Shown here piece by piece: positions 1 to 64,000 of a DNA stretch of 64,000 nucleotides. This stretch comes from Squalus acanthias (lineage: Eukaryota): NCBI GenBank assembly GCA_030390025.1, contig CM059431.1, forward strand, positions 99,078,001 through 99,142,000, in the 5' to 3' direction. The notes under the pieces were generated by a model. That model was not told where the DNA came from. It made no database searches and saw only the letters and a list, made by a program, of their open reading frames with translations. The translations under genes and the position numbers were made by a program. Each line of letters starts with the position of its first letter. Position 1 is the stretch's first letter.

Positions 1-107
1 GGAGTTAATCAGGGGTTACGGAAGTCCACTAATATATATATGAACCGAAGATGCTGATTCTGAATTCACTTTACAGCCCGTCCACCACCTTAAACATTCA
101 CTCCCTC

Positions 108-420
108 CCGTCTGCTCTCTCAGGGGGAACGTAAAAGATCCCATGGCACTATTTTAAAGAAGAGCGGGCGGGGGGGGAGTTCTCCCCGGTATCCTGGGGC
201 CAATATTTATCCCTCAATCAACATAACAAAAACAGATTATCTGGTCATTGTCACATTGCTGTTTGTGGGAGCTTGCTGTGCGCAAATTGGCTGGCGCGTT
301 TCCTACATTACAACAGTGACTACACTTCAAAAGTACTTCATTGGCTGTAAAGCGCTTTGAGACGTCCGGTGGTCGTGAAAGGCGCTATATAAATGCAAGT
401 CTTTCTTTCTTCTTTCTTTC
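108..420 (+). mobile_element. 5'-truncated tRNA-SINE family A (Deu-domain/SacSINE1-like) inserted in a LINE fragment
   Basis: Matches the body and tail of the complete copy at 29393-29850. The LINE sequence at 79-108 continues at about 425. Confidence 0.8.
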
Positions 421-424
421 TTTC

Positions 425-810
425 CACCACCGGTGCACCGTGGCTGCAGTGTGTACCATCTACAAGATGCACAGCAGCAACTCGCCAAGGCTTCTTTGGC
501 AGCACCTCCCAAACCCGCGACCTCTACCACCTGGAAGGACAAGGGCAGCAGGTGCATGGGAACAGCACCACCTCCAAGTTCCCCTCCAACCTGACTTAGA
601 AATATATCGGCCGTTCCTTCATCGTCGCTGGGTCAAAATCCTGGAACTCCCTCCCTAACAGCACTGTGGGAGCACCTTCACCACACGGACTGCAGCGGTT
701 CAAGAAGGCGGCTCACCACCACCTTCTCAAGGGCAACTAGGGATGGGCAATAAATGCCGGCCTTGCCAGCGACGCCCACATCCTGAAGAATTATTAAAAC
801 AAAAAAAATC
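425..810 (+). mobile_element. 3' end of a CR1-group LINE (family X)
   Basis: Same sequence as 26460-26850; tail gggcaactagggatgggcaataaatgccggcc plus A-rich end. Confidence 0.8.
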
Positions 811-1530
811 TCACCCTTGCACCAGAAAGTTTGCCCGAAGTAAAGAGCATGGATACGGACTTAAAGGGCCCAAATTTTAGATCCTTTGATGATATATCTG
901 AACCTTTAAGAATCTAAATTAATCTGGACCCTTGTCCATAGTTACTTTAATATTCTGTGGCTGTGACCGGTTATCATGCGAGTATCACTCATTGTGATAT
1001 CATCGGGCTTAGCGTCAAATAAAGAATCCATTCTGATGTAACAATTAGTGGATAGAAATACAGGAAGAGAAGCAAGAAAAAGGCAGATTCTGAGTAACAC
1101 TCTATTGAAATAGAAACGTTACAAGGAGGGGGGAGTAGCCCTTTTAATTTCCGCTCCCCGCCCCTGCCATGTGGAGCAACGTGTCATGTCCCGCCTTCAT
1201 TGGCAGCCACCTGGAGTCTTTCTAGTTTCTAGCCTCAATACTGAAGAAAAACTCTCAGCTGATGTGTGAGTAAATGTCTCTCTGCCTGGCAGCACTGGAC
1301 AAGGCAGAAGCCTTCAAGGGTCCAGAGGCCAATACTGGTGCTGGCAGCATTTTCAAGATCATCTGATCCTTACTCAAGTCAGCACGATGTCACTGCAACA
1401 GAAATGACATGGGTGTTTCCCCCTCAGTATCCAGGAGTGATCCTTCTTTAGAATAGTCGAACAAACATATGAAGGCTTCATTTTGCCGCAAGGCCATTTG
1501 TCCCAATGCAGCTCTTCTGCTCACAGTTTC

Positions 1531-2142
1531 AGCCGTGGCTCAGTGGGCAGCACTCTCGCCTCTGAGTCAGAAGGTTGTGAGTTCAAGTCCCACTCCAGAG
1601 ACTTGAGCACAAAATCTAGACTGGCACTCCCAGTGCTATACCAGGGGAGCGCTGCACTGTCGGAGGGGCAGTACTGAGGGAGCGCCGCACTGTCGGAGGG
1701 GCAGTACTGAGGGAGCGCCGCACTGTCGGAGTGGCAGTACTGAGGGAGCGCCGCACTGTTGGAGGGGCAGTACTGAGGGAGCGCCGCACTGTCGGAGGGG
1801 CAGTACTGAGGGAGCGCCACACTGTCGGAGGGGCAGTACTGAGGGAGTGCCGCACTGTCGGAGGGGCAGTACTGAGGGAGTGCCGCACTGTCGGAGGGGC
1901 AGTACTGAGGGAGCGCTGCACTGTCGGAGGGGCAGTACTGAGGGAGCGCCGCACTGTCGGAGGGGCAGTACTGAGGGAGCGTGGCACTGTCGGAGGTGCC
2001 GTCTTATGGGACATTAAACCGAGACCCCGTCTGCCGCCTCAGGGCATTATTTGAAGAGCAGGAGTCCTGCCCGATAATCACTAAAACGGATTATATGGCC
2101 ATTTTCACATATCTGTTTGTGGGAGCTTGCTGTGCGCAAATT
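1531..2142 (+). mobile_element. SINE family A with internal 33-bp tandem array (about 1646-1998)
   Basis: tRNA-like head (tggctcagtggg A box, gagttcaagtccc B box), then repeats of gcactgtcggaggggcagtactgagggagcgcc, then the SINE body. Confidence 0.85.
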
Positions 2143-2332
2143 GGAGAGGAGGGAAAAAATCAATGCAAAATCTGAAGGAGAAACAAATAGTCTTAAAAAG
2201 TTTGGAGCTAAATATCAGCAACTCTTTTTTGCATTCATGAATTCTATTATAATGAGATTAAACTGTGAACTTAAATCGAAACAGAGAATCAGCTTTTAGT
2301 CTGATCATAATTACACCAAAAAGTGGCTCAGA

Positions 2333-3066
2333 CAACATCAACAACTTGTATTTATACAGCGCGTTTAACATAGTAAAACGTCCCAAGGTGCTTCAGAGGA
2401 GCGATTATCAAACAAAATTAGACACTGAGCCACATAAGGAGAGAGTAGGACAGGTGAGAAGCAGTTTTTAAAGAGCGTCTTAAAAGAGGAGAGAGGTAGA
2501 GAGGTTTCGGGAGGGAATTCCAGAGCTTAGGGCCCAGGCAGCTGAAGGCACGGCCGCCAATGGTGGAGCGATGAAAATCAGGGAAGCGAAAGAGGCCAGA
2601 ATTGGAGGAGCGCAGAGATCTCGGAGAGTTATGGAGCTGGAGGAGGTTACAGAGATAGGGAGGGGTGAGGCCATGGAAGGATTTGAAAACAAGGATGAGA
2701 ATTTTGAAATCGAGGCGTTGCTTAACCGGGAGCCAATGTAGGTCAGCGAGCACAGGGGTGATGGGTGAACGGGACTTGGTGCGAGTTAGGACACGGGCAG
2801 CCGAGTTTTGGATGAGCTCAAGTTTACGGAGGGTGCAAGGTGGGAGACCAGCCAGAAGAGCGTTGGGAGAGTCGAGTCTAGAGACAACAAAGGCATGGAT
2901 GAGGATTTCAGCAGCGGATGGGCTGGGGCAGGGGCAGAGACGGACGATGTTTTTTTCAGAGATGGAAATAGGCGGTCTGGGTGATGGAGAGGATGTGGGG
3001 TCGGAAGCTCAGCTCAGGGTCAGATAGGACGACGAGGTTGTGAACAGTCTGGTTCAGCCTCAGACG
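2333..3066 (-). mobile_element. L2-clade LINE 3' fragment
   Basis: LADLHWLPVKQRLDFKIL...PRSLRSS...GGRAFSCLGPKLWNSLP, the typical L2 ORF2 end, and a (gtt)n tail. Confidence 0.85.
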
Positions 3067-3154
3067 GCAGCCGTGAAACATGCAGTGGAATCAATACAAC
3101 AGAAAAATGTTTCAGTCAATGCATTTTCTCGGTCACAGAAATATCAGCACTTAC

Positions 3155-3484
3155 CGACCACATTCAAACGGATGGTGTGTCCCATTGCTTTTACATCCCC
3201 TTGGTTGGCTCGACATTGGTAGGAGCCTCTGTCAGTCAGGTTAATGGAAGAGAATGTGTAAACAATCAACATTTGGGCTGTGTCATTGGGAGAAGTTGTC
3301 CAGTTTATTTTTTCTCCACCCAGTGGCTCACAACTGTTTGAATGGAATTTACACCAATGCACCGCAAGTGGTTTTACTCGACAGTACTCTATCGTACAAT
3401 TCAACGTCAAACTGTCTCCAACAGAACGATTGAGCACAGCTCGGGGATATCTCACTTGCAATGAACAAGCATCACTTCCGTTTC
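3155..3484 (-). CDS. BTLA: Ig-domain exon of a BTLA (CD272)-like receptor
   Basis: 330-nt phase 1-1 exon, acceptor ttttcttttacag|GA and donor GTCG|gtaagt. Translation GNGSDACSLQVRYPR...LTLNCTIEYC...VHWCKFHSNSC...DRGSYQCRAN...GHTIRLNVV has six Cys in the BTLA pattern (C..CxxxYC..WCK..C..YxC) and six N-glycosylation sequons. Confidence 0.85.
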
Positions 3485-4559
3485 CTGTAAAAGAAAAGTT
3501 CAAAATGTTCTTCTATTGTCATCTTCATACAAAGGAATTTGCAAACAATGGCCTAGAGATTCAGCCGCACTGCCGACCGCTAAACGGCCTCCAACACAGC
3601 GGGCGGGAAGCACATGCTCCTTACGAGCCAGGTGAGGCGTTGGTGTCGACACAATTTGTCCGCAATACGCGGTGGACGGTGTAACCAGGAGGGGAGAGAG
3701 AGAGATAGCAGTCTGGTCAGCTTCACCTCTGGTTTAGGATTGAAGTAACAGCGCAGAGGAACCCCCAGCGGGAGAGCTGAACGGGGCTGAAGTGCACAGT
3801 GGTCACAATCCCGTGGATCCCAGCTTTCTTTTGTGTCACTTCTATTGTTGATTTATTCCTGCACTTCATTGCAACGGGGTTCCCACCCCCCGCCTTCGCC
3901 CCACAGCTCGGGCCTCAGAGGGCTGTGAAGGCAGGAAGGCGTCTCATCTTTTTCCCTTGTTTGTGAGCTGAAATCGCTGGGGGTCGAGAGCCCATGGTAC
4001 GAGGTGGGGGTGGGGTGGGGGGGGGAAGGGGGTGACCGAAATAATTTAATGTCAGATAATTGCACTTTAACGAGGTGGGAACAGCTGCTTGAACTCGCCT
4101 GAAACAGCCGGCGAGCGTAATACGGTTCAGGTGTTGCCTTAGTAATTGACGCCTATGGCAATGGAAAATGGCCGGCACCAATGTTCCCCAGTAAGCTTTG
4201 CCGCGATCTGCTGGTCCTGCACCGCCGGCTCAACGGGGTTCTTCTAATGGCAAAAACCGCGGTAATTTGAATGCGCCGCGCAGCCTCGTAACGGGGCCAG
4301 GCACCCAAAATAAAAATCAGTGGGATCATTGGCCAGCACCCTTTGCCCAATATAGGAGGCAGCCCCCAGGATAAGCGGGGACGGTGGAAGCAGTGGGGTC
4401 TGTACTGACGACAAACTGCACTGATTTTGGTGATTGGAGAAAAGGGCAAACCTTGTTCTTCAACACGCTAACCACATATGAGTGGAAGGCTGTTGCATGC
4501 CTGCACAATGGACCCCAGTGAGTCTACAATCAGGTCCACGAACTTGCCCGGGATCCCTT

Positions 4560-4850
4560 TTTATTTATTTATTCATTCTGGGGATGTGGGCGTCGCTGGC
4601 AAGGCCGGCATTTATTGCCCATCCCTCGTTGCCCTGGATACAACTGAGTGACTCGCTGGGCCACTTCAGAGGGCAGTTAAGGGTCAACCACGTGGGTGTG
4701 GGACTGGAGTCACATATAGGCCCAGACCGGGTAAGGACGGCAGGTTTCCTTCCCTGAAGGTCATTAGTGAAGCAGATGGTTTTTTTTAGGACAATCCACA
4801 GCTTTATGACCACTTTTAACCGACACCAACTTTTTATTTCCTGATCTGAC
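4560..4850 (-). mobile_element. tRNA-SINE family B fragment
   Basis: Shares the core agggaaggaaacctgccgtccttacccggtctgg with 16330-16710 and 45777-46480; tail matches the LINE family X end. Confidence 0.75.
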
Positions 4851-5196
4851 TGGGGCCATTCCAGAACATGAGGGTAAGCCCAAGGTGACTGATGACATGA
4901 AAATGCCCGATAGTGTGGTGTAGCCGACTACCCCGGAGATCGAGCATGGCCTGCTGAATCTTTCTTCCCTGCCTTTGAGAATTAAACAGGGGGCCGAGTG
5001 AGAGCAGTGGGGAATTAGCCCCCTGAGGCACCGGGTGAGAAGACGGTGTAGTGCCCTGGGATTGGATACCAGACAGTGTCCTGCCAGGCTGCTCGAAACC
5101 AGAATGACGGAATGCAATAAGCACGATCCCCTTCAGGGCTGTCACAACAACTTCTGACTCTGCCTCTTGTGTTATTAATGTTAGCATTTCAGAGGA

Positions 5197-5695
5197 TCAG
5201 AGAATGATACAGCACAGAAGGAGGCCATTCGGCCCATCGTGCCTGTGCCGGCTCTTTGAAAGAGCTCTCCAATTAGTCCCACTCCCCCCTGCTCTTTCCC
5301 CACAGCCCTGTAAATGTTTCCTTTTCAAATATTTATCAAATTCCCTTTTGAAAGTTACTATTGAATCTGCTTCCACCGCCCTTTCAGGCAGCGCATTCCA
5401 GATCACAACAACTCGCTGTGTAAAAAAAATCTCCTCATCTCACCCTCTGGTTCTTTTGCTAATGACCTTAAATCTGTGTCCTCTGGTTACTGACCCTCCT
5501 GCCACTGGAAACAGTTTCTCCTTATTTACTCTATCAAAACCCTTCATAATTTTGAACATATCTATTAAATCTCCCTTTAACCTTCTCTGCTCTAAGGAGA
5601 ACAATCCCAGCTTCTCCAGTCTCGCCACATAACTGAAGTCCCTCATCCCTGGTACCGTTCTGGTAAATCTCCTCTGCACCCTCTCCAAAACCTTG
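5197..5695 (-). mobile_element. CR1 LINE 3' fragment
   Basis: [10 protein letters not shown]...[16 protein letters not shown]...TRGHRFK CR1 ORF2 C-terminus and 3' UTR. Confidence 0.85.
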
Positions 5696-6489
5696 AAGGT
5701 GCAAAAATAAACCTGCAGCTCTGCCCCGATCACCGTTTTAAGGTTAGCATCATCTGCACTGAAGCTCACCACAAGCAAACGTCTTTAGCTTATTGCAAAC
5801 TGCTTATTCGTACAACTAACAATTTTTCTTCTTTCAAACACTTTAATAATTTCAGGTTCCTGATTTACTCTGAACACAAGTGTGTTTTTTTTACTTTAAA
5901 TTCATGTATTTTGTTCCTCTTGCTGGGATTATTGGAACCAGACTCCTTCTCTGTCTATATTTTTGTTAGGTTTCGAATATTTCTGTTGGGTAAGGGTTTT
6001 GGGGGATATGAATCAAAGGCGGGTAAATGGAGTTGAGGTGCTGATCAGCCGTGATCTAATTGAGTGGCGGAACAGGCTCGAGGGGCTCAATGGCCTCCTA
6101 TTGTCTCCAGATGGTCAGTTCTCTACTTGATGGTCAATGCTCTAGTAAAGCAGATAAGCCAATGTAAATGGGAGCTCCAATGGCCAAGGGCATCGGGGAG
6201 TGAGATCTGCCAATAGTAGACTACAAGAACTTTAATGGTTGTAACTGTGAAACGTGCAATTGCCTGTGGAAAATGCTCAAGCTGAACAGCTCAGGCTACC
6301 AGCTATGGTTGGTGCTGTGGAGAGTGTGGTGGGCTGGGTGTGGCGCTCGGTGGAATGGTGCGGGGCCAGTGAGAGGAACAAGTGAAACAAGATGTGTGAG
6401 GTAGGTTCACATTTGGAATATGAATGCACAAATATAACCTTGTTCTCAAGCCCACATTGACAACAAATTATTCAAGGCTTATTTTAAAA

Positions 6490-6890
6490 TTTTAAAATTC
6501 TCACCCTTGTTTTCAAATCCCTCCATGGCCTCGCCCCCCCTCCCTATCTCTGTAATCTCCTTCATCCCCCACAACCCCCTGAGATATCTGCGCTCCTCTA
6601 ATTCTGCCTTCTTGAGCATCCCTGATTATAATCGCTCAACCATTGGTGGCCGTGCCTTCAGCTGCCTGGGCCCTAAGCTCTGGAATTCCCTCCCTAAACC
6701 TCTCCGCCTCTCCCTCCTTTAAGACGCTCCTTAAAACCTACCTCATTGGCCAAGCTTTTGGTCATCTGCCCTAATTTCTCCTTATGTGGCTCGCTGTCAA
6801 TTTTTTTGTCTTATAAGACACCTGTGAAGCGCCGTGGGACGTTGTACTATGTTAAAGGCGCTATATAAATACAAGTTGTTGGTGTTGTTG
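6490..6890 (+). mobile_element. L2 LINE 3' fragment
   Basis: GGRAFSCLGPKLWNSLPKP and a gttgttg tail. Confidence 0.8.
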
Positions 6891-7933
6891 TTATAAATCA
6901 ACATTTGTATATCAATAAAAATAGTGTCCTTTTGCCTGTCCATCCATTTTGCGCAATTTCATTGGCTCATGCTAATCACACAGCCACTAAGTCTGAGCTC
7001 TGATTGGCTACAGAAGAGTGTGCTATAAAGTTATAACATGGACAACCTGACTGACGTGTGTTGCTGTGTTTATAACTTTCAAAAGGGAATTGGATAAATA
7101 CTTGAAGGGAAAAATTTTGCAGGGCTGTGGGGAAAGAGCAGGGGGGAGTGGGACTAATTGGAGAGCTCGTTCACAGGCACGATGGGCCCAATGGCCTCCT
7201 TCTGTGCGGTATCGTTCTATGATTCTCTGCCCTCTAGCGCTGAATTATCCTGTAGAGTTTAGCCGAACAAGTTCCTGGGAGTGAGCGAATATTAAATGCG
7301 TAATTATAAATGGATGCATTACATGATTCAATAAATTGGGGTTTTGCATCTTGAAAACAAACATTGTTCCATTTTTTTTTACAGAAACAGATCTGTAAAT
7401 GCCGGAAACGTGCACCTTAGTAATTTATTTTTCTTATTAATTTGGCTTCCAAACTTCAAACTGAAGTGCATGACCTGTGAGATGTATTTTCCAAATGTAC
7501 AAGCTGAAAGTTGTGGCCTTTACCTTGTCTTTCTTCACTGAATTTGAACAGGATGTGGGAGGATGATGCTCATGGGTTTCTCTAAAACCACCCCACAACA
7601 AACTCCTACCAACAATGGTTTCACCACTCAATCCTCTGCCTACTCTCCCATCTAATGTTTCCACTCTGTTTTTCACAGGCTATATTTGTGATACCATCGC
7701 ACAACTGCAGCTCTGTAATTGTTTTGCACCCTTAACAACCTGTCTGGGTTTTACTTTTTGGATGCATTGATGCAACAAAAAAAAGTAAAAGTCATGGTGC
7801 AAATACAGAGTGGAGATTGTGCTCGTTCATCGTGTGACTGCCCCAGGGTGCAGGGTAAAGGGATGCAGAATGGAGAGGGAGCAGAGTCCAAGCAGCGTGT
7901 TATCATGCACAGGCACACGTGTGTGAAGGAGTC

Positions 7934-8232
7934 AGAGAGAAAGAGAGAGAGAAAGAGAGGAAGGGAGAAAGAAAGAGAGAGAGAAAGAGAAAGAGAGAGA
8001 GGAAGAGCGAGAGAAAGAGAAAGAGAAAGAGGAAGGGAGAAAGAAAGAGAGAGAGAAAGAGAAAGAGAGAGAGAGAGAATGAGAGAGAGAAAGAGAAAGA
8101 GGAAGGGAGAAAGAAAGAGAGAAATAGAAAGAGAGAAAGAATGAGAGAGAGAAAGAGAAAGAGAGAGAGAGGAAGGAAGAAAGAAAGGGAGTGAGTAAGA
8201 GAGAGAGAGAAAGAGAGAGAGAGAGCGAGAAT
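7934..8232. repeat. GA-rich polypurine microsatellite
   Basis: (GA)n/GAAA run; source of the ER/SL-rich ORFs. Confidence 0.95.
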
Positions 8233-8309
8233 GTAGACAGATAGACACAAAGGTAGGTACGCCCACTATGGGCAAGCTGGATTTGAATGTAACAGGAAGA
8301 GACACACAC

Positions 8310-8660
8310 TAGAGGTCGCCAACCCTGGTTGGAAAGATTGCTGGAGGTGTTATCACATGACCTCCCGCCCCCACACACCCGCCATTGGTCGCTCGGCACG
8401 TCCATTCACACGGAGCCCCGCCTTCCCACGGCCAATTAGAGAGCGAACAGACTCTTCCTTACCCGATTGGATGATTCTTGACTGTCAATCAAGACAGCCT
8501 TTTTTCATCCCTCTCCAAGATGTTTATATTTAGCACAGAAAGCCTTCAAAGAAATTTAATAAAACACACAATTTGTTTTTAATGCCCAATGATTTGTCTC
8601 TCGGGTTTGCTCACAGCAGCATCCTGGAGATTAATCTTGAGTTCTTGGAGACTCCAAGAC
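8310..8660. mobile_element. Partial hAT-type MITE, same family as 47461-47855 in opposite orientation
   Basis: Starts ggtcgccaaccct; internal sequence is the reverse complement of 47480-47830. Confidence 0.65.
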
Positions 8661-8825
8661 TCAACTCATGACCTCTGGGTTGCTAGTCTGAGACCATTAC
8701 CACGACTCTGTATACTTCACTCAATGTGCTGAAATGGCCGGCGAAAGTACTCATGTTAATGAAGGATTGATGCCCAATTAATCCCCAACACTGAGATGAG
8801 CTGCATGAGCCCTGTATCTCCAAGT

Positions 8826-9243
8826 GAGAATCATAGAATCATAGAATGGTTACAGCACAGAAGGAGGCCATTCGGCCCGTCGAGCCCGTGCCGGCTCTCT
8901 GCAAGAGCACTTCAGCTAGTCCCACTCCCCTGCCCTTTCCCCGTAGCCCTGCAAATTTTTTTCCCTTCAGTTACTTATCCAATTCCCTCTTGAAAGCCGT
9001 GATTGAGTCTGCCTCCACCACCCTTTCAGCCAGTGCATTCCAGATCCTAACCACTCGCTGCCTAAAATAGTTTTTGCTCATGTCGCCTTTGGTTCTTTTG
9101 CCAATCACCTTGAATCTGTGTCCTCTGGTTCTCGACCCTTCCGCCAATGGGAATAGTTTCTCTCTATCTACTCTGTCCAGACCCCTCATAATTTTGAACA
9201 CCTCTATCAAATCTCCTCTCAATCTTCTCTGCTCTAAGGAGAA
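8826..9243 (-). mobile_element. CR1 LINE 3' fragment
   Basis: [17 protein letters not shown]...WNAL...FKRELDK; (attctatg)n tail. Confidence 0.85.
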
Positions 9244-9444
9244 GTGCACACATGATTAAATGCCTAGTGACTGTGGTACAAAAGATTAAACTAACGGGTA
9301 AATTTCAGGAATAGACACTCCCGGTGTGGATCCTCTCCCACAGGGAGCACATAGCGGATGCACAGCCCATAGTTTTCCATCCATTCATTGAAAGGATAAA
9401 TTCTGAAGCGTGCCCTCCCAGCCTTGAGCACTAGGAACACATGT

Positions 9445-9766
9445 CGATTTTAAAATTCTCATCCATGTTTTCAAATCCCTCCATGAGCTCGCCCCTCCCT
9501 ATCTCTGTAACGTCCTCCGATATCTCTGCGCTCCTCTAATACTGGACTCTTGCACATCCCCGCTTTCTATCGCCCCACCAGTGGCGGCCGTGCCTTCAGC
9601 TGCCTGGGCCCTGAGCTCTGGAATTCCCTCCCTAAACCACTCCGCCTCTCTCTCCTCCTTTAAGATGCTCCTTAAAACCTACCTCTTTCCTGGCTTAATA
9701 TCTCTTTATGTGGCTCGGTGTCAAATTTTGTTTGGTAATCGTCCCCGTGAAGCGGTTTGGGATGTT
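9445..9766 (+). mobile_element. L2 LINE 3' fragment interrupted by a CR1
   Basis: L2 3' sequence stops at about 9766 and its tail tataaatgcaagttgttg resumes at 10911. Confidence 0.7.
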
Positions 9767-9776
9767 GGAGGTGCTA

Positions 9777-10910
9777 TGGGCACATGGGATTGGGGGCAAG
9801 GTATTGACTTGGATAGAGAACTGGTTGGCAGACAGAAAGCAAAGAGTTGCAATAAACGGGTCTTTTTCCGAGTGGCAGGCAGTGACTAGTGCGGTACCGC
9901 AGGGATCGGTCCTTGGACCCCAGCTATTCACAATATATATTAATGATCTAGACAAGGGAACTAGATGTAATATCTCCAAGTTTGCAGACGACACAAAACT
10001 GGCTGGGCGTGTGTGCTGCGAGGAGGATGCCGAGAAACTCCAGGATGATTTGGACAGGTTGGGTGATTGGGCAGAAGCATGGCAGATGCAATATAACGTG
10101 GATAAATGCGAGGTTATCCACTTTGCTGTCAAAAACAGAAAGGCAGATTATTATCTGAATGGCAATAGATTGGGAGAAGGGGAAGTGCAACGAGACCTGG
10201 GTGTCCTTGTGCACCAGTCGCTGAAAGTAAGCATGCAGGTGCAGCAGGCGGTTAAGAAGGCAAATGGTATGTTGGCCTTCATAGCGAGAGGGTTTGAGTA
10301 CAGGAACAAGGATGTCTTGCTGCAGTTGTACAGGGCCTTGGTGAGACCACACCTTGAGTACAGTGTGCAGTTTTGGTCGCCTTATCTGAGGAAGGATGTT
10401 CTTGCCATGGAGGGAGTGCAGCGAAGATTCACAAGGCTGATACCTGGGATGGAAGGAATGATGTATGAAGAGAGATTGGGTCGATTGGGCTTATACTCGC
10501 TGGAGTTTAGAAGAATGAGAGGGGATCTCATTGAAACTTATAAAATTCTGACAGGACAGGACAAACTAGATGCAGGAAGGATGTTCCCGATGGTTGGGGA
10601 GTCCAGAACCAGTGGTCACAGTCTAAGCATAAGGGGTAAGCCATTTAGGACAGAAATGAGGAGGAATTTCTTCACCCAGAGAGTGGTGAACCTGTGGAAT
10701 TCTCTGCCACAGAAGGCAGTAGAGGCCAATTCATTAAATAGATTCAAGAAGGAGTTGGATATATTTCTTAAGGCTAAAGGGATCAAGGGATATGGGGAGA
10801 AAGCAGGGACAGGGTACTGAATTTGGATGATCAGCCATGATCGCATTGAATGGCGGAGCAGGCTAGAGGGGCCGAATGGCCTACTCCTGCTCCTATCTTC
10901 TATGATTCTA
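9777..10910 (+). mobile_element. 5'-truncated CR1 LINE with open RT C-terminal half
   Basis: VPQGSVLGP, FADDTK, RPHLEY, SLEFRRMRGDLIE; ORF open to the stop at 10820; same subfamily as 52513-53790. Confidence 0.95.
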
Positions 10911-11134
10911 TATAAATGCAAGTTGTTGTTGTTTTACATAAGAACATAAGAATTAGGAGCAGGAGTCGGCCATTTGGCCCCTCGAGCCTGCTCCGCCATT
11001 CAATAAGATCATGGCTGATCTTTGACCTCATCTCCACTTTCCTGAACTATCCCCATATCCCTTGATTCCCTTAATATTCAAAAATTCATTCTTTTTGAAT
11101 TGTACTGAGTGTACTCAGTATTGTATTGTACTCC

Positions 11135-12185
11135 GCCGCACTGTCGGAGGGTCAGTACTGAGGGAGCGCCGCACTGTCGGGGGTCAGTACTGAGGGAGCG
11201 CTGCACTGTCGGGGGGTTAGTACTGAGGGAGTGCCGCACTGTCGGGGGGTCAGTACTGAGGGAGTGCCGCACTGTCGGGGGGTCAGTACTGAGGGAGTGC
11301 CGCACTGTCGGAGGGGCAGTGCTGAGGGAGTGCCGCACTGTCGGGGGGTCAGTACTGAGGGAGCGCCGCACTGTCGGGGGGTCAGTACTGAGGGAGCGCT
11401 GCACTGTCGGGGGGCAACACTGAGGGAGCGCCGCACCGTCAGAGGGGCAGTACTGAGGGAGCGCTGCACTGTCGGAGGGGCAGTACTGAGGGAGTGCCGC
11501 ACTGTCGGGGGGTCAGTACTGAGGGAGCGCCGCACTGTCGGTGGGGCAGTACTGAGGGAGTGCTGCACTGTCGGAGGGGCAGTACTGAGGGAGCGCTGCA
11601 CTGTCGGAGTGGCAGTACTGAGGGAGCGCTGCACTGTCGGAGGGCTAGCACTGAGGGAGTGCCGCACTGTCGGAGGGTCAGTATGAGGGAGTGCCGCACT
11701 GTCGGAGGGACAGCACTGAGGGAGCGCTGCACTGTCGGAGGGACAGTACTGAGGGAGCGCTGCACTGTTGGAGGGGCAGTACTGAGGGAGCGCTGCACTG
11801 TCGGAGGGGCAATGCTGAGGGAGCGCCGCACTGTCGGAGGGGCAGTACTGAGGGAGTGCTGCACTGTTGTCGTGTGCCGTCTTTCAGATGATATATTAAA
11901 CCGAGAGCCCGTCTGTCCTCTCAGGTGGATGTAAAAGATCTATTTCAAAGAAGAGCAGGGGGTGTTCTCCCTGGTGTCCTGGCCAGCATTTACCCCATAA
12001 TCAACACCTAAAACAGATTATCAGCTCATTTATCACATTGCTGTTTGTGGGAGCTTGCTGTGCACCAGTTGGCTGCTGTGTTTCCTACATTACGACAGTG
12101 ACTATGCTTCAAAAATACTTCATTGGCTGTAAAGGGCTTTGGGACTTCCTGAGGACCTGGAAGGCGCCATAGAAATGCAAGTTCA
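11135..12185 (+). mobile_element. SINE family A with 33-bp array (about 11135-11866)
   Basis: Array followed by SINE body and tail. Confidence 0.85.
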
Positions 12186-13180
12186 GTCTATTTTGTTTGG
12201 CACAGGGAGTATGTAATATCCTTGGACATGCCAGGAATTAAAAAAACTCAGTTTAACAACTTGCATTAAAAAATGTACCTCTCAGTAAAGTACGGAGCTC
12301 AATCATCTAAATGTTAATATTTTAAGGACATTTCCCTTCACCCAAAACAAGAGCAGGAATATGCACACACTGTGAGGACCTGATCCCAATGCCCATCCTA
12401 CAGCTACATATAGAGACACCACAGGTCCCGGCCAGAATGGAGATGATTGGGTAATTCCCCCGTCAATCACTGCTGTGAGTGACTGGTTTTGATTTTACAC
12501 ATCATTTGTATTGTGTACTATCCTCCACTCATTGCATTTTGCTGGAGAAATAATCCTACTTTTATCGGGAGACTTTGCTGCAGTTTTGTTCATGGGTTCT
12601 GTTTGCTGTAGTTCACAGTGACTCTGCTTAAATAGACTCTGTAGACTGTTTGCTATAAACTAGACTCTATTTGCTGAGTAAATAGACTCTGTAGACTGTT
12701 TGCTACGAGTCCTGCCATAAGTCCCGCCCAGCTTCCAACTCATTGGCTGACACAGAGGTGTTGATACTCACTCTATTATTTAAAACAAAACCTTTTCTTT
12801 CCTTAAACAAACGTTAAAATCTAAAATTAATTTCAATGACTAAGCCGCTGTATAAATAGAACACCACAGGGTCTCAGTTGGAGACCACATTTGAACAGAC
12901 CGTAGAATTGACCAGATGCATTTGATCTATGACTCATGGCTGGCCGCTCATGTGCTATGTGGTTTGATGTGGTCAGACACCTTGAGATATACCTATATGT
13001 AACCATCCTCCAAACAGACCACTCTAATATAGCAGGTGTCCTTCACAGGGAGGTCAACCACCCTCAGGAGGCTGTTTCTGTGACATCACAGAGAGAAACA
13101 CCATTTAATTAAAAAAAAATTATTAACCTGTTGTTGTGATCTGGAATGCACTGCCTGAAAGGGTAGATTCAGAAGTAACA

Positions 13181-14061
13181 GCTGCACTGTCGGAGGGGCA
13201 GTACTGAGGGAGCGCTGCACTGTCGGCGGGGCAGTACTGAGGGAGCGCCGCACTGTTGGAGGGGCAGTACTGAGGGAGCGCCGCACTGTCGGAGGGGCAG
13301 TACTGAGGGAGCGCAGCACTGTCGGAGTGGCAGTACTGAGGGAGCGCCGCACTGTCGGAGGGGCAGTACTGAGGGAGCGCTGCACTGTCAGAGGGGCAGT
13401 ACTGAGGGGGCGCCGCACTGTCGGAGGGGCAGTACTGAGGGAGCGCAGCACTGTCGGAGGGCAGTACTGAGGGAGCGCCGCACTGTCGGAGGGGCAGTAC
13501 TGAGGGAGTGCTGCACTGTCAGAGGGGCAGTACTGAGGGAGCGCCGCACTGTCGGAGGGACAGTACTGAGGGAGCGCTGCACTGTCTGAGGGGCAGTACT
13601 GAGGGAGTGCTGCACTGTCGGAGTGGCAGTACTGAGGGAGCGCCGCACTGTCGGAGGGGCAGTACTGAGGGAGTGCTGCACTGTCAGAGGGGCAGTACTG
13701 AGGGAGCGCCGCACTGTCGGAGGGACAGTACTGAGGGAGCGCTGCACTGTCTGAGGGGCAGTACTGAGGGAGTGCTGCACTGTCGGAGGGGCAGTACTGA
13801 GGGAGCGTTGCACTGTCGGAGGGGCAGTACTGAGGGAGCGCCGCACTGTCGGAGGGGCAGTACTGAGGGAGAGCTGCACTATCGGAGGGGCAGTACTGAG
13901 GGAGTGCTGCACTGTCGGAGGGGCAGTACTGATGGAGTGCTGCACTGTCGGAGGGGCAGTACTGAGGGAGCGCCGCACTGTCGGAGGGGCAGTACTGAGG
14001 GAGCGCCACACTGTCGGAGGGACAGTACTGAGGGAGCGCCGCACTGTCGGAGGGGCAGTAC
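13181..14061 (+). repeat. Stand-alone 33-bp SINE-derived minisatellite
   Basis: Same unit, without recognisable SINE head or tail; flanked by CR1-like fragments. Confidence 0.9.
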
Positions 14062-14332
14062 CGACTAACTCTCGCAGGGGATTACTTGGCTGTGGGGACA
14101 GTGGGGGTGGGAGGAAGTGTCCAGTCACGATGCTCCGGCCATCATGGTGCGGGGCAGCCTTGAGGGAACAGTTGATTCTTCCTGCCTGTCAATTTTTGTA
14201 TGTTAAGAAAATCAGGCAAATATAGTGTTCAAAAATCTCCACAAAGGTGACTGTGATTGAAATATTGAACAAGAGATCAGCAGAACAGGAAGGGAGTAAA
14301 AGAAAAGTTGATATGAAAGCAGGCTCTTAAAG

Positions 14333-15440
14333 CAAGACTTGCATTTCTACAGCGACTTTCACAACCTCAGGACGTCCCAAAGCGCTTTACAGCCAATTAA
14401 GTACTTTTGAAGTGCAGTCACTGTTGTAATGTAGGAAACACGGCAGCCAATTTGCGCACAGCAAGCTCCCACAAACAACAATGTGATAATGACCAGATAA
14501 TCTGTTTTTTATTTAGTGATGTTGGTTGAGGGATAAATCTTGGCCAGGACATCGGGGAGAACTCCCCTGCTCTTCTTTGAAATAGTGCCATGGAATCTTT
14601 TATGTTGACCTGAGAGGGTAGAAACGCCTCAGTTTAGCCCCTCCGACAGTGCGGCGCTCCCTCAGTACCGCCCCTCCGACAGTGCGGCGCTCCCTCAGTA
14701 CTGACCCTCCGACAGTGCGGCGCTCCCTCAGTACTGCCCTTCCGACAGTGCGGCGCTCGCTCAGTACTGCCCCTCCGACAGTGCTGCGCTCCCTCAGTAC
14801 TGCCCCTTCGACAGTGCGGCGCTCCCTCAGTACTGACCCTCCGTCAGTGCAGCACTCCCTCAGTACTGCCCCTCCGACAGTGCAGCGCTCCCTCAGTACT
14901 GCCCTTCCGACAGTGCAGCACTCCATCAGTCCTGCCCCTCCGACAGTGCAGCGCTCCCTCAGTACTGACCCTCCGACAGTGCGGCGCTCCCTCAGTACTG
15001 CCCCTCCGACAGTGTGGCGCTCCCTCAGTACTGACCCTCCGTCAGTGCAGCACTCCCTCAGTACTGCCCCTCCAACAGTGCAGCGCTCCCTCAGTACTGC
15101 CCCTCCGACAGTGCAGCGCTCCCTCAGTACTGCCCTTCCGACAGTGCAGCGCTCCCTCAGTACTGCCCCTCCGACAGTGCAGCGCTCCCTCAGTACTGAC
15201 CCTCCGACAGTGCGGCGCTCCCTCAGTACTGCCCCTCCGAAAGTGCGGCGCTCCCTCAGTACTGCCCCTCCGACAGTGCGGCGCTCCCTCAGTACTGCCC
15301 CCTCCGACAGTGCGGCGCTCCCTCAGTCCTGCACTGGGAGTGTCAGCCTGGATAAAGTGCTCAAGTCTCTGGAGCGAGAGATGAACTCACGACATTCTGA
15401 CTCAGCGGTGAGTGTGCTAACCACTGAGCCATGGCCGACA
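14333..15440 (-). mobile_element. Full SINE family A with 33-bp array (about 14637-15328)
   Basis: tRNA head near 15440, array, body, tail near 14333. Confidence 0.85.
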
Positions 15441-17229
15441 CCTGCCTATTTTTTTATTTGCTTTTTCCCTTAAACCACTGAAGCACTAAAAATGGATTTT
15501 AATGATTCTCCAAAACCTAATGTGGTTGTATTTTATGTAATAGACAGTCTATTTTGTGAGGCTCACAATCTCCCAGACCAAATTCCCAACCGTTCATCAA
15601 TTTACCCTTATCTATATTTTGTAAATGAGTTTGCTAATGGAGAACCATTAGTAAATAATAATAGGTTATGTTTTAAAATAAGGTCGGTGGAAAATGAATC
15701 ACTTCCCCATTTTAAAGATTGAAAATGCTGTTTGTTTCATTTCCTCTCAAATGTACCACAGTTTTGGACAATAAGAGGAACTTAATTTGCCGTTCAGCTC
15801 CATCATGAGCCTTGGTTGTACAATGCTTCCTTCTTCGTGGGCAGAATTTGAAGGCTTTGATTTATCGTCTATCCTTTTCGAAGCTTCTCTGATGTTTGCT
15901 CAGCGTGTTGTCCACACGCATGGAAACCGATCATGTTGGGGGAAAAATTCAGATGGGACGTTAAACCGAAGCCCCGTCTGCCCCCTCTCAGGTGGATGTA
16001 AAAGATCCCATGGCCACTATTTCAAGGAGGAGCAGGGGAGTGATCTGGTCATTATCACATTGCTATTTGTGGGAGCTTGCTGTGTGCAAATTGACTGCCA
16101 TGTTTCCCAACAATACACTTCAAAAATGTACTTCATTGGCTGTAAAGCGCTTTGGGACGTCCTGAGGCTGTGAAAGGTGCTGGAGAAATGCGAGTCTTTC
16201 TTTGCGGGGAAATGACCGAGTGCAATCTTGCAGCGGTTCAAGAAGGCGGCTCACCACCAGCTTCTCGAGGGCAATTAGGGATGGGCAATAAATGCTGGCC
16301 TTGCCGGTGATGCCCACATCCCAGTGTTACCCAGAATTGTGCTGGCTACCAAATCTGTGATTTGTTAAGCTTTGTGGGTAGGGTGATGTCATGGTTGTGA
16401 GTTCAAATGCCATCAGGGCAATTTGCCAAACTGAATTCAATAAGGCTGGTGATTTGTGTGTCTGGTCTCAGTAAAAGTCACCACGGAAGCTGTTGGCTTG
16501 ATGTAAAAACCCAACTGGCTCACTCATGTCCTTTAGGGAAGGGAACCTGCCGCCCTTACCCGGTCTGGGCCTATAGGTGACTCCAGTCCCACACTATTGT
16601 GGTTGACCCTAAGTGACCTCTGAAGTGACCTGGCAAGCCACCCAGTTGAACACCCAATTACCATGATAGGCAATATAAATGTGGTCTTGCCAGCGTCACC
16701 TGGATCCCATTGGAGAGGGTGCAGAGAAGATTTACAAGGACGATACCAGAAATGTGAGGGTACATCTATCAGGAAAGGATGAACAGGCTGGCTCTCTTTT
16801 CTCCTCAAAAAAGAAGGCTGATGGGTGACCTAATAGAGGTCTTTAAAATTATGAAAAATTTTGATAGTGGATACAGAGAGAATGTTTCCACTTGTGGGGA
16901 AGAGCAAAACTAGAGGCCATCAATATAAGATAGTCACCAAGAAATCCAATAGGGAATTCAGGAGAAACTTCTTTCCCCAGAGAGTGGTGAGAATGTGGAA
17001 CTCGCTACCACAGGGAGTGGTTGAGGCGAATAGTATAGATGCATTTAAGGGGAGGCTGGACAAACATATGAGGGAGAAGGGAATAGAGGGTTGTGCTGAT
17101 AGATTTAAATGAGAAGTCGCACAACACCAGGTTATAGTCCAACAGATTTATTTAAAATTATGAGCTTTCGGAGCTGTTGCCCCTTCGTCAGGTAAAGGTA
17201 CAATGAGGGAATCTACAGTATTACACATT

Positions 17230-17973
17230 GGCCCAAAAATTAGTGCCGCTACGCGAGAGTACGCACTGCGTACTCTCGCATATTCTGTCTCCAATTGCCG
17301 GTTTTCTGCATGCACCGCGCATGCGCTGAAAACCGGCACTTGGTGAATGGAAAAGGGGGCGGTTCCTAGGTGAACCGCGTGCGCGCTACAGGCTGCGCGC
17401 ATGCAGTGCACTTAGTGGTTTCAACGCGCAGGTAAGTATGGAAGATTTTACACATAAAAAAAGGAGGAGTAAGACCCACTTTTAACAAGGTAAGTAGTGA
17501 ATTAAGTATTATTTTGAATTTTTTTTAACAGGTATATCTTTTTTAGAGACTTTAAAGACAGGTAAGTTTATTTTTATAACTTTTTAAAAGATTTTAAATT
17601 TTTTCAAAAATTTAATTTTTTATTTAAAATGGTTAATTTATTTAACTATACTTATTTTATTAATGTGATGGTTTTTTAAAATAATTTAATTGAGGTTTAG
17701 CTGTTATTTTGGGGGGCTATAGTATTCATAGCTTTCACAGCACTTATGTGAAAGTTATGAATGGAAGATGGTGTGCTGCCATTGGCTCTAACTGAGTCAC
17801 GTGATCCCACAGCTCGCACGAATTAACTACGCCTGTGGGATACGCAAGCCCAGCACAGCAGCTGTCCAGAACATCAAGTTCATGCGAGCTGGAACTGAAA
17901 AAGCCAACGCGCAGTGAGAGATCGCGGGGAAGCCTTACCCTCGCACGAAGGCTTCCTCATGAATTTTTGGGCC
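17230..17973. mobile_element. MITE with 12-bp TIRs and 3-bp TSD (PIF/Harbinger-like)
   Basis: ggcccaaaaatt ... aatttttgggcc, flanked by att/att; empty site visible in the opposite arm near 18661-18680. Confidence 0.85.
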
Positions 17974-18702
17974 ATTATATAAACACAGAAAGCAATTTGT
18001 CTGCAAAGATACAATCTTTCAGGGAGGCATTACATCAAAGACACACCAGAGCACAGCCAAGACAATGAGATGGGTCACAGGGGGTCCAACGTGTCAAATC
18101 CTGCCGTCTGCAGTTCAGCTTTTAACCTTTTTTTTTTGGTTGGTTTTTTTTGTGTTTTTTAATTTTTTTAAACTGGAAAGACAGACAACGATGTCGAGTC
18201 ACGTTCTGTAGCGTGACATGAACCCGAGATCCCTATTGAGGCTGTCCTCATGGGTGCGGAACTTGGCTATCAATTTCTGCTCGATGATTTTGTGTTGTCG
18301 TGTGTCTCCAAGGCCGCCTTCGAGACACACGACAACGCAAAATCATCGAGCAGAAATTGATAGCCAAGTTCTGCAGCCATGAGGACGGCCTCAATAGGGA
18401 TCTCGGGTTCATGTCACGCTACAGAACGTGACTCGACATCGTTGTCTGTCTTTCCAGTTTTTAAAAATAAAAAAACACAAAAAAAGACAAAGCAAAAAAA
18501 AAACAACCAAAAAAAGAAGTTAAAAGCTGAACTGCAGACGGCAGGATTTGACACGTTGGACCCCCTGTAACCCATCTCATTGTCTTAGCTGTGCTCTGGT
18601 GTGTCTTTGATGTAATGCCTCCCTGAAAGATTGTATCTTTGCAGACAAATTGCTTTCTGTGTTTATATAATGTGTAATACTGTAGATTCCCTCATTGTAA
18701 CT

Positions 18703-18740
18703 TTACCTGAAGAAGAGGCGATAGCTCCGAAAGCTCGTAA
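18703..18740 (+). ncRNA. Minimal type I hammerhead ribozyme motif in a Penelope terminal repeat
   Basis: TTAC-CTGAAGA-A-GAGGC-GATA-GCTCC-GAAA-GC-TC-GTAA. Further copies on the minus strand at 17158-17195, 24306-24343 and 28086-28123. Confidence 0.7.
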
Positions 18741-19470
18741 TTTTAAATAAATCTGTTGGACTATAACCTGGTGTTGTGCGACTTCTCATTTTTGTCCACC
18801 CCAGTCCAACACCGGCATCTCCGCATCCTGATAGATTTAGATGAGGAAAGATGGGAGGAGGCTCGAGTGGAGCATAAACGCCGGCCTGGACTGGTTGGGC
18901 CGAATGGCCTGTTTCTGTGCCGTATATCCGATGTAATAAAATAAAACTGTAACCAAATATTTTAGCACCCAATATTGTTTTGAGCAAGCTGGAAATCCCA
19001 ATCAGACCTCAATGCGAAACAAATCTTGTGTGTGACGCAGCAAAGGAACTAAACTCCCACTGCACCTTCACTGATACCCACTGTGTGGTTGCAATGTATC
19101 AAGCTGTACTTTTAAACTAAAAAACCCCAACTAATGCATGGCTGCGGAGGTATTTATTACAATGGGTAATCAGTAAGTAATTATTATAAATCAAATGATT
19201 GGATTCATTGGTTTCAGATTGCTAATCCCTTTCACTTTCTCAGGATGCCCCAAAGCACTTGAATTACCCGTTGAAAAGTGCTCACTGTTGTTATGTACAC
19301 AAGTGCAGCAGCCAATTGGGACACAGCAAGATCCCATCAAAGCAGTGAGATAAAGGATCGGTTAATCTGCTTTGGTGCGAATGTGTTGTCAGGGCACCGG
19401 GCAGATCTCCCCTGCCCCTCTTTGAATAATGGCCAAGGGAAGTTTTACGTCTACCTGAGAGGGCAGATGG

Positions 19471-20220
19471 GAGGGAGCGCTGCACTGTCGGAGGGGCAGT
19501 ACTGAGGGAGTGCTGCACTGTCGGAGGGGCAGTACTGAGGGAGCGCCGCACTGTCGGAGGGGTAGTACTGAGGGAGCGCCGCACTGTCGGAGGGGCAGTA
19601 CTGAGGGAGTGCTGCACTGTCGGAGGGGTAGTACTGAGGGAGTGCTGCACTGTCGGAGGGGTAGTACTGAGGGAGTGCCGCACTGTCAGAGGGGCAGTAC
19701 TGAGGGAGTGCCGCACTGTCAGAGGGGCAGTACTGAGGGAGCGCCGCACTGTCGGAGGGGCAGTACTGAGGGAGCGCTGCACTATCGGAGGGGCAGTACT
19801 GAGGGAGCGCCGCAATGTCGGAGGGGCAGTACTGAGGGAGCGCCGCACTGTCGGAGGGACAGTACTGAGGGAGTGCTGCACTGTCGGAGGTGCCGTCTTT
19901 CGGGTGAGATGTTAAACCAAGGTCTCATCCGCCCTCTCAGGTGGACGCAAAATGTCCCATGGCACTATTTCGAAGAAGAGCAGGGGGAGTTTATCTCCGG
20001 TATCCTGACCAATATTTATCCCTCAACCAACATCACTAAAAACAGATTATCTGGTTATTATCATATTGCTGTTTGTGGGAGCTTGCTGTGCGCAAATTGG
20101 CTGCCGTGTTTCCCACATTACAACAGTGACTACACTTCAAAAAAAGTACTACATTGGCTGTAAAGCGCTTTGAGACGTCCTGAGGCTGTGAATGACGCTG
20201 TAGAAATGCAAGTTCTTTCT
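19471..20220 (+). mobile_element. SINE family A with 33-bp array (about 19471-19890)
   Basis: Array then body and tail; an inverted SINE body fragment precedes it. Confidence 0.85.
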
Positions 20221-20280
20221 TTACTGAAACCCACAGGACACCATTCAGTAAGTCCTTTTAAAGGGCAGTTATCAGGCACA

Positions 20281-21213
20281 TAAGAACATAAGAACATAAG
20301 AAGTAGGAGCAGGAGTAGGCCATACGACCCTTCGGGCCTGCTCTGCAGTTCAATAGGATCATGGCTGATCCGAACCTAGACTCACGTCCACTTCCCTGCC
20401 CGCTCCCCATAACCCTCAATTCCCTTATCAGCTAGGAAACTGTCTATCTCCGTTTTAAATTTATTTAATGTCGCAGCTTCCACAGCTCTCTGAGGTAGCA
20501 AATTCCATAGATTTACTACCCTCTGAGTGAAGAAGTTTCTCCTCATCTCAGTTTTGAAACGGCAGCCCCTTATTCTAAGATTATGCCCCCTAGTTCTAGT
20601 CTCACCCATCAGTAGAAACATCCTCCCCGCCTCCACCCGATCAAGCCCCCTCACAATCTTATATGTTTCGATAAGATCGCCTCTCATTCTTCTGTATTCC
20701 AATGAGTAGAGGCCCAACCTACTCAACCTTTCCTCATAAGTCAACCCCCTCATCTCCGGAATCAACCGAGTGAACCTTCTCTGAACTGCCTCTAGAGCAA
20801 GTATATCTTTTCTTAAATATGGAAACCAAAGCTGTACGCAGTATTCCAGGTGTGGCCTCACCAGTACCTTGTATAACTGAAGCAAGACTTCCCTGCTTTT
20901 ATACTCCATCCCCCTTGCAATAAAAGCCAAGATTCCATTGGTCTTCCTGATCACCTGCTGTACCTGCATACTAACCTTCTGTGTTTCATGCACCAGGACC
21001 CCCAGATCCCTTTGTACTGTAGCACTTTGCAGTTTCTTTCCATTTAGATAATAACTTGCTCTTTGATTTTTTCTGCCAAAGTGCATAACCTCACACTTTC
21101 CAACATTATATTCCATCTGCCAAATTTCTGCCCACTCACTTAGCCTGTCTATGTCCTTTTGCAGGTTTTTTATGTCCTCCTCACTCACTGCCTTCCCTCC
21201 CATCTTTGTATCT
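20281..21213 (-). mobile_element. 5'-truncated CR1 LINE
   Basis: Open frame DTKMGG...LQKDIDRL...RPHLEYCVQ...GIEGYGERAGKW; (ttcttatg)n tail. Confidence 0.95.
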
Positions 21214-21387
21214 AGGCACCAACATATTCTATCCAATCAGAGTCAGACGTTGCTCTCAGGCTGCAATATATTGTACGGCAAACTCAATCACTGGGATTAC
21301 TTCTCACTTTCAAATGAGTCATTGAAATTAGTGACAATATTTTCATTATTCCCCACTAGCTCACACTCATTTATCAGCATTTCTTCA

Positions 21388-21990
21388 ACAACAACAACTT
21401 ATATTTATATAGCGTCTTTAACGTAGTAAAACGCCCCAAGGCGCTTCACAGGAGCGATTATCAGACAAAATCTGATACCCAGCCACATAAGGAGATATCA
21501 GGACAGATGATCAAAAGCTTGGTCAAAGAGATAGGTTTTAAGAAACAAAGAAAGACTTGCATTTCTATAGCGCCTTTCACAACCACCGGACGTCCCAAAG
21601 CGCTTTACAGCCAATGAAGTACTTTTGAAGTGTGGTCACCGTTGTAATGTGGGAAACGCGGCAGCCAATTTGCGCACAGCAAGCTCCCACAAACAGCAAT
21701 GTGATAATGACCGGATAATCTGTTTTAGTGATGTTGACTGAGGATTAAGGAAAGTCTTAAAGGAGGAGAGAGAGTTAGAGAGGAGGAAAGGTTTAGGGAG
21801 GGAATCCCAGAGCTTAGGGTGTAGGCACGGCCGCCAATGGTGGAGAGATTAAAATCGGGGATGCACAGGAGACCAGAATTGGCAAAGCGCAGAGATCTCG
21901 GAGAGTTATAGGGCTGGAGGAGGCTACAGAGATAGGGAGGGGGAGCGAGGCCATGGAGGGATTTGAAAACAAGGATAGAGAACAATATAT
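21388..21990 (-). mobile_element. L2 3' fragment with a nested SINE A tail (about 21541-21745)
   Basis: L2 tail and body separated by SINE A 3' sequence. Confidence 0.7.
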
Positions 21991-23317
21991 CCTGGAATCT
22001 CCTACCTAACCCCACTGTGGGAGTATCATCACCATCACGAGGCATGCAACTGTTCAAGAAGAAGGCCCATCACCACCTTCTCAGGGCAGCTAGGGATGGC
22101 CAATAAATACCAGCCTTGCCATCATCACCCACATCCCCAGAGCAAATGTGCAGAGTGCAATTTCCCCTCTCCATTTCTAACTTACACGTCTTATTCAGAG
22201 ATTGTAAAGTGTTGGATTCCACTGTCCCACCATCTTCAGGCAGAGCCGAAACTTGGCGCATTCCTACGGCCTCTATCCTCCTTCTACTTTGCAATTTAGT
22301 TTGCGAGATGTCTGCTTGACAGCAAGTGCGGCTCTGAGTCAGAACGCTACGAGTTCAATCCCTCACTCCAAGATCCAGGCTAATCCAGACTGACACTGCA
22401 GTGCGGTCCCGAGGGAGCGACGCATTGTTTGACATACCACCCTTCAGAACATTCATGCCTGCTCCTATGGTGGACTTTACACGTTAGAGAAGCATAGACT
22501 TAGGGGTGATCTGATCGAGGTTTATAAGGTGATGAAGGGGATAGATTGTGTTCCACTTGACAGTTTGTTCCAATTAAATAGGTTAGGGAGGACCAGTGGT
22601 CACAATTTTAAGTTTTTTTAATTATTCGTTTATGGGATGTGGGGGTCACTAGCAAGGCCAGCATTTATTGCCTATCCCTAGTTGCCCCTTGAGAAGGTGG
22701 TGGTGAGCCGCCTTCTTGAACCGCTGCAGTCCGTGTGGTGAAGGTGCTCCCACAGTGCTGTTAGGGAGGGAGTTCCAGGATTTTGACCCAGCGACGATGA
22801 AGGAACGGCCGATATATTTCCAAGTCAGGATGGTGTGTGACTTGGAGGGGAACTTGGAAAGTTGTACAAGGCCAGATCTAGGTTAGATGTCAGGAGGTGG
22901 TTCTTTTCCCAGAGAATAGTGGACCTCTGGAACAGGCTGCCTTCTTGTGCTGATTCGCTGAATTCCTTCACGCGAGAGCTGGACCTGTTTCTGGCTGGAG
23001 CGGAGATCACCTCTTACAGAAGGTGGGTACTGCAGGGAATTCAGGGCCAGAGTGATCTCCTGGACTAGTTTCCATCGCCTAGATGGGTCGGAGAGGAAAC
23101 TCCCAGATTGTTTTTTTCTCCCAAACTGGCCTGGGTTTTTGACCTGGATTTTCATCTCTCCCAGAGATTACATGGTCTTGGGTGGGGTGGGAAGTCTATA
23201 TATTAATTGTGTGGGACAAGCTGGCTGGACCAGAGGGTCATTTCATGTCCGTCATTGTTAGTGTGTTCGTAGGTATGTTAAAAATCCCACAAGGTCATGG
23301 GAATTCTCCTGGTGTCT

Positions 23318-23670
23318 TCATAGAATAGTACAGCACAGAAGGAGGCCATTTGGCCCATCGAGTCTGCGCCGGCTCTTTCGAAGAACAACCCAGTTAGTCC
23401 CACTCCCCCGCTCTCTCCCCATATCCCTGCAATTTTTTCTCCTTCAAGTATTTATCCAATTCCCTTTTGAAGGCTGCTATTGAATCTGTATCCACCGCCC
23501 TCTCAGGCAGCGCATTCCCAATCCTAACCACTCGCTGCGTAAGAAAGTTTTTCCTCATGTCGTCTCTGGTCCTTTTGCCAATCACCTTAAATCTGTGTCC
23601 TCTGGTCATCGACCCCTCAGCCATTGGAATGTTTCTCTTTATTTACTCTCTCTAAACCCTTCATGATTTT
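23318..23670 (-). mobile_element. CR1 3' fragment
   Basis: TRGHRFKVIGKR...LQGYGERAGEWD. Confidence 0.8.
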
Positions 23671-24220
23671 ACAGAGTATGTGTGTAATTATTATTGTTTA
23701 TGTGTAACTGTTGGGAACAATAGTTGTTGTACGTTTAATTGCTATGGGAACCAATAAATGCCTTTGAACCCTATTATCTTGTGCAATAACTTATAACTGT
23801 ATAAGTAAGTAGATCCATTCCTTAACGGCAGGAACAGAGCGACCTGGGGGTTCGCGTCTGCTAATCTCTAAAGGTGGCAGCATTAATATTCCTTTCTCAA
23901 CTCACAGCGCTGCAAGCTGGTCAGCTGGTCATTCATTTCATTGATGCGGTGGGACCGAGCTGAGCAAATCTTTACCTACATAATCACGGTCTCTGCACTG
24001 CAAAGTAACAATAATCACTCGAGGATCGACAGTCACATAGCAGGAACACATGAATAATCATATAGCGGGGGTTACATCAGTGATATAGAGGGGACTTGTT
24101 TATATGATGTATAATCATATAGTGGGGAGATCCATCAATTGTCCACAGTCACATAGTGAGTAAGCATTAATGTTCAACAGTCATATTGCATCATTACATG
24201 AATGATGGATAATTTTATGA

Positions 24221-24688
24221 TGCGGAGATGCCGGCGTTGGACTGGGGTGGACAAAAATGAGAAGTCGCACAACATCAGGTTATAGTCCAACAGATTTATT
24301 TAAAATTACAAGCTTTCGGAGCTATCGCCCCTTCTTCAGGTAAAGTTACTATGAGTGAATCTACAAAAGTTCACAGAATATAAACACAGAAACTGCAGAG
24401 ATGCAATCTTTCCTTACATCAAAGACACACCAAGAGCACAACCAAGACAATGAGATGTGTCCCAGGGGGTCCAACGTGTCAAATCCTGCTGTCTGCAGCA
24501 GATCTCTCTCCATATCCCTTCCTCTCTCTCCGTCTTTTTTGGGTTTGTTTTTTGTGTTTGTTTTTTTGTGTTTGTTTTTTAAAAACTGGAAAGACAGACA
24601 ACGATGTCAAGTCACGTTCTGTAGCGTGACATGAACCCGATATCCCTATTGAGGCCGTCCTCATGAGTGCGGAACTTGGCTATCAACT
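24221..24688 (-). mobile_element. Penelope-like 3' fragment with 15-bp TSD
   Basis: Same family as 18350-18827; tggataattttatga at 24206-24220 and 24689-24703. Confidence 0.8.
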
Positions 24689-25009
24689 TGGATAATTTTA
24701 TGACAGTGCCCACTGTTTATAGCGAGCACACTGCTGGGAACTCAGTTTTCCAGCTGTACAAGGTGAGGGGCAAAACCAAAAAGTGAATAAAGAAACATGT
24801 ATTTAAAAAAAACCAGGAAATCTCACTGAGCATCTGCCTCCCCTAATTGTCAGTAGTGACATCGTTACAGGCAGAATTTCCTCACTCAGGTTAACCAGGT
24901 GTGATCAGCTGACTCAAACTGCTGGAATACCCGACGTTGTCTGAAGTCAGTGGAGCCTTTTAACTGGGCAAGTACTTACTGAGCTGCCTGAAATAGTCGT
25001 CTAATCATC

Positions 25010-25767
25010 GGGGGCGAAAGTCGGTTGTTTTGTGCCTCCCATTAGCGCAAAGCCCCTAGCGCCCGGGCGCGGTGCTGCTAACGCCTCCCGTGAAATTCAG
25101 CGGGAGGTTAGCGGCGGCGGTAGTGCCCTGTGGCGCGAGCGATGACATCATCGCCGTGTGCAGCGTCCTGCTCGCGTCCCGGCCGCAAACTTCATTTGCA
25201 CCCCCTGCTCTATCGCCGGACGATATGCGGCCGCGGCGGCGCTCGTAAAAGGGCAGGTATCGGGCGGCCATTATTTTTTGGGCCGACTGCCAGCACCTGC
25301 CACCTTCCCCTTTTTTCTCAGGGAGCCGGCCGCGATCGCTCAGCCCGGCCGCGATCGCTCAGCCCGGCCCTGATCGCTCAGCCCAGCCGCGATCGCTCAG
25401 CACGGCCGCGATCGCTCAGCCCGGCCGCGATCGCTCAGCCCGGCGCTCCTCTTGAGTGTTGGGCTTTTTTGCCGGCACCCCGTTCGCTGGTGCACGCAGC
25501 GCTAGGCCCCGCCCCTTTAATAAGCGGAGGGAGGCCTGCAATGACGCGGCGCTACGTGCCGACGCGCATGGCGCTGTTGCACGTAGCGCCGCGAAATTCA
25601 CTGGTAGCGCCCCAGGAGGGAGTGGGAGCGCTTGCAGTAGTGCCCCGCCTCCTGCATGGGGCGCTAACTCTGAGTTTACGGCGCAGGGGCGCTAACCTTT
25701 TCGGAGCGCCTAAAGTAGCCCCGGCGAAGTTAGCGCCCCAAAGGGGACGCCACCGAATTTCTCCCCC
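25010..25767. mobile_element. Non-autonomous Harbinger element (GC-rich, internal cgcgatcgctcagcccggc repeats)
   Basis: TIRs gggggcgaaagtcggt / accgaatttctccccc, matching the ends of the 34702-39527 element. Confidence 0.75.
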
Positions 25768-26041
25768 ATGGAATCTTACAGCACAGAAGGAGGCCATTTA
25801 GCCCGTCGTGCCTGTGCCGGCTCTTTGAAAGAGTTGTTCAATTTAGTCCCACTCCCCAGCTCTTTTTCCACAGCCCTGCAAATTTATCCTCTTCAAGTAC
25901 ATGTCCAATTGCCTTTTGAAAGTTCCTATGGAATCTGATTCCACCACCCTTTCAGGTAGTGCATTCTCGATCTTAACAACCCTTTGTGTGCACAAATTTC
26001 TCCTCATTTCCCCTCTAGTTCTTTTACCAATTATTTTAAAT

Positions 26042-26850
26042 CTCGGGCTGATAAGTGTTGGTAACATTTGTGCCACACAAGTGCCAGGCAATGACTATCT
26101 CCAACAAACGAGAATCTAACCACCGCCCCTTGACATTCAACGGCATTACCATCGCCAAATTGCCCACCATCAACATCCTGGGGATCACCATTGACCAGAA
26201 ACTTAACTGGACCAGAACATAAATACCGTGGCTACAAGAGCAGGTCAGAGGCTGGGTATTCTGTGGCGAGTGTCTCACCTCCTGACTCCCCAAAGCCTTT
26301 CTACCATCTACAAGGCACAAGTCAGGAGTGTGATGGAATACTTTCCACTTGCCTGGATGAGTGCAGCTCCAACAACACTCAAGAATCTCGAAACCATCCA
26401 GGACAAAGCAGCCCACTTGATTGGCACCCCATCCACCACCTTAAACATTCACTCCCTCCACCATTGGCGCACCGTGGCTGCAGTGTGCACCATCTACAAG
26501 ATGCACTGCAACAACTCGCCAAGGCTTCTTCGGCAGCACCTCCCAAACCCGCGACCTCTTCCACCTAGAAGGACAAGGGCAGCAGGCGCATGGGAATACC
26601 ACCACCTCCAAGTTCCCCTCCAAGTCACACAGCATCCTGACTTGGAAGTATATCGCCGATCCTTCATCGTCACTGGGTCAAAATCCTGGAACTCCCTCCC
26701 TAACAGCACTGTGGGAGCACCTTCACCACATGGACTGCAGCGGTTCAAGAAGGCGGCTCATCACCACCTTCTCAAGAGCAATTAGGGATGGGCAATAAAT
26801 GCCGGCCTTGCCAGCGACACCCACAGCCCCAGGAACGAATAAAAAAAAAT
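26042..26850 (+). mobile_element. CR1-group LINE family X 3' fragment nested in a minus-strand CR1
   Basis: ATRAGQRLGILWRV...IYKAQVRSVMEY...IQDKAA RT C-terminal region; CR1 sequence on both sides (25770-26041, 26850-27250). Confidence 0.8.
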
Positions 26851-28040
26851 CTGTGTCCTCTGGTCACCGACCCACTTACCAGAGGAAACTATTTCTCCCT
26901 ACTTGCTCTATCAAAACCCCTCATAATTTTGAACGCCACTATTAAATTTCCCCTTAACCCTCTCTGCTCTGAGGAGAACAATCCCAGCTTCTCCAATCTC
27001 TCCACATAACTGAAGTCCCTCATCCTTGGTATCATCCGGATAAATCTGCACTGCATCCTCTCTAGGGTCTTGGACATCCTAAAGTGTGGTGCCCAGAATT
27101 GTGCGCAATACTCCAGCTGAGGCCTACCCCAGTGAGTTGGAAAGGTTTAGTGTGACTTCCTTCTTTTTTGTGTTCAATGCCCCTATTTACAAAGCCAAGT
27201 ATCCCATACGCTTTCTTAACTGCCTTATCAACTTGCCCTGCCACCTCGAAAGATTTGGCCAGCATGCCTTATTCATTATAAACGACACCTTTGTAATTGA
27301 CGTCTATGGTAATGGAAACTAGCGAGCGCCATTTGCCCAGTACAGGGGGCTGTCTGTGATAAGCACGGGCGGTGTACGTGGTGGGGACTGCACATTGCTT
27401 TGAATTAATTGGATCAAACAACCGTATTAAGCAGCCAGCTGGCTCCACTGTGATACAACCCAAAGACTGTGTAATGTCAAAAAAAGGTGGCCAAAATTAA
27501 ACTTATATTTAGTATTAAATGTGGAAACCTAAAATATCTTTCTGTACTAAGAGCAGGAATCCATCAGAAGCAAGCTGAACACTGCTCTACCAACACTGCT
27601 GCATTATTTCTTTGCTCTCAATGTATAAACCAGCATTTAAATTGTGCCCGATTAAGAGCAGAGATTCACATGCAGCAAGCTAAGGCTCAACTACAGGAAC
27701 AAAGGTTTGGAACTTCACCCTTTCCCAGAAACAAGCAGTCAGAATGTTTCAGTGGGTAACTCTTCTCAGAAATAATTACTCTGCTTCAGGGGCATTTGCA
27801 AAGGATTTTCATCTCTCAAAATCAAACGCAGTAGCCCTATCTCATCAACCTTCTGGGGAGTGATGCTCTTTACAGGGAAATTCTAATCAGCTCATCGAAT
27901 CAAAGAAATTACAGCACCGAAGGAGGCCATTCAGCCCTTTAATTGGAGCTGTCGCCTCTGACCCCTTTCCCCTGCACTTTCCCCGTATCCTTTCATATTC
28001 TTGCTTGTCAAATATTGATCCAATTCCTCTTTAAATGATG

Positions 28041-28237
28041 GAAGTCGCACAACACCAGGTTATAGTCCAACAGCTTTATTGGAAATCACAAGCTTTCGGA
28101 GCTGCTGCCCCTTCGTCAGGTGAAGGAGCAGCGCTCCGAAAGCTTGTGATTTCAAATAAAGCTGTTGGACTATAACCTGGTGTTGTGCGACTTTTCACAT
28201 TTATCCACCCCAGTCCAACACCGGCATCTCCACATCA
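28041..28237. mobile_element. Miniature inverted Penelope terminal-repeat pair with 13-bp TSD
   Basis: 28041-28120 is the reverse complement of about 28122-28193; tctttaaatgatg at 28028-28040 and 28238-28250. Confidence 0.8.
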
Positions 28238-28436
28238 TCTTTAAATGATGTTTCAGTCTCTGCCTCACTTGCCCCTTGTGATAAAACAACCCCCTGTTCC
28301 AACAACCCTCTGGGTGAAACCATTTCTTCCAACGTCCTGTTTTATTCTCCCAGTGATAATGCTCGGTCTGATTTAAGAGTTTCTTCTGATAACCAGGAGT
28401 CATTAACTCCAGCGTAGGGTTTTATTTGCAATCAAG

Positions 28437-28935
28437 GCCTTGGAGAGGGTGCAGAGGAGATTTACTAGAATGGTACCTGGGATGTGGGACTTCAGTTACG
28501 TGGAGAGACTGGAGAAGCTGGGATTGTTCTCCTTAGAGCAGAGAAGGTTAAGGGGGAGATTTAATAGAGGTGTTCAAAACCATGAAGGGTTTTGATAGAG
28601 TAAATAAGGAGAAACTGTTTCCACTGGCAGGAGGGTCGGTAACCAAAGGACACAGATTTAATGTAATTGGCAAAATATCCAAAGGGTAAATGAGGAGAAT
28701 TTTTTTGACGCAGTGAGTTGTTGTGATCTGGAATGCGCTGCCTGAAAGGGCGGAGGAAGCAGATTCAATAGTAACTTTCAAAAGGGAATTGGATAAATAC
28801 TTGAAAAGGAAAAATTACGGGGCTACGGGGCAAGAGCAGGGGGAGCGGGACTAATTGGAGAGCTCTTTCAAAGAGCCAGCACAGGCACGATGGGCCGAAT
28901 TGCCTCCTAATGTGTGTGTGGTTCTATGATTCTAT
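28437..28935 (+). mobile_element. CR1 3' fragment
   Basis: Same subfamily as 5197-5695. Confidence 0.85.
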
Positions 28936-29392
28936 CATTAGTGAATATTCTGAATAACTGGGATGTGGACAACAGGGCTCCATTGTATCTACAGCTTTTG
29001 AAGACCTGCTTTGTGTTCAGTTTTCCGCACCCCTCAACCTGATTGGAATCACGCTCTGCTGAATTCCTTTCCCCTCTATCTATAAATCAGTTCCAATAAA
29101 AATTGAAATAAAATTAAAACATTCTGACCATAATCTAGCAAAGAATCATAGAAATTTACAGCACAGAAGGAGGCCATTCGGCCCATCGTGTCCGTGCCGG
29201 TTGAAAAAGAGCGATCCAGCCTAATCCCACTTTCCAGCTCTTGGTCCGTGGCCCTGTAGGTTACGGCACTTCAAGTGCGTATCCAAGTACTTTTTAAATG
29301 TGATGAGGGTTTCTGCCTCTACCACCCTTTCAGGCAGAGTTCCAGACCCCCACCACCCTCTGGGTGAAAAACATTCTCTTCAACTTCTCTCT

Positions 29393-29850
29393 GCTGTGGC
29401 TCAGTTGGTAGCACACTTGCCTCTGAGTCAGAAGGTTGTTGGTTCAAGTCCCACTCCAGGGACTTGAAGAACATAAAGCTAGGCTGACACTCCAGTGCAG
29501 TACTGAGGGAGTGCCGCACTGTCGGAGGTGCCGCCTTTCGGATGAGACTTTAAACCGAGGCCCCGTCTGCTCTCTCAGGTGGACATAAAAGATCCCATGG
29601 CACTATTTCGAAGAAGAGCAAGGGAGTTCTCCCCGGTGTCCTGGGGCCAATATTTATCCCTCAACCAACATAACAAAAACAGATTATCTGGTCATTATCA
29701 CATTGCTGTTTGTGGGAGCTTGCTGTGTGCAAATTGGCTGCCGCGTTTCCCACAATACAACAGTGACTCTACTTCATTGGCTGTAAAGCGCTTTGAGATG
29801 TTCGGTGGTCGTGAAAGGCGTTGTATAAATGCAAGTCTTTCTTTTTCTTT
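29393..29850 (+). mobile_element. Complete SINE family A, unexpanded (single repeat unit)
   Basis: tRNA head, one gtgcagtactgagggagtgccgcactgtcggagg unit, Deu-like body, tail. Confidence 0.85.
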
Positions 29851-30391
29851 TTTATAATCCTTCTACCAATTACTTTAAATCTGTGCCCCCTGGTTATTGA
29901 CCCTTCAGCTAAGGGAAATAGGTCCTTCCTATCCACTCTATCTAGGCGTCTCATAATTCTATACATCTCAATTAAATCTCTCCTCAGCCTCCTCTGTCCC
30001 AAAGAAAACAACTCCAGCCTCTCCAATCTTTCCTCATCGCTAAAAAAGGAAGAACACAGCGCAAAAAAAGCCAGATGTATTGTTAAATTTAAACTTTGTG
30101 AAGCTTTTTGCAAACAATCTCCATTTTAGTGTTAACATTATACCCGTCTGTATGTCTAACAAAAATGGGGATAGTTGCACTACCCATGAGCGCTGACAGC
30201 CGTACCTCAAACCTTTCTCTAAAATACTACTTAAATGTTAAAATTTAAAACATTCCTGCATTAACTGTGATTACGGAGTGTACTACGATTGATGGAGCTT
30301 GCATCGATAGCAAAACAGGTCCAACATTCCTGATTAAACTAGGCGGCAATATGTATTTCTACCACATATGGCAATTGGGTATCTCCCTTAC

Positions 30392-30482
30392 CTTGTCTCT
30401 GTACGGCAAAGAGAAGCAAGACGGCCAAGAGGAAACCGTCGCGAATTCTTATAAACCACATCGTTCTCCAAAAAGTAGTCAT
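30392..30482 (-). CDS. BTLA: Probable signal-peptide (leader) exon of the BTLA-like gene
   Basis: ATG at 30482 opens MTTFWRTMWFIRIRDGFLLAVLLLFAVQRQ followed by CAAG|gtaagg, a phase-1 donor. It joins in frame (G+GA=Gly) to the Ig exon at 3484. Lies in non-repetitive sequence; not in the ORF track. Confidence 0.7.
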
Positions 30483-30659
30483 TTACCCATTAAAACAAGC
30501 GCACTGGGACCAGGTGGAGAATCGAGCACTTCTCTCAATGATTATCACAAAGTGCTCAAGGCGTTCAAATGAAATCTTGTGAAACTACCAAGCCCTGGCA
30601 TTGTACCTGCCACACTGCGAGTAACATGTGAGTGAGCTGCTCTACGATTCATTCCCCTG

Positions 30660-30690
30660 CACCAGAAGTGACGTAACTCTGTGGTTAGTT
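30660..30690. promoter_or_regulatory. Candidate promoter motifs of the BTLA-like gene (CRE/ATF-like plus RUNX site)
   Basis: TGACGTAA (30669-30676) next to TGTGGTT (30680-30686), about 190 bp upstream of the leader ATG; short motifs only. Confidence 0.25.
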
Positions 30691-31177
30691 ATGCAGACAG
30701 ATGTGCTTTAGATTTTTCTGATAAAATTACATTTATAGTCAGGTTGTTTAGTCTGATTAAGATCTGTTTATTCATGAGCTGGCAAACTCTCCACCGGTCT
30801 CTGTCAGCCTATTTCTTTCTGACTTTCGAGAAAACTGATTTACATACTTCCATGATTGTTGGTGCTTTAATTTTTAATGTGTAATGTGTTGGTGCCCCCT
30901 CTAACTGAGCGCTAGTTACCCGCCTTCCCTCAATCCCTCCTTATCTCCTTCTTTCCTTCCCACCATTCCTCCTTTCTACCTTTCCTCCTTCCCTTATTCC
31001 CTGCGTCCCTCCTTTCCTCCTCTGAATGGCAGTTGGATTTCAATGTTAACAACAACAACTTGCATTTTTATAGCACCTTTAACATAGTAAAACATCCCAA
31101 TGGGTTTCACAGGAGCCGACTATTTCGGGCCATTCAAAATTGATACCAAGCCAAAGAAGGAGATATTAGGACAGGTA

Positions 31178-32135
31178 ACATAGGAAGAGGAGGAGGCCGT
31201 TCAGCCCTTCGAGCCTGTTCCGCCATTCAATGAAATCATGGCTGATCTGTAGCTTAACTCCATCCACCCGCCTTGGCTCCATATCCCTTTATACCCTTGT
31301 CTAGCAAAAATCTATCAATCTCAGATTTATAATTATTAATTGAGCCCCAGCATCTACTGCTTTTTGTGGGAGAGCGTTCCACACTTCCACCACCCTTTGT
31401 GTGAAGAAGTGTTTCCTAAACTCCTCTCCTGAACGGCCTGGCTCTGATTTTAAGGTTAAGTCCCCTTGTCCTAGACTCCCCCCAGCAGCGGAAAAAGTTT
31501 CTCTCTATCTCCCCCATCAGTTCCTTTCAAAAAGCTAAAAAAATCAATCAAATCACCCCTTTGCCTTCTATATTCCAGGGAATACAAGCCCAGTTAATGT
31601 AATCTCTCCTCATAATCTAACTCTTGCAGCCCTGGTAACATTCCGGTGAATCTGCGCTGCACTCCTTCCAAGGCTGATACATCCTTTTTCAGGTGTGGTG
31701 CCCAGAACTGCTCACAGTGCTCCAGGTGTGGTCTAACCAGGGCTTTGTACAGCTGCAGCAAAACCCACTCCCCTTTATATTCTAGCCCTCTCATTATAAA
31801 AGCCACTATTCCATCAGCCTTTCTGATCATTTGTTTGTACCTGACCACTACATTTAGTGATCAGTGTACATGGGCCCCTGAATCTCTTTGGACCTCCACT
31901 GTTCCTAGCTTTTCACCATTTAAATAATACTCGGATCTCTCCTTTTTTTGGTCCAAAATGGATGACATCACACTAACCTGCGTTGAAATCCATCTGCCAC
32001 AGTTTAACCCACTCACTCAATCTGTCAATGTCTCTTTGTAATTTTATGCTCCCATCTGCACTACTCACTATACCCCCAATCTTTGTGTCATCAGAAAAGT
32101 TGATATATGGCTCTCTATTGTGTTATCTAAGTCAT
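31178..32135 (-). mobile_element. Older CR1 LINE 3' fragment
   Basis: LYKALVRPHLEHCEQFWAP...LEGVQRRFT with frameshifts. Confidence 0.85.
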
Positions 32136-34000
32136 TAGTTCTCAAACTGACGTCCGCGCAAACGTTGCAGGGGGGTCCGGGAAACATCGACGAATTATCC
32201 GTTGGAGAAGATCTCTGAAAAATTGCAGACTGTAAAAATGAGCCAGTGAGGGTCGGGGAGGAGGCGGGACCAGAGTGCTTCATGTTCAGGTTCCTTCCAA
32301 TGACCTCATTGGTGTCTGTGGGAGGAGAGCGGGGATTGGCTGGATGGTAATGCGGCAAAGAGTGACTGAAAAATCGAAAAGTTTCGTCGGGGGTCGGTAA
32401 GTTTTAAAGTTCAACCAATGGTGGGGTGATGGAAATCGGGGATGCGCAAGAGGCCAGAATTGGAGGAGCGCAGAGATCTCAGAGGGTTGTGGGGCTGGAG
32501 GAGATCACAGAGATAGGGAAGGGGGGCGAGGCCATGGAGGGATTTGAACATGAGGATGAGAATTTTAAAATCGAGGCGTTGCTGGACCGGGAGCCAATGT
32601 AGGTCAGCGAGCACAGGGGGGGGTGATGGGTGAACGGGACTCGGAGCGAGTTAGGACATGGGGCAGTAGAGTTTTGGATGAGAACAATAAGAAAATCGAA
32701 AGATGAATTGTTTGGGAACTTTTTAACCTTTGACTTGACATGAAACCACCCAGACTGTTCACATAAACCGATTGAGGCAGATTCCCACCCGAGCCTGTGT
32801 CAAAGTGAAACCAAGATCATTTCACATGGAGGCAAAGTGTGTTCTGTAGCTGTCTGTAAGGTGATATTGCTTCCAATATCAAGTCTTCCCTTCAAATGAA
32901 ATGGCTGAAACTTTCCGAGGAAGCGTGTGAAAAAATAAAAGAGAATCACACCTCCTCACTCCTGCAATGAAAGTCGCTGGCAAAGCCAGCATTTATTGCC
33001 CATCCCTAGTTGCCCCTTGAGAAGGTGGTGGTGAGCCGCCTTCTTGAACCGCTGCAGTCCGTGTGGTGAAGGTGCTCCCACAGTGCTGTTAGGGAGGGAG
33101 TTCCAGGATTTTGACCCAGCGACGATGAAGGAACGGCCGATATATTTCCAAGTCAGGATGGTGTGTGACTTGGAGGGGAACTTGGAGGTGGTGGTGTTCC
33201 CATGCGCCTGCTGCCCTTGTCCTTCTAGTGTGTAGGACACTGTTACATTGCTGTCTTCTGGGCCATGAAGGTAACTTTTCCGAACTCGTGCTTCCATTGC
33301 TGAACGTGTGAATGTTGAATTAAGCACCACGGTTAATCTCTGTGCCCAAATTCCAGATACACAGTCTCATCTGGCAGAGCTCTGTAGTGGAGCGTGTGGT
33401 CATAAACTCTACTTTTTATATATCTGTGTCTGTGTGTTCACAGCCTTGCTGTGCTTGCTGTTCCAATGAAACCTCTCTCTTTTAAAACTCAGATAAGAAT
33501 CCCTATCTGATCAAATCTGACAAACTTATGAAGTTGTTGGAAATGTTAACATTTCGGCAGAGAATGTGGATCAACTGAGAGTCGTAATAAAGTGAAGTAG
33601 TTTTTGCAAAAGGATGCAATGATTTCAGAGATGAGATGATGTTAAGGATTCCTGTGGTCGTGCGTAATCCATTTGACAGTGAGAGACTTCAATACACCTG
33701 TGATCGCCTCTGCCCAGTTACAGATGTCATACAATTAGCTAGTTGCACATTACACCGATTCTAAACAAGCCGTGCTTTTTGTTTACAATCACCTCCTACA
33801 CATTTTCCACTCACCCTCCGCTAACAGTAGGGAAAGTTACACTGACACAATGCACATGTGTAACCACAAACTGTAACATCCAAATCACACGTTGTAAAGC
33901 TGGCGCTGAACGTAACATCATCCCTTTCCTCACCACACCCACACACATCCTCATGGAGGAGTGTCACACACACAAATACACAAAAATACACACATAAATA

Positions 34001-34550
34001 CCACACACACACACACAATTACACACACACACACACAATTACACACACTCACACACAATTACACACACTCACACACAATTACACACACTCACACACAATT
34101 ACACACACTCACACACAATTACACACACTCACACACAATTACACACACACACACACAATTACACACACACACACACAATTACACACACTCACACACAATT
34201 ACACACACACACACACAATTACACACACACACACACAATTACACACACTCACACACAATTACACACACACACACACAATTACACACACTCACACACAATT
34301 ACACACACTCACACACAATTACACACACACACACACAATTACACACACACACACACAATTACACACACACACACACAATTACACACACTCACACACAATT
34401 ACACACACTCACACACAATTACACACACACACACACAATTACACACACACACACACAATTACACACACTCACACACAATTACACACACACACACACAATT
34501 ACACACACTCACACACAATTACACACACTCACACACAATTACACACACAC
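34001..34550. repeat. CA-derived 20-bp minisatellite acacacac(a/t)cacacacaatt
   Basis: Exact 20-bp periodicity visible in the listing. Confidence 0.95.
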
Positions 34551-35058
34551 ATACATACTCATATACATTCACACATGCACACACACGCACATATATCATT
34601 ATTAATTAATCACGGCTAACACTTCATTGATTTATTCGAGAGGCTTATGTACTGAAGCAGTCAACTATTGAGTGAACACCTGTTTCTACCCGAAACACAC
34701 AGGGGAGAAATTCATTATCACCCAGGAATGGGCCCTAACTTTGGAAAAGTTTGCGATTTAGTGCCAGGCGCTAATGAATCTCGCTGCACGCAAAATTCAG
34801 TGTCATCGCTCAAAGAAAGGATGGGAGTGCTAAATCAAGCGCTAATGGCCTGGCTCAGTGACGTTACACTCAAAGCGCTGACCAATATCAGGTGTAGTCT
34901 AATCGCAAATCACCATTGCCACAGGTGCTTTCCAGTTCTTAAAGGGGAGGTTCATTGATGCTGCAGAACCTCATTCTCAACATTGCTGCCTGTGAACCTG
35001 TGTCAGCAAGCAGAAGCAGCCAAGTCCAAGGAGCCGGACAACTCAACCAGCTGTACTC

Positions 35059-35301
35059 ATGGCAGATCCACGCCCCAGGGAGAGAGCTCGCAGATTTTCG
35101 GACCAAGCATTGGAGGAGTTGGTGTCCGATGTGAAGAGATGGAGGACGATGCACTACCTGGCAAGTGGCAGGAGGCCCTCGCCGCAAGTTTTCTGTGCCA
35201 TGTGGCGGGAGGTTGCCCAGCATGTCTTGGGCAGCACTGTGGTCCACAGGACCCACACACAGTGCAGGAAGAAATTTAACAAACTCACTCGGGTGGTCAG
35301 A
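35059..35301 (+). pseudogene. Harbinger Myb/SANT-like DNA-binding protein, first exon
   Basis: MADPRPRERARRFSDQALEELV...MWREVA...RTHTQCRKKFNKL; degenerate donor AGA|gtgaat. Confidence 0.8.
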
Positions 35302-35679
35302 GTGAATCAATGCTTCAACAAATGCTACATACCACCATTTGAACCACAGTCTGCACACACTGCCCAAAGCACCACCCGCCCCCCCCCCCCCCAGCACCCA
35401 CCCACCAACAATCCCTACCTACTAACACTCACACCCAGATGGAGAGGCCTTTAGAAGAAGGGTGATGGCTGATGTAAGAAAACTACTCGGCACTTGGTCT
35501 AAGCATTAAACAAAGCTTTAATCAACTGTTTTTCAACATGGAGATCTAGTTGTGTCCTTCACTAGTTCCTGTTGAGGAATGTCCTAAGTAAGCTGGGCCC
35601 ATGCCCGAGTATTTATACTCTCCCTGGACAGCGCCACCAGCAGGCCGCCCAGTATTACTTCATACATGAATGACAAGAT

Positions 35680-36479
35680 TCATGTCAATGGCCATGCACA
35701 CCGAGATGATAGGTGCAATGGCAAGGGTGTACGAGAGCCTCTTGGCAATGGTAAGGAGCGTGGAGGAGTCCACCTCCAACATTGCACAGAGCTCTGCGCA
35801 CATCATGGAGCCCATCATTTCCACTTTGCAAAGGATGGTAGACTCCCAGAGAGACCGCGGTGACACAGATCTGAAGCCGCGTGTCATGGACGATCTGGCA
35901 GCTTCCATTGCAGCACAGGCGGAAGCGACGCAACGTCTTAGTGCTGTAATGCAGTCTATGGTTGGTGCCATTCAATCTCAGACTGCTCTCATGCAGTCTC
36001 AGCTTGATGCCACGCAAGCTCTGACTGCTGCCATCGTGGCTGGGTCTACTACCGTCGACCGGGGCTTTCACGGTGTCGCAGCAGACCAGCAATCTGTGCT
36101 GCAACAGATTGCTAGGGATGCTGAGGTGCTGCCCAGGGGGAGTGGCAGAAGGTCAGTGGAGCAGGAACCTGCTGTCCTCTCTCAGGAGGACAGCATTCCT
36201 GCTCCCACCACTGCCACTCCGCCATTGCCCTTGTCGCTGCCTGTCATCCAGCCAGCCCAGACTGCTGCCGCCCATGCTGAGGTGGTGCAGGCTACAGCCG
36301 GGTCTTCCAGGCCCAGAGCTGGTCGAGGGTGTCCTGCAAGGCCACCTGAAGTCTCTCGCCCGGACACTCAGCAGCCTTCCACCAGCCGTGCTGCAGCCAC
36401 TGGGCCAACACTTCATAGGAGCACTAGAGTAAGCAAAGGCACAGTAACGACAGGCACTAAGGGATTGCACAAGGGTTAA
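35680..36479 (+). pseudogene. Probable C-terminal exon of the Harbinger Myb/SANT protein
   Basis: Long open, helical then P/A/S/T-rich frame ending tail-to-tail with the transposase. Confidence 0.6.
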
Positions 36480-36647
36480 TAGTAAATATTGTTGTTGTAA
36501 GGATGTGTTCACTGATTATTGATAAATTTATCAATTCACTTCGGATAATTTTGTACTGTCTCTCATTTCAGCTGTGCACTGTGATATGGCCTGCGACAGG
36601 GATGGAATGATGGGGATGTGGTGAGCAACGGGGATCTGGGGTTTAAT

Positions 36648-39016
36648 TTACTGGCACCTTCCGGAAGGCCGATTGAGTGACTGCCTCCTCCCTCGCTCTT
36701 GTTCCTCCTCCTCTCCCCCTTTCTCCTCCTGAGGTGGTCCCACAATCCCTGGTGGCAAGGGCTGGGCCCTCATGATGGCCAAGTTGTGGAGCATGCAGAC
36801 CACCACGAAATGGGACACCCGCTCTATCGAGTACTGGAGGGCTCCTCCCGAGTGGTCAAGGCAGCGGAACTGTTGCTTGAGCAGCCCGATGGTCTGCTTG
36901 ATGATGTTCCTGATGGCAACATGGCTGTCATTATATGAGCGCTGAGCAGGAGTGTTGGGGTTGCGGAGGGGAGTCATGAGTCAGGTGGAGAGCGGATAGC
37001 CCTTGTCTCTGACCAGCCAGCCGCGAGCTTGATGTGGTGGCTGGAACAGAGCTGGCACACTGGTCTGGCGCAGGATGAAGGCATCGTGGCTGCTGCCAGG
37101 ATAGTGGGCAATCACATTGAGGATTCGCTGTGTGTGGTCGCACACCAACTGCATATTAAGTGAGTGGTAGCCTTTGTGGTTATGGAAGATGTCAGGATTG
37201 TTTGTAAGCTTCGCAAAATTCCCCAGAAACTCGTATAGAACCCTAAAAGAGGTGAATTTTGGATTTGTCATACGAATTTGGGATGATGGGACCTAAATGT
37301 AGTGATTTGAGGCAGAAACCTCAGTTTTGGACATTTTTAAAGATCAGGGAAGAAAACCCCTGAGGAAAATGACTTTTGGATATGACTATGGGGAAAAATA
37401 CCTTTCACAGACACAAGACAGGCTGCGAAGGGGTGTGGCGAGGCAGTGGACAGCTTTTGGTGTCAAGCTGTCTGGAATTTGTTTGCACTGCAATCCAGGC
37501 AGGAGGAAGAACCTCACCCAAAACCTCACAAACACATCCAAAATTGAATAATTCAAAAACCCTTTTGAAAATCCCCAGGCCCAGTCAAGAAACCCAAAAC
37601 ACGAGGACAATGCAAACTCCGATTAAACAACAGATCGACAGGATGGAGCTATCCTGAAACCACTTCACACATTTACAAAACCAGTTAACACGCTAGTAAA
37701 GTCGTTACTGTTAACGAGGTCTTACAATGACCAGGATTTGATTTGGTTTTGACAAGGCCACTTCAATTTAGTATAATTGAAGGCCCATCAAGCAGTTACA
37801 AGTTCGAGCTCTCCAGTAAAACAGTTCAAGTTCAACAGAATTGAAAGCCTGTGTTGAACAGAAGTCAGGGCTGCAGTTACAGAAGCAGGCAGAAGGCAGT
37901 TTCCACAGTTCTGCAAGAAGGCAGTTCCACAGCTCGGAAGAAGACAGTTTAAACAGAGGCAGAGTTACAGCAAGAAGTTAAACAAAGAAGGCCAACAGCT
38001 TCACAAGCAAACCGACACGCAAGAAGAAACCAGAGCGACTGCCTCAGTGACCATCGGACACCTCGCGGCAACAAGAGCCTCACGAAACCTTTTACTCAAA
38101 AGACTCTAAACCCTAACTCTAAGCTGTCAAGGATTCGTTTGGTGAGCATTATCCCTGGTTCTCCAGAGTCCAACCTAGCTAGTGAAGTGGATTGGGAGGG
38201 GTGAAGTATTCTTCAAATGTTATTTCCCTCGCTTGTACCGAAGTGTTCCCCACTTTTAGCGTGATAAGAGTGTTTGTGTTGTGTTTTACTTCCTTGAATA
38301 AAAGTCAAAGTTTTTTCATCAAAACCTGTTGTCTACTGCACCTTTGTTCACAACCCCCAAATAAGTCTAAGGTCTAGAACCAGGGGCGTGGGAGTGATTC
38401 GAACCGCTCACTGAGTCAGAGGTGAGGCTGACCCCTACCACACCACCCCCTACATGTTATGCGGTGCCCACAAAGCCACGTGGGTGCAGTCAATGGCGCC
38501 CTGCAGCATGGGGAAGCCTGCTATCCGGGCAAAGCCACTTGCACACTCGTCCTGCTTCTCTCTGGTGATGGGGAAGGAAATGTAATCCCTTCTACTGTAG
38601 AGAGCCTCTGTGACCTCCTGGATGCAGCGATGGACAGCGAACTGCGAGATGTTAGTTATATCTCCTGTTGCACACTGGAAGGATCCGCTGGCGAAGAAAT
38701 TGAGGGCGACGGTGACCTTTACTGCCACTGGGAGAGCTGTGGTCACCCTGATCTGAGGCTGGCGGTCTGGTTGCAGGAGGTGGCAGAGTTCTGTGACCAC
38801 ATCCTTCGTGAAGCAGAGCCTTCGAATGCACTGCTCCTCGCTTAATTGGAGGTTGGAGAAGTGCTCTCGGAGTACCCTCGGAGGGTAAGGCCTCCTGTTG
38901 AGAGCCCTGATGGCCCTCCTCCTCCCTCTGGCCACATGTTCCAGTCTTTCTTGCTGCCTCCGCTCCCTCCACCATAGATCCTGGAGGGCAAGGTTGACTG
39001 CCAGTACAGCCCCCAT
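36648..39016 (-). pseudogene. Harbinger (HARBI1-type) DDE transposase, split by an LTR and carrying a nonsense codon
   Basis: 39016-38455: ALNFFASGSFQ...GFPMLQGAIDCTHV. 37202-36648: NHKGYHSLNMQLVCD...YPGSSHDAFIL...DKGYP...GLLKQQFRCL...MLHNLA. TGA at 36981-36983. Confidence 0.9.
37203..38454 (+). mobile_element. Solo LTR (1252 bp)
   Basis: TGTAAG...CTACA termini, 4-bp TSD tgtt (37199-37202, 38455-38458), AATAAA near 38298; removal restores APHNNPDIF in the transposase. Confidence 0.85.
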
Positions 39017-39929
39017 TAATGTAAGGATGTGCAGCACTTTGTTGTGAGAATAAATGTAACTCATTTTTAGAAGCTGCAACACTCCGGAGACTAAACAACA
39101 TTTGAATGACTGAATTCAACTCTTGAACTATCTCAAACTGACAAGGAAGCAGTGAAACTGCACTAACCCGAGAGCTGCGACTCATTCCTCATGATCCCTT
39201 TAAGTAGCGCCCCTGGAGCCGGCTACCGCCTGCTTCACGCCTCCTCTCCCTGTCGCTGTCGGGGCAAGACGCTAAGGCAGGGGGCGATAATCAATTTGGC
39301 AGGTTGGGCGCCCAGTGAGCGTTGCACACTCACTGACATCACGATCTGCCTGGCGCTGAAGTCCCCGGCGCCATCTCGTAGCGGAGGCGCTACGGGGGGG
39401 GGGGGGGGTCGGCCGAATTTGGCGTGCGGCGCTGGATTCACCTCGTCATGGCGCTACTTCCTCAGCGCCCCGTTAGCACCCGCGCCAGGCGCTAACTGGA
39501 GGCACTAAGGTACCGAATTTCTCCCCCACAGTGTTTAACTTGCTGTAAGCAGCAAATTTGTAATAGACTATAAAAGTAATGAAAATGTTTAGTGTTTTTT
39601 AGCCAATTTTAACAAAAGCCCAATTTAAACATTGGTGCCTCGGGGAGTGTGGACTGTATCAAAGAGAATACCTTGCCCAACTTCCGATCTGTCAGAAAAG
39701 GAGCAGAGATTTTGCTGCCGTCAAGACGATTTTCTCCCTAAAATATATGATGGATCCACGATTCATAAATATATCGTTTTTAAAAACAGGTTCTGTGTTT
39801 ATTGAGATGGGTGACATACAGAAAGAACGTATAAACACCAGAGAGAGAAAAATAAAGAACGGAATCTTTTTGAAAACGGCAAGACTCAGTTCACCCTGAA
39901 TATCAAACTAGCCCGGAACTGGAAACAGA

Positions 39930-41190
39930 TTTAAATAAAAACAGACAACGCTGGAAACACTCAGCAGGTCAGGCAGCATCTGTGGAGAGAGAAACAGAGT
40001 CAACGTTTCAGGTCGATGAACTTTCGTCAGAACTGGATTCTTTACTTTACAGCCTTCTGGGCTCAACATTGAGTTCAACAATTTCAGATCAAAACCATCG
40101 CTCCCACTTTTTCGGAGAGCAGTTGCTGTTAATGATTCTGCTGTTGCCATTTACACCTCCTCTAGAGTCATCTTTTGTACCATTACTTGTTCCATTACCA
40201 TCTCCTTCTGCCTCGCACCATCCTCCCTTTAATCTCTCCTGCCTTCCATCCTATCACAGACCTTCCCTTTTGTTCTTTCCTCCCCTCCCCCCTTTCCCTG
40301 CCCCTGCACTTTCTTAAAAACCTGTTACATCTCCAACTTTTCCCTGTTCTGATGAAAGGTCATCGACTTTTTTTAATTCTTTCATGGGATGTGGGTGTCA
40401 CTGGCAAGGCCAGCATTTATTGCCCAGCCCTAGTTGCCCTTGAGAAGGTGGTGGTGAGCTGCCTTCTTGAACAGCTGCAGTCCGTGTGGTGATGGTACTC
40501 CCACAGTGCTGTTAGGGAGGGAGTTCCAGGATTTTGACCCAGCGACGATGAAGGATCGGCGATATATTTCCAAGTCAGGATGGTGTGTGACTTGGAGGGG
40601 AACTTGGAGGTGGTGGTGTTCCCAAGCGCCTGCTGCCTTTGTCCTTCTAGGTGGTAGAGGTCGCGGGTTTGGGAGGTGCTGTCGAAGAAGCCTTGGCGAG
40701 TTGCTGCAGTGCATCTTGTAGATGGTACACACTGCAGCCACGGTACGCCGATGGTGGAGGGAGTGAATGTTTAAGGTGGTGGATGGGCTGCCAATCAAGC
40801 GGGCTGCTTTGTCCTGGATGATGTCGAGCTTCTTGAGTGTTGTTGGAGCTGCACTCATCCAGGCAAGTGGAGAGTATTCCATCACACTCCTTACTTGTGC
40901 CTTGTAGATGGTGGAAAGGCTTTGGGGAGTCAGGAGGTGAGACACTCGCCACAGAATACCCAGCGTCTGACCTGCTCTTGTTGCCACAGTATTTATGTGG
41001 CTGGTCCAGTTAAGTTTCTGGTCAATGGTGAATCCCAGGATGTTGATGGTGGGGGATTCGGCGATGGTAATGTCGTTAAATGTCAATGGGCGGTTAACTC
41101 TGTTTTTCTCTCCACAGATGCTGCCTGACCAGCTGAGTATTTCCAGTAATTTTCTGTCTTTATTTCAGATTTCCAGCATCCGCAGTATTT
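39930..41190. mobile_element. Second Penelope family: inverted 3' ends interrupted by LINE family X (40368-41092, minus strand)
   Basis: Homologous to 53916-54360; the ctgatgaaaggtcatcgac motif breaks at 40368 and resumes at gttaactc (41093). Confidence 0.7.
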
Positions 41191-41199
41191 TACATGATT

Positions 41200-41449
41200 T
41201 AAATGATTATTACATGGTCACTTTAATAGATAGTTTGATATTTCCACAAAACCGTTGTAAATTACACGCATACTTGTTTTAAATTGTACACAAACTAATA
41301 GTGACTGAACTAAGAAAAGGTTCCACAAATGGCGAGCCAGGCATCTCATTGCTGAGCCACTGTCTGCAGACCGAAGCGTATCGCTTCTGCTGGAGCTTCT
41401 GCTGGAGCTTCTGCTGGAGGGCTACGGTCGATTCATTCCTGGAAACGAC
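41200..41449 (-). other. Candidate terminal (3' UTR) exon of the second Ig gene
   Basis: Strong acceptor tatttgttttgtcacag|G at 41449 in unique sequence downstream of the 44390 donor; ATTAAA on the minus strand at 41222-41227. Confidence 0.35.
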
Positions 41450-41549
41450 CTGTGACAAAACAAATATCAACACGTTACCAGCCCCAAACCTGCACCCAGA
41501 GCTTCATCAGAATCAAGACCTGGGACAAAACTACAGACACACTTAAGGA

Positions 41550-43438
41550 TCATTCAAATACCACTCCAGAGACTTGAGCACATAATCCAGGCTGACACTC
41601 CCAGTACAGTACTGAGGGAGCGCCGCACTGTCGGCGGGGCAGTACTGAGGGAGCGCCGCACTGTCGGAGGGACAGTACTGAGGGAGCGCCGCACTGTCGG
41701 CGGGGCAGTACTGAGGGAGCGCCGCACTGTCGGAGGGACAGTACTGAGGGAGCGCCGCACTGTCGGAGGGGCAGTACTGAGGGAGCGTCGCACTGTCGGA
41801 GTGGCAGTACTGAGGGAGCGCTGCACTGTCGGAGGGGCAGTACTGAGGGAGCGCCGCACTGTCGGAGGGGCAGTACTGAGGGAGCGCTGCACCATCGGAG
41901 GGGCAGTACTGAGGGAGCGCTGCACTGTCGGAGGGGCAGTACTGAGGGAGTGCTGCACTGTCGGAGGATCAGTACTGAGGGAGCGCCACACTGTCGGAGG
42001 GGCAGTACTGAGGGAGCGCTGCACTGTCGGAGGGTCAGTACTGAGGGAGCGCCACACTGTCGGAGGGGCAGTACTGAGGGAGTGCTGCACTGTCAGAGGG
42101 TCAGTACTGAGAGAGCCGCACTGTCAGAGGGTCAGTACTGAGGGATGCTGCACTGTCAGAGGGTCAGTACTGAGGGAGCGCCACACTGTCGGAGGGGCAG
42201 TACTGAGGGAGTGCTGCACTGTCAGAGGGTCAGTACTGTGGCAGCGCCGCACTGTCGGAGGGGCAGTACTGAGGGAGCGCCGCACTGTCGGAGGGGCAGT
42301 ACTGAGGGAGCGCCGCACTTTCGAAGGGCATGTACTGAGGGAGTGCTGCACTGTCAGAGGGGCAGTACTGAGGGAGTGCTGCACTGTCGGAGGGTCAGTA
42401 CTGAGGGAGCGCCACACTGTCGGAGGGGCAGTACTGAGGGAGTGCTGCACTGTCAGAGGGTCAGTACTGAGGGAGTGCCGCACTGTCGGAGGGGCAGTAC
42501 TGAGGGAGCGCCGCACTGTCGGAGGGGCAGTACTGAGGGAGCGCCGCACTTTCGAAGGGCTTGTACTGAGGGAGCGCTGCACTGTCGGAGGGGCAGTACT
42601 GAGGGGGTGCTGCACTGTCAGAGGGTCAGTACTGAGGGAGCGCCACACTGTCGGAGGGGCAGTACTGAGGGAGTGCTGCACTGTCAGAGGGTCAGTACTG
42701 AGGGAGCGCCACACTGTCGGAGGGGCAGTACTGAGGGGGTGCTGCACTGTCAGAGGGTCAGTACTGAGGGAGTGCCGCACTGTCGGAGGGGCAGTACTGA
42801 GGGAGCGCCGCACTGTCGGAGGGGCAGTACTGAGGGAGCGCCGCACTTTCGAAGGGCTTGTACTGAGGGAGCGCTGCACTGTCGGAGGGGCAGTACTGAG
42901 GGGGTGCTGCACTGTCAGAGGGTCAGTACTGAGGGAGCGCCACACTGTCGGAGGGTCAGTACTGAGGGAGTGCTGCACTGTCGGAGGGGGCAGTACTGAG
43001 GGAGTGCCGCACTGTCGGAGGGGCAGTACTGAGGGAGCGCTGCACTGTCGGAGGGGCAGTACTGAGGGAGCGCTGCACTCTCTGAGGCGCAGTACTGAGG
43101 GAGCGCCGCACTGTCGAAGGGGCAGTACTGAGGGAGCGCCGCACTGTCGGAGGCGCAGTACTGAGGGAGCGCCGCACTGTCGAAGGGGCAGTACTGAGGG
43201 AGTGCTGCACTGTCGGAGGGGCAGTACTGAGGGAGCGCTGCACTATCAGAGGGGCAGTACTGAGGGAGTGCTGTTCTGTCAGAGGTGCCGTCTTTCGGAT
43301 GAGACATTAAACCGAGGCCCCGTCTGCTCTCTTAGCTGGACGTAAACGATCCCATGGCACTATTTTGGAGACGAGATGTCCTGGGGCCAATATTGATCCC
43401 TCAACCAACATCACTAAAACAGATTGTCTGGTCATTTT
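41550..43438 (+). mobile_element. SINE family A with the largest 33-bp array (about 41608-43283, roughly 50 units)
   Basis: Partial head, array with higher-order repeats of variant units, body. Confidence 0.9.
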
Positions 43439-44393
43439 CTGATGACATGGATTAGAGTTTTACAAGCTGCTCCTTGTGATCTTGAGAATAAGGGTTATTT
43501 GGGCACACTAGATTATGATGAGTTCTGCTAACAGTGCCATACCTGTGAGTGTGACAAAACAATTGTTTGAGTCTTAACAGGGGCTATTTCATTATCTTTC
43601 TGTCTGTACATTGATCCCTGGTCTCCATTACGCTGTTCCTGGGTGTGTCCCCGGTGTCCATGTTACTATCTCTATTGATAGTAAAGAAAGAAAGAAAGTC
43701 TTGCATTTCTCTAGCCCCTTTCACGTCCTCAGGACGTCGCAAAGCGCTTTACAGCCAATGAAGCACTTTTGAAGTGTAGTCACTGTTGTAATGTAGGAAA
43801 CACGGCAGCCAATTTGCGCACAGCAAGCTCCCACAAACAGCAATGTGATAATGACCAGATAATCTGTTTTTTTAAGTGATGTTGGTTGTGGGATAAATAT
43901 TGGCCAGTACGCCGGGGAGAACTCCCCTGCTCTTTTAACTAGACAACAGTATCTAAAACATTGGTGGCAATAAGTAAAACCGGATATTAACAAGGTACAG
44001 GATTAATAGTTGCAAAATTAGTTTCAGCAGCCCCTCCCAAACCCCCGACCTCCACCACCTAGAAGGACAAGGGCAGCAGGCGCATGGGAACACCACCACC
44101 TCCAAGTTCCCCTCCAAGTCACACACCATCCTGACTTGGAAATATATCGTCCGTTCCTTCATCGTCGCTGGGCCTAAATCCTGGAACTCCCTCCCTAACA
44201 GCACTGTGGGAGCACCTTCACCACACGGACTGCAGCGGTTCAAGAAGGCGGCTCACCACCACCTTCTCGAGGGCAGTTAGGGCTGGGCACATTCCGAGAC
44301 TGAATCAGTTAAATGGATATTGTTGGGAGAACTGATACAGTAAAATTATAGCCATAATTGTGACATTGCGAAGTAATTCTTTCACTTACCTGT

Positions 44394-44518
44394 TCAAAAA
44401 TTTAACGCAGTGACACACTGCAGAATGAACATTAATACCCACAGTGTATGCACAGAAATCTCAAGGGTTTTCATCCCACTGTTTTCAGCAGCCAGGTCTA
44501 CTTCCTCCTGAAGTTTTC
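44394..44518 (-). CDS. C-terminal exon of the second Ig gene, GPI-anchor-signal-like tail
   Basis: Acceptor aataatacag|GA in phase 1 with the Ig exon 2 kb upstream (A+GA=Arg). Reads RKLQEEVDLAAENSGMKTLEISVHTLWVLMFILQCVTALNF-stop. Strong donor ACAG|gtaagt 4 nt after the stop (exon end 44390). Confidence 0.7.
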
Positions 44519-44627
44519 CTGTATTATTTAGGAAAGTGGAGAAATTAGTTTAATGCTGCAGGTACCTTGGAATCCTTAGAATCAAATATGGGGAAGTGGT
44601 CAACATAGGCACACCATGAAGTGAATT

Positions 44628-45040
44628 AGAGGCTTGTATTCCCTGGAGTGTAGAAGATTAAGGGGTGATCTAATCGAGGTGTTTAAGATGATTAAAGGAG
44701 TTGACAGTGTAGAGAGAGAGAAACTATTTCCTCTGGTGGGGGGAGTCCAGAACAAGGGGGCATCACCTTAAAATTAGAGCCAGGCCGTTCAGGGGTGATG
44801 TCAGGAAGCACTTCTTCACACAAAGGCTGGCGGAAATCTGGAACTCTCTCCCCAAAAAGCTGTTGAGGCTGGGGGTCAATTGGAAATTTCAAAACTGAGA
44901 CTGATAGATTTTTGTTGGGTAAGGGTATTAAGGGATACGGAACCAAGGCGGGTAGATGGAGTTAAGACACAGGTCAGCCAGGATCTGATTGAAGGGTGGA
45001 ACAGGCGCGAGGGGCTGAGTGGCTCCTCCTGTTCCTGTGT
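44628..45040 (+). mobile_element. CR1 3' fragment
   Basis: CR1 ORF2 end and 3' UTR. Confidence 0.8.
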
Positions 45041-45302
45041 AAATTGTTGATGGTGAGGGAAGGTTCTATAGATTGCCAACTACTTGTAAATCCTCGACTC
45101 TTTCCCTTGGTCAGAAGAAACCCACAGGAAACGATTGGTTTTCTATCTTGGATCAATGTTGCAAGTGTGCTCTTGAGATTGTCCAAGAAGAGTTTGGGGA
45201 AATTATAGTCAGGGGAACCTTTTTGGATAATTGGAGCTGACAAACATTTCACTGCAGGGATTGGTGTTCTGGGAGAGACTGTGACTATACGCAGTGTTTA
45301 AA

Positions 45303-45752
45303 TAGAATGTACAGCACAGAAACAGGCCATTTGGCCTGACTGGTCCGTGCCGGTGTTTATGCTCCACTCGAGCCTCCTCCCACCCCTCTTCATCTCACCC
45401 CATCAACATATCCTTCTATTCCTTTCTCCCTCATGTGTTTATCCAGCTTCTCCTTAAATGCATCTACGCTATTCGCCTCAACCACTCCCTGTGGTAGCGA
45501 GTTCCACATTCTAACCACTCTCTGGGTAAAGAAGTTTCTCCTGAATTCCCTATTGGATTTATTAGTGACTATCTCATATTGATGGCCCCTAGTTCTGGTC
45601 TCCCCCACAAGTGGAAACATCTTCTCTGTGTCTACCCTATCGAACCCCTTCAGAATTTTAAAGACCTCGATCAGGTCACCCCTCAGTCTTCGGTTTTCTG
45701 GAGAAAAGAGCCCCAGCCCGTTCAATCTTTCCTGATAGTTAGAGCCTCTCAG
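45303..45752 (-). mobile_element. CR1 3' fragment
   Basis: [20 protein letters not shown]...GIEGYVDGVR. Confidence 0.85.
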
Positions 45753-45776
45753 TGCCCAGAACAGCAAAATATATAT

Positions 45777-46480
45777 TTTTTAATTCATTCTCGGGATGTG
45801 GGCGTCACCGGCAAGGCCAGCATTTATTGCCCATCCCTAATTGCCCTCGAGAAGGTGGTGGTGAGCCGCCTTCTTGAACCGCAGAGGGCAGTTTAAAGTT
45901 AACCACATTGCCGTGGGTCTGGAGTCATATATAGGCCAGGTCGGGTAAGGACGGCAGATTTCCTTCCCTGAAGGACATTAGTGAACCAGATGGGTTTTTA
46001 CAACAATCCGGTAGTTACATTACTGATTCTAGCTTTTTATTCCAGATTTATTTAATTAACTGAACTCTGCTTTGCTTCACAAAAACAAAACAAACCTAGA
46101 AGTAAAGGGAATTAAGGGTTACGGGGAGCGGGCAGGAATTTGGACATGAGTCTAGGTTCGGATCGGTCATGGCCCTGTGGGTAGCGTAGCGGGCCCAGGG
46201 GCCGTGTAGCCTGATCCTGCTCCTATTTCGTGTGTCCAATTCTGTTAGGTTCAGGAGATGGTTCTGTGAGAGTAGATTGGCAGTTAAGATCAGATCAGCC
46301 ATGATCTTATTGAATGGCGGAGCAGGCTCGAGGGGCCAATTGGCCTACTCCTGCTCCTATTTCTTATGTTCTTATGTTAAATTCCCCAGCTGCCGTGGTG
46401 GGATTTGAACTCATGGCTCTGGATCATTAGTCCAGGCCCCTGGATTGCTAGCCCAGCGACATTACCACTGTGCTACCATA
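45777..46480 (-). mobile_element. SINE family B, near complete, with CR1 tails nested (about 46066-46378)
   Basis: tRNA-like head tggtagcacagtggt...gagttcaaatccc near 46480, core and LINE-X-like tail. Confidence 0.75.
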
Positions 46481-46576
46481 CTCGTAAATATAATCTTGTT
46501 TGCACATCTGCCTGGTTGAATATGCAATTACTAGTAATGCAATTAAATTGCTGGTGTACGAAGTTAGTCTACTTAC

Positions 46577-46936
46577 TCCGAACCGTTAAGGTGATGATGT
46601 GTCCATGTGCTGAAATTGACATGGCGCCAGTTATCTTGGCCTGGCACTGATAGCGTCCACTATCTGATTGATCCAGCTTTAAAAACCGAAGGAAGGCAAT
46701 CAGCTCAATGCTCTCATCTTCTTGTGGCTTTGGCTCTGTGAAGCCAACTTCATAGTTATGGTCATCTTCTATTCCAGAACATTCACTTCCTCCGATCAAT
46801 TTCTTACACCAGCGAATATCAGGCCTTTCATTCTTCGAGCTGTTGTAATTCACGGTGCAGTTCAAAGTCAGTCTCCTTCCTTCATCAATCTCAATGTGCG
46901 CTGATTTGTAGATGACCTGCAATGACCCTTCATACT
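46577..46936 (-). CDS. Ig-domain exon of a second BTLA/CD160-family gene
   Basis: 360-nt phase 1-1 exon, acceptor cctattcttcacag|AG and donor CGGA|gtaagt. EYEGSLQVIYKS...EGRRLTLNCTV...IRWCKKLIGGSEC...DSGRYQCQAK...AHGHIITLTVR; four Cys, canonical DxGxYxC. Confidence 0.85.
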
Positions 46937-47460
46937 CTGTGAAGAATAGGAAATGGCCGTGAGTGCCTGAGTACAGTGCAGAGCTATTCATTGCGAGGTG
47001 TGTGCTCCCGACTTGGAGTCACACTGGTTCAGCGATAGGACCATGGCGGGGGTGGGGGGTTGGTTTTGCATGAATTGGTGGCTCGTGGCTCGAGTTTTGT
47101 GTCGTGGGATCTGTTTGAGCTCCATAATACTCGATGTGCTCTCGGACTTCAAGGTCTGACCCAGAACCCACTGCCCTGCAGTTAATTATTGCAAGCCTAA
47201 AACTGACGACATTGAAATCTATTAAACAATGACCAGAAATAATATCAAAATACTCATTGAAGGGAAGGGAGAAACAGGATGTAAAGACAGGGATGGAGTA
47301 AAATGACGGGAGAAAGAGCGGTTTCTCCTCATCACAAAGCGGATTAAAAGCTAAATCTTCCTGCCTCTATATGGTCTCAGTTGCTTCAATATGTTTTTTT
47401 CTATAAAACTGACTCTCCTCTTTGTCCGAGTGTGAATGTTGACACGCACAGCACTCAGGA

Positions 47461-47855
47461 ATGGGTCGCCAACCCTCCAGGATTGTACTGGAGTCTCCAG
47501 AAATTAACAATTAATCTCCTCCGAGCAACTCGGGAGAAAAATCATAGGGACATAAAATTAAAAAATTGTGTGTTTTTTCTCTTCCATTTTCCTTTTTCTG
47601 TTAGTTATAAAAATATTGGAGATGGTGGTGGGGGCGGGGAAAGAGTGTTTGACTGACAGTCGACCATCATCCAATTGGGTAACGAGGAGTCTGTTCGCTT
47701 TCCGATTGGCCGTGGGAAGGCAGGGCACCGCGAGGATGGACGTGTCGGGCGACCAATGGTGGGAGAGCGTGGAGCGGGGCGGTTGGAGGTTGGGGGCGGG
47801 GGGGCTATGACATGAAACCTCCAGGGATACGTCAACCCATAGTTGCCGACCCCCT
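47461..47855. mobile_element. hAT-type MITE with 8-bp TSD
   Basis: gggtcgccaac ... gttgccgaccc TIRs; actcagga at 47453-47460 and 47856-47863. Confidence 0.85.
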
Positions 47856-50800
47856 ACTCAGGAGAGATGTGATAGCAGCGTGCAGAGTAAATACTAGACC
47901 CGTGAGAAGAGATTCAGCAGGGACAGACTCAGGGTGCCGTGAGGTCTTTGGGAAGGGCCTGCCTCCTGCCTGGGCATGTGGGGGGGGGGTGGGAGGGTGG
48001 GGGGGCGGTTGGGGGGGGTGGCGGGATTATGTTTTTCATTGTCCCCAGCTCGGGGAAGTAAGAGACAGCTATAGAGGCAGGTCTGTGGTAGCATAAGTGA
48101 TCAGTTTTAATCGAGGACTTTCACCAGCACTATAAACGCTGGGATAGCCCTGTCTCCGTTTTGGATCCAGCACGATACTCCTTATAAAAAGGAGCATTAT
48201 CAAGGCAAGATACACACGCAATAAACACCCTGCAAAGTAATTTAATTTCACCTGCAGCAATTAAGTTAAAATCTATTGAGAGAAACAAAGTACGAGGGGG
48301 GGGAATGTAACCTGAATATTGTCGCAGGCCAACTGACAATTGGTCAGAAGGAATGTCAATCATTCCAATCAGCCCACCGATTGGTTGTCTGGTCGTCGCT
48401 GTAGCTGACAGTTCTTAATAAGTTGTAGAATCACGGACTCGTACAGTAGAGAGGGAGGCCATTCGGCCCATTGTGGCTGTGCCGGCTCTTTGAAAGAGCT
48501 CTCCAATTAGTCCCACTCCCCCTGCTCTTTCCCCATAGCCCTGCAAACTTCTCCTTTTCAATTCCCCTTTGAAAGTTATTATTGAATCTGCTTCCACCGC
48601 CCTTTCAGGCAGCGCGTTCCAGATCACAACAACTCGCTGCGTAAAATGAGTCACGTCATTACCGTGGTCTGGTACTGGTCTCGATGAGATCAGATATTCA
48701 ATGGCGGGTGGCTTCATATGTCCGCGGTCAGGCAGTGGTGTGTAGTGGGGATCTTAAGTAACAGGAAAATAAGGAAAAAGAGGGGGAAGAAAACAGATAG
48801 AGCAGGGGGATGGACAATCCCCGTATTAGCTGCGCGGAATAAAACCAACAACAGAACAGTTATGACTGGGGAAAATTACGTTAAAATCACCTTATTTGTG
48901 TGATATCTATAATGAGTGTAAATAGAAAGTAACTCACAAACTGTGAGAAAAAAACAAATGAAATGTCTTTCTATTAATACTCCCCAGATCTCATGGGGGT
49001 GACCTGCAGGAGATCGCTCCCAGCTAATGATTGCAGCCACACAAGATTGAGATGGTTGAGAATTCACGGCATGAAATCAGGAGGGGTTTTGATACAGTTG
49101 ATAGGATTACACGGGATATACGGCACAGAAACAGGCCATTCGGCCCAACCAGTCCATGCCGGCGTTTATGCTCCATCCGAGCCTCCTCCCGTCTTTCCTC
49201 ATCTAAATCTATCAGCGTAACCCTCTATTCCCTTCTCCCTCATATGCTTGTCCAGCCTCCCCTTAAATGCATCTATACTATTCGCTTCAACCACTCCCTG
49301 TGGGAGCGAGTTCCACATTCTCACCATTCTCTGGGTAAAGAAGTTTCTTCTGAATTCCCGATTGGATTTCTTGGTGACTATTTTATATTGATGGCCTTTA
49401 GTTATGCTCTTCCCCACAAGGAGAAACTGTTTCCAGTGGCAGGAGGGTCGGTAACCAGAGGACACAGATTGAAGGTGATTGGCAAAAGACCCAGAGGGGA
49501 GATGAGGAGAATATTTTTACACAGCGAGTTGTTGTGATCTGGAATGCGCTGCCTGAAAGGGCGGTGGAAGCCAATTCAATAGTAACTTTCAAAAGGGAAT
49601 TGGATAAATAATTAAAAAGGAAAAATTTGCAGGGCTACGGGGAAAGAGCAGGGGGAGTGGGACTAATTGGAGAGCTCTTTCAAAGAGCCGGCACAGGCAC
49701 GATGGGCCGAATGGCCTCCTGCTGTGCTGTAAGATTCTAATGCCTATGGACTGTAAGATTAGGATCACAGGTCACACACAGATTACCCAAAGGGTCTTAG
49801 GAGTTGTAATGCTTTTTATTAAAGAGCTACAGTTTAAAGCATCATCAGATATTACATGTGGTTTAAGCTGAGTATAATAGACATACAACCCGTGACAGTA
49901 GAGAGCGATCTACGACTCCCGAAGCGGAATGCCACGACCGGATGGACGGATAGATGCCCGTGTTAATACCGTCAATATCGTGCTAGTGATAGCTTCCAGT
50001 TTATTACAGAAATCTGCAATAGGCTGTGAAAGACACACCTCAAAAGCAATAGAGTTTGTCCTTTAAAAAAACAACGTACATAGTTTTATATATATTGTGT
50101 TTGTGATCTGGGTGATCGCGGCTCCGTGGGCAGCTCTCTCGCCTCTGAGTCCGAAGGTTGTGGATTCCACTCCAGAGACTTGAGCACAAAATCCAGACCG
50201 ACACAATTACATCCACTTGGGGAACTGGAGGGGCGCAGAGATCTCGGAGGGTCGGAGGAGGTTACAGAGATAGGGAAGGGCGAGGCCATAGAGGGATTTG
50301 AACATAAGGATGAGAACTTTAAATTCGAGGCGTTGCCGGACTGGGAACCAATGTAGGTCAGCGAGCACAGGGGTGATGGGTGAACGGGACTTGGTGCGAG
50401 GGCAGCAGAGTTTTGGATGGTACAAACAAGGTCTGAAGAGGAATTTCAAGGCTATGAACTGATTTGGAGGCTGAGAGGGCAATAATAAACCACTTGAGCT
50501 TTGCTCTTTGAGTTTATGATGTGATTAGAACTCCTTGATAAGATTTTTCAGCCAGTTATTGAGTACCTTCTGACACACAACACAAGGAGTGAAGATTATA
50601 GTTAGATTGTTTTAAAGCAAAGGTGCTTAATAGCAATTCTAATTATTTCACCCAATATTAGTCAACGGTATGCAAAATATGATTAAAAATAGAATTTTCT
50701 ACCATCCAATGTCACCAAACTGTGTAAAAGATCTCAGTCCACTGAATGAGTAAAAGTTAAATGGGGTGAATATAATAAATCCAATGTGGAATTCAGGAGA

Positions 50801-51865
50801 AACATCTTCATCCAGAGAGCGGTGAGAATGTGGAACTCGCTGCCACAGGGAGTGGTTGAGGCAAATAGCATCGATACATTTAAGGGGAAGCTGGATAAAC
50901 ACATGAGGGAGAAGGGAATAGAAGGATATGTTGATAGGGTGAGATGAAGAGGGGTGGGAGGAGGCTCATGTGGAGCAGAAACACCGGCACGGACCAGTTG
51001 GGCCGAATGGCCTGTTTCTGTGCTGCACATTCCATGTCATTCTATGAATTGGCTCCTGAGGCAGGGATTAGACCCCCTGAAGTGACTATCAGGTATTTAG
51101 ACAACAACGACTTTCATTTATATAGCGCATTTAACGTAGTAAAACATCCCAAGTTGTTTCACAGGCACGCTATCAAACCAAATAAGACATTAGGGCAGGT
51201 GACCAAAAGCTTGGTCAAAGGAGTAGGTTTTAAGGAGCGTCTTAATGGAGGAGAGTGAGGCGGAGCGGTTCTGGGATGGAGAGGCCATTGAGGACCACAG
51301 GGTTTTATTGGATGATGGCCATTTAGACCTTGCTCCAGGGCACGAATACCCCATTTATGGGGCTGGTCTCACCCTCAGACCCTCCCAGGGTTGAGCAGCA
51401 CTCGCGAGGGAAGCACTGATGGGGAATCACAGGTACACAGATCCTCATTTCCCACCCATTTCAGCAGCAGGTGGGCTGAGGCAGGGGCAGAGAGCAGCGA
51501 TGTTATGGAGGTGGTCTTTGCCTTAGTTATATGTTTGCCTTCCTGGACTGTCCCACGTAACCCAGTGCAAATTATATCAGAAGTTACCAAGCCCAAAACT
51601 TGGGCACTGGGATACATTAATGAACACCTTATCTAATTAACAACATCTGTGATAAAACAATGAATCACAAGGTTAAGTGCCGAGGGTTACGTAAAGCAAT
51701 TGGATATGTACTATTACTCAAAATTCCAAAGGCAAAACACTGGAAATCTGAAATAGAAACAGAAAATGCTGGAAAGACTCAGCAGGTCAGGCAGCATCTG
51801 TGGAGAGAGAAACAGAGTTAACGTTTCAGGTCGATGACCCTTTCGTCACAATTGGAAAAAAGGAA

Positions 51866-52312
51866 AAAGGAAGACTTGCATTTATATAACACCTTTCACA
51901 ACATCCCAAAGTGCTTCAGTGAAGTATTTTTGAAGTGCAGTCACTGTTGTAATGTAGGAAACACGGCAGCCAAATTGCACACAGCAAGCTCCCACAAACA
52001 GCAATGTGATGATGACCAGATCATCTGTTTTTAGTGATGTTGATTGAGGGATAAATATTGGCCAGGTCACTGGGGATAACTCCCCTGCTCTTCTTTGAAA
52101 TAGTGCCATGGGATCTTTTACATCCACCCGAGAGAGCAGATGGGGCCTCGGTTTAACGTCTTATCCGAAAGACGGCACCTCCGACAGTGCAGCACTCCCT
52201 CAGCACTGCACTGGAGTGTCAGCCTAGAGTTTTGTGCTCAAGTCCCTGGAGTGGGACTTGAACCCACAACCTTCTGACTCAGAGGTGAGAGTGCGACCCA
52301 TTGAGCCAATGG
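51866..52312 (-). mobile_element. Complete SINE family A, unexpanded
   Basis: Reverse complement of the 29393-29850 type with a single unit. Confidence 0.85.
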
Positions 52313-52512
52313 CAGGAGATGTTAGAGATTTAACAGCTTACAACCAAACACAGAGCCAGGAAAAAAGGGAGGCAGTGACAGGGTGAAGGGCAGGAGTGAT
52401 TAAATGATGAAAGAGTCTAAATTATCAGAGGCTCAACAGTAATTTAAGTGCGACATGATATCTCACTCAGCCTATGTTTTGCTAATCAGCAGAATAACAC
52501 AGTTTAATGTCC

Positions 52513-53790
52513 AACTCGTGCTTGACTAATCCACTGGAATTTTTTGAGGATGTAACTGATAGAATACATAAGGGAGAACCAGTGGATGTGGTGTATTTGG
52601 ACTTTCAGAAGGCTTTCGATAAGGTCCCGCATAAGAGATTAGCGTGTAAAGTTAAGGCACATGGGATTGGGGGCAAGGTACTGACTTGGATAGAGAACTG
52701 GTTGGCAGACAGGAAGCAAAGAGTTGGAATAAACGGGTCTTTTTCCGAGTGGTAGGCAGTGACTAGTTGGGTTCCGCAGGGATCGGTCCTAGGACCCCAG
52801 CTATTCATTATATATATTAATGATCTAGACGAGGGAACTAGATGTAATATCTCCAAGTTTGCAGATGACACAAAGCTGGGTGGGCGTGTGTGCTGCGAGG
52901 AGGATGCCGAGAAACTCCAGTATGATTTGGACAGGTTGGGTGATTGGGCAGAAGCATGGCAGATGCAGTATAATGTGGATAAATGCGAGGTTATCCACTT
53001 TGGTGGCAAAAACAGAAAGGCAGATTATTATCTGAATGGCAATAGATTGGGAGAAGGTGAAGTGCAACGAGACCTGGGTGTCCTTGTGCACCAGTCGCTG
53101 AAGGTAAGCATGCAGGTACAGCAGGCGGTTAAGAAGGCAAATGGTATGTTGGCCTTCGTAGCGAGAGGGTTTGAGTACAGGAACAAGGATGTCTTGCTGC
53201 AGATGTACAGGGCCTTAGTGAGACCACACCTTGAGTATTGTGTGCAGTTTTGGTCGCCTTATCTGAGGAAGGATGTTCTTGCCATGGAGGGTGTGCAGCG
53301 AAGATTCACCAGACTGATACCTGGGATGGCAGGAGTGACGTACGAGGAGAGATTGGGTTGATTGGGCTTATACTCGCTGGAGTTTAGAAGAATGAGAGGA
53401 GATCTCATTGAAACTTATAAAATTCTAACAGGACTAGACAGACTAGATGCAGGAAGGATGTTCCCGATGGTCGGGGAGTCCAGAACCAGGGGTCACAGTC
53501 TAAGGATAAGGGGTAAGCCATTTAGGACTGAGATGAGGAGGAATTTCTTCACCCAGAGAGTGGTGAACCTGTGGAATTCTCTACCACAGAAGGCAGTTGA
53601 GGCCAAGTCAGTAAATATATTCAAGAAGGAGTTAGATATATTTCTTAAGGCTAAAGGGATCAAGGGATATGGGGAGAAAGCAGGGACAGGGTACTGAATT
53701 TGGATGATCAGCCATGATCTCATTAAATGGCGGAACAGGCTCGAGGGGCCAAATGGCCTACTCCTGCTCCTATCTTCTATGTTTCTATGT
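52513..53790 (+). mobile_element. 5'-truncated CR1 LINE
   Basis: SCLTNPLEFFE...YLDFQKAFDKVPH...PQGSVLGP...FADDTK; two in-frame stops (52753, 53359). Confidence 0.95.
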
Positions 53791-53915
53791 AAATAATGAT
53801 AAGATATCAGGTCCGCTCTAGGCTCTTATCTCTGCATGAGCCATAACACATGAACAGCTTATCGGTTGATAGGTTTGTTCTGGCACAGTGTGGCTGACCA
53901 GGTTTGATCTTGGAA

Positions 53916-54843
53916 CACAAAAGCAAAATACTGCAGAGGCTGGAAATCTGAAATAACAGCAGAAAGTGCTGGAAACACACAGCAGGTCAGGCACCATCGA
54001 GGGGAGAGAATCAGAGTTAACATTTCGGGTCGAACTCTTCGTCAGAACTGGGGAAGGTTAGGGAGGAGAGATTTCTAAGCAGGGGCAGGGAGGAGGGGAG
54101 GATAGAACAAAGGGAAGGTCTGTAATAAGATGGAAGGCCGGAGAGATTGAATGACAAAAGGGATGATGGTGCGAGGCAAAAGGAGAGGTAATGGGACAAG
54201 TTAAGAAACAAAAGATGGCTCGAGATGATGTGTGAATGATGATGGCATCAACATTAACAGCTACCATGTGAGGAAACAAGAGAAAAAACTAAAATATAAA
54301 GAAATACAGAGGCCAATTTATAGTCTGAAATTGTTGAACTCGATGTTGAGTCCAGAAGGCTGTAAAGTGCCTAATCGAAAGATGAGGTGCTGTTCCTCGA
54401 GCTTACGCTGAGCTTCAGTGGAACAGTGTAAGAGGCCGAGGACGGAGAGGTCAGAGTGGGAGAGGAGCGGAGAATTAAAGTGACAGGCGACCGGAAGCTC
54501 CGGGTCACCCTTACGGACTGAACGGAGGTGTTCCGCAAAGCGGTCACCCAGTCTGCGTTTGGTCTCCCCAATGTAGAGGAGACCACATCGTGAGCAGCGA
54601 ATACAGTATACTAAATTGCAGGAAGTACAAGTAAATCGTTGTTTCACCTGGAAGGAGTGTTTGGGGCCCTGGAGAGTGGGAAGGGAGGAGGTAAAAGGGC
54701 AGGTGTTGCATCTCCTGCGCTTGCACGGGAAGGTGCCGGGCGAAGGGGAAGGGGTGTCAGAGGAGTGGACCAGGGTGTCACGGTGGCAGCGGTCCCTTCG
54801 GAATGCGGAAAGGGGAGGGAGGGGAAGATGTGTTTGGTGGTGG
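53916..54843 (-). mobile_element. Penelope-like element, GIY-YIG endonuclease end plus terminal repeat, 10-bp TSD
   Basis: CKRRRCNTC...NLVYCIRCSRCGLLYIGETKRRLGDRFAEH...EQHLIFRLGTLQPSGLN; gatcttggaa at 53906-53915 and 54844-54853. Confidence 0.9.
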
Positions 54844-54922
54844 GATCTTGGAATTGCTGGGTGATACCGAGGATTTGCTCGAGCCTCTAGTTTACTGAAA
54901 TGCCGCAGTGTGTCCAGGTTGA

Positions 54923-55303
54923 CAACAGCAACAACTTGAATTTCTATAGCGCCTTTAATGTAGTAAAACGTCCCACGGCACTTCACAGGAGCGAATATCA
55001 AACAAAATTTGACACCGAGCCACATATTAGGACAGGTGACCAAAAGCTTGGTCAAAGAGGGAGGTTTTAAGGAGTGTCTTAAAGCAGGAGAGAGAGGTGG
55101 AGAGGTTTAGGGAGGGAATTCCAGAGCTTGGGGCCTCGGCAGCTGAAGGCACGGCCACCAATGGTGGAGCGATGGAAATCGGGGATGCGCAAGAGGCCAG
55201 AATTGGAGGAGCGCAGAGATCTCGGAGGGTTGTGGGGCTGGAGGAGGTTACAGAGATAGGGAGGGGGCGAGGCCACGGAGGGATTTGAACACAAGGATGA
55301 GAA
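54923..55303 (-). mobile_element. L2 3' fragment
   Basis: PRSLRSSNSGLLRIP...PKLWNSLP and tail. Confidence 0.8.
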
Positions 55304-55762
55304 TATTTGCTCAGGCACAGTGCGGCTGGTACCATCTGATCTTGGAATGACTGGGTGATTTGGGGGTTTTCCCTGTGTCTCTGAAATGCCGCAGTGTGTC
55401 CAGGTTGACTAGTATTCCTCCGAAAGCCCCTCGTTTTCCTACAGTCTATCCAAAGCAGTATGGGAAAAGTGTTCTTTTTTTTTTATTTCTATCTTGTAGA
55501 CATGTGCTCAGTGCTCACAAATACCATTACACACCCTGCTCATATATACAATGTGTCCTGTCAGCATTGTAACTGCGGATTTAATCAGCGAGTTCCCGTC
55601 TAGAAGGAACTCCTGTTGATGCGAATCACTAGACGTTATAAAGACTCGTTTGTATCTGGGCCCGAAGTTGTGCCCATTCTGCTTGTGTCAAATTATGCTC
55701 AAGCATCCACCCAATCACATTAAAATACGCCCAAATAATCATTTATATTGCCCAAGTATAAT

Positions 55763-56685
55763 AAATAAATATTGGCCAGGACACCGGGGAGAACTCTCCT
55801 GTTCGTCTTCTAAATAGTGGCTGTGGGATCTTTTACATCCACCTGGGAGAGCAGATGGGGCCTTGGTTTAACGTCTCATCTGAAAGATGGCCCATCCGAC
55901 AGTGCGGCGCTCCCTCAGTACTGCCCCTCCGACAGTGCAGCACTCCCTCAGTACTGCCCCTCCGACAGTGCAGCACTCCCTCAGTACTGCCCATCCGACA
56001 GTGCGGCGCTCCCTCAGTACTGCCCATCCGACAGTGCGGCGTTCCCTCAGTACTGCCCCTCCGACAGTGCAGCACTCCCTCAGTACTGCCCATCCGACAG
56101 TGCGGCGCTCCCTCAGTACTGCCCCTCCGACAGTGCGGCGCTCCTTCAGTACTGCCCCTCCGACAGTGCAGCACTCCCTCAGTACTGCCCATCCGACAGT
56201 GCGGCGCTCCCTCAGTACTGCCCCTCCGACAGTGCAGCACTCCCTCAGTACTGCCCCTCCGACAGTGCAGCACTCCCTCAGTACTGCCCCTCCGACAGTG
56301 CGGTGCTCCCTTAGTACTGCCCCTCTAACAGTGCAGCACTCTCTCAGTACTGCCCCTCCGACAGTGCAGCACTCCCTCAGTACTGCCCCTCCGACAGTGC
56401 AGCACTCCCTCAGTACTGCCCCTCCGACAGTGCAGCACTCCCTCAGTACTGCCCCTCCGACAGTGCAGTGCTCCCTCAGTACTGCCCCTCCGACAGTGCA
56501 GCTCTCCCTCAGTACTGCCCCTCCGACAGTGCGGCGCTCCCTCAGTACTGACCCTCCGACAGTGCGGCGCTCCCTCAGTACTGCACTGGGAGTGTCAGCC
56601 TGGATTATGTGCTCAAGGCTTGTGGAATGGTTTTGAACCCAAAACCTTCTGACTCAGAGTGCTACCCACTCAGCAACGGCTGACA
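55763..56685 (-). mobile_element. SINE family A with 33-bp array (about 55896-56585)
   Basis: Head, array, partial body. Confidence 0.85.
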
Positions 56686-58934
56686 CTGATGTTTTTTCCA
56701 TTTGCACTAGTATGTTCAGTTGTCTGGTCACTGTGAATCCCACCACAGGGTCGGTGACAGATCTATAATTAGAAGACGCAAAGTCAAAACCTGCAAGTTG
56801 CATAATGAAAGCGTGTGATGCAACAAGAAAAACCCACCCTAGGTTATTGTGGGTGACTCTTGACTTCCCCAAACATAACCAGCGGGCCTTTCTCTCATAT
56901 TTTCCTATGATGAGTTCTTTTCTATCTTAGGTCATCAACTTTACTGGTAAGATAGCAAAATACTGCGGATGCTGTAAATCCGAAATAACAACAGAAAACG
57001 CTGGAAAAACTCAGCAGGCCAGGCAGCATCCGTGCAGAGAGAAACAGAGTTAACTAGTAAACCTGGCTACCCTTACATTTTGCAGCTTCGAGTCTTCTGT
57101 TTCTTCAAGATGCAAAACTGCAGCCCGATGGGTTTGACCGTCGCTGGTTTATTTTAACATGGAATTAAAAGCACAGAAACAGGCCATTCGGCCCAACTGC
57201 CCGTGCCGGTGTTTATGCTCCACACCAGCCTCCTCCCACCCCTCTTCATCTAACACCATCAGCATAACCTTCTATTCCTTTCTCCCTCGTGTGTTTATCA
57301 AGTTTCCCCTTAAATGCATCTCTGCTATTGGCCTCAACCCCTCCCTGTGGTAGCGAGTTCCACATTCTCACAGAGTTAGTGGTGATCGGTATTATCAACC
57401 CGTTATGGGGCTGGCTTTTGCGATATAAATGGACCCACTGACAGGATCGTGGTTTTGAAGTTTGAAGTACAAGGACCCAGAAATTTGTTGACGCCATGCC
57501 TGCTTTACGGGCGCAGAACGGGCGGCCTGCGCCCATTCCACCCCGGAATGCACCGCCCGCCATATTGGTAAAGGCTCCCGCGTAGGCGTCTAAAGCTCGC
57601 GCCTAAAACAGGCACGAGGCCCTTTTGTAAATCAGGGGCCGATCTCCTGTTTCAGGCCCCCTTTCCCAAAATCCGTTAGCAACTGACCACAGCTCGTGCC
57701 CTTGCACGCAGTCAGTACTCCTCAGGAGCTCGGGAGCCAACCAGCAGCTTTTAAAGAGCCGCTGGAGGCTGACTCCCGAAAGGTTAAGTTTTTATTTCTT
57801 TTACTTCCCTTATTGTGGAGCTGGGAGGAATCAGGAGTGGTCGCCCAGCTCCACATTAAATTGGGGGGGCACCGCTCTCCCCCTCCCCCCCCCCCAATTA
57901 CCTCCTCTCCACGCCCACCCCCCTCCACCGCGCCCCCCCCCCGGACTTGTCTTACAGCCCCGGCTGAGATTCGCGTCGACCGATCTTGCTTAACCCCCGA
58001 GATCTCCGCGCTCCTCCAATTCTGGCCCCTTGCGCCTCCCCGATTTTAATCGCTCCACCATTGGCGGCCGTGTCTTCAGCTGCCTGGGCCCCGAGCTCTG
58101 GAATTCCCTCCCTAAACCACTCCGCCTCTCTCTCCTCCTTTAAGACGCTCATTAAAACCTACCTCATTGACCAAGCTTTTGGTCACCTGTCCCTAATATC
58201 CCCTTATGTGGCTTGGTGTCAAATTTTGTTTGATAATCGCTCCTGTGAAGCCCCTGGGGACGTTAACAGCGCTATATAAATGCAAGTTGTTGCTGTAAAG
58301 TCGGTAGAGATAAAAGATCTACCCTGATAATCTACCACCACGATCGTTTTATTTTTGTAGATGATCAAATCCCAATCTGTTGATTGCTGAAAAAGCAAAT
58401 GCACTTCAGTGCTCATTTAGCGAGAGAGGCTAGCTACCACACTCCAGCATTGTAGCTACACAGGAAACTGCTGGAACAAAAGCATAAAAGGTATTTTATT
58501 AAACACTGTGACAGCCATCGACTCTGCTCTTCCTGTTTGCAAAGCCCTGGGGAGACAAGGGCTGTGGTTTAATTTCAAAAGGTGCTTAAGCCAGGGGCTG
58601 CGCCTCTGAATATTTGTTAGCTGTTCAATGTCTCCAGCAACGATTAGATTTTCAGAGGCTGCTAGTTGACATCGGAACGGAGCTGCCTGGACTGAGAGCG
58701 ATAGATTTTCTTTGGGTAGCAAGGGCGGGTGACTGGAGTTCAGGCGCACATCAGCCATGATCTAATTCACTGGCCCTCAAACCGGGGCCCACCGACCCCT
58801 GGGGGTCTGTAGAGACTTTCAAGGGGGTCTGTGAACTAATGTGAAAGTGCTCACTGAGCAGGGCCGGCCTTGCGGGTGGGCGACATGGGCGATGCCCAGG
58901 GTGCTGTGGTCAAGAGTAAGCGGAGGAGCAGCAG

Positions 58935-60615
58935 CCGGAGGCGGGAGCGGAGTGGGCCGGGAGGGGAGTGGGCCGGGAGGCGGGAGCGGAGAGGGCCGGG
59001 AGGGGAGTGGGCCGGGAGGCGGGAGGGGAGTGGGCCGGGAGGCGGGAGGGGAGTGGGCCGGGAGGCGGGAGCGGAGCGGGCCGGGAGGTGAGAGCGGTGC
59101 GGGCCGGGAGGCGGGAGCGGAGTGGGCCGGGAGGAGAGTGGGCCGGGAGGCGGGAGCGGAGAGGGCCGGGAGGGGAGTGCGCCGGGAGGCGGGAGCGGAG
59201 TGGGCCTGGAGGGGAGTGGGCCGGGAGGCGGGAGCGGAGTGGGCCGGGAGGGGAGTGGGCTGGGAGGCGGGAGTGGAGTGGGCCGAGAGGGGAGTGGGCC
59301 GGGAGGCGGGAGGGGTGTGGGCCGGGAGGTGGGAGCGGAGCGGGCCGGGAGGCGGGAGCGGAGAGGGCCGGGAGGTGGGAGCGGAGAGGGCCGGGAGGCG
59401 GGAGCGGAGAGGGCCGGGAGGTGGGAGCGGAGTGGGCCGAGAGGGGAGTGGGCCGGGAGGTGGGAGCGGAGCGGGCCGGGAGGCGGGAGCGGAGTGGGCC
59501 GGGAGGTGGGAGCGGAGTGGGCCGGGAGGGGAGTGGGCCGGGAGGCGGGAGTGGAGTGGGCCGGGAGGGGAGTGGGCCGGGAGGCGGGAGCGGAGAGGGC
59601 CGGGAGGGGAGTGGGCCGGGAGGCGGGAGCGGAGTGGGCCGGGAGGGGAGTGGAGTGGGCCGGGAGGCGGGAGCGGAGAGGGCCAGGAGGCGGGAGCGGT
59701 GCGGGCCGGGAGGCGGGAGCGGAGAGGGCCAGGAGGCGGGAGCGGTGCGGGCCGGGAGGCGGGAGCGGAGAGGGCCGGGAGGCGGGAGCGGAGAGGGCTG
59801 GGAGGCGGGAGCGGAGTGGGCCGGGAGGCGGGAGTGGAGTGGGCCGGGAGGGGAGTGGGCCGGGAGGCGGGAGCGGAGAGGGCCGGGAGGGGAGTGGGCC
59901 GGGAGGCGGGAGCGGAGTGGGCCGGGAGGGGAGTGGAGTGGGCCGGGAGGCGAGAGCGGAGTGGGCCGGGAGGCGGGAGTGCTGTGGGCCGGGAGGCGGG
60001 AGCGGAGTGGGCCTGGAGGGGTGTGGGCCGGGAGGCGGGAGCGGAGTTGGCCAGGAGCGGAGTGGGCCGGGAGGGGAGTGGGCCGGGAGGCGGGAGTGCT
60101 GTGGGCCGGGAGGCGGGAGGGGAGAGGGCCGGGAGGCGGGAGCGGAGTGGGCCGGGAGGGGAGTGGGCCGGGAGGCGGGAGTGCTGTGGGCCGGGAGGCG
60201 GGAGGGGAGAGAGCCGGGAGGCGGGAGCGGAGTTGGCCAGGAGCGGAGTGGGCCGGGAGGGGAGTGGGCCGGGAGGCGGGAGTGCTGTGGGACGGGAGGT
60301 GGGAGGGGAGAGGGCCGGGAGGCGGGAGCGGAGTGGGCCGGGAGGCGGGAGCGGAGTGGGCCAGGAGCGGAGTGGGCCGGGAGCGGAGTGGGCCGGGAGG
60401 CGGGAGTGCTGTGTGCCGGGAGGCGGGAGCGGAGTGGGCCGGGAGCGGAGTGGGCCGGGAGCGGAGTGGGCCAGGAGGCGGGAGTGCTGTGTGCCGGGAG
60501 GCGGGAGCGGAGTGGGCCGGGAGGCGGGAGCGGAGTGGGCCGGGAGCGGAGTGGGCCGGGAGCGGAGTGGGCCGGGAGGCGGGAGTGCTGTGTGCCGGGA
60601 GGCGGGAGCGGAGCG
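58935..60615. repeat. G-rich complex minisatellite (gggccgggaggcgggagcggagt and shorter variants)
   Basis: Direct reading; source of the 500-630 aa low-complexity ORFs. Confidence 0.95.
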
Positions 60616-60892
60616 GGCTGGCTGTCTCACACAGGAGGGGAGCGAGCCTGGAGGAGCGCTGAGAGCGGCACAAAGATCGGCAGGTACTAAGGGAGGTGGT
60701 GGCGTCAGGTGAGTTTTTTTCAATATTTAAGTAGTACATACTTAAACTCAAAGATAGGGCGCCAAAATACCAGTTCGCCCAGAGCGCCATTTTCCCTAAG
60801 GCCTGTTTCCGAGTATAAAAACAACTTCTTGTCTGCTGTGCCTAAAAACTCCGCAATCGTGCACTGCGGAAGCTCACAGTTGCCATATAGAA

Positions 60893-61568
60893 AAAGAAAG
60901 AAAGACTTTCATTTATATAGCGCCTTTCACAACCACCGGACGTCCCAAAGTGCTTTACAGCCAATGAAGTACAGTCACTGTTGTAATGTAGGAAACACGG
61001 CAGCCAATTTGCAAGCAGCAATGTGATAATGACCCGATAATCTGTTTTAATGATGTTGGTTGAGGGATAAATATTGTCCAGGACACCAGGGAGAACTCCC
61101 TGCTCTTCTGTTAAATAGTGGCCGTGGGATCTTTTACATCCACCCAAAAGAGCAGAGACGGGGCCTCGGTTTAACGCCTCATCCAAAAGATAACACCTCC
61201 GACAGTGCGGCGCTCCCTCAGCACTGCACCTCCGACAGTGCGGCGCTCACTCAGCACTGCACCTCCGACAGTGCGGCACTCCCTCAGCACTGACCCTCCG
61301 ACAGTGCGGCACTCCCTCAGCACTGACCCTCCGACAGTGCGGCACTCCCTCAGCACTGACCCTCCGACAGTGCGGCACTCCCTCAGCACTGCACCTCCGA
61401 CAGTGCGGCACTCCCTCAGCACTGCACCTCCGACAGCGCGGCACTCCCTCAGCACTGCACTGGAGTGTCAGTCTGGAATTTTGTGCTCGAGTCTCCTGAG
61501 TGGGACTTGAATCCACAAACCTTCTGACTCGGAGGCGAGGGTGCTACCCACTAAGCCACGGCTGACAC
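60893..61568 (-). mobile_element. Full SINE family A with short 33-bp array (about 61196-61460)
   Basis: Head, array variant with cagcactg instead of cagtactg, body, tail. Confidence 0.85.
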
Positions 61569-61671
61569 TATAGAGTGAGCCAAAAAATTTACAAATACAC
61601 AGAGACATTAATAACACATTTTGCGTTTTTGTCATTCTGGCAACTATGTGCTTCTGTACAACACAGAATGG

Positions 61672-62097
61672 GCCTATACTCTCTGGAGTTTAGAAGAATG
61701 AGAGGTGATCTCATTGAAACATAAGATTCTGAAGGGGATTGACAGGGTAGATGCTGAGAGGTTGTTTCCCCTGGCTGGAGAGTCTAGAACTAGGGGGCAT
61801 AGTCTCAGGATAAGGGGTCGGCCATTTAAGACTGAGATGAGGAGGAATTTCTTCACTCAGAGGGTTGTGAATCTTTGGAATTCTCTGCCCCAGAGGGCTG
61901 TGGATGCTGAGTCTTTGAGTATATTCAAGGCTGAGATCGATAGATTTTTGGACTCTAGGGGAATCAAGGGATATGGGGATCGGGCGGGAAAGTGGAGTTG
62001 AGGTTGATGATCAGCCATGATCTTATTGAATGGCAGAGCAGGCTCGAGGGGCCGAATGGCCGACTCCTGCTTCTAATTCTTATGTTCTTGTGTTCTT
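61672..62097 (+). mobile_element. CR1 3' fragment
   Basis: RTRGHSLRIRGRPFKTEMRRNFFTQRVV. Confidence 0.9.
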
Positions 62098-62189
62098 AAC
62101 ACAGACACCCTTAAAAAAGCTGATCGATGATAGTATGTGAGTAAATTACTTTAAAATGGCAAAGTATTTGAAACGACCTCATGCTGCCA

Positions 62190-62908
62190 GTGCAAGTGTT
62201 GCAGCTGAAGCCGCGATCAGTGCTGAGTCTTGTAGCAAGAAAGAAACGAAGAACAGAAAGTACGAGGAGAGTTCGATAGAATTCGGGTTTATGGAGCTCG
62301 GTGATGGACACTGCAATGTGTCGTGGAAAAACTAAAGCGACACCTCACAACAAGGCATCCGGAATGTAAAGATAAATCGAAATACTTCTCTGAATGAACC
62401 CAAGTGACAAACATAACACTGGTTCCGGAAAAGGACCTGAGACAGCGTTTCGGATTGCGAAAAGCACAAAAGGCCAACGTGTAGGAGAGGAGCTGAGTCT
62501 TCTGGCTGCTGTAGAGATGCGCAGAGCGATGGTGAGTGAAGATGCAGCACCGAGGCTCTAATGACACAATCAGTAGAAGAATCGAGGAACTTTCAAGAGC
62601 TATAAAATGCCGATTGACAGAAAGGCTTTTCGAATGTGAGCAGTTTACAATCCCGCTCGATGAGACAACTGATGTTGGTCGTGCGGCGCGATTATTAGTT
62701 TACCTTTGCTGTGTTCGGCTGGGGAACACTTTTGAAGATTTTCTTTTTTTGCCAGACATTACCAGAAGGAGCAACGGCTGAGGAAATATTTAAATTACTG
62801 GTTCATTTCATGGAATTGGAATTGCTTAAGTGGAAGAAGTGCGTTGCTGTTTGCACAGACGGTGCTGCCGCTGTGACAGGTAATAGGAATGGTGTTGTTG
62901 CAAGAATA
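62190..62908 (+). pseudogene. Decayed hAT (Charlie/Buster-type) transposase
   Basis: SNDTISRRIEE...FTIPLDETTDV...LLVY and CVAVCTDGAAAVTG...GVVARI in different frames. Confidence 0.85.
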
Positions 62909-64000
62909 AGCTGGTGGGACTGACCAGTGACCGCTCGCTCGAACAGGAGAGGAGCTGGTGGGACTGACCAGTGACCGCTCGAACAGAAGAGGAGCTGGTG
63001 GGACTGACCAGTGACCGCTCGCTCGAACAGGAGAGGAGCTGGTGGGACTGACCAGTGACCGCTCGCTCGAACAGGAGAGGAGCTGGTGGGACTGACCAGT
63101 GACCGCTCGCTCGAACAGGAGAGGAGCTGGTGGGACTGACCAGTGACCGCTCGCTCGAGCAGGAGAGGAGCTGGTGGGACTGACCAGTGACCGCTTGAAC
63201 AGGAGAGGAGCTGGTGGGACTGACCAGTGACCGCTCGAACAGAAGAGGAGCTGGTGGGACTGACCAGTGACCGCTCGCTCGAACAGGAGAGGAGCTGGTG
63301 GGACTGACCAGTGACCGCTCGAACAGAAGAGGAGCTGGTGGGACTGACCAGTGACCGCTCGCTCGAACAGGAGAGGAGCTGGTGGGACTGACCAGTGACC
63401 GCTTGAACAGGAGAGGAGCTGGTGGGACTGACCAGTGACCGCTCGAACAGAAGAGGAGCTGGTGGGACTGACCAGTGACCGCTCGCTCGAACAGGAGAGG
63501 AGCTGGTGGGACTGACCAGTGACCGCTCGCTCGAACAGGAGAGGAGCTGGTGGGACTGACCAGTGACCGCTCGCTCGAACAGGAGAGGAGCTGGTGGGAC
63601 TGACCAGTGACCACTCGCTCGAGCAGGAGAGGAGCTGGTGGGACTGACCAGTGACCACTCGAACAGAAGAGGAGCTGGTGGGACTGACCAGTGACCGCTC
63701 GCTCGAACAGGAGAGGAGCTGGTGGGACTGACCAGTGACCGCTCGAACAGAAGAGGAGCTGGTGGGACTGACCAGTGACCGCTCGCTCGAACAGGAGAGG
63801 AGCTGGTGGGACTGACCAGTGACCGCTTGAACAGGAGAGGAGCTGGTGGGACTGACCAGTGACCGCTCGAACAGAAGAGGAGCTGGTGGGACTGACCAGT
63901 GACCGCTCGCTCGAACAGGAGAGGAGCTGGTGGGACTGACCAGTGACCGCTTGAACAGGAGAGGAGCTGGTGGGACTGACCAGTGACCGCTCGAACAGGA
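62909..64000. repeat. 44/40-bp tandem repeat running off the window
   Basis: agctggtgggactgaccagtgaccgctc(gctc)gaacaggagagg, head to tail with no spacers. Confidence 0.95.

Follow-up and report, generated by a model that had tools for sequence, protein, structure and literature searches.

HVEM has one surface for which BTLA and CD160 compete. Both are drug targets, and in man their genes lie on different chromosomes, with CD200R near BTLA. To our knowledge, the common origin of the two has not been worked out. The human proteins are described as sharing one HVEM binding mode, through the edge strand of the Ig domain (PMC8558838), and both are placed in mammal-restricted groups by a survey of human IgSF proteins from 2026 (PMC13262535). 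At the shark locus analysed here, BTLA lies beside a CD160-like relative, which suggests that two partners of one receptor began as neighbouring gene copies. The question is whether this relative is the cartilaginous-fish counterpart of CD160 or an offshoot of BTLA itself.

Two adjacent genes of the BTLA/CD160 group

The sequence analysed was a 64,000-nt window of the Squalus acanthias genome (GCA_030390025.1 CM059431.1:99078001-99142000), within which all positions are given. Direct inspection of the exon anatomy showed that the window contains parts of two adjacent genes on the same strand, both members of the BTLA/CD160 group of single-Ig receptors, in four exons:

46577..46936, minus strand: exon encoding the Ig domain of the upstream, CD160-like gene (length 360 nt, phase 1-1, open frame, AG acceptor and GTAAGT donor; protein P0002)
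44390..44518, minus strand: second exon found for the upstream gene, encoding the stalk and a hydrophobic, GPI-signal-like C-terminus (AG acceptor, in-frame stop, contig match)
30392..30482, minus strand: leader exon, where the coding sequence of the BTLA orthologue starts (ATG at 30482, phase-1 GTAAGG donor, alignment with shark N-termini)
3155..3484, minus strand: exon encoding the Ig domain of the BTLA orthologue (length 330 nt, phase 1-1, open frame, AG acceptor and GTAAGT donor; protein P0001)

No third BTLA/CD160-family exon was found in the window by tblastn with 89 collected proteins.

An earlier note on this DNA had described two same-strand, phase 1-1 Ig exons with common motifs, and all of these motifs are present. 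At 3155-3484 and 46577-46936, respectively, SLQVRY corresponds to SLQVIY, WCKFHSNSC to WCKKLIGGSEC, DRGSYQCRA to DSGRYQCQA and GHTIRLNV to GHIITLTV, and LTLNCT occurs in each. The two exons are 30% identical over 115 columns (BLASTP, E 4e-12), a similarity that, as judged by alignment, is well beyond chance and agrees with the note's remark that the upstream gene resembles its BTLA neighbour. Between them lie the stop-containing exon 44390-44518 and the leader exon 30392-30482. The division into two genes is supported by this stop exon, by a separate conserved BTLA leader and by a spliced contig; the run it comes from, like the other runs behind the splice evidence, is only presumed to be RNA. 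This contig (run X3, 224 nt) matches 44388-44517 with zero mismatches, its flanking 66 and 28 letters mapping elsewhere, and a contig depth of 5.7 is also found at 46622 and 46626, inside the upstream Ig exon. The contig joins the upstream Ig exon to the stop exon, the junction (46577>44518) that the earlier note proposed to map. At the upstream Ig exon, the contigs from X1 and X2 are confined to exon sequence.

The downstream gene as the cartilaginous-fish BTLA

The downstream gene, comprising the leader 30392-30482, a 27-kb intron and the Ig exon 3155-3484, is on sequence criteria the cartilaginous-fish orthologue of BTLA. In human BTLA six cysteines pair as three disulfides, and the downstream Ig exon has all six: relative to the B-strand Cys, cysteines occupy −23 and +5, and W-C is followed by the next Cys at +8, a pattern seen in 3/3 BTLA rows from sharks and in most of the bony ones. 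The top five PDB sequence matches of this exon are human and mouse BTLA (phmmer, residues 2-108 of 109, E 8.6e-10 to 5.1e-8), and it shares the Ig type as well as the six cysteines with these solved proteins (PDB 2AW2, 1XAU, 6NYP; E 8.6e-10). Profile scores were 114.4 for BTLA and 83.2 for CD160. Only shark proteins, four in all, matched the exon at E<=1e-3; three of them are BTLA-like with a membrane span and the motifs YENM/YENA, IIYASL and TEYAAI. Identity to shark BTLA-like proteins is 50-55%, and YxN, ITIM and ITSM motifs occur in the membrane/cytoplasmic exons of the three shark homologues nearest to it. In three trees the exon fell inside a clade of shark BTLA-like and BTLA-derived rows (support 99/94, 94/93 and 98/90). 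The matches to solved BTLA, the shark clade and the six cysteines support the identity that had been proposed for this gene.

The leader exon begins with ATG, encodes MTTFWRTMWFIRIRDGFLLAVLLLFAVQRQ and ends in a phase-1 GTAAGG donor. Aligned with the N-termini of the BTLA-like proteins of catshark, horn shark and cloudy catshark, it shows 9/30 invariant columns and 37-57% identity, and residues 1-15 of P0005 match it by tblastn. A tblastn search with shark BTLA found no BTLA membrane or ITIM exons in 1-3154; the membrane and cytoplasmic exons of this gene lie beyond the window start.

Architecture of the upstream gene

The upstream Ig exon matches the Pfam V-set (E 1.6e-8), contains all core Ig residues and yields an AlphaFold model with a pLDDT of 88.2. 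Exon 44390-44518 continues in frame from 46577 with (R)KLQEEVDLAAENSGMKTLEISVHTLWVLMFILQCVTALNF, followed by TGA at 44394-44396, and terminates in CAG before a GTAAGT donor 4 nt past the stop. A 17-residue hydrophobic run (TLWVLMFILQCVTALNF) stands directly at the stop, preceded by a 9-residue spacer and the small residues N-S-G. The product is a tail-less, probably GPI-anchored single-Ig protein. The CD160 architecture attributed to it earlier stands as far as one Ig domain, a short stalk, a hydrophobic end and the lack of a cytoplasmic part are concerned, with the GPI anchor itself a prediction from the tail sequence.

The same arrangement of single Ig domain, short stalk and terminal hydrophobic segment is found in human CD160 (PDB 6NG9, 6NG3) and in the CD160 or CD160-like proteins of birds, turtles, lizards and platypus. 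The upstream tail exon itself had no significant similarity to CD160 tails, the best result among 29 tails being 2/500 shuffles for one of them. CD160-like proteins of teleosts ('zgc:174945' in sardine and loach; MATL_G00176290 in tarpon) share with the upstream gene the N-terminus (SLQVIY in tarpon), the GH motif before the last strand, a tail-less hydrophobic end and a 15-residue Cys-Trp spacing, and the profile score is 78 bits; 10/11 teleost rows have an extra cysteine at +9 that the upstream gene lacks.

Sequence and structural affinities of the upstream exon

A phmmer search of 1.84 billion representative proteins gave 66 matches to the upstream exon at E<=1e-3. The best single-domain matches covering residues 4-118 were sauropsid: emu CD160 (2.2e-9) and the CD160-like proteins of gecko and turtle. 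The CD160 group as a whole supplied the best single-domain matches (E 2e-9 to 2e-8, 34-36% identity) and agreed with the exon in loop lengths, cysteine pattern and tree side. Emu CD160 in turn retrieved human CD160 at 2.8e-5 and no BTLA at E<=1. Human CD160 itself gave no significant direct match, its chain being absent among the best 60 of 62 PDB matches of the exon (E<=10), and in these searches the link to CD160 runs only through sauropsid CD160. The human CD160 motifs quoted in the earlier note are found in the 6ng9 alignment, as EGTRLNLICTV and SGTYQCCAR...GHFF.

Profile comparison, like the trees below, used rows that were all chosen as matches of the upstream exon and may favour look-alikes; on this basis the exon scored 97.5 bits for CD160 and 70.6 for BTLA, with 20/20 CD160-family rows positive and 20/20 BTLA rows negative in leave-one-out controls. 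Its score was 56.1 bits on a shark BTLA profile, lower than the 85.3 bits on a tetrapod CD160 profile, and a profile of the upstream gene with 11 teleost relatives found human CD160 at 1.6e-8 and BTLA at 2.4e-6. The cysteines and loop lengths point the same way. Neither cysteine of the BTLA-type extra pair is present in the upstream exon; the pair occurs in the downstream neighbour, in 3/3 shark BTLA, in 3/4 shark BTLA-derived two-Ig domains and in 3/3 two-Ig membrane proteins, and its second cysteine is missing from 20/20 CD160-family rows. The B-strand Cys-Trp spacing is 15, as in 19/20 CD160-family rows (12-14 in 16/20 BTLA rows); the distance from Trp to the F-strand Cys is 54 (48-61 in the CD160 family, 43-50 in BTLA); and the W-C...C spacing is +10, as in 6/9 tetrapod CD160 rows, compared with +8 or +9 in all BTLA rows.

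Comparison with solved structures favoured BTLA. By sequence, the best match of the upstream exon was human BTLA (E 0.003). When its model, which was built from an alignment containing both BTLA and CD160 families, was searched with Foldseek, the top ten places all went to BTLA (E 1e-7, TM 0.67-0.74), with no CD160 among the best 50. The model also superposed best on BTLA, with a Z of 14.7 and an rmsd of 1.7-2.1 over 100-103 residues at 24-31% identity. Compared with BTLA of man and mouse (2AW2, 1XAU, 6NYP), the upstream gene differs in lacking the extra disulfide and a cytoplasmic part and in having longer loops.

Phylogenetic placement

In an ML tree of 45 rows, one branch (support 86/77) placed the upstream gene on the same side as nine tetrapod CD160 and 11 teleost CD160-like rows, and a second ML tree (42 rows, a different alignment, long rows dropped) recovered the same CD160-side split (86/74). 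AU tests did not reject placement on the BTLA side: a constraint joining the upstream gene to shark BTLA cost 3.2 lnL (p 0.314), and one joining it to all 21 BTLA rows cost 1.29 lnL (p 0.411), so that the tree alone cannot decide. The BTLA/CD160 tree is unrooted and does not itself fix the position of the root; in a tree with outgroups, these joined the branch of the upstream gene. Within the tree set, the pairwise identity of the upstream exon was highest with a BTLA domain of paddlefish (38-39% over 87 columns). A tree constrained to make the two window exons sisters was worse by 15.2 lnL (p-AU 0.038), which counts for the two-gene reading, and a recent local duplication as the source of the pair is disfavoured.

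Alternative readings

We favour CD160 orthology, and consider it somewhat more probable than its negation that the upstream gene is the cartilaginous-fish counterpart of CD160. The profiles, cysteines, loops and best tree speak for this part of the earlier interpretation, grouping the gene with non-mammalian CD160 and not with shark BTLA; the AU tests, the human-structure matches, which favour BTLA, the tail, which lacks significant similarity, and the searches for a leader exon and for a close cartilaginous-fish orthologue, which found none, do not. A BTLA offshoot confined to cartilaginous fish, which arose after their split from bony vertebrates, shed its membrane span and signalling tail and grew similar to CD160 through convergence, or through retention of ancestral features, is the less likely explanation, although a substantial one. 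It would fit a gene that directly adjoins BTLA, whose exon has solved BTLA as its best match in both sequence and fold, and which the AU test permits as sister to or inside shark BTLA (p 0.314) or on the BTLA side generally (p 0.411). There are also precedents in two tail-less shark derivatives, catshark LOC119977572 and whale shark LOC109929356, cartilaginous-fish members of the BTLA family that have two BTLA-type Ig domains, a hydrophobic C-terminus and no signalling tail. These derivatives, however, keep the cysteine pair in 3/4 domains and cluster inside the shark BTLA clade (99/94, 98/90), whereas the upstream gene, with one CD160-type Ig domain, does neither. Moreover, its exon scores 29 bits lower on shark BTLA than on the tetrapod CD160 profile, and both ML trees place it on the CD160 side.

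We regard it as very improbable that both Ig exons form one two-Ig BTLA gene like those of gar, paddlefish and catshark, with the stop exon a cassette or minor product. Both exons are phase 1-1 on one strand, a 46577>3484 junction stays in frame, two-Ig members of the BTLA family exist and the donor after the stop exon 44390-44518 is used; but the spliced contig connects the upstream Ig exon with the stop exon, the interval between the Ig exons contains a conserved start codon and signal peptide of BTLA, and the domains of known two-Ig proteins are close copies (e.g. in gar), in contrast to the 30% identity of the window exons. Slightly less credible still is that the upstream exons are decaying or functionless relics that lack a usable 5' end. 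No leader exon of the upstream gene was found in 46937-64000, 17 kb upstream of its Ig exon of which much is satellite DNA, and protein searches found no close orthologue in another cartilaginous fish, none being annotated in other sharks. Because the BTLA intron here is 27 kb, however, a leader could plausibly lie past the end of the window. Both upstream exons are open, with canonical splice sites, complete core Ig residues and a confidently modelled Ig domain, and spliced contigs exist for them. In addition, a related species' contig has at least ten differences, and the ten that were worked out by hand alter eight codons, three of them silently, and introduce no stop.

A possible origin of the BTLA/CD160 pair

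If the upstream gene is indeed the counterpart of CD160, the duplication separating it from BTLA would be older than the split between cartilaginous and bony vertebrates, and the copies would have remained side by side. Slightly short of an even chance, in our estimate, is the fuller proposal that BTLA and CD160 stem from one tandem duplication before that split, that this locus keeps the head-to-tail pair and that CD160 later left the BTLA/CD200/CD200R region in mammals. By analogy with human BTLA and CD160, both shark proteins may bind the HVEM (TNFRSF14) orthologue through an Ig edge strand. BTLA would signal via phosphatases recruited to its cytoplasmic tail, and the upstream protein, since it has no tail, would serve either as a competing ligand or as one that activates HVEM.

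Our literature search found nothing on shark CD160 or a BTLA-CD160 linkage. PD-1, LAG-3 and the CD28/CTLA4 family have been described in sharks in a recent series (PMC12151841, PMC10768021, PMC11599192), to which a cartilaginous-fish CD160-type gene beside BTLA, if confirmed, would add. It would date the pairing of an inhibitory receptor with a tail-less competitor to the base of jawed vertebrates, and the locus would offer a concrete place for synteny tests of BTLA and CD160. If the shark-specific origin from BTLA is correct instead, the locus would be an instance of tail-less decoys arising from BTLA more than once. Finally, in a gene model of the green turtle, a CD160 domain (3.8e-7 to human CD160) is fused to a CD200R domain (2.7e-40), which we count as tentative support for an old linkage.

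Gene content of the locus

A BTLA gene and a CD160-type neighbour make up the locus, with the following features.

46577–46936, minus strand: Ig exon of the upstream, CD160-like gene (360 nt, open, phase 1-1, pyrimidine tract and AG before, GTAAGT after)
44390–44518, minus strand: stop-containing tail exon of the upstream gene, the next exon after its Ig exon on that strand
30392–30482, minus strand: leader exon of the downstream BTLA gene (ATG start, encoding MTTFWRTMWFIRIRDGFLLAVLLLFAVQRQ, phase-1 donor)
3155–3484, minus strand: Ig exon of the BTLA gene (330 nt, open, phase 1-1, pyrimidine tract and AG before, GTAAGT after)

The earlier note had described two phase 1-1 Ig exons on one strand with common motifs; both exons were confirmed, every motif it listed is present in both translations, and the two are 30% identical across 115 columns (E 4e-12). 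These exons gave the only matches in a tblastn search of the 64-kb window with 89 collected proteins, and the remainder of the window consists of satellite arrays and transposon fragments. The BTLA gene has a first intron of about 27 kb, and its remaining exons fall outside the window. An ORF scan, covering 22 of the 82 ORFs of at least 130 aa, produced no synteny markers; its matches were limited to reverse transcriptase, GIY-YIG and low-complexity sequence.

We take the downstream gene as the BTLA orthologue of a cartilaginous fish. The top five matches of its Ig exon among PDB sequences were human and mouse BTLA (E 8.6e-10 to 5.1e-8), with CD160 at 0.1, and its four matches among longer proteins were all from sharks at 50–55% identity. 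Three of these four are BTLA-like (catshark, horn shark and cloudy catshark) and contain a membrane-spanning segment together with YENM/YENA, IIYASL and TEYAAI motifs. The leader exon aligns with three shark BTLA-like N-termini, with M1, T2, T3, R6, M8, W9, F17, L19 and F25 invariant, and three trees grouped the Ig exon, whose cysteine pattern is of the BTLA type, with the domains of shark BTLA and its derivatives in one clade (branch support 99/94, 94/93 and 98/90). The second in-frame ATG of the leader (M8) is conserved in three shark BTLA-like proteins, and a four-codon upstream ORF (ATG GGT AAA TGA; 30479–30490, minus strand) overlaps the start codon at 30482 through ATGA. Multiple fish BTLAs were reportedly described by Bernard et al. 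in 2007.

Sequence affinity of the upstream gene

Word-index searches with the upstream Ig exon gave no candidate among proteins of 65–209 aa and 48 candidates among those of 210–2000 aa, none at E<=1e-3. Using phmmer against 1.84 billion representatives, we obtained 66 matches at E<=1e-3, among which there was no close orthologue, none exceeding 37% identity over most of the exon length. The best single-domain matches spanning residues 4–118 were CD160 or CD160-like proteins of emu, leopard gecko and turtles, followed by unannotated teleost proteins (some named zgc:174945) and then platypus CD160-like. The naming of the sauropsid matches is sound: emu CD160 finds human CD160 first, at 2.8e-5, with BTLA absent at E<=1. 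A search of the ESM Atlas returned generic V-set, PD-1 and CTLA-4 clusters only.

Profiles built from the collected domains, with the window's own domains left out, separated the two exons: the upstream exon scored 97.5 bits with CD160 and 70.6 bits with BTLA, and the downstream exon 83.2 and 114.4 bits, respectively. In leave-one-out controls, scores were positive for all 20 CD160-family rows (tetrapod CD160 and teleost CD160-like) and negative for all 20 BTLA rows. The upstream exon also scored lower with a shark BTLA profile (56.1 bits) than with a tetrapod CD160 profile (85.3 bits), and a profile of this exon and 11 teleost relatives matched human CD160 (1.6e-8) better than BTLA (2.4e-6).

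Cysteines and loop spacing point the same way. BTLA rows carry two additional cysteines, a pair located near −23 and +5 relative to the B-strand cysteine and present in the window BTLA exon, 3/3 shark BTLA, 3/4 shark two-Ig domains and 3/3 two-Ig membrane proteins. The second of these cysteines is shared by 12/13 bony BTLA rows but by no CD160-family row (0/20), and the upstream exon lacks both. The Cys-Trp spacing of the upstream exon is 15, as in 19/20 CD160-family rows, compared with 12–14 in 16/20 BTLA rows, and for W-C...C it measures +10, a value shared with six of nine tetrapod CD160 rows, whereas every BTLA row has +8 or +9.

Three proteins of zebra shark (P0046, LOC125466021), whale shark (P0085, LOC125486521) and a caecilian (P0044, LOC115480504) form a third family branch, placed between the BTLA and CD160 clades. 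Each combines two Ig domains with a membrane span and short tail; the first of the two domains retains the BTLA cysteine pair and scores equally with the CD160 and BTLA profiles.

Related species carry the upstream Ig exon at about 95% identity. A 1026-nt genomic contig from a related-species run (X4) covers this exon and its flanks (46458–47422) with 40 differing letters and 16 gaps. Among the ten differences listed within the exon, eight codons are changed, as worked out by hand, silently at E36, V63 and G103 and with replacement in D39E, K45M, Y61H, E77A and M105L, and none of those listed introduces a stop.

Orthologue or shark-specific offshoot

The two main trees were built without outgroups from 45 rows and, with a second alignment and three long rows dropped, from 42 rows; all rows had been collected as matches of the upstream exon, a possible bias. 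In both, the upstream exon, nine tetrapod CD160 and 11 teleost rows formed one side of a branch supported at 86/77 (45 rows) and 86/74 (42 rows), within which the upstream exon was sister to tetrapod CD160 (42/83 and 66/79). Rooting was tried with three outgroup domains having branches of 2.7–3.5, one of which fell inside BTLA; these long branches joined that of the upstream exon, and the outgroups were dropped, leaving the trees unrooted. Forcing the two window Ig exons to be sisters cost 15.2 lnL (p 0.038), and therefore a recent local copy of the window BTLA gene is disfavoured as the origin of the upstream gene. Phylogeny bears out the proposed CD160 affinity in part: the exon falls on the CD160 side in both outgroup-free trees, but BTLA-side placements survive the AU topology test, and the placement is not decisive. 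Forcing the exon into the shark BTLA group cost 3.2 lnL (p-AU 0.314), and forcing it onto the BTLA side cost 1.29 lnL (p 0.411).

These tolerated placements leave room for the main rival reading, in which the upstream gene is a BTLA offshoot specific to cartilaginous fish. We regard this as unlikely, although a serious contender; true shark-specific BTLA derivatives keep the BTLA characters, whereas the upstream gene does not. An AlphaFold model of the upstream Ig domain, computed from a 29-row alignment mixing both families, was a confident Ig fold (pLDDT 88.2), but solved BTLA, not CD160, led the matches listed: the best ten Foldseek matches were all BTLA (E about 1e-7, TM 0.67–0.74), with no CD160 among the matches listed to rank 50. 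VIA-align gave BTLA a Z of 14.7, with CD160 absent among the matches listed, and is not discriminating, since unrelated V domains followed closely at 13–14. By sequence against solved proteins, the exon matched human BTLA (E 0.003), and CD160 was missing from the matches listed, which may reflect the long branch of mammalian CD160 (platypus 2.3–2.5). These BTLA-first matches count against a simple CD160 label.

The earlier suggestion that the upstream gene is CD160-like is accordingly upheld by profiles, cysteines, loops and trees, but not by the AU tests, the structure matches or tail similarity. Our best reading, which we hold at slightly better than even, is that the gene is a CD160 orthologue.

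Tail, transcripts and gene boundaries

The tail exon continues the upstream reading frame as (R)KLQEEVDLAAENSGMKTLEISVHTLWVLMFILQCVTALNF to a TGA at 44394–44396, with a GTAAGT donor four bases on. The protein would end in 17 hydrophobic residues that reach the stop, lack a basic anchor and follow a 9-residue spacer and N-S-G. GPI signals usually have a hydrophobic end after a spacer and small residues, and this tail is a putative one; its architecture matches that of all CD160-family proteins collected. When the 40-residue tail was aligned locally with 29 family tails (500 shuffles each), tarpon was the best match (2/500), not significant after 29 tests. Two crude scans of 46937–64000 for an upstream leader exon (ATG, hydrophobic core, phase-1 donor) yielded one and three weak candidates, none signal-peptide-like.

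Contigs of three small read runs presumed to be RNA (X1–X3) were mapped over 43300–55800, where repeats flooded the mapping; the exon junction was absent from the junction tables and was read from match pieces and depths. One X3 contig, record 18, is 224 nt long at depth 5.7 and aligns to 44388–44517 with zero mismatches, and the 66 letters before and 28 after this match map elsewhere. The same depth of 5.7 occurs at 46622 and 46626 in the upstream Ig exon, with none at 46704, which fits the 66 letters being the end of that exon. X1 and X2 contigs cover only 46576–46822 and 46639–46786. We read these data, on the presumption of RNA, as a spliced transcript joining the upstream Ig exon to the tail exon, in agreement with the predicted 46577>44518 junction, and continuing through the 44390 donor into a 3' exon.

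The stop in the tail exon ends every product containing that exon, and the conserved BTLA start sits between the two Ig exons. With the X3 contig, these observations support the two separate genes previously proposed; a minor transcript joining 46577 to 3484 is possible.

The donor at 44390 (minus strand), four bases past the stop, is used in the X3 contig, which continues 28 letters into a further exon. Bird CD160 has two endings after one hydrophobic segment, a short one (emu, ...VYVKGLVP) and a longer one with a cytoplasmic tail (P0034, an emu-like protein, ...VYVKVRLKSWSDG...). A donor at the end of the hydrophobic segment may therefore be an old feature of the CD160 family.

Linkage and proposed function

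In a green turtle (Chelonia mydas) gene model, EMP34796.1 (P0039), a CD160 Ig domain and the ectodomain of a CD200 receptor are fused (human CD160 3.8e-7; CD200 receptor 2.7e-40), and a frog model links two BTLA domains with a C2 domain that weakly resembles CD200R. The CD200R region in man presumably also holds BTLA. If such fusions mirror neighbouring genes, sauropsid CD160 would lie in the CD200R region, and the models fit, indirectly, an old BTLA-CD160 linkage. The P0039 fusion also hints at a turtle CD160 beside a CD200R gene. A full-text literature search found nothing on shark CD160, CD160 synteny or BTLA-CD160 linkage; one source gives both BTLA and CD160 as mammal-restricted clusters (PMC13262535).

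Human BTLA and CD160 bind CRD1 of HVEM (TNFRSF14) by main-chain pairing of an edge strand (PMC8558838). By analogy, both shark proteins would bind HVEM by edge-strand pairing, with BTLA probably a phosphatase-recruiting inhibitor and the tail-less upstream protein perhaps a competitor or an HVEM-activating ligand.

Repeats around the genes

The interval between the two genes contains a 33-bp satellite (about 50 copies, 41607–43268), and arrays of its unit in inverted orientation lie upstream (55890–56584 and 61194–61460). G-rich arrays occupy 58937–60618, and a 44/84-bp array at 62909–64000 extends past the window end. Matches at 9699–10820 (plus strand), 52756–53361 (plus strand) and 54318–55106 (minus strand) comprise reverse-transcriptase ORF fragments and a weak GIY-YIG match, the latter possibly of the Penelope type; one reverse-transcriptase fragment lies within the 27-kb intron of BTLA, and the remaining two matches are upstream of the CD160-like gene.

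What the first reader, a model, noticed from the sequence alone, without database searches (positions are those of the whole stretch)
3155..46936. Head-to-tail pair of a BTLA-like gene and a CD160-like paralogue in a probable shark genome
Seen: two phase 1-1 Ig exons on the same strand sharing SLQVxY, LTLNCT, WCK..C, DxGxYQCxA and GHxIxLxV. They are separated by a stop-containing exon (44390-44518) and an independent leader exon (30392-30482), so they read as two genes. Established: in mammals BTLA (ITIM receptor) and CD160 (GPI-anchored single Ig) both bind HVEM/TNFRSF14 but lie on different chromosomes. Inference: the upstream gene has CD160 architecture and CD160-like motifs as I recall them (EGRRLTLNCTV vs EGTRLNLICTV; SGRYQC..GH vs SGTYQC..GH) while still resembling its BTLA neighbour. 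The locus may therefore preserve the tandem duplication that produced the BTLA/CD160 checkpoint pair, or an independent shark-specific equivalent.
Basis: partly seen in the sequence, partly recalled or inferred. Interest (0 to 1): 0.85.

Follow-up and report, generated by a model that had tools for sequence, protein, structure and literature searches.

The report
Shark BTLA and CD160 genes side by side
In this cartilaginous-fish genome the inhibitory immune receptor gene BTLA lies directly behind a small lipid-anchored relative that sits where CD160 sits in humans, which suggests the two human checkpoint receptors began as neighbouring copies of one gene.

Summary
Two minus-strand, phase 1-1 Ig exons (3155-3484 and 46577-46936) are 30% identical (E 4e-12) and belong to two genes.

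The downstream gene is a BTLA orthologue. It has its own leader exon. Below the window it has a transmembrane exon, a small exon, and a tail exon with YENA, IIYASL and TEYAAI motifs.

The upstream gene is one Ig domain plus a short exon that ends in a GPI-signal-like hydrophobic tail. A spliced contig joins these two exons.

I read the upstream gene as the CD160 orthologue, for these reasons:
- It lies 55 kb from PDZK1 and 82 kb from GPR89, which neighbour CD160 in human 1q21.1.
- Its best single-Ig relatives are sauropsid proteins named CD160.
- It has the CD160 cysteine pattern and lacks BTLA's extra pair.
- A tree puts it on the CD160 side (88/84).

Weak points:
- The tree cannot reject a shark-only origin (AU p 0.23).
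- Alone it matches human BTLA, not human CD160.
- Its leader exon was not found.
- No other species' synteny could be checked.

A possible USF3 gene beyond BTLA hints that the pair sits at a 3q13/1q21 junction.

The parts
46577..46936 (-). Ig-domain exon of the upstream CD160-like gene (phase 1-1, 119 whole codons, P0002)
   Evidence: AG/GT borders. Translation. Pfam V-set 35.1 bits. Model pLDDT 88.8, nine-strand Ig fold. Contigs of runs X1 and X2 cover it, and the X1 contig stops at the exon's 3' border.
44390..44518 (-). Stalk plus GPI-signal-like exon of the CD160-like gene. Stop TGA at 44393-44395. A GT donor right after the exon is used.
   Evidence: Translation KLQEEVDLAAENSGMKTLEISVHTLWVLMFILQCVTALNF*: small residues N-S-G, a spacer of about 9 residues, an 18-residue hydrophobic end and no cytoplasmic tail. 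X3 contig record 17 has 224 letters. Letters 67-196 lie on 44388-44517 with 0 mismatches, and 66 letters before and 28 after are not contiguous here. X3 depth is 5.7 at 46622 and 46626, the same as the contig's depth. The exon is unique in the genome.
30392..30482 (-). Leader (signal peptide) exon of BTLA, ATG at 30482-30480, phase 1 donor
   Evidence: Translation MTTFWRTMWFIRIRDGFLLAVLLLFAVQRQ. 56% identity to residues 1-32 of Heterodontus BTLA-like P0079 (E 0.92 genome-wide because it is short). 67% over residues 1-15. Same MTT..RTMW start as P0078, P0079 and P0080.
3155..3484 (-). Ig-domain exon of BTLA (phase 1-1, P0001). The gene continues below the window: TM exon C7:99072674-99072832, small exon ending at about C7:99072516, last exon C7:99053082-99053348.
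   Evidence: PDB: the 5 best of 166 matches are BTLA chains, E 8.6e-10 to 5.1e-8. 53-55% identity to shark BTLA-like proteins. Six-cysteine BTLA pattern. TM and tail exons.

Best explanation
The window holds two separate, same-strand genes of one small Ig family, 14 kb apart: stop codon of the first at 44393, start codon of the second at 30482.

The downstream gene is the BTLA orthologue of this cartilaginous fish. It has a leader, one Ig domain with three disulfides, a transmembrane helix, and a tail with a YxN site, an ITIM and an ITSM. It should act as an inhibitory receptor that recruits SH2 phosphatases after binding the fish's HVEM/TNFRSF14 (inferred from mammalian BTLA).

The upstream gene is the positional orthologue of CD160. 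It has one Ig domain with only two disulfides, a stalk of about 12 residues, and a C-terminal GPI-attachment signal. It would therefore be a lipid-anchored receptor without its own signalling tail, predicted to bind the same ligand through the conserved G-strand GH motif (inferred).

The pair most likely preserves the tandem duplication that gave rise to BTLA and CD160 before cartilaginous and bony vertebrates split. In the line to mammals the two genes were later separated onto different chromosomes (inferred).
For: BTLA:
- PDB phmmer: the top 5 of 166 matches are BTLA.
- Heterodontus BTLA-like P0079 matches exon by exon on C7: leader 56%, Ig 53%, TM 71%, tail 73%.
- The tail reads TIYENA, TIIYASL, TEYAAINIKH*. 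The TM is WIFYSIIVVGIVGAVLFLVMITYFCI, with phase-consistent borders. The small exon ends GETCRRNECH|GTAAGT.

Two genes:
- A spliced contig joins 46577 to 44518 and goes on past 44390.
- The downstream gene has its own leader.

CD160:
- Of the 10 single-stretch hits of 168-201 aa looked up, 3 are named CD160 antigen(-like) and 0 are named BTLA.
- Against profiles that exclude the window's proteins, P0002 scores 80.6 bits on sauropsid CD160, 78.1 on fish single-Ig, 71.4 on all BTLA and 36.5 on shark BTLA.
- The family profile hits human CD160 6ng9 at 2.2e-15 against BTLA at 1.7e-9.
- Turtle CD160-like hits human CD160 at 6.9e-8 against BTLA at 1.1e-4.
- BTLA's extra cysteine pair is absent in P0002, in 12 of 12 sauropsid CD160 and in 13 of 13 fish single-Ig proteins. 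It is present in 3 of 3 shark BTLA and in P0001.
- Careful tree of 43 rows: {all BTLA} splits from {P0002 + CD160 + fish single-Ig + C19 type} with support 88/84. P0002 + CD160 + fish form one side of a branch at 72/71.

Synteny:
- PDZK1 exons lie at C7:99180442-99180855 and 99191147-99191554. Their best PDB hits are PDZK1 PDZ1 at 1.2e-26 and PDZ3 at 3.5e-14.
- GPR89 exons lie at C7:99206692-99219679. This is the only genome place reaching E 0.001.
- The human gene list reads GPR89A, PDZK1, CD160, RNF115 (PMC5518118, passages).

Intactness: a DNA contig of a relative about 4% diverged keeps the frame open, with 7 replacements and 5 silent codons among the 14 listed differences.
Against: - P0002 alone against PDB finds BTLA (E 3.2e-3 to 5.6e-3). 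No CD160 chain is among its 62 matches up to E 10.
- The 10 best Foldseek matches of the P0002 model are BTLA chains, and no CD160 chain is among the rows shown. With VIA-align, BTLA (Z 14.8) is nearly tied with unrelated Ig domains (Z 13-14).
- P0002 is a long branch (1.35) and is unresolved within its side of the tree.
- The AU test does not reject placing it inside the cartilaginous-fish BTLA-like clade (p 0.229).
- Sauropsid CD160 proteins hit both window exons about equally in tblastn.
- No leader exon was found for the upstream gene in 56 kb.
- Runs X1-X3 are only guessed to be RNA.
- Other human 1q21.1 genes were not found on C7. POLR3C and RNF115 domain searches found nothing anywhere. 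PEX11 and PINIT hits lie on other contigs.
- Human BTLA neighbours ATG3 and CCDC80 lie on C5.
- The GPI signal was judged by eye; no predictor was run.
Confidence: 0.72

Rival explanations
1. The upstream gene is a cartilaginous-fish-specific duplicate of BTLA that lost its transmembrane and tail exons and gained a GPI signal. It would then be a convergent analogue of CD160, not its orthologue.
For: - The AU test does not reject P0002 inside the cartilaginous-fish BTLA-like clade (p 0.229).
- This genome has further BTLA-like copies: three Ig exons on C16 and one on C19.
- P0002 alone and its model match human BTLA rather than human CD160.
Against: - It lies next to PDZK1 and GPR89, as human CD160 does.
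- Its lowest profile score of all is to shark BTLA, 36.5 bits against 80.6 for sauropsid CD160.
- A sister position to the neighbouring BTLA exon is rejected (p 0.024).
- It has the CD160-type cysteine pattern and the longer B-C, C'-C'' and C''-D stretches.
- The best tree puts it on the CD160 side (88/84).
Confidence: 0.17
2. The two Ig exons are parts of one two-Ig BTLA-like gene, and the stop-bearing exon and the inner leader are alternative or spurious.
For: - Sharks do have two-Ig BTLA-like proteins: Scyliorhinus LOC119977572 P0011 and Callorhinchus P0040.
- Both exons are phase 1-1, so skipping 44390-44518 would stay in frame.
Against: - The contig of run X3 joins the upstream Ig exon to the stop-bearing exon.
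- The two-Ig gene of this genome is on C16, 72% identical to P0011.
- Annotated ITIM-bearing shark BTLAs have one Ig domain and the same MTT..RTMW leader as exon 30392-30482.
- 43 kb separate the two Ig exons.
Confidence: 0.04
3. BTLA and the CD160-like gene are old paralogues, but their adjacency here is secondary: one gene moved next to the other in the cartilaginous-fish line.
For: - Human BTLA neighbours ATG3 and CCDC80 lie together on another contig, C5:135.7-135.85 Mb. BTLA may therefore have left that block.
- Only one genome was examined.
Against: - Same-strand, head-to-tail neighbours of one family are the usual footprint of tandem duplication.
- The frame beyond BTLA may be USF3, a human 3q13 gene. 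That would mean BTLA's own flank is 3q13-like here too. This identification is not confirmed.
Confidence: 0.07

Closest known systems
CD160 (human 1q21.1; GPI-anchored single-Ig receptor for HVEM and MHC class I; structures 6NG3, 6NG9, 7MSG)
   Same: - One Ig domain followed by a short stalk and a hydrophobic C-terminus without a tail.
- Two-disulfide cysteine pattern, including the C..CK......C hairpin.
- EG..L.L.CTV, SG.YQC and GH motifs.
- Neighbours PDZK1 and GPR89.
- Nearest named relatives are sauropsid CD160.
   Different: - Direct similarity to human CD160 is too weak to be found by phmmer.
- The stalk is only about 12 residues before the likely attachment site.
- No N-terminal cysteine in the Ig exon.
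- The stop-bearing exon is internal: its donor is used.
- RNF115 was not found beside it; BTLA is there instead.
- Ligand binding is untested.
BTLA (human 3q13.2; ITIM/ITSM inhibitory receptor for HVEM; structures 2AW2, 1XAU, 6NYP)
   Same: The downstream gene has the following:
- its best PDB matches are BTLA;
- six-cysteine Ig domain;
- TM helix;
- YxN, ITIM and ITSM in the same order;
- five coding exons.
The His of the GH motif aligns with the His at chain position 102 of 2aw2. I recall this residue as H127, important for HVEM binding.
   Different: It lies next to the CD160-like gene and 72 kb from PDZK1, not next to ATG3 and CCDC80, which are on contig C5.
Teleost single-Ig proteins annotated zgc:174945, and sauropsid proteins annotated CD160 antigen(-like)
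   Same: - Same length class (about 170-200 aa), Ig domain plus hydrophobic C-terminus.
- They align over the whole Ig domain with L24, C26, W42, G93, C97, G111 and H112 invariant in 21 of 21 rows.
   Different: - Fish proteins carry an extra cysteine pair (12 of 13 and 13 of 13 at two columns) that P0002 and sauropsid CD160 lack.
- Identity to P0002 is only 21-36%.
Two-Ig BTLA-like genes of cartilaginous fishes (Scyliorhinus LOC119977572, Callorhinchus LOC103179522)
   Same: Same Ig family. Present in this genome on C16.
   Different: They have two BTLA-type Ig domains with the six-cysteine pattern and a short TM end in one gene. They lie on another contig, and they cluster with BTLA, not with P0002.

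Membership tests
BTLA | Single Ig domain most similar to BTLA, with the three-disulfide (six-cysteine) pattern | tested here: met
   The top 5 of 166 PDB matches are BTLA, E 8.6e-10 to 5.1e-8. The A-strand Cys and the YC Cys are present, as in 3 of 3 shark BTLA.
BTLA | Transmembrane helix and a cytoplasmic tail with a Grb2-type YxN site, an ITIM and an ITSM | tested here: met
   TM exon C7:99072674-99072832 and tail exon C7:99053082-99053348. The tail reads TIYENA, TIIYASL, TEYAAI. Phases are consistent.
BTLA | Conserved neighbourhood with human 3q13.2 genes | tested here: inconclusive
   ATG3 and CCDC80 domains map to C5, not C7. A 2255-codon frame 28 kb beyond BTLA may be USF3, a 3q13 gene, but only a sub-threshold HLH exon supports this.
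BTLA | Binds HVEM/TNFRSF14 | not testable with these tools
   No shark TNFRSF14 sequence was fetched and no complex was predicted.
CD160 | Single Ig domain with two disulfides (canonical pair plus C'-C'' hairpin), without BTLA's third pair | tested here: met
   P0002 has Cys at the canonical pair and in WCK......C only. The extra pair is absent in 12 of 12 sauropsid CD160 and in the human CD160 stretch shown.
CD160 | GPI-anchor signal at the C-terminus (no cytoplasmic tail in the main form) | tested here: met
   Read directly: N-S-G, a spacer of about 9 residues, then an 18-residue hydrophobic end followed by the stop. No GPI predictor was available, so this is a reading of the sequence, not a score.
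CD160 | Closer in sequence to CD160 than to BTLA | tested here: inconclusive
   For:
- profile scores of 80.6 bits (sauropsid CD160) against 71.4 (all BTLA) and 36.5 (shark BTLA);
- CD160-named best single-Ig hits;
- family profile to human CD160 at 2.2e-15 against BTLA at 1.7e-9.
Against:
- P0002 alone finds human BTLA at 3e-3 and no CD160 chain;
- Foldseek top 10 are all BTLA.
CD160 | Groups with CD160 in a tree | tested here: inconclusive
   The split between the BTLA side and the CD160 side has support 88/84. P0002 + CD160 + fish form a clade at 72/71. The alternative inside shark BTLA is not rejected, p 0.229. No mammalian sequences were in the tree.
CD160 | Conserved neighbourhood: next to PDZK1 and GPR89 | tested here: met
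   PDZK1 exons lie 55-66 kb and GPR89 exons 82-95 kb from the Ig exon on C7. Human list: GPR89A, PDZK1, CD160, RNF115 (PMC5518118). RNF115 was not located.
CD160 | Signal peptide / complete gene | tested here: not met
   No convincing ATG-signal-phase-1 exon was found between 46937 and 103000 of the extended sequence. Two unique but unconvincing candidates remain. The RNA-like contigs did not cover the 5' third of the Ig exon.
CD160 | Binds HVEM and/or MHC class I | not testable with these tools
   Not tested.

The most novel reading that the evidence does not exclude
The BTLA-CD160 pair of this fish sits exactly at the seam between a segment that is 3q13-like in humans (the probable USF3 gene beyond BTLA) and one that is 1q21.1-like (PDZK1, GPR89 beyond CD160). 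If so, the two human HVEM-binding checkpoint receptors were born as tandem neighbours in the jawed-vertebrate ancestor. They were later parted by a single chromosome break between them, each keeping its own flank.
Probability: 0.4. Interest if true: 0.75.

Novelty: new member of a known kind. Interest (0 to 1): 0.62.

Why it matters
BTLA and CD160 compete for the same ligand, HVEM, with opposite outcomes, and both are drug targets. How the pair arose is not described in any paper my searches found. A 2026 survey of IgSF evolution even groups both with mammal-restricted genes (PMC13262535, passages).

A cartilaginous fish with an ITIM-bearing BTLA and a GPI-anchored CD160-type gene head to tail, in CD160's human neighbourhood, has three consequences:
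- It dates the inhibitory/anchored pair to before the split of cartilaginous and bony vertebrates.
- It explains their shared ligand by common descent.
- It gives a concrete, testable model (tandem duplication, then separation) for comparative genomics and for binding studies with shark HVEM.

No annotated protein closely related to the upstream gene, from a shark or any other species, turned up in the protein collections searched. It may therefore be missing from current shark annotations.

Tried and rejected
- Word-index search with P0002 found no candidate. The atlas search gave only generic V-set clusters such as PD-1 and CTLA-4 types.
- The last word-index search, with a mixed alignment, returned 21 proteins. 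All were bird or fish CD160-like, with no mammalian CD160 or BTLA, so none could enter the tree.
- Leader exon of the upstream gene:
  - Two scans for ATG + hydrophobic stretch + phase-1 donor and tblastn with 15 homologues over 164 kb found nothing convincing.
  - The candidate at 61635-61521 lies in a repeat.
  - Candidates at 68092-67990 and 98886-98832 of the extended sequence are unique but unsupported.
- Sequencing runs: no RNA holder is listed. X1-X3 are only guessed to be RNA. The joint 46577>44518 is not in the 15 joints printed (10,941 were not shown). I infer it from record 17 and the depth table.
- Structure: Foldseek and VIA-align do not separate BTLA from other Ig domains well enough to decide. 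CD160 chains do not appear in the rows shown.
- Synteny markers that gave nothing: POLR3C PF05645 and RNF115 Zn_ribbon_19. PINIT and PEX11 hit other contigs.
- Pfam scans: 290 unique frames from 150 kb of flanks gave only PDZ and GPR89 hits.
- USF3 identity of the giant frame: no Pfam hit and no atlas hit. There is one sub-threshold HLH exon, with no significant PDB match.
- Earlier findings of this scan: nothing relevant.
- Literature: ten searches found no paper on CD160 in fishes or on BTLA-CD160 linkage. Liu et al. 2019 (PMC7477951) is not held. Bernard et al. 2007 on fish BTLAs was seen only as a reference-list title.

Full report
**What is in the window**

Both Ig exons lie on the minus strand. 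Exon 3155-3484 (330 nt) and exon 46577-46936 (360 nt) each follow an AG and precede a GT, and each is phase 1-1. Their translations share SLQV.Y, LTLNCT, WCK..C, D.G.YQC.A and GH.I.L.V. They align at 34 of 115 identities, E 4e-12. Both pass the Pfam V-set and Ig_2 thresholds.

Between them lie two further exons:
- Exon 44390-44518 is in frame with the upstream Ig exon and ends in TGA at 44393-44395.
- Exon 30392-30482 starts with ATG and encodes a 30-residue signal-peptide-like leader with a phase-1 donor.

**The downstream gene is BTLA**

The five best of 166 PDB matches of its Ig domain are human or mouse BTLA (E 8.6e-10 to 5.1e-8). The next family is at 8e-6, and human CD160 is at 0.1.

The word-index search among longer proteins returned 4 proteins from 25 candidates. 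All were from sharks, at 50-55% identity. One is named B- and T-lymphocyte attenuator-like (Heterodontus), and one is a two-Ig protein of Scyliorhinus. Three of the four carry a TM helix and the tail motifs TIYEN, IIYASL and TEYAAINI.

The window lies at C7:99078001-99142000 of a 3.7-Gb assembly. Searching that genome with the Heterodontus protein found matches in gene order on the minus strand of C7:

| Exon | Place on C7 | Identity |
|---|---|---|
| Leader | 99108387-99108482 | 56% |
| Ig | window exon 3155-3484 | 53% |
| TM | 99072674-99072832 | 71% |
| Tail | 99053082-99053348 | 73% |

The TM exon reads WIFYSIIVVGIVGAVLFLVMITYFCI and is phase 1-1. A small exon ends GETCRRNECH before GTAAGT. 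The last exon reads ...TIYENA...TIIYASL...TEYAAINIKH-stop. The gene therefore spans about 55 kb, and three of its five coding exons lie below the window. Its function as an SH2-phosphatase-recruiting inhibitory receptor is inferred from mammalian BTLA.

**The genome has further family members**

There are three BTLA-type Ig exons on C16 (47-63% identical to the window's BTLA exon) and one on C19 (30%). The C16 exons correspond to the two-Ig Scyliorhinus gene: 72% identity, with its own short TM end. The C19 exon groups with a two-Ig protein of Stegostoma and Rhincodon. The window pair is therefore part of a small family, not the whole of it.

**The upstream gene is separate and is spliced**

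Three small runs of one organism, whose RNA nature is only a guess on record, hold parts of the upstream Ig exon. Laid on 44001-55800, they show the following:
- Run X1 gives a 248-letter contig on 46576-46822 that stops at the exon's 3' border.
- Run X3 gives a 224-letter contig (record 17) whose letters 67-196 lie on 44388-44517 with no mismatch. The 66 letters before and the 28 after do not lie next to that stretch.
- X3 has depth 5.7, the depth of that contig, at 46622 and 46626 and none further into the exon.

I read this as the last 66 bases of the Ig exon joined to exon 44518-44390 and then to a further, unidentified exon. The joint itself is not among the 15 printed of more than 10,000, so this is an inference from two tables.

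It means the stop-bearing exon is used, and the GT after it is a working donor. With the stop only 3 nt before the junction, the next exon would be untranslated.

A fourth run, from a relative about 4% diverged, is plainly genomic: it has a 1026-letter contig running across both exon borders. Among its 14 listed differences inside the exon, 7 codons change the residue and 5 are silent. No stop appears. 14 of that contig's 40 differences were not listed, so the count is partial.

**Architecture of the upstream protein**

After the Ig domain come KLQEEVDLAAENSG, then MKTLEISV, then HTLWVLMFILQCVTALNF and the stop. That is a cluster of small residues (N-S-G), a spacer of about 9 residues, and an 18-residue hydrophobic end with nothing after it. 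This is the layout of a GPI-attachment signal. I read this from the sequence; no predictor was run.

The sauropsid and fish relatives end in the same way. The AlphaFold model of the Ig domain is confident, with pLDDT 88.8 and nine strands.

**Is it CD160? Sequence evidence**

The full-library HMMER search gave 66 proteins at E of 0.001 or better and none closer than 37% over a whole domain. No annotated protein closely related to it is therefore in that collection, from any species.

Names of the hits:
- Of the 10 single-stretch hits of 168-201 aa that I looked up, 3 are named CD160 antigen or CD160 antigen-like (emu, gecko, turtle). One is zgc:174945 (sardine). The other six are two unnamed records and four with uninformative names. 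None is named BTLA.
- Ten longer hits include 4 named BTLA(-like), from tuatara, sterlet, paddlefish and gar.
- The single-Ig BTLAs among these score 3e-5 and 3e-4, against 2e-9 to 1e-8 for the CD160-named proteins.

Profile results:
- A profile of 20 CD160-like proteins plus P0002 hits human CD160 at 2.2e-15 (59.9 bits) and BTLA at 1.7e-9 (40.7 bits).
- A turtle CD160-like protein alone hits human CD160 at 6.9e-8 and BTLA at 1.1e-4. The sauropsid names are therefore sound.
- Profiles built without the window's proteins score as follows:

| Profile | P0002 (upstream), bits | P0001 (BTLA exon), bits |
|---|---|---|
| Sauropsid CD160 | 80.6 | 63.1 |
| Fish single-Ig | 78.1 | 71.8 |
| All BTLA | 71.4 | 114.6 |
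| Shark ITIM-bearing BTLA | 36.5 | 134.7 |

Cysteine and loop patterns:
- The BTLA lineage has an extra cysteine pair, in the A strand and five residues after the first canonical cysteine. It is present in 3 of 3 shark BTLA, the window's BTLA, 5 of 6 two-Ig domains, 3 of 5 bony-fish or tuatara BTLA domains and 2 of 2 C19-type domains.
- It is absent from 12 of 12 sauropsid CD160, 13 of 13 fish single-Ig proteins and P0002.
- P0002 also shares the longer B-C, C'-C'' and C''-D stretches of the CD160 group in that alignment.

**Is it CD160? Tree**

A first tree of 66 domains was poorly resolved, with long branches. I then dropped 23 rows: the multi-Ig expansions P0007, P0008, P0015, P0025, P0027, P0036, P0050 and P0063, the rows P0062 and P0065, both domains of P0043, and P0016_d2 and P0045_d2.

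The careful tree of the remaining 43 rows by 117 columns recovers these groups:

| Group | Support |
|---|---|
| Sauropsid CD160 | 99/99 |
| Fish single-Ig | 87/88 |
| Bony-vertebrate BTLA | 100/99 |
| Cartilaginous-fish BTLA-like, including the window's BTLA | 88/84 |

One split, at 88/84, separates all BTLA from P0002 + CD160 + fish single-Ig + C19 type. P0002 has a long branch (1.35) and is unresolved within its side. P0002 + CD160 + fish single-Ig form one side of a branch at only 72/71.

AU tests:
- Forcing P0002 into the cartilaginous-fish BTLA-like clade costs 4.5 log-likelihood units and is not rejected (p 0.229).
- Forcing it to be sister of the neighbouring BTLA exon is rejected (p 0.024).

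The tree therefore leans to CD160 but does not settle the question. It contains no mammalian sequences, because none could be obtained as stored proteins.

**Evidence that points the other way**

- P0002 alone finds human BTLA (3.2e-3 to 5.6e-3) and no CD160 chain among 62 PDB matches.
- The ten best Foldseek matches of its model are BTLA chains.
- With VIA-align, BTLA leads (Z 14.8, rmsd 2.3, 103 aligned), but T-cell receptor and other Ig domains follow at Z 13-14.
- Sauropsid CD160 proteins hit the two window exons about equally in tblastn.

I take this to mean that the shark proteins are closer to the common ancestor than fast-evolving mammalian CD160 is. It is equally what a BTLA-derived copy would show.

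**Synteny, the strongest argument**

The only place in the genome that matches the GPR89 domain (PF12430) at E of 0.001 or better is C7:99206719-99206919, 65 kb above the window. I scanned 290 unique open frames from 100 kb above and 50 kb below the window against Pfam. This gave:
- three GPR89 exons on the minus strand (C7:99206692-99219679);
- two PDZ exons on the plus strand (C7:99180442-99180855 and 99191147-99191554);
- nothing else above chance.

The PDZ exons match PDZK1/NHERF3 specifically. One matches PDZ1 (2edz) at 1.2e-26, against 8e-9 for NHERF1. The other matches PDZ3 (2d90) at 3.5e-14, against 2.6e-10.

The order on C7 is therefore BTLA(-), CD160-like(-), PDZK1(+), GPR89(-). A clinical paper lists the genes of a human 1q21.1 duplication as GPR89A, PDZK1, CD160, RNF115, POLR3C... 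(PMC5518118, passages read). The upstream gene thus occupies CD160's place.

By contrast, ATG3 and CCDC80, which share human 3q13.2 with BTLA (PMC5847615, passages), lie together on another contig at C5:135.70-135.85 Mb.

Limits:
- RNF115 and POLR3C were not found anywhere by domain search.
- PEX11 and PINIT hits are on other contigs.
- Only this one genome could be examined.

**A lead beyond BTLA**

Twenty-eight kb below BTLA's last exon, on the plus strand, is an uninterrupted frame of 2255 codons (C7:99018474-99025238). The other frames have about 100 stops each. The frame is rich in S, Q and P. It opens with a zipper-like EEIVRLRKQLDELQKENDRFAELLKAN and has a His/Gln run near residue 1550.

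It has no Pfam hit and no atlas hit. Seven and a half kb upstream on the same strand, a 49-codon frame reads VERHRKKKINSGINKIGELIP and matches the HLH model below threshold (E 0.0024, 18.1 bits against a cut-off of 20.7). It has no significant PDB match.

From memory this looks like USF3/KIAA2018. The papers I read in passages describe that protein as having a predicted bHLH domain and a glutamine run at 1470-1478 (PMC5351935). They place it in a 3q13.13-q21.2 deletion together with CD200 (PMC9893219).

If the identification is right, BTLA's outer flank is 3q13-like and CD160's outer flank is 1q21-like. The pair would then sit at the seam. I could not confirm this.

**Most likely history and mechanism**

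An ancestral HVEM-binding Ig receptor gene duplicated in tandem before cartilaginous and bony vertebrates diverged. One copy kept or gained the TM and ITIM/ITSM tail and became BTLA. The other ended in a GPI signal and became CD160.

What is shown here:
- the two genes;
- their architectures;
- their adjacency;
- CD160's neighbours.

What is inferred:
- orthology of the upstream gene;
- the age of the duplication;
- ligand sharing;
- the later separation of the genes.

The invariant G-H in the last strand is present in 21 of 21 rows. It aligns with the His at chain position 102 of human BTLA 2aw2. I recall that residue as one needed for HVEM binding, which fits a shared binding mode.

**What is known**

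BTLA in fishes has been described (Bernard et al. 2007, seen only as a title in reference lists), and shark BTLA-like models exist in NCBI. Sauropsid CD160 models exist.

My ten searches found no paper on CD160 in fishes or on BTLA-CD160 linkage. A 2026 survey groups both with mammal-restricted IgSF genes (PMC13262535, passages). Subscription journals are mostly not in the library, and genome-browser knowledge is not searchable here, so prior notice cannot be excluded.

**Verdict**

The genes are new members of known families. The interest lies in the preserved adjacency and what it says about the origin of the pair.

Noticed in passing
L054:474-7238 (+) = C7:99018474-99025238, 53-60 kb below the window; L053:2656-2802 (+): An uninterrupted 2255-codon frame, S/Q/P-rich, with a zipper-like start and a His/Gln run near residue 1550. 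It has no Pfam or atlas hit. A sub-threshold HLH exon lies 7.7 kb upstream on the same strand. From memory it resembles USF3/KIAA2018, a human 3q13 gene.
   Followed up: partly
C7:99180442-99191554 (+) and C7:99206692-99219679 (-), 38-78 kb above the window: PDZK1 (PDZ1 and PDZ3 exons) and GPR89 (three exons). These are the human neighbours of CD160.
   Followed up: yes
G000 C16:61970464-62048250 and C19:23677911-23678288 (loci L002-L006, L027-L033): Further BTLA-type Ig exons. C16 holds a two-Ig gene with a short TM end (72% identical to Scyliorhinus LOC119977572) plus one more exon on the other strand. C19 holds a copy grouping with a two-Ig protein of Stegostoma and Rhincodon.
   Followed up: partly
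window 34996-39115: Harbinger-type transposon remains between the two genes: a Myb/SANT-like frame (34996-35454, +) and a DDE_Tnp_4 transposase broken into two frames (36648-37292, -). Two further long frames (35670-36479 +, 38450-39115 -) have no Pfam hit.
   Followed up: partly
window 1521-2054, 11078-11939, 13086-14225, 14600-15473, 19291-19924, 41456-43345, 55833-56653, 61171-61543: Many arrays of a 33-bp tandem repeat (consensus GCCCCTCCGACAGTGCAGCACTCCCTCAGTACT). They are open in all six frames and give long spurious ORFs. They seem tied to a SINE-like element that recurs through the region.
   Followed up: partly
window 58937-60618 and 62909-64000: Two G+C-rich minisatellites with periods 23/39/101 bp and 44/84 bp. 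The second runs off the window's end. Local G+C is 57-61%, against about 47% elsewhere.
   Followed up: no
window 9699-10820 (+), 20382-21236 (-), 52756-53697 (+), 54318-55106 (-): Retroelement fragments. One frame has a reverse-transcriptase hit (RVT_1, 6e-14). Two similar frames (20382-21236 and 52756-53697) have no family assigned here: the first gave no Pfam hit and the second was not scanned. One frame has a weak GIY-YIG hit, a domain I recall as typical of Penelope-like elements. A similar GIY-YIG frame lies at L053:4096-4434.
   Followed up: partly
window 30479-30490 (-): A three-codon upstream reading frame (ATG GGT AAA TGA) overlaps the BTLA start codon out of frame.
   Followed up: no
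window 33864-34619: A long imperfect AC-rich repeat that reads as His/Thr-rich frames.
   Followed up: no

Follow-up and report, generated by a model that had tools for sequence, protein, structure and literature searches.

A Short Terminal Exon with a Probable GPI-Anchor Signal in a CD160-Like Gene Upstream of BTLA in Squalus acanthias

Does the short exon that follows an Ig exon in the genome of Squalus acanthias close the gene with a GPI attachment signal, and to which gene would such an exon belong? The window analyzed here, a stretch of 64,000 nucleotides (GCA_030390025.1, contig CM059431.1, positions 99,078,001 to 99,142,000), contains only two Ig exons of the BTLA family, one of which has its own leader exon and belongs to BTLA. 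The other forms a gene that, within the window, has a single Ig V-like ectodomain and lies upstream of BTLA in a head-to-tail arrangement with both genes on the minus strand. We assign a probability of about 0.6 to the reading that the short exon, hereafter the tail exon, is the last coding exon of a GPI-anchored shark orthologue of CD160 in tandem upstream of BTLA. The features of the locus are listed in Table 1.

Table 1. Features of the CD160-like gene and the neighboring BTLA gene; positions are those of the window.
Feature	Position	Strand	Basis or remark
Ig V-set exon, CD160-like gene	46577..46936	-	Open frame, 4 Cys, 2 N-glycosylation sequons, phase 1 at both ends
Last coding exon (tail exon), CD160-like gene (129 nt)	44390..44518	-	Phase-1 acceptor to donor: linker, predicted omega site, spacer, hydrophobic tail, stop
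N-S-G codons: predicted omega (N), omega+1, omega+2	44475..44483	-	Layout rules as given in PMC2571997 and PMC7125958
Hydrophobic tail, omega+10 to C-terminus, 19 codons, no charged residues	44397..44453	-	Translation
TGA stop, 4 nt ahead of donor	44394..44396	-	Reading frame
Splice donor GTAAGT, full consensus, phase 1 in coding frame	44384..44389	-	Consensus match
Candidate 3' UTR exon	41222..41449	-	Acceptor-like site at 41449, ATTAAA at 41227
BTLA leader (signal-peptide) coding exon	30392..30482	-	tblastn to N-termini of shark BTLA P0002-P0004 (E 1e-5 to 0.04); phase-1 donor
BTLA Ig exon	3155..3484	-	Human BTLA E 6e-10; shark BTLA-family proteins 50-55% identical

The acceptor AG of the tail exon lies at 44520-44519, and its donor begins at 44389. 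The junctions of the Ig exon and the tail exon are both in phase 1, and the joined frame yields a 41-residue tail consisting of a 12-residue linker, N-S-G, a 7-residue spacer, and the hydrophobic end. An earlier sequence-only reading had placed this exon in frame with the Ig exon, and our analysis recovered the same tail at exactly the same coordinates. That reading had made no mention of the donor behind the stop, which matches the consensus at 7 of 7 positions and is the only such donor on the minus strand of the window. By an arithmetic estimate, about one full-consensus donor per 64 kb is expected by chance, so that the weight of this donor rests on its position 4 nt behind the stop, where it implies a further non-coding (3' UTR) exon. 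A stop codon this close to the last junction would escape nonsense-mediated decay under the 50-55 nt rule. In a scan between 46576 and 30620, the tail exon was the only candidate for a TM-like phase-1 exon, and 14 other acceptor-like sites were present between the Ig donor (46577) and the tail exon. The exon sits in a repeat-free island of a window that is 56% self-repeating. Between the tail exon and the candidate 3' UTR exon, a 33-bp tandem array of 50 copies occupies 41607-43268, and similar arrays occur across the window.

We compared the tail with two published descriptions of GPI signals. One scheme comprises a linker of approximately 11 residues, small residues from omega-1 to omega+2, a spacer from omega+3 to omega+9, and a hydrophobic segment from omega+10 (PMC2571997), and the other gives a propeptide of 20-30 residues and names small residues only for omega and omega+2 (PMC7125958). 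The omega candidate of the tail is the Asn at residue 13, followed by Ser and Gly, which places small residues at omega and omega+2; the residue at omega-1 is Glu, which departs from the small residue expected at that position in PMC2571997. The predicted propeptide is 28 residues long; its last 19 residues are uncharged, and the hydrophobic segment is not succeeded by basic residues. The layout described in the sequence-only reading, namely N-S-G, a spacer, a hydrophobic end, and no cytoplasmic tail, therefore agrees with the published schemes. In Kyte-Doolittle hydropathy, the best 11-residue mean of the tail was 2.46 and the best 19-residue mean 1.89, the latter lying below the values of the BTLA transmembrane segments (2.69-3.0 over 19 residues in 4 of 4).

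A hand-made rule for GPI signals was applied to every acceptor-like site on either strand of the window (n = 1037), 277 of which open a frame of 25-65 residues to a stop. Fourteen sites passed (14/1037, or 14/277 with a frame), the tail exon among them, and 7 of the 14 fell in one tandem array. The same rule was passed by 3 of 15 homologous tails, comprising 3 of 6 tails of teleost single-Ig proteins and none of 9 amniote tails, and it is for this reason a rough guide. All 15 tails examined from the homologous CD160, CD160-like, and teleost-type proteins were ≤56 residues long and contained a hydrophobic stretch. Taken as a signal, the tail exon most likely specifies a GPI membrane anchor, as judged from its translated layout.

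The 19-residue mean, which is still 1.89, and the Glu at omega-1 also fit a different outcome, in which the exon is used and its product is not GPI-anchored, ending as a tail-less membrane protein, a secreted protein, or a degraded one, or in which the whole gene is a silent remnant; the negative search for a leader exon in the 17 kb upstream, described below, is a further point for this outcome. We consider it quite unlikely given the open Ig frame with canonical Cys and Trp residues and a confidently predicted fold, the canonical splice sites, and the spacing between N-S-G and the hydrophobic end, which is as expected.

If the tail exon closes a GPI-anchored CD160 orthologue, its transcript would join a leader exon, the Ig exon, and the tail exon, and the donor that follows the stop would link these to a 3' UTR exon. 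The ER transamidase would cut after the Asn at tail residue 13 and add the GPI anchor there, and the product would be a one-Ig protein anchored in the outer leaflet, from which it could be shed. Such a protein would probably bind HVEM, like its paralogue BTLA, considering its family membership and a His that should match BTLA His127, and it would signal only through partners.

Sequencing reads bear on the first of these steps. One contig, from a run that we guess to be RNA (X6), fitted 46576-46822 from its second letter and ceased to match immediately beyond the Ig donor, at a point where the intron and the tail exon have one G in common before they diverge. This contig gives a one-letter hint of splicing at the Ig donor that is compatible with, and not specific to, the acceptor at 44518. 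The three small runs compared with the window (X6, X7, and X8) left the bin 44385-44573 uncovered, and none of the joints listed for them linked 46577 to 44518, a result that weighs neither for nor against the junction. A contig of another species (run X13) spanned 44253-44670 with 32 differing letters and 2 gaps (about 92% identity), and the neighboring intronic pieces were about as similar in that species as the span of the tail exon.

Scans of 46937-64000, i.e., 17 kb upstream of the Ig exon, revealed no convincing leader (signal-peptide) exon for the CD160-like gene. The leader intron of BTLA spans 27 kb in this locus, and the leader of the CD160-like gene may thus lie beyond the window. 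A hydrophobic frame on the minus strand (48230-48125), located 1.2 kb upstream of the Ig exon behind stacked acceptor-like sites, was rejected as a leader because it has no ATG and a weak donor. Compared with homologous leaders, the frame near these positions gave no significant match in 8 of 8 cases (score reached by 169-2699 of 3000 shuffles).

The tail exon itself contains an ATG at 44474, after which come 28 codons and a donor in phase 1, as the BTLA Ig exon requires. It could thus be viewed as a leader exon of the BTLA type that the TGA has disrupted or that has been turned into a hydrophobic signal at the C-terminus, and the tuatara BTLA leader indeed showed the lowest shuffle count of the 19 pairwise targets (14/5000 block shuffles). 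A single result at p 0.003 in 19 tests is, however, borderline after correction, and 4 of the 5 BTLA leaders tested, including three from sharks, were unlike the exon (1327-4694/5000). The acceptor of the exon is also a good one and keeps the frame of the upstream Ig exon. As the leader of the neighboring BTLA it is excluded, because the leader exon of that gene at 30482-30392 matches the N-termini of the shark orthologues. Taken together, descent from a BTLA-type leader appears very improbable to us.

Of the Scyliorhinus and Heterodontus proteins to which the BTLA Ig exon is 50-55% identical, three of four have a TM segment and tyrosine motifs. A tblastn search with four shark BTLA-family proteins detected no TM or cytoplasmic-tail exon in the 64-kb window. 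The sequence-only reading had called this neighbor an inhibitory receptor, which agrees with the tails of its shark orthologues, whereas the tail exons of the neighbor itself lie outside the window. The CD160-like gene, for its part, shows neither the full TM span nor the ITIM/ITSM tail of a BTLA in the sequence up to the BTLA leader and stops after a short hydrophobic segment. The region between the two genes includes a single-copy block at 34600-39900 with open reading frames at 34996-35454 and 35670-36479 on the plus strand and 36648-37292 and 38450-39115 on the minus strand, which we take to resemble remnants of PIF/Harbinger transposons. The stretches 9699-10820, 20382-21236, 52498-53697, and 54318-55106 presumably represent reverse-transcriptase-like fragments of CR1-type LINEs and one Penelope-like endonuclease fragment.

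The predicted fold of the Ig domain had a pLDDT of 88.5, and the domain matched the V-set family with an E-value of 2.3e-8. A search of 1.84 billion representative sequences yielded 66 matches, with ≤37% identity among one-domain proteins. Thirty of these 66 were looked up by name and included emu CD160, CD160-like proteins of gecko, turtle, and platypus, teleost zgc:174945, BTLAs, and four two-Ig chondrichthyan proteins; no single-Ig shark orthologue was found among the 30. Similarly, a word search for a shark orthologue gave no candidate at 65-209 residues, and none of the 10 proteins returned by a profile search was named from a chondrichthyan. Three of the chondrichthyan proteins encountered in this study (P0001 from Scyliorhinus, P0039 from Callorhinchus, and P0054 from Rhincodon) combine two Ig domains with a hydrophobic end that lacks tyrosine motifs, and they constitute a third chondrichthyan type of the BTLA family that falls within the shark BTLA group in the trees.

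The CD160-like Ig domain scored 85-97 bits against CD160-like profiles and 56-72 bits against BTLA profiles. With four profiles made without the sequences of the window, whose members had been gathered with the window's own domains as queries, the domain scored 84.8 against amniote CD160, 79.6 against teleost-type single-Ig proteins, 65.9 against bony-vertebrate BTLA, and 55.9 against shark BTLA; the corresponding values for the neighboring BTLA domain were 66.4, 71.1, 75.1, and 140.0. A profile built from the domain together with 20 relatives recovered human CD160 (E 4.9e-15) ahead of human BTLA (1.4e-9), and a profile of the domain and 9 teleost-type proteins without amniote CD160 again ranked human CD160 (1.3e-8) above human BTLA (1e-6); multi-domain proteins outranked both in these lists. 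Structure-based comparisons pointed to BTLA. Searched alone against the PDB, the domain matched human BTLA with an E-value of 0.0035, and CD160 was absent among the 9 matches. Fold searches with the predicted model (Foldseek and VIA) both ranked BTLA first (in one of them with Z 14.5, rmsd 2.4, and 103 aligned), and solved CD160 was absent among the matches listed by either program. An atlas search gave only generic V-set clusters for the Ig domain and no usable match for the tail.

Three unrooted trees were built, with human CD160 not included. In the tree of all 54 domains, in which long branches were retained, the CD160-like domain was drawn to a long outgroup branch. After 12 long or duplicate rows were dropped, the domain grouped with amniote CD160 and teleost single-Ig proteins against all BTLA (support 93/90), and the tree calculated under a mixture model with platypus also dropped showed the same split of CD160-like and teleost-type proteins from all BTLA (96/81). 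An approximately unbiased (AU) test did not reject a grouping of the domain with shark BTLA (p 0.39). Membership of the Ig domain in the BTLA/CD160 family is certain, and the comparisons of its sequence make it quite probable that the domain is a CD160 orthologue. The link to CD160 that the earlier reading had drawn is upheld by the layout of the sequence, the profile scores, and two of the three trees.

The AU test, the direct tandem position, and the structural match to BTLA would also suit a BTLA duplicate of chondrichthyans in which a stop in the TM exon created a GPI signal separately from that of CD160; such a gene would be CD160-like in function only. Such a duplicate would not be expected from the profile scores, in which shark BTLA is the lowest for this domain (55.9 compared with 84.8 for amniote CD160), from its 4 Cys residues as opposed to 6 in the neighboring BTLA domain, or from its position outside the BTLA side in two trees. 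The tail exon is relevant to this explanation, since by eye it could be aligned without gaps to the stalk and the beginning of the TM segment of shark BTLA, with N-S-x-M-K-T and a Trp in register, at p about 0.05 (score reached by 234-293 of 5000 block shuffles; rank 3-7 among the 277 frames of the window). In addition, a stop codon is described as having repeatedly turned the TM exon of an ITIM receptor into a GPI-signal exon among the CEACAMs (PMC2832619), a precedent for such a conversion. Weighing these points, we regard an independent origin from BTLA as unlikely.

The comparisons of the tail leave its descent at the level of a suggestion. No significant likeness to CD160-like tails was detected (score reached by 364/2000 and 419/2000 block shuffles). 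Among the 19 pairwise targets, the tail of the Megalops protein gave the top raw score of 36 (30/5000 block shuffles), and both this tail and the tuatara BTLA leader surpassed the shark BTLA stalk/TM. The phase-1 donor is kept behind the stop, as expected of a former TM exon. On these alignments, derivation of the tail exon from a BTLA stalk/TM exon is only suggested.

The reading of the gene as a CD160 orthologue can be extended to a broader scenario, which we put forward tentatively and hold to be possible rather than probable. CD160 and BTLA, the two HVEM ligands of the Ig family, which lie on different human chromosomes, would represent a tandem pair predating the split of sharks and bony vertebrates; the GPI signal of CD160 would be a shortened BTLA stalk/TM exon closed by a stop, with the former phase-1 donor, once spliced to cytoplasmic exons that have since been lost, persisting 4 nt behind it; and teleost zgc:174945 would be an unrecognized fish CD160. 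The position of the shark gene right beside BTLA hints that these two immune regulators arose by tandem duplication early in jawed-vertebrate history. The gene model P0037 of Chelonia mydas, in which a CD160-like domain is fused to CD200R1-like domains (E 2.7e-40), suggests that CD160-like and CD200R1-like genes are neighbors in the turtle and hints that the turtle gene is located in the BTLA/CD200R region. CD200R and BTLA are linked in the human genome. The proteins P0051, P0053, P0078, P0022, and P0045 are of the teleost zgc:174945 type, lie on the CD160 side of the trees, and have a hydrophobic end, and they are candidates for fish CD160.

Regarding function, the end-to-end ranges of the structural alignment indicated that a His of the CD160-like domain should correspond to BTLA His127, which has been named as a contact residue (10.1101/591883). 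The sequence-only reading had proposed a non-signaling ligand or decoy. Human CD160-GPI does not support this as the default: it enhances the activation of Jurkat cells upon HVEM engagement (PMC4163173), and in NK cells it reportedly acts via Syk and PI3K, with shedding of the protein as a soluble inhibitor also reported (PMC9676924). Because the human GPI form co-stimulates despite having no cytoplasmic tail, the decoy reading is unsupported.

CD160 as a GPI protein, GPI signals, and the origin of such signals from TM exons are already known, and the mechanism itself is therefore not new. CD160 has been listed as poorly conserved across vertebrates (PMC5340972), and a survey from 2026 lists both CD160 and BTLA as specific to mammals (PMC13262535). 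We found no paper on shark CD160 in the literature covered, which comprised few subscription journals; the accessible text of PMC11599192, PMC10770119, PMC12151841, and PMC13612297 contained none, and the text of the elephant shark supplement had no match for CD160, BTLA, HVEM, or TNFRSF14. A search for papers on the teleost zgc:174945 single-Ig proteins was likewise negative in this literature. Bird and reptile CD160 are already named in databases. Fish BTLAs were reportedly described by Bernard et al. in 2007. If the preferred reading is correct, the presence of a GPI-type CD160 next to BTLA in a shark would place the origin of the pair in the ancestor of jawed vertebrates, tandem duplication would explain the common ligand of CD160 and BTLA, and the gene would be a candidate NK/T-cell marker for shark and teleost immunology, with a moderate bearing on the evolution of immune checkpoints.

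Among known systems, BTLA belongs to the same Ig subfamily as the shark CD160-like protein and is its best fold match, with 35 identities between the CD160-like domain and the neighboring BTLA domain; it differs in its full TM span, its ITIM/ITSM tail, and its 6 rather than 4 Cys residues. The GPI-anchored CEACAMs belong to an unrelated family, and their TM-to-GPI conversion by a stop codon serves only as an analogy. The teleost zgc:174945 relatives resemble the shark gene in having one Ig domain and a hydrophobic end and fall on the same side of the trees; they are uncharacterized and share 21-36% identity with the shark domain. Human and amniote CD160 share with the shark gene one Ig V-like domain, a short tail with a hydrophobic end, and a G-H motif near the end of the domain, although the amniote proteins are only 28-34% identical to the shark domain in the alignment and their tails show no significant sequence match. 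A counterpart of the human TM isoform, CD160-TM, was not found in the shark window. CD160 is characterized by HVEM binding and by expression on NK and T cells. Human BTLA is located at 3q13. Human CD160 is GPI-anchored, is shed, and binds HVEM, and its gene lies at 1q21.1 (PMC9676924). The two genes thus occupy different chromosomes in human, whereas in the shark they are adjacent.
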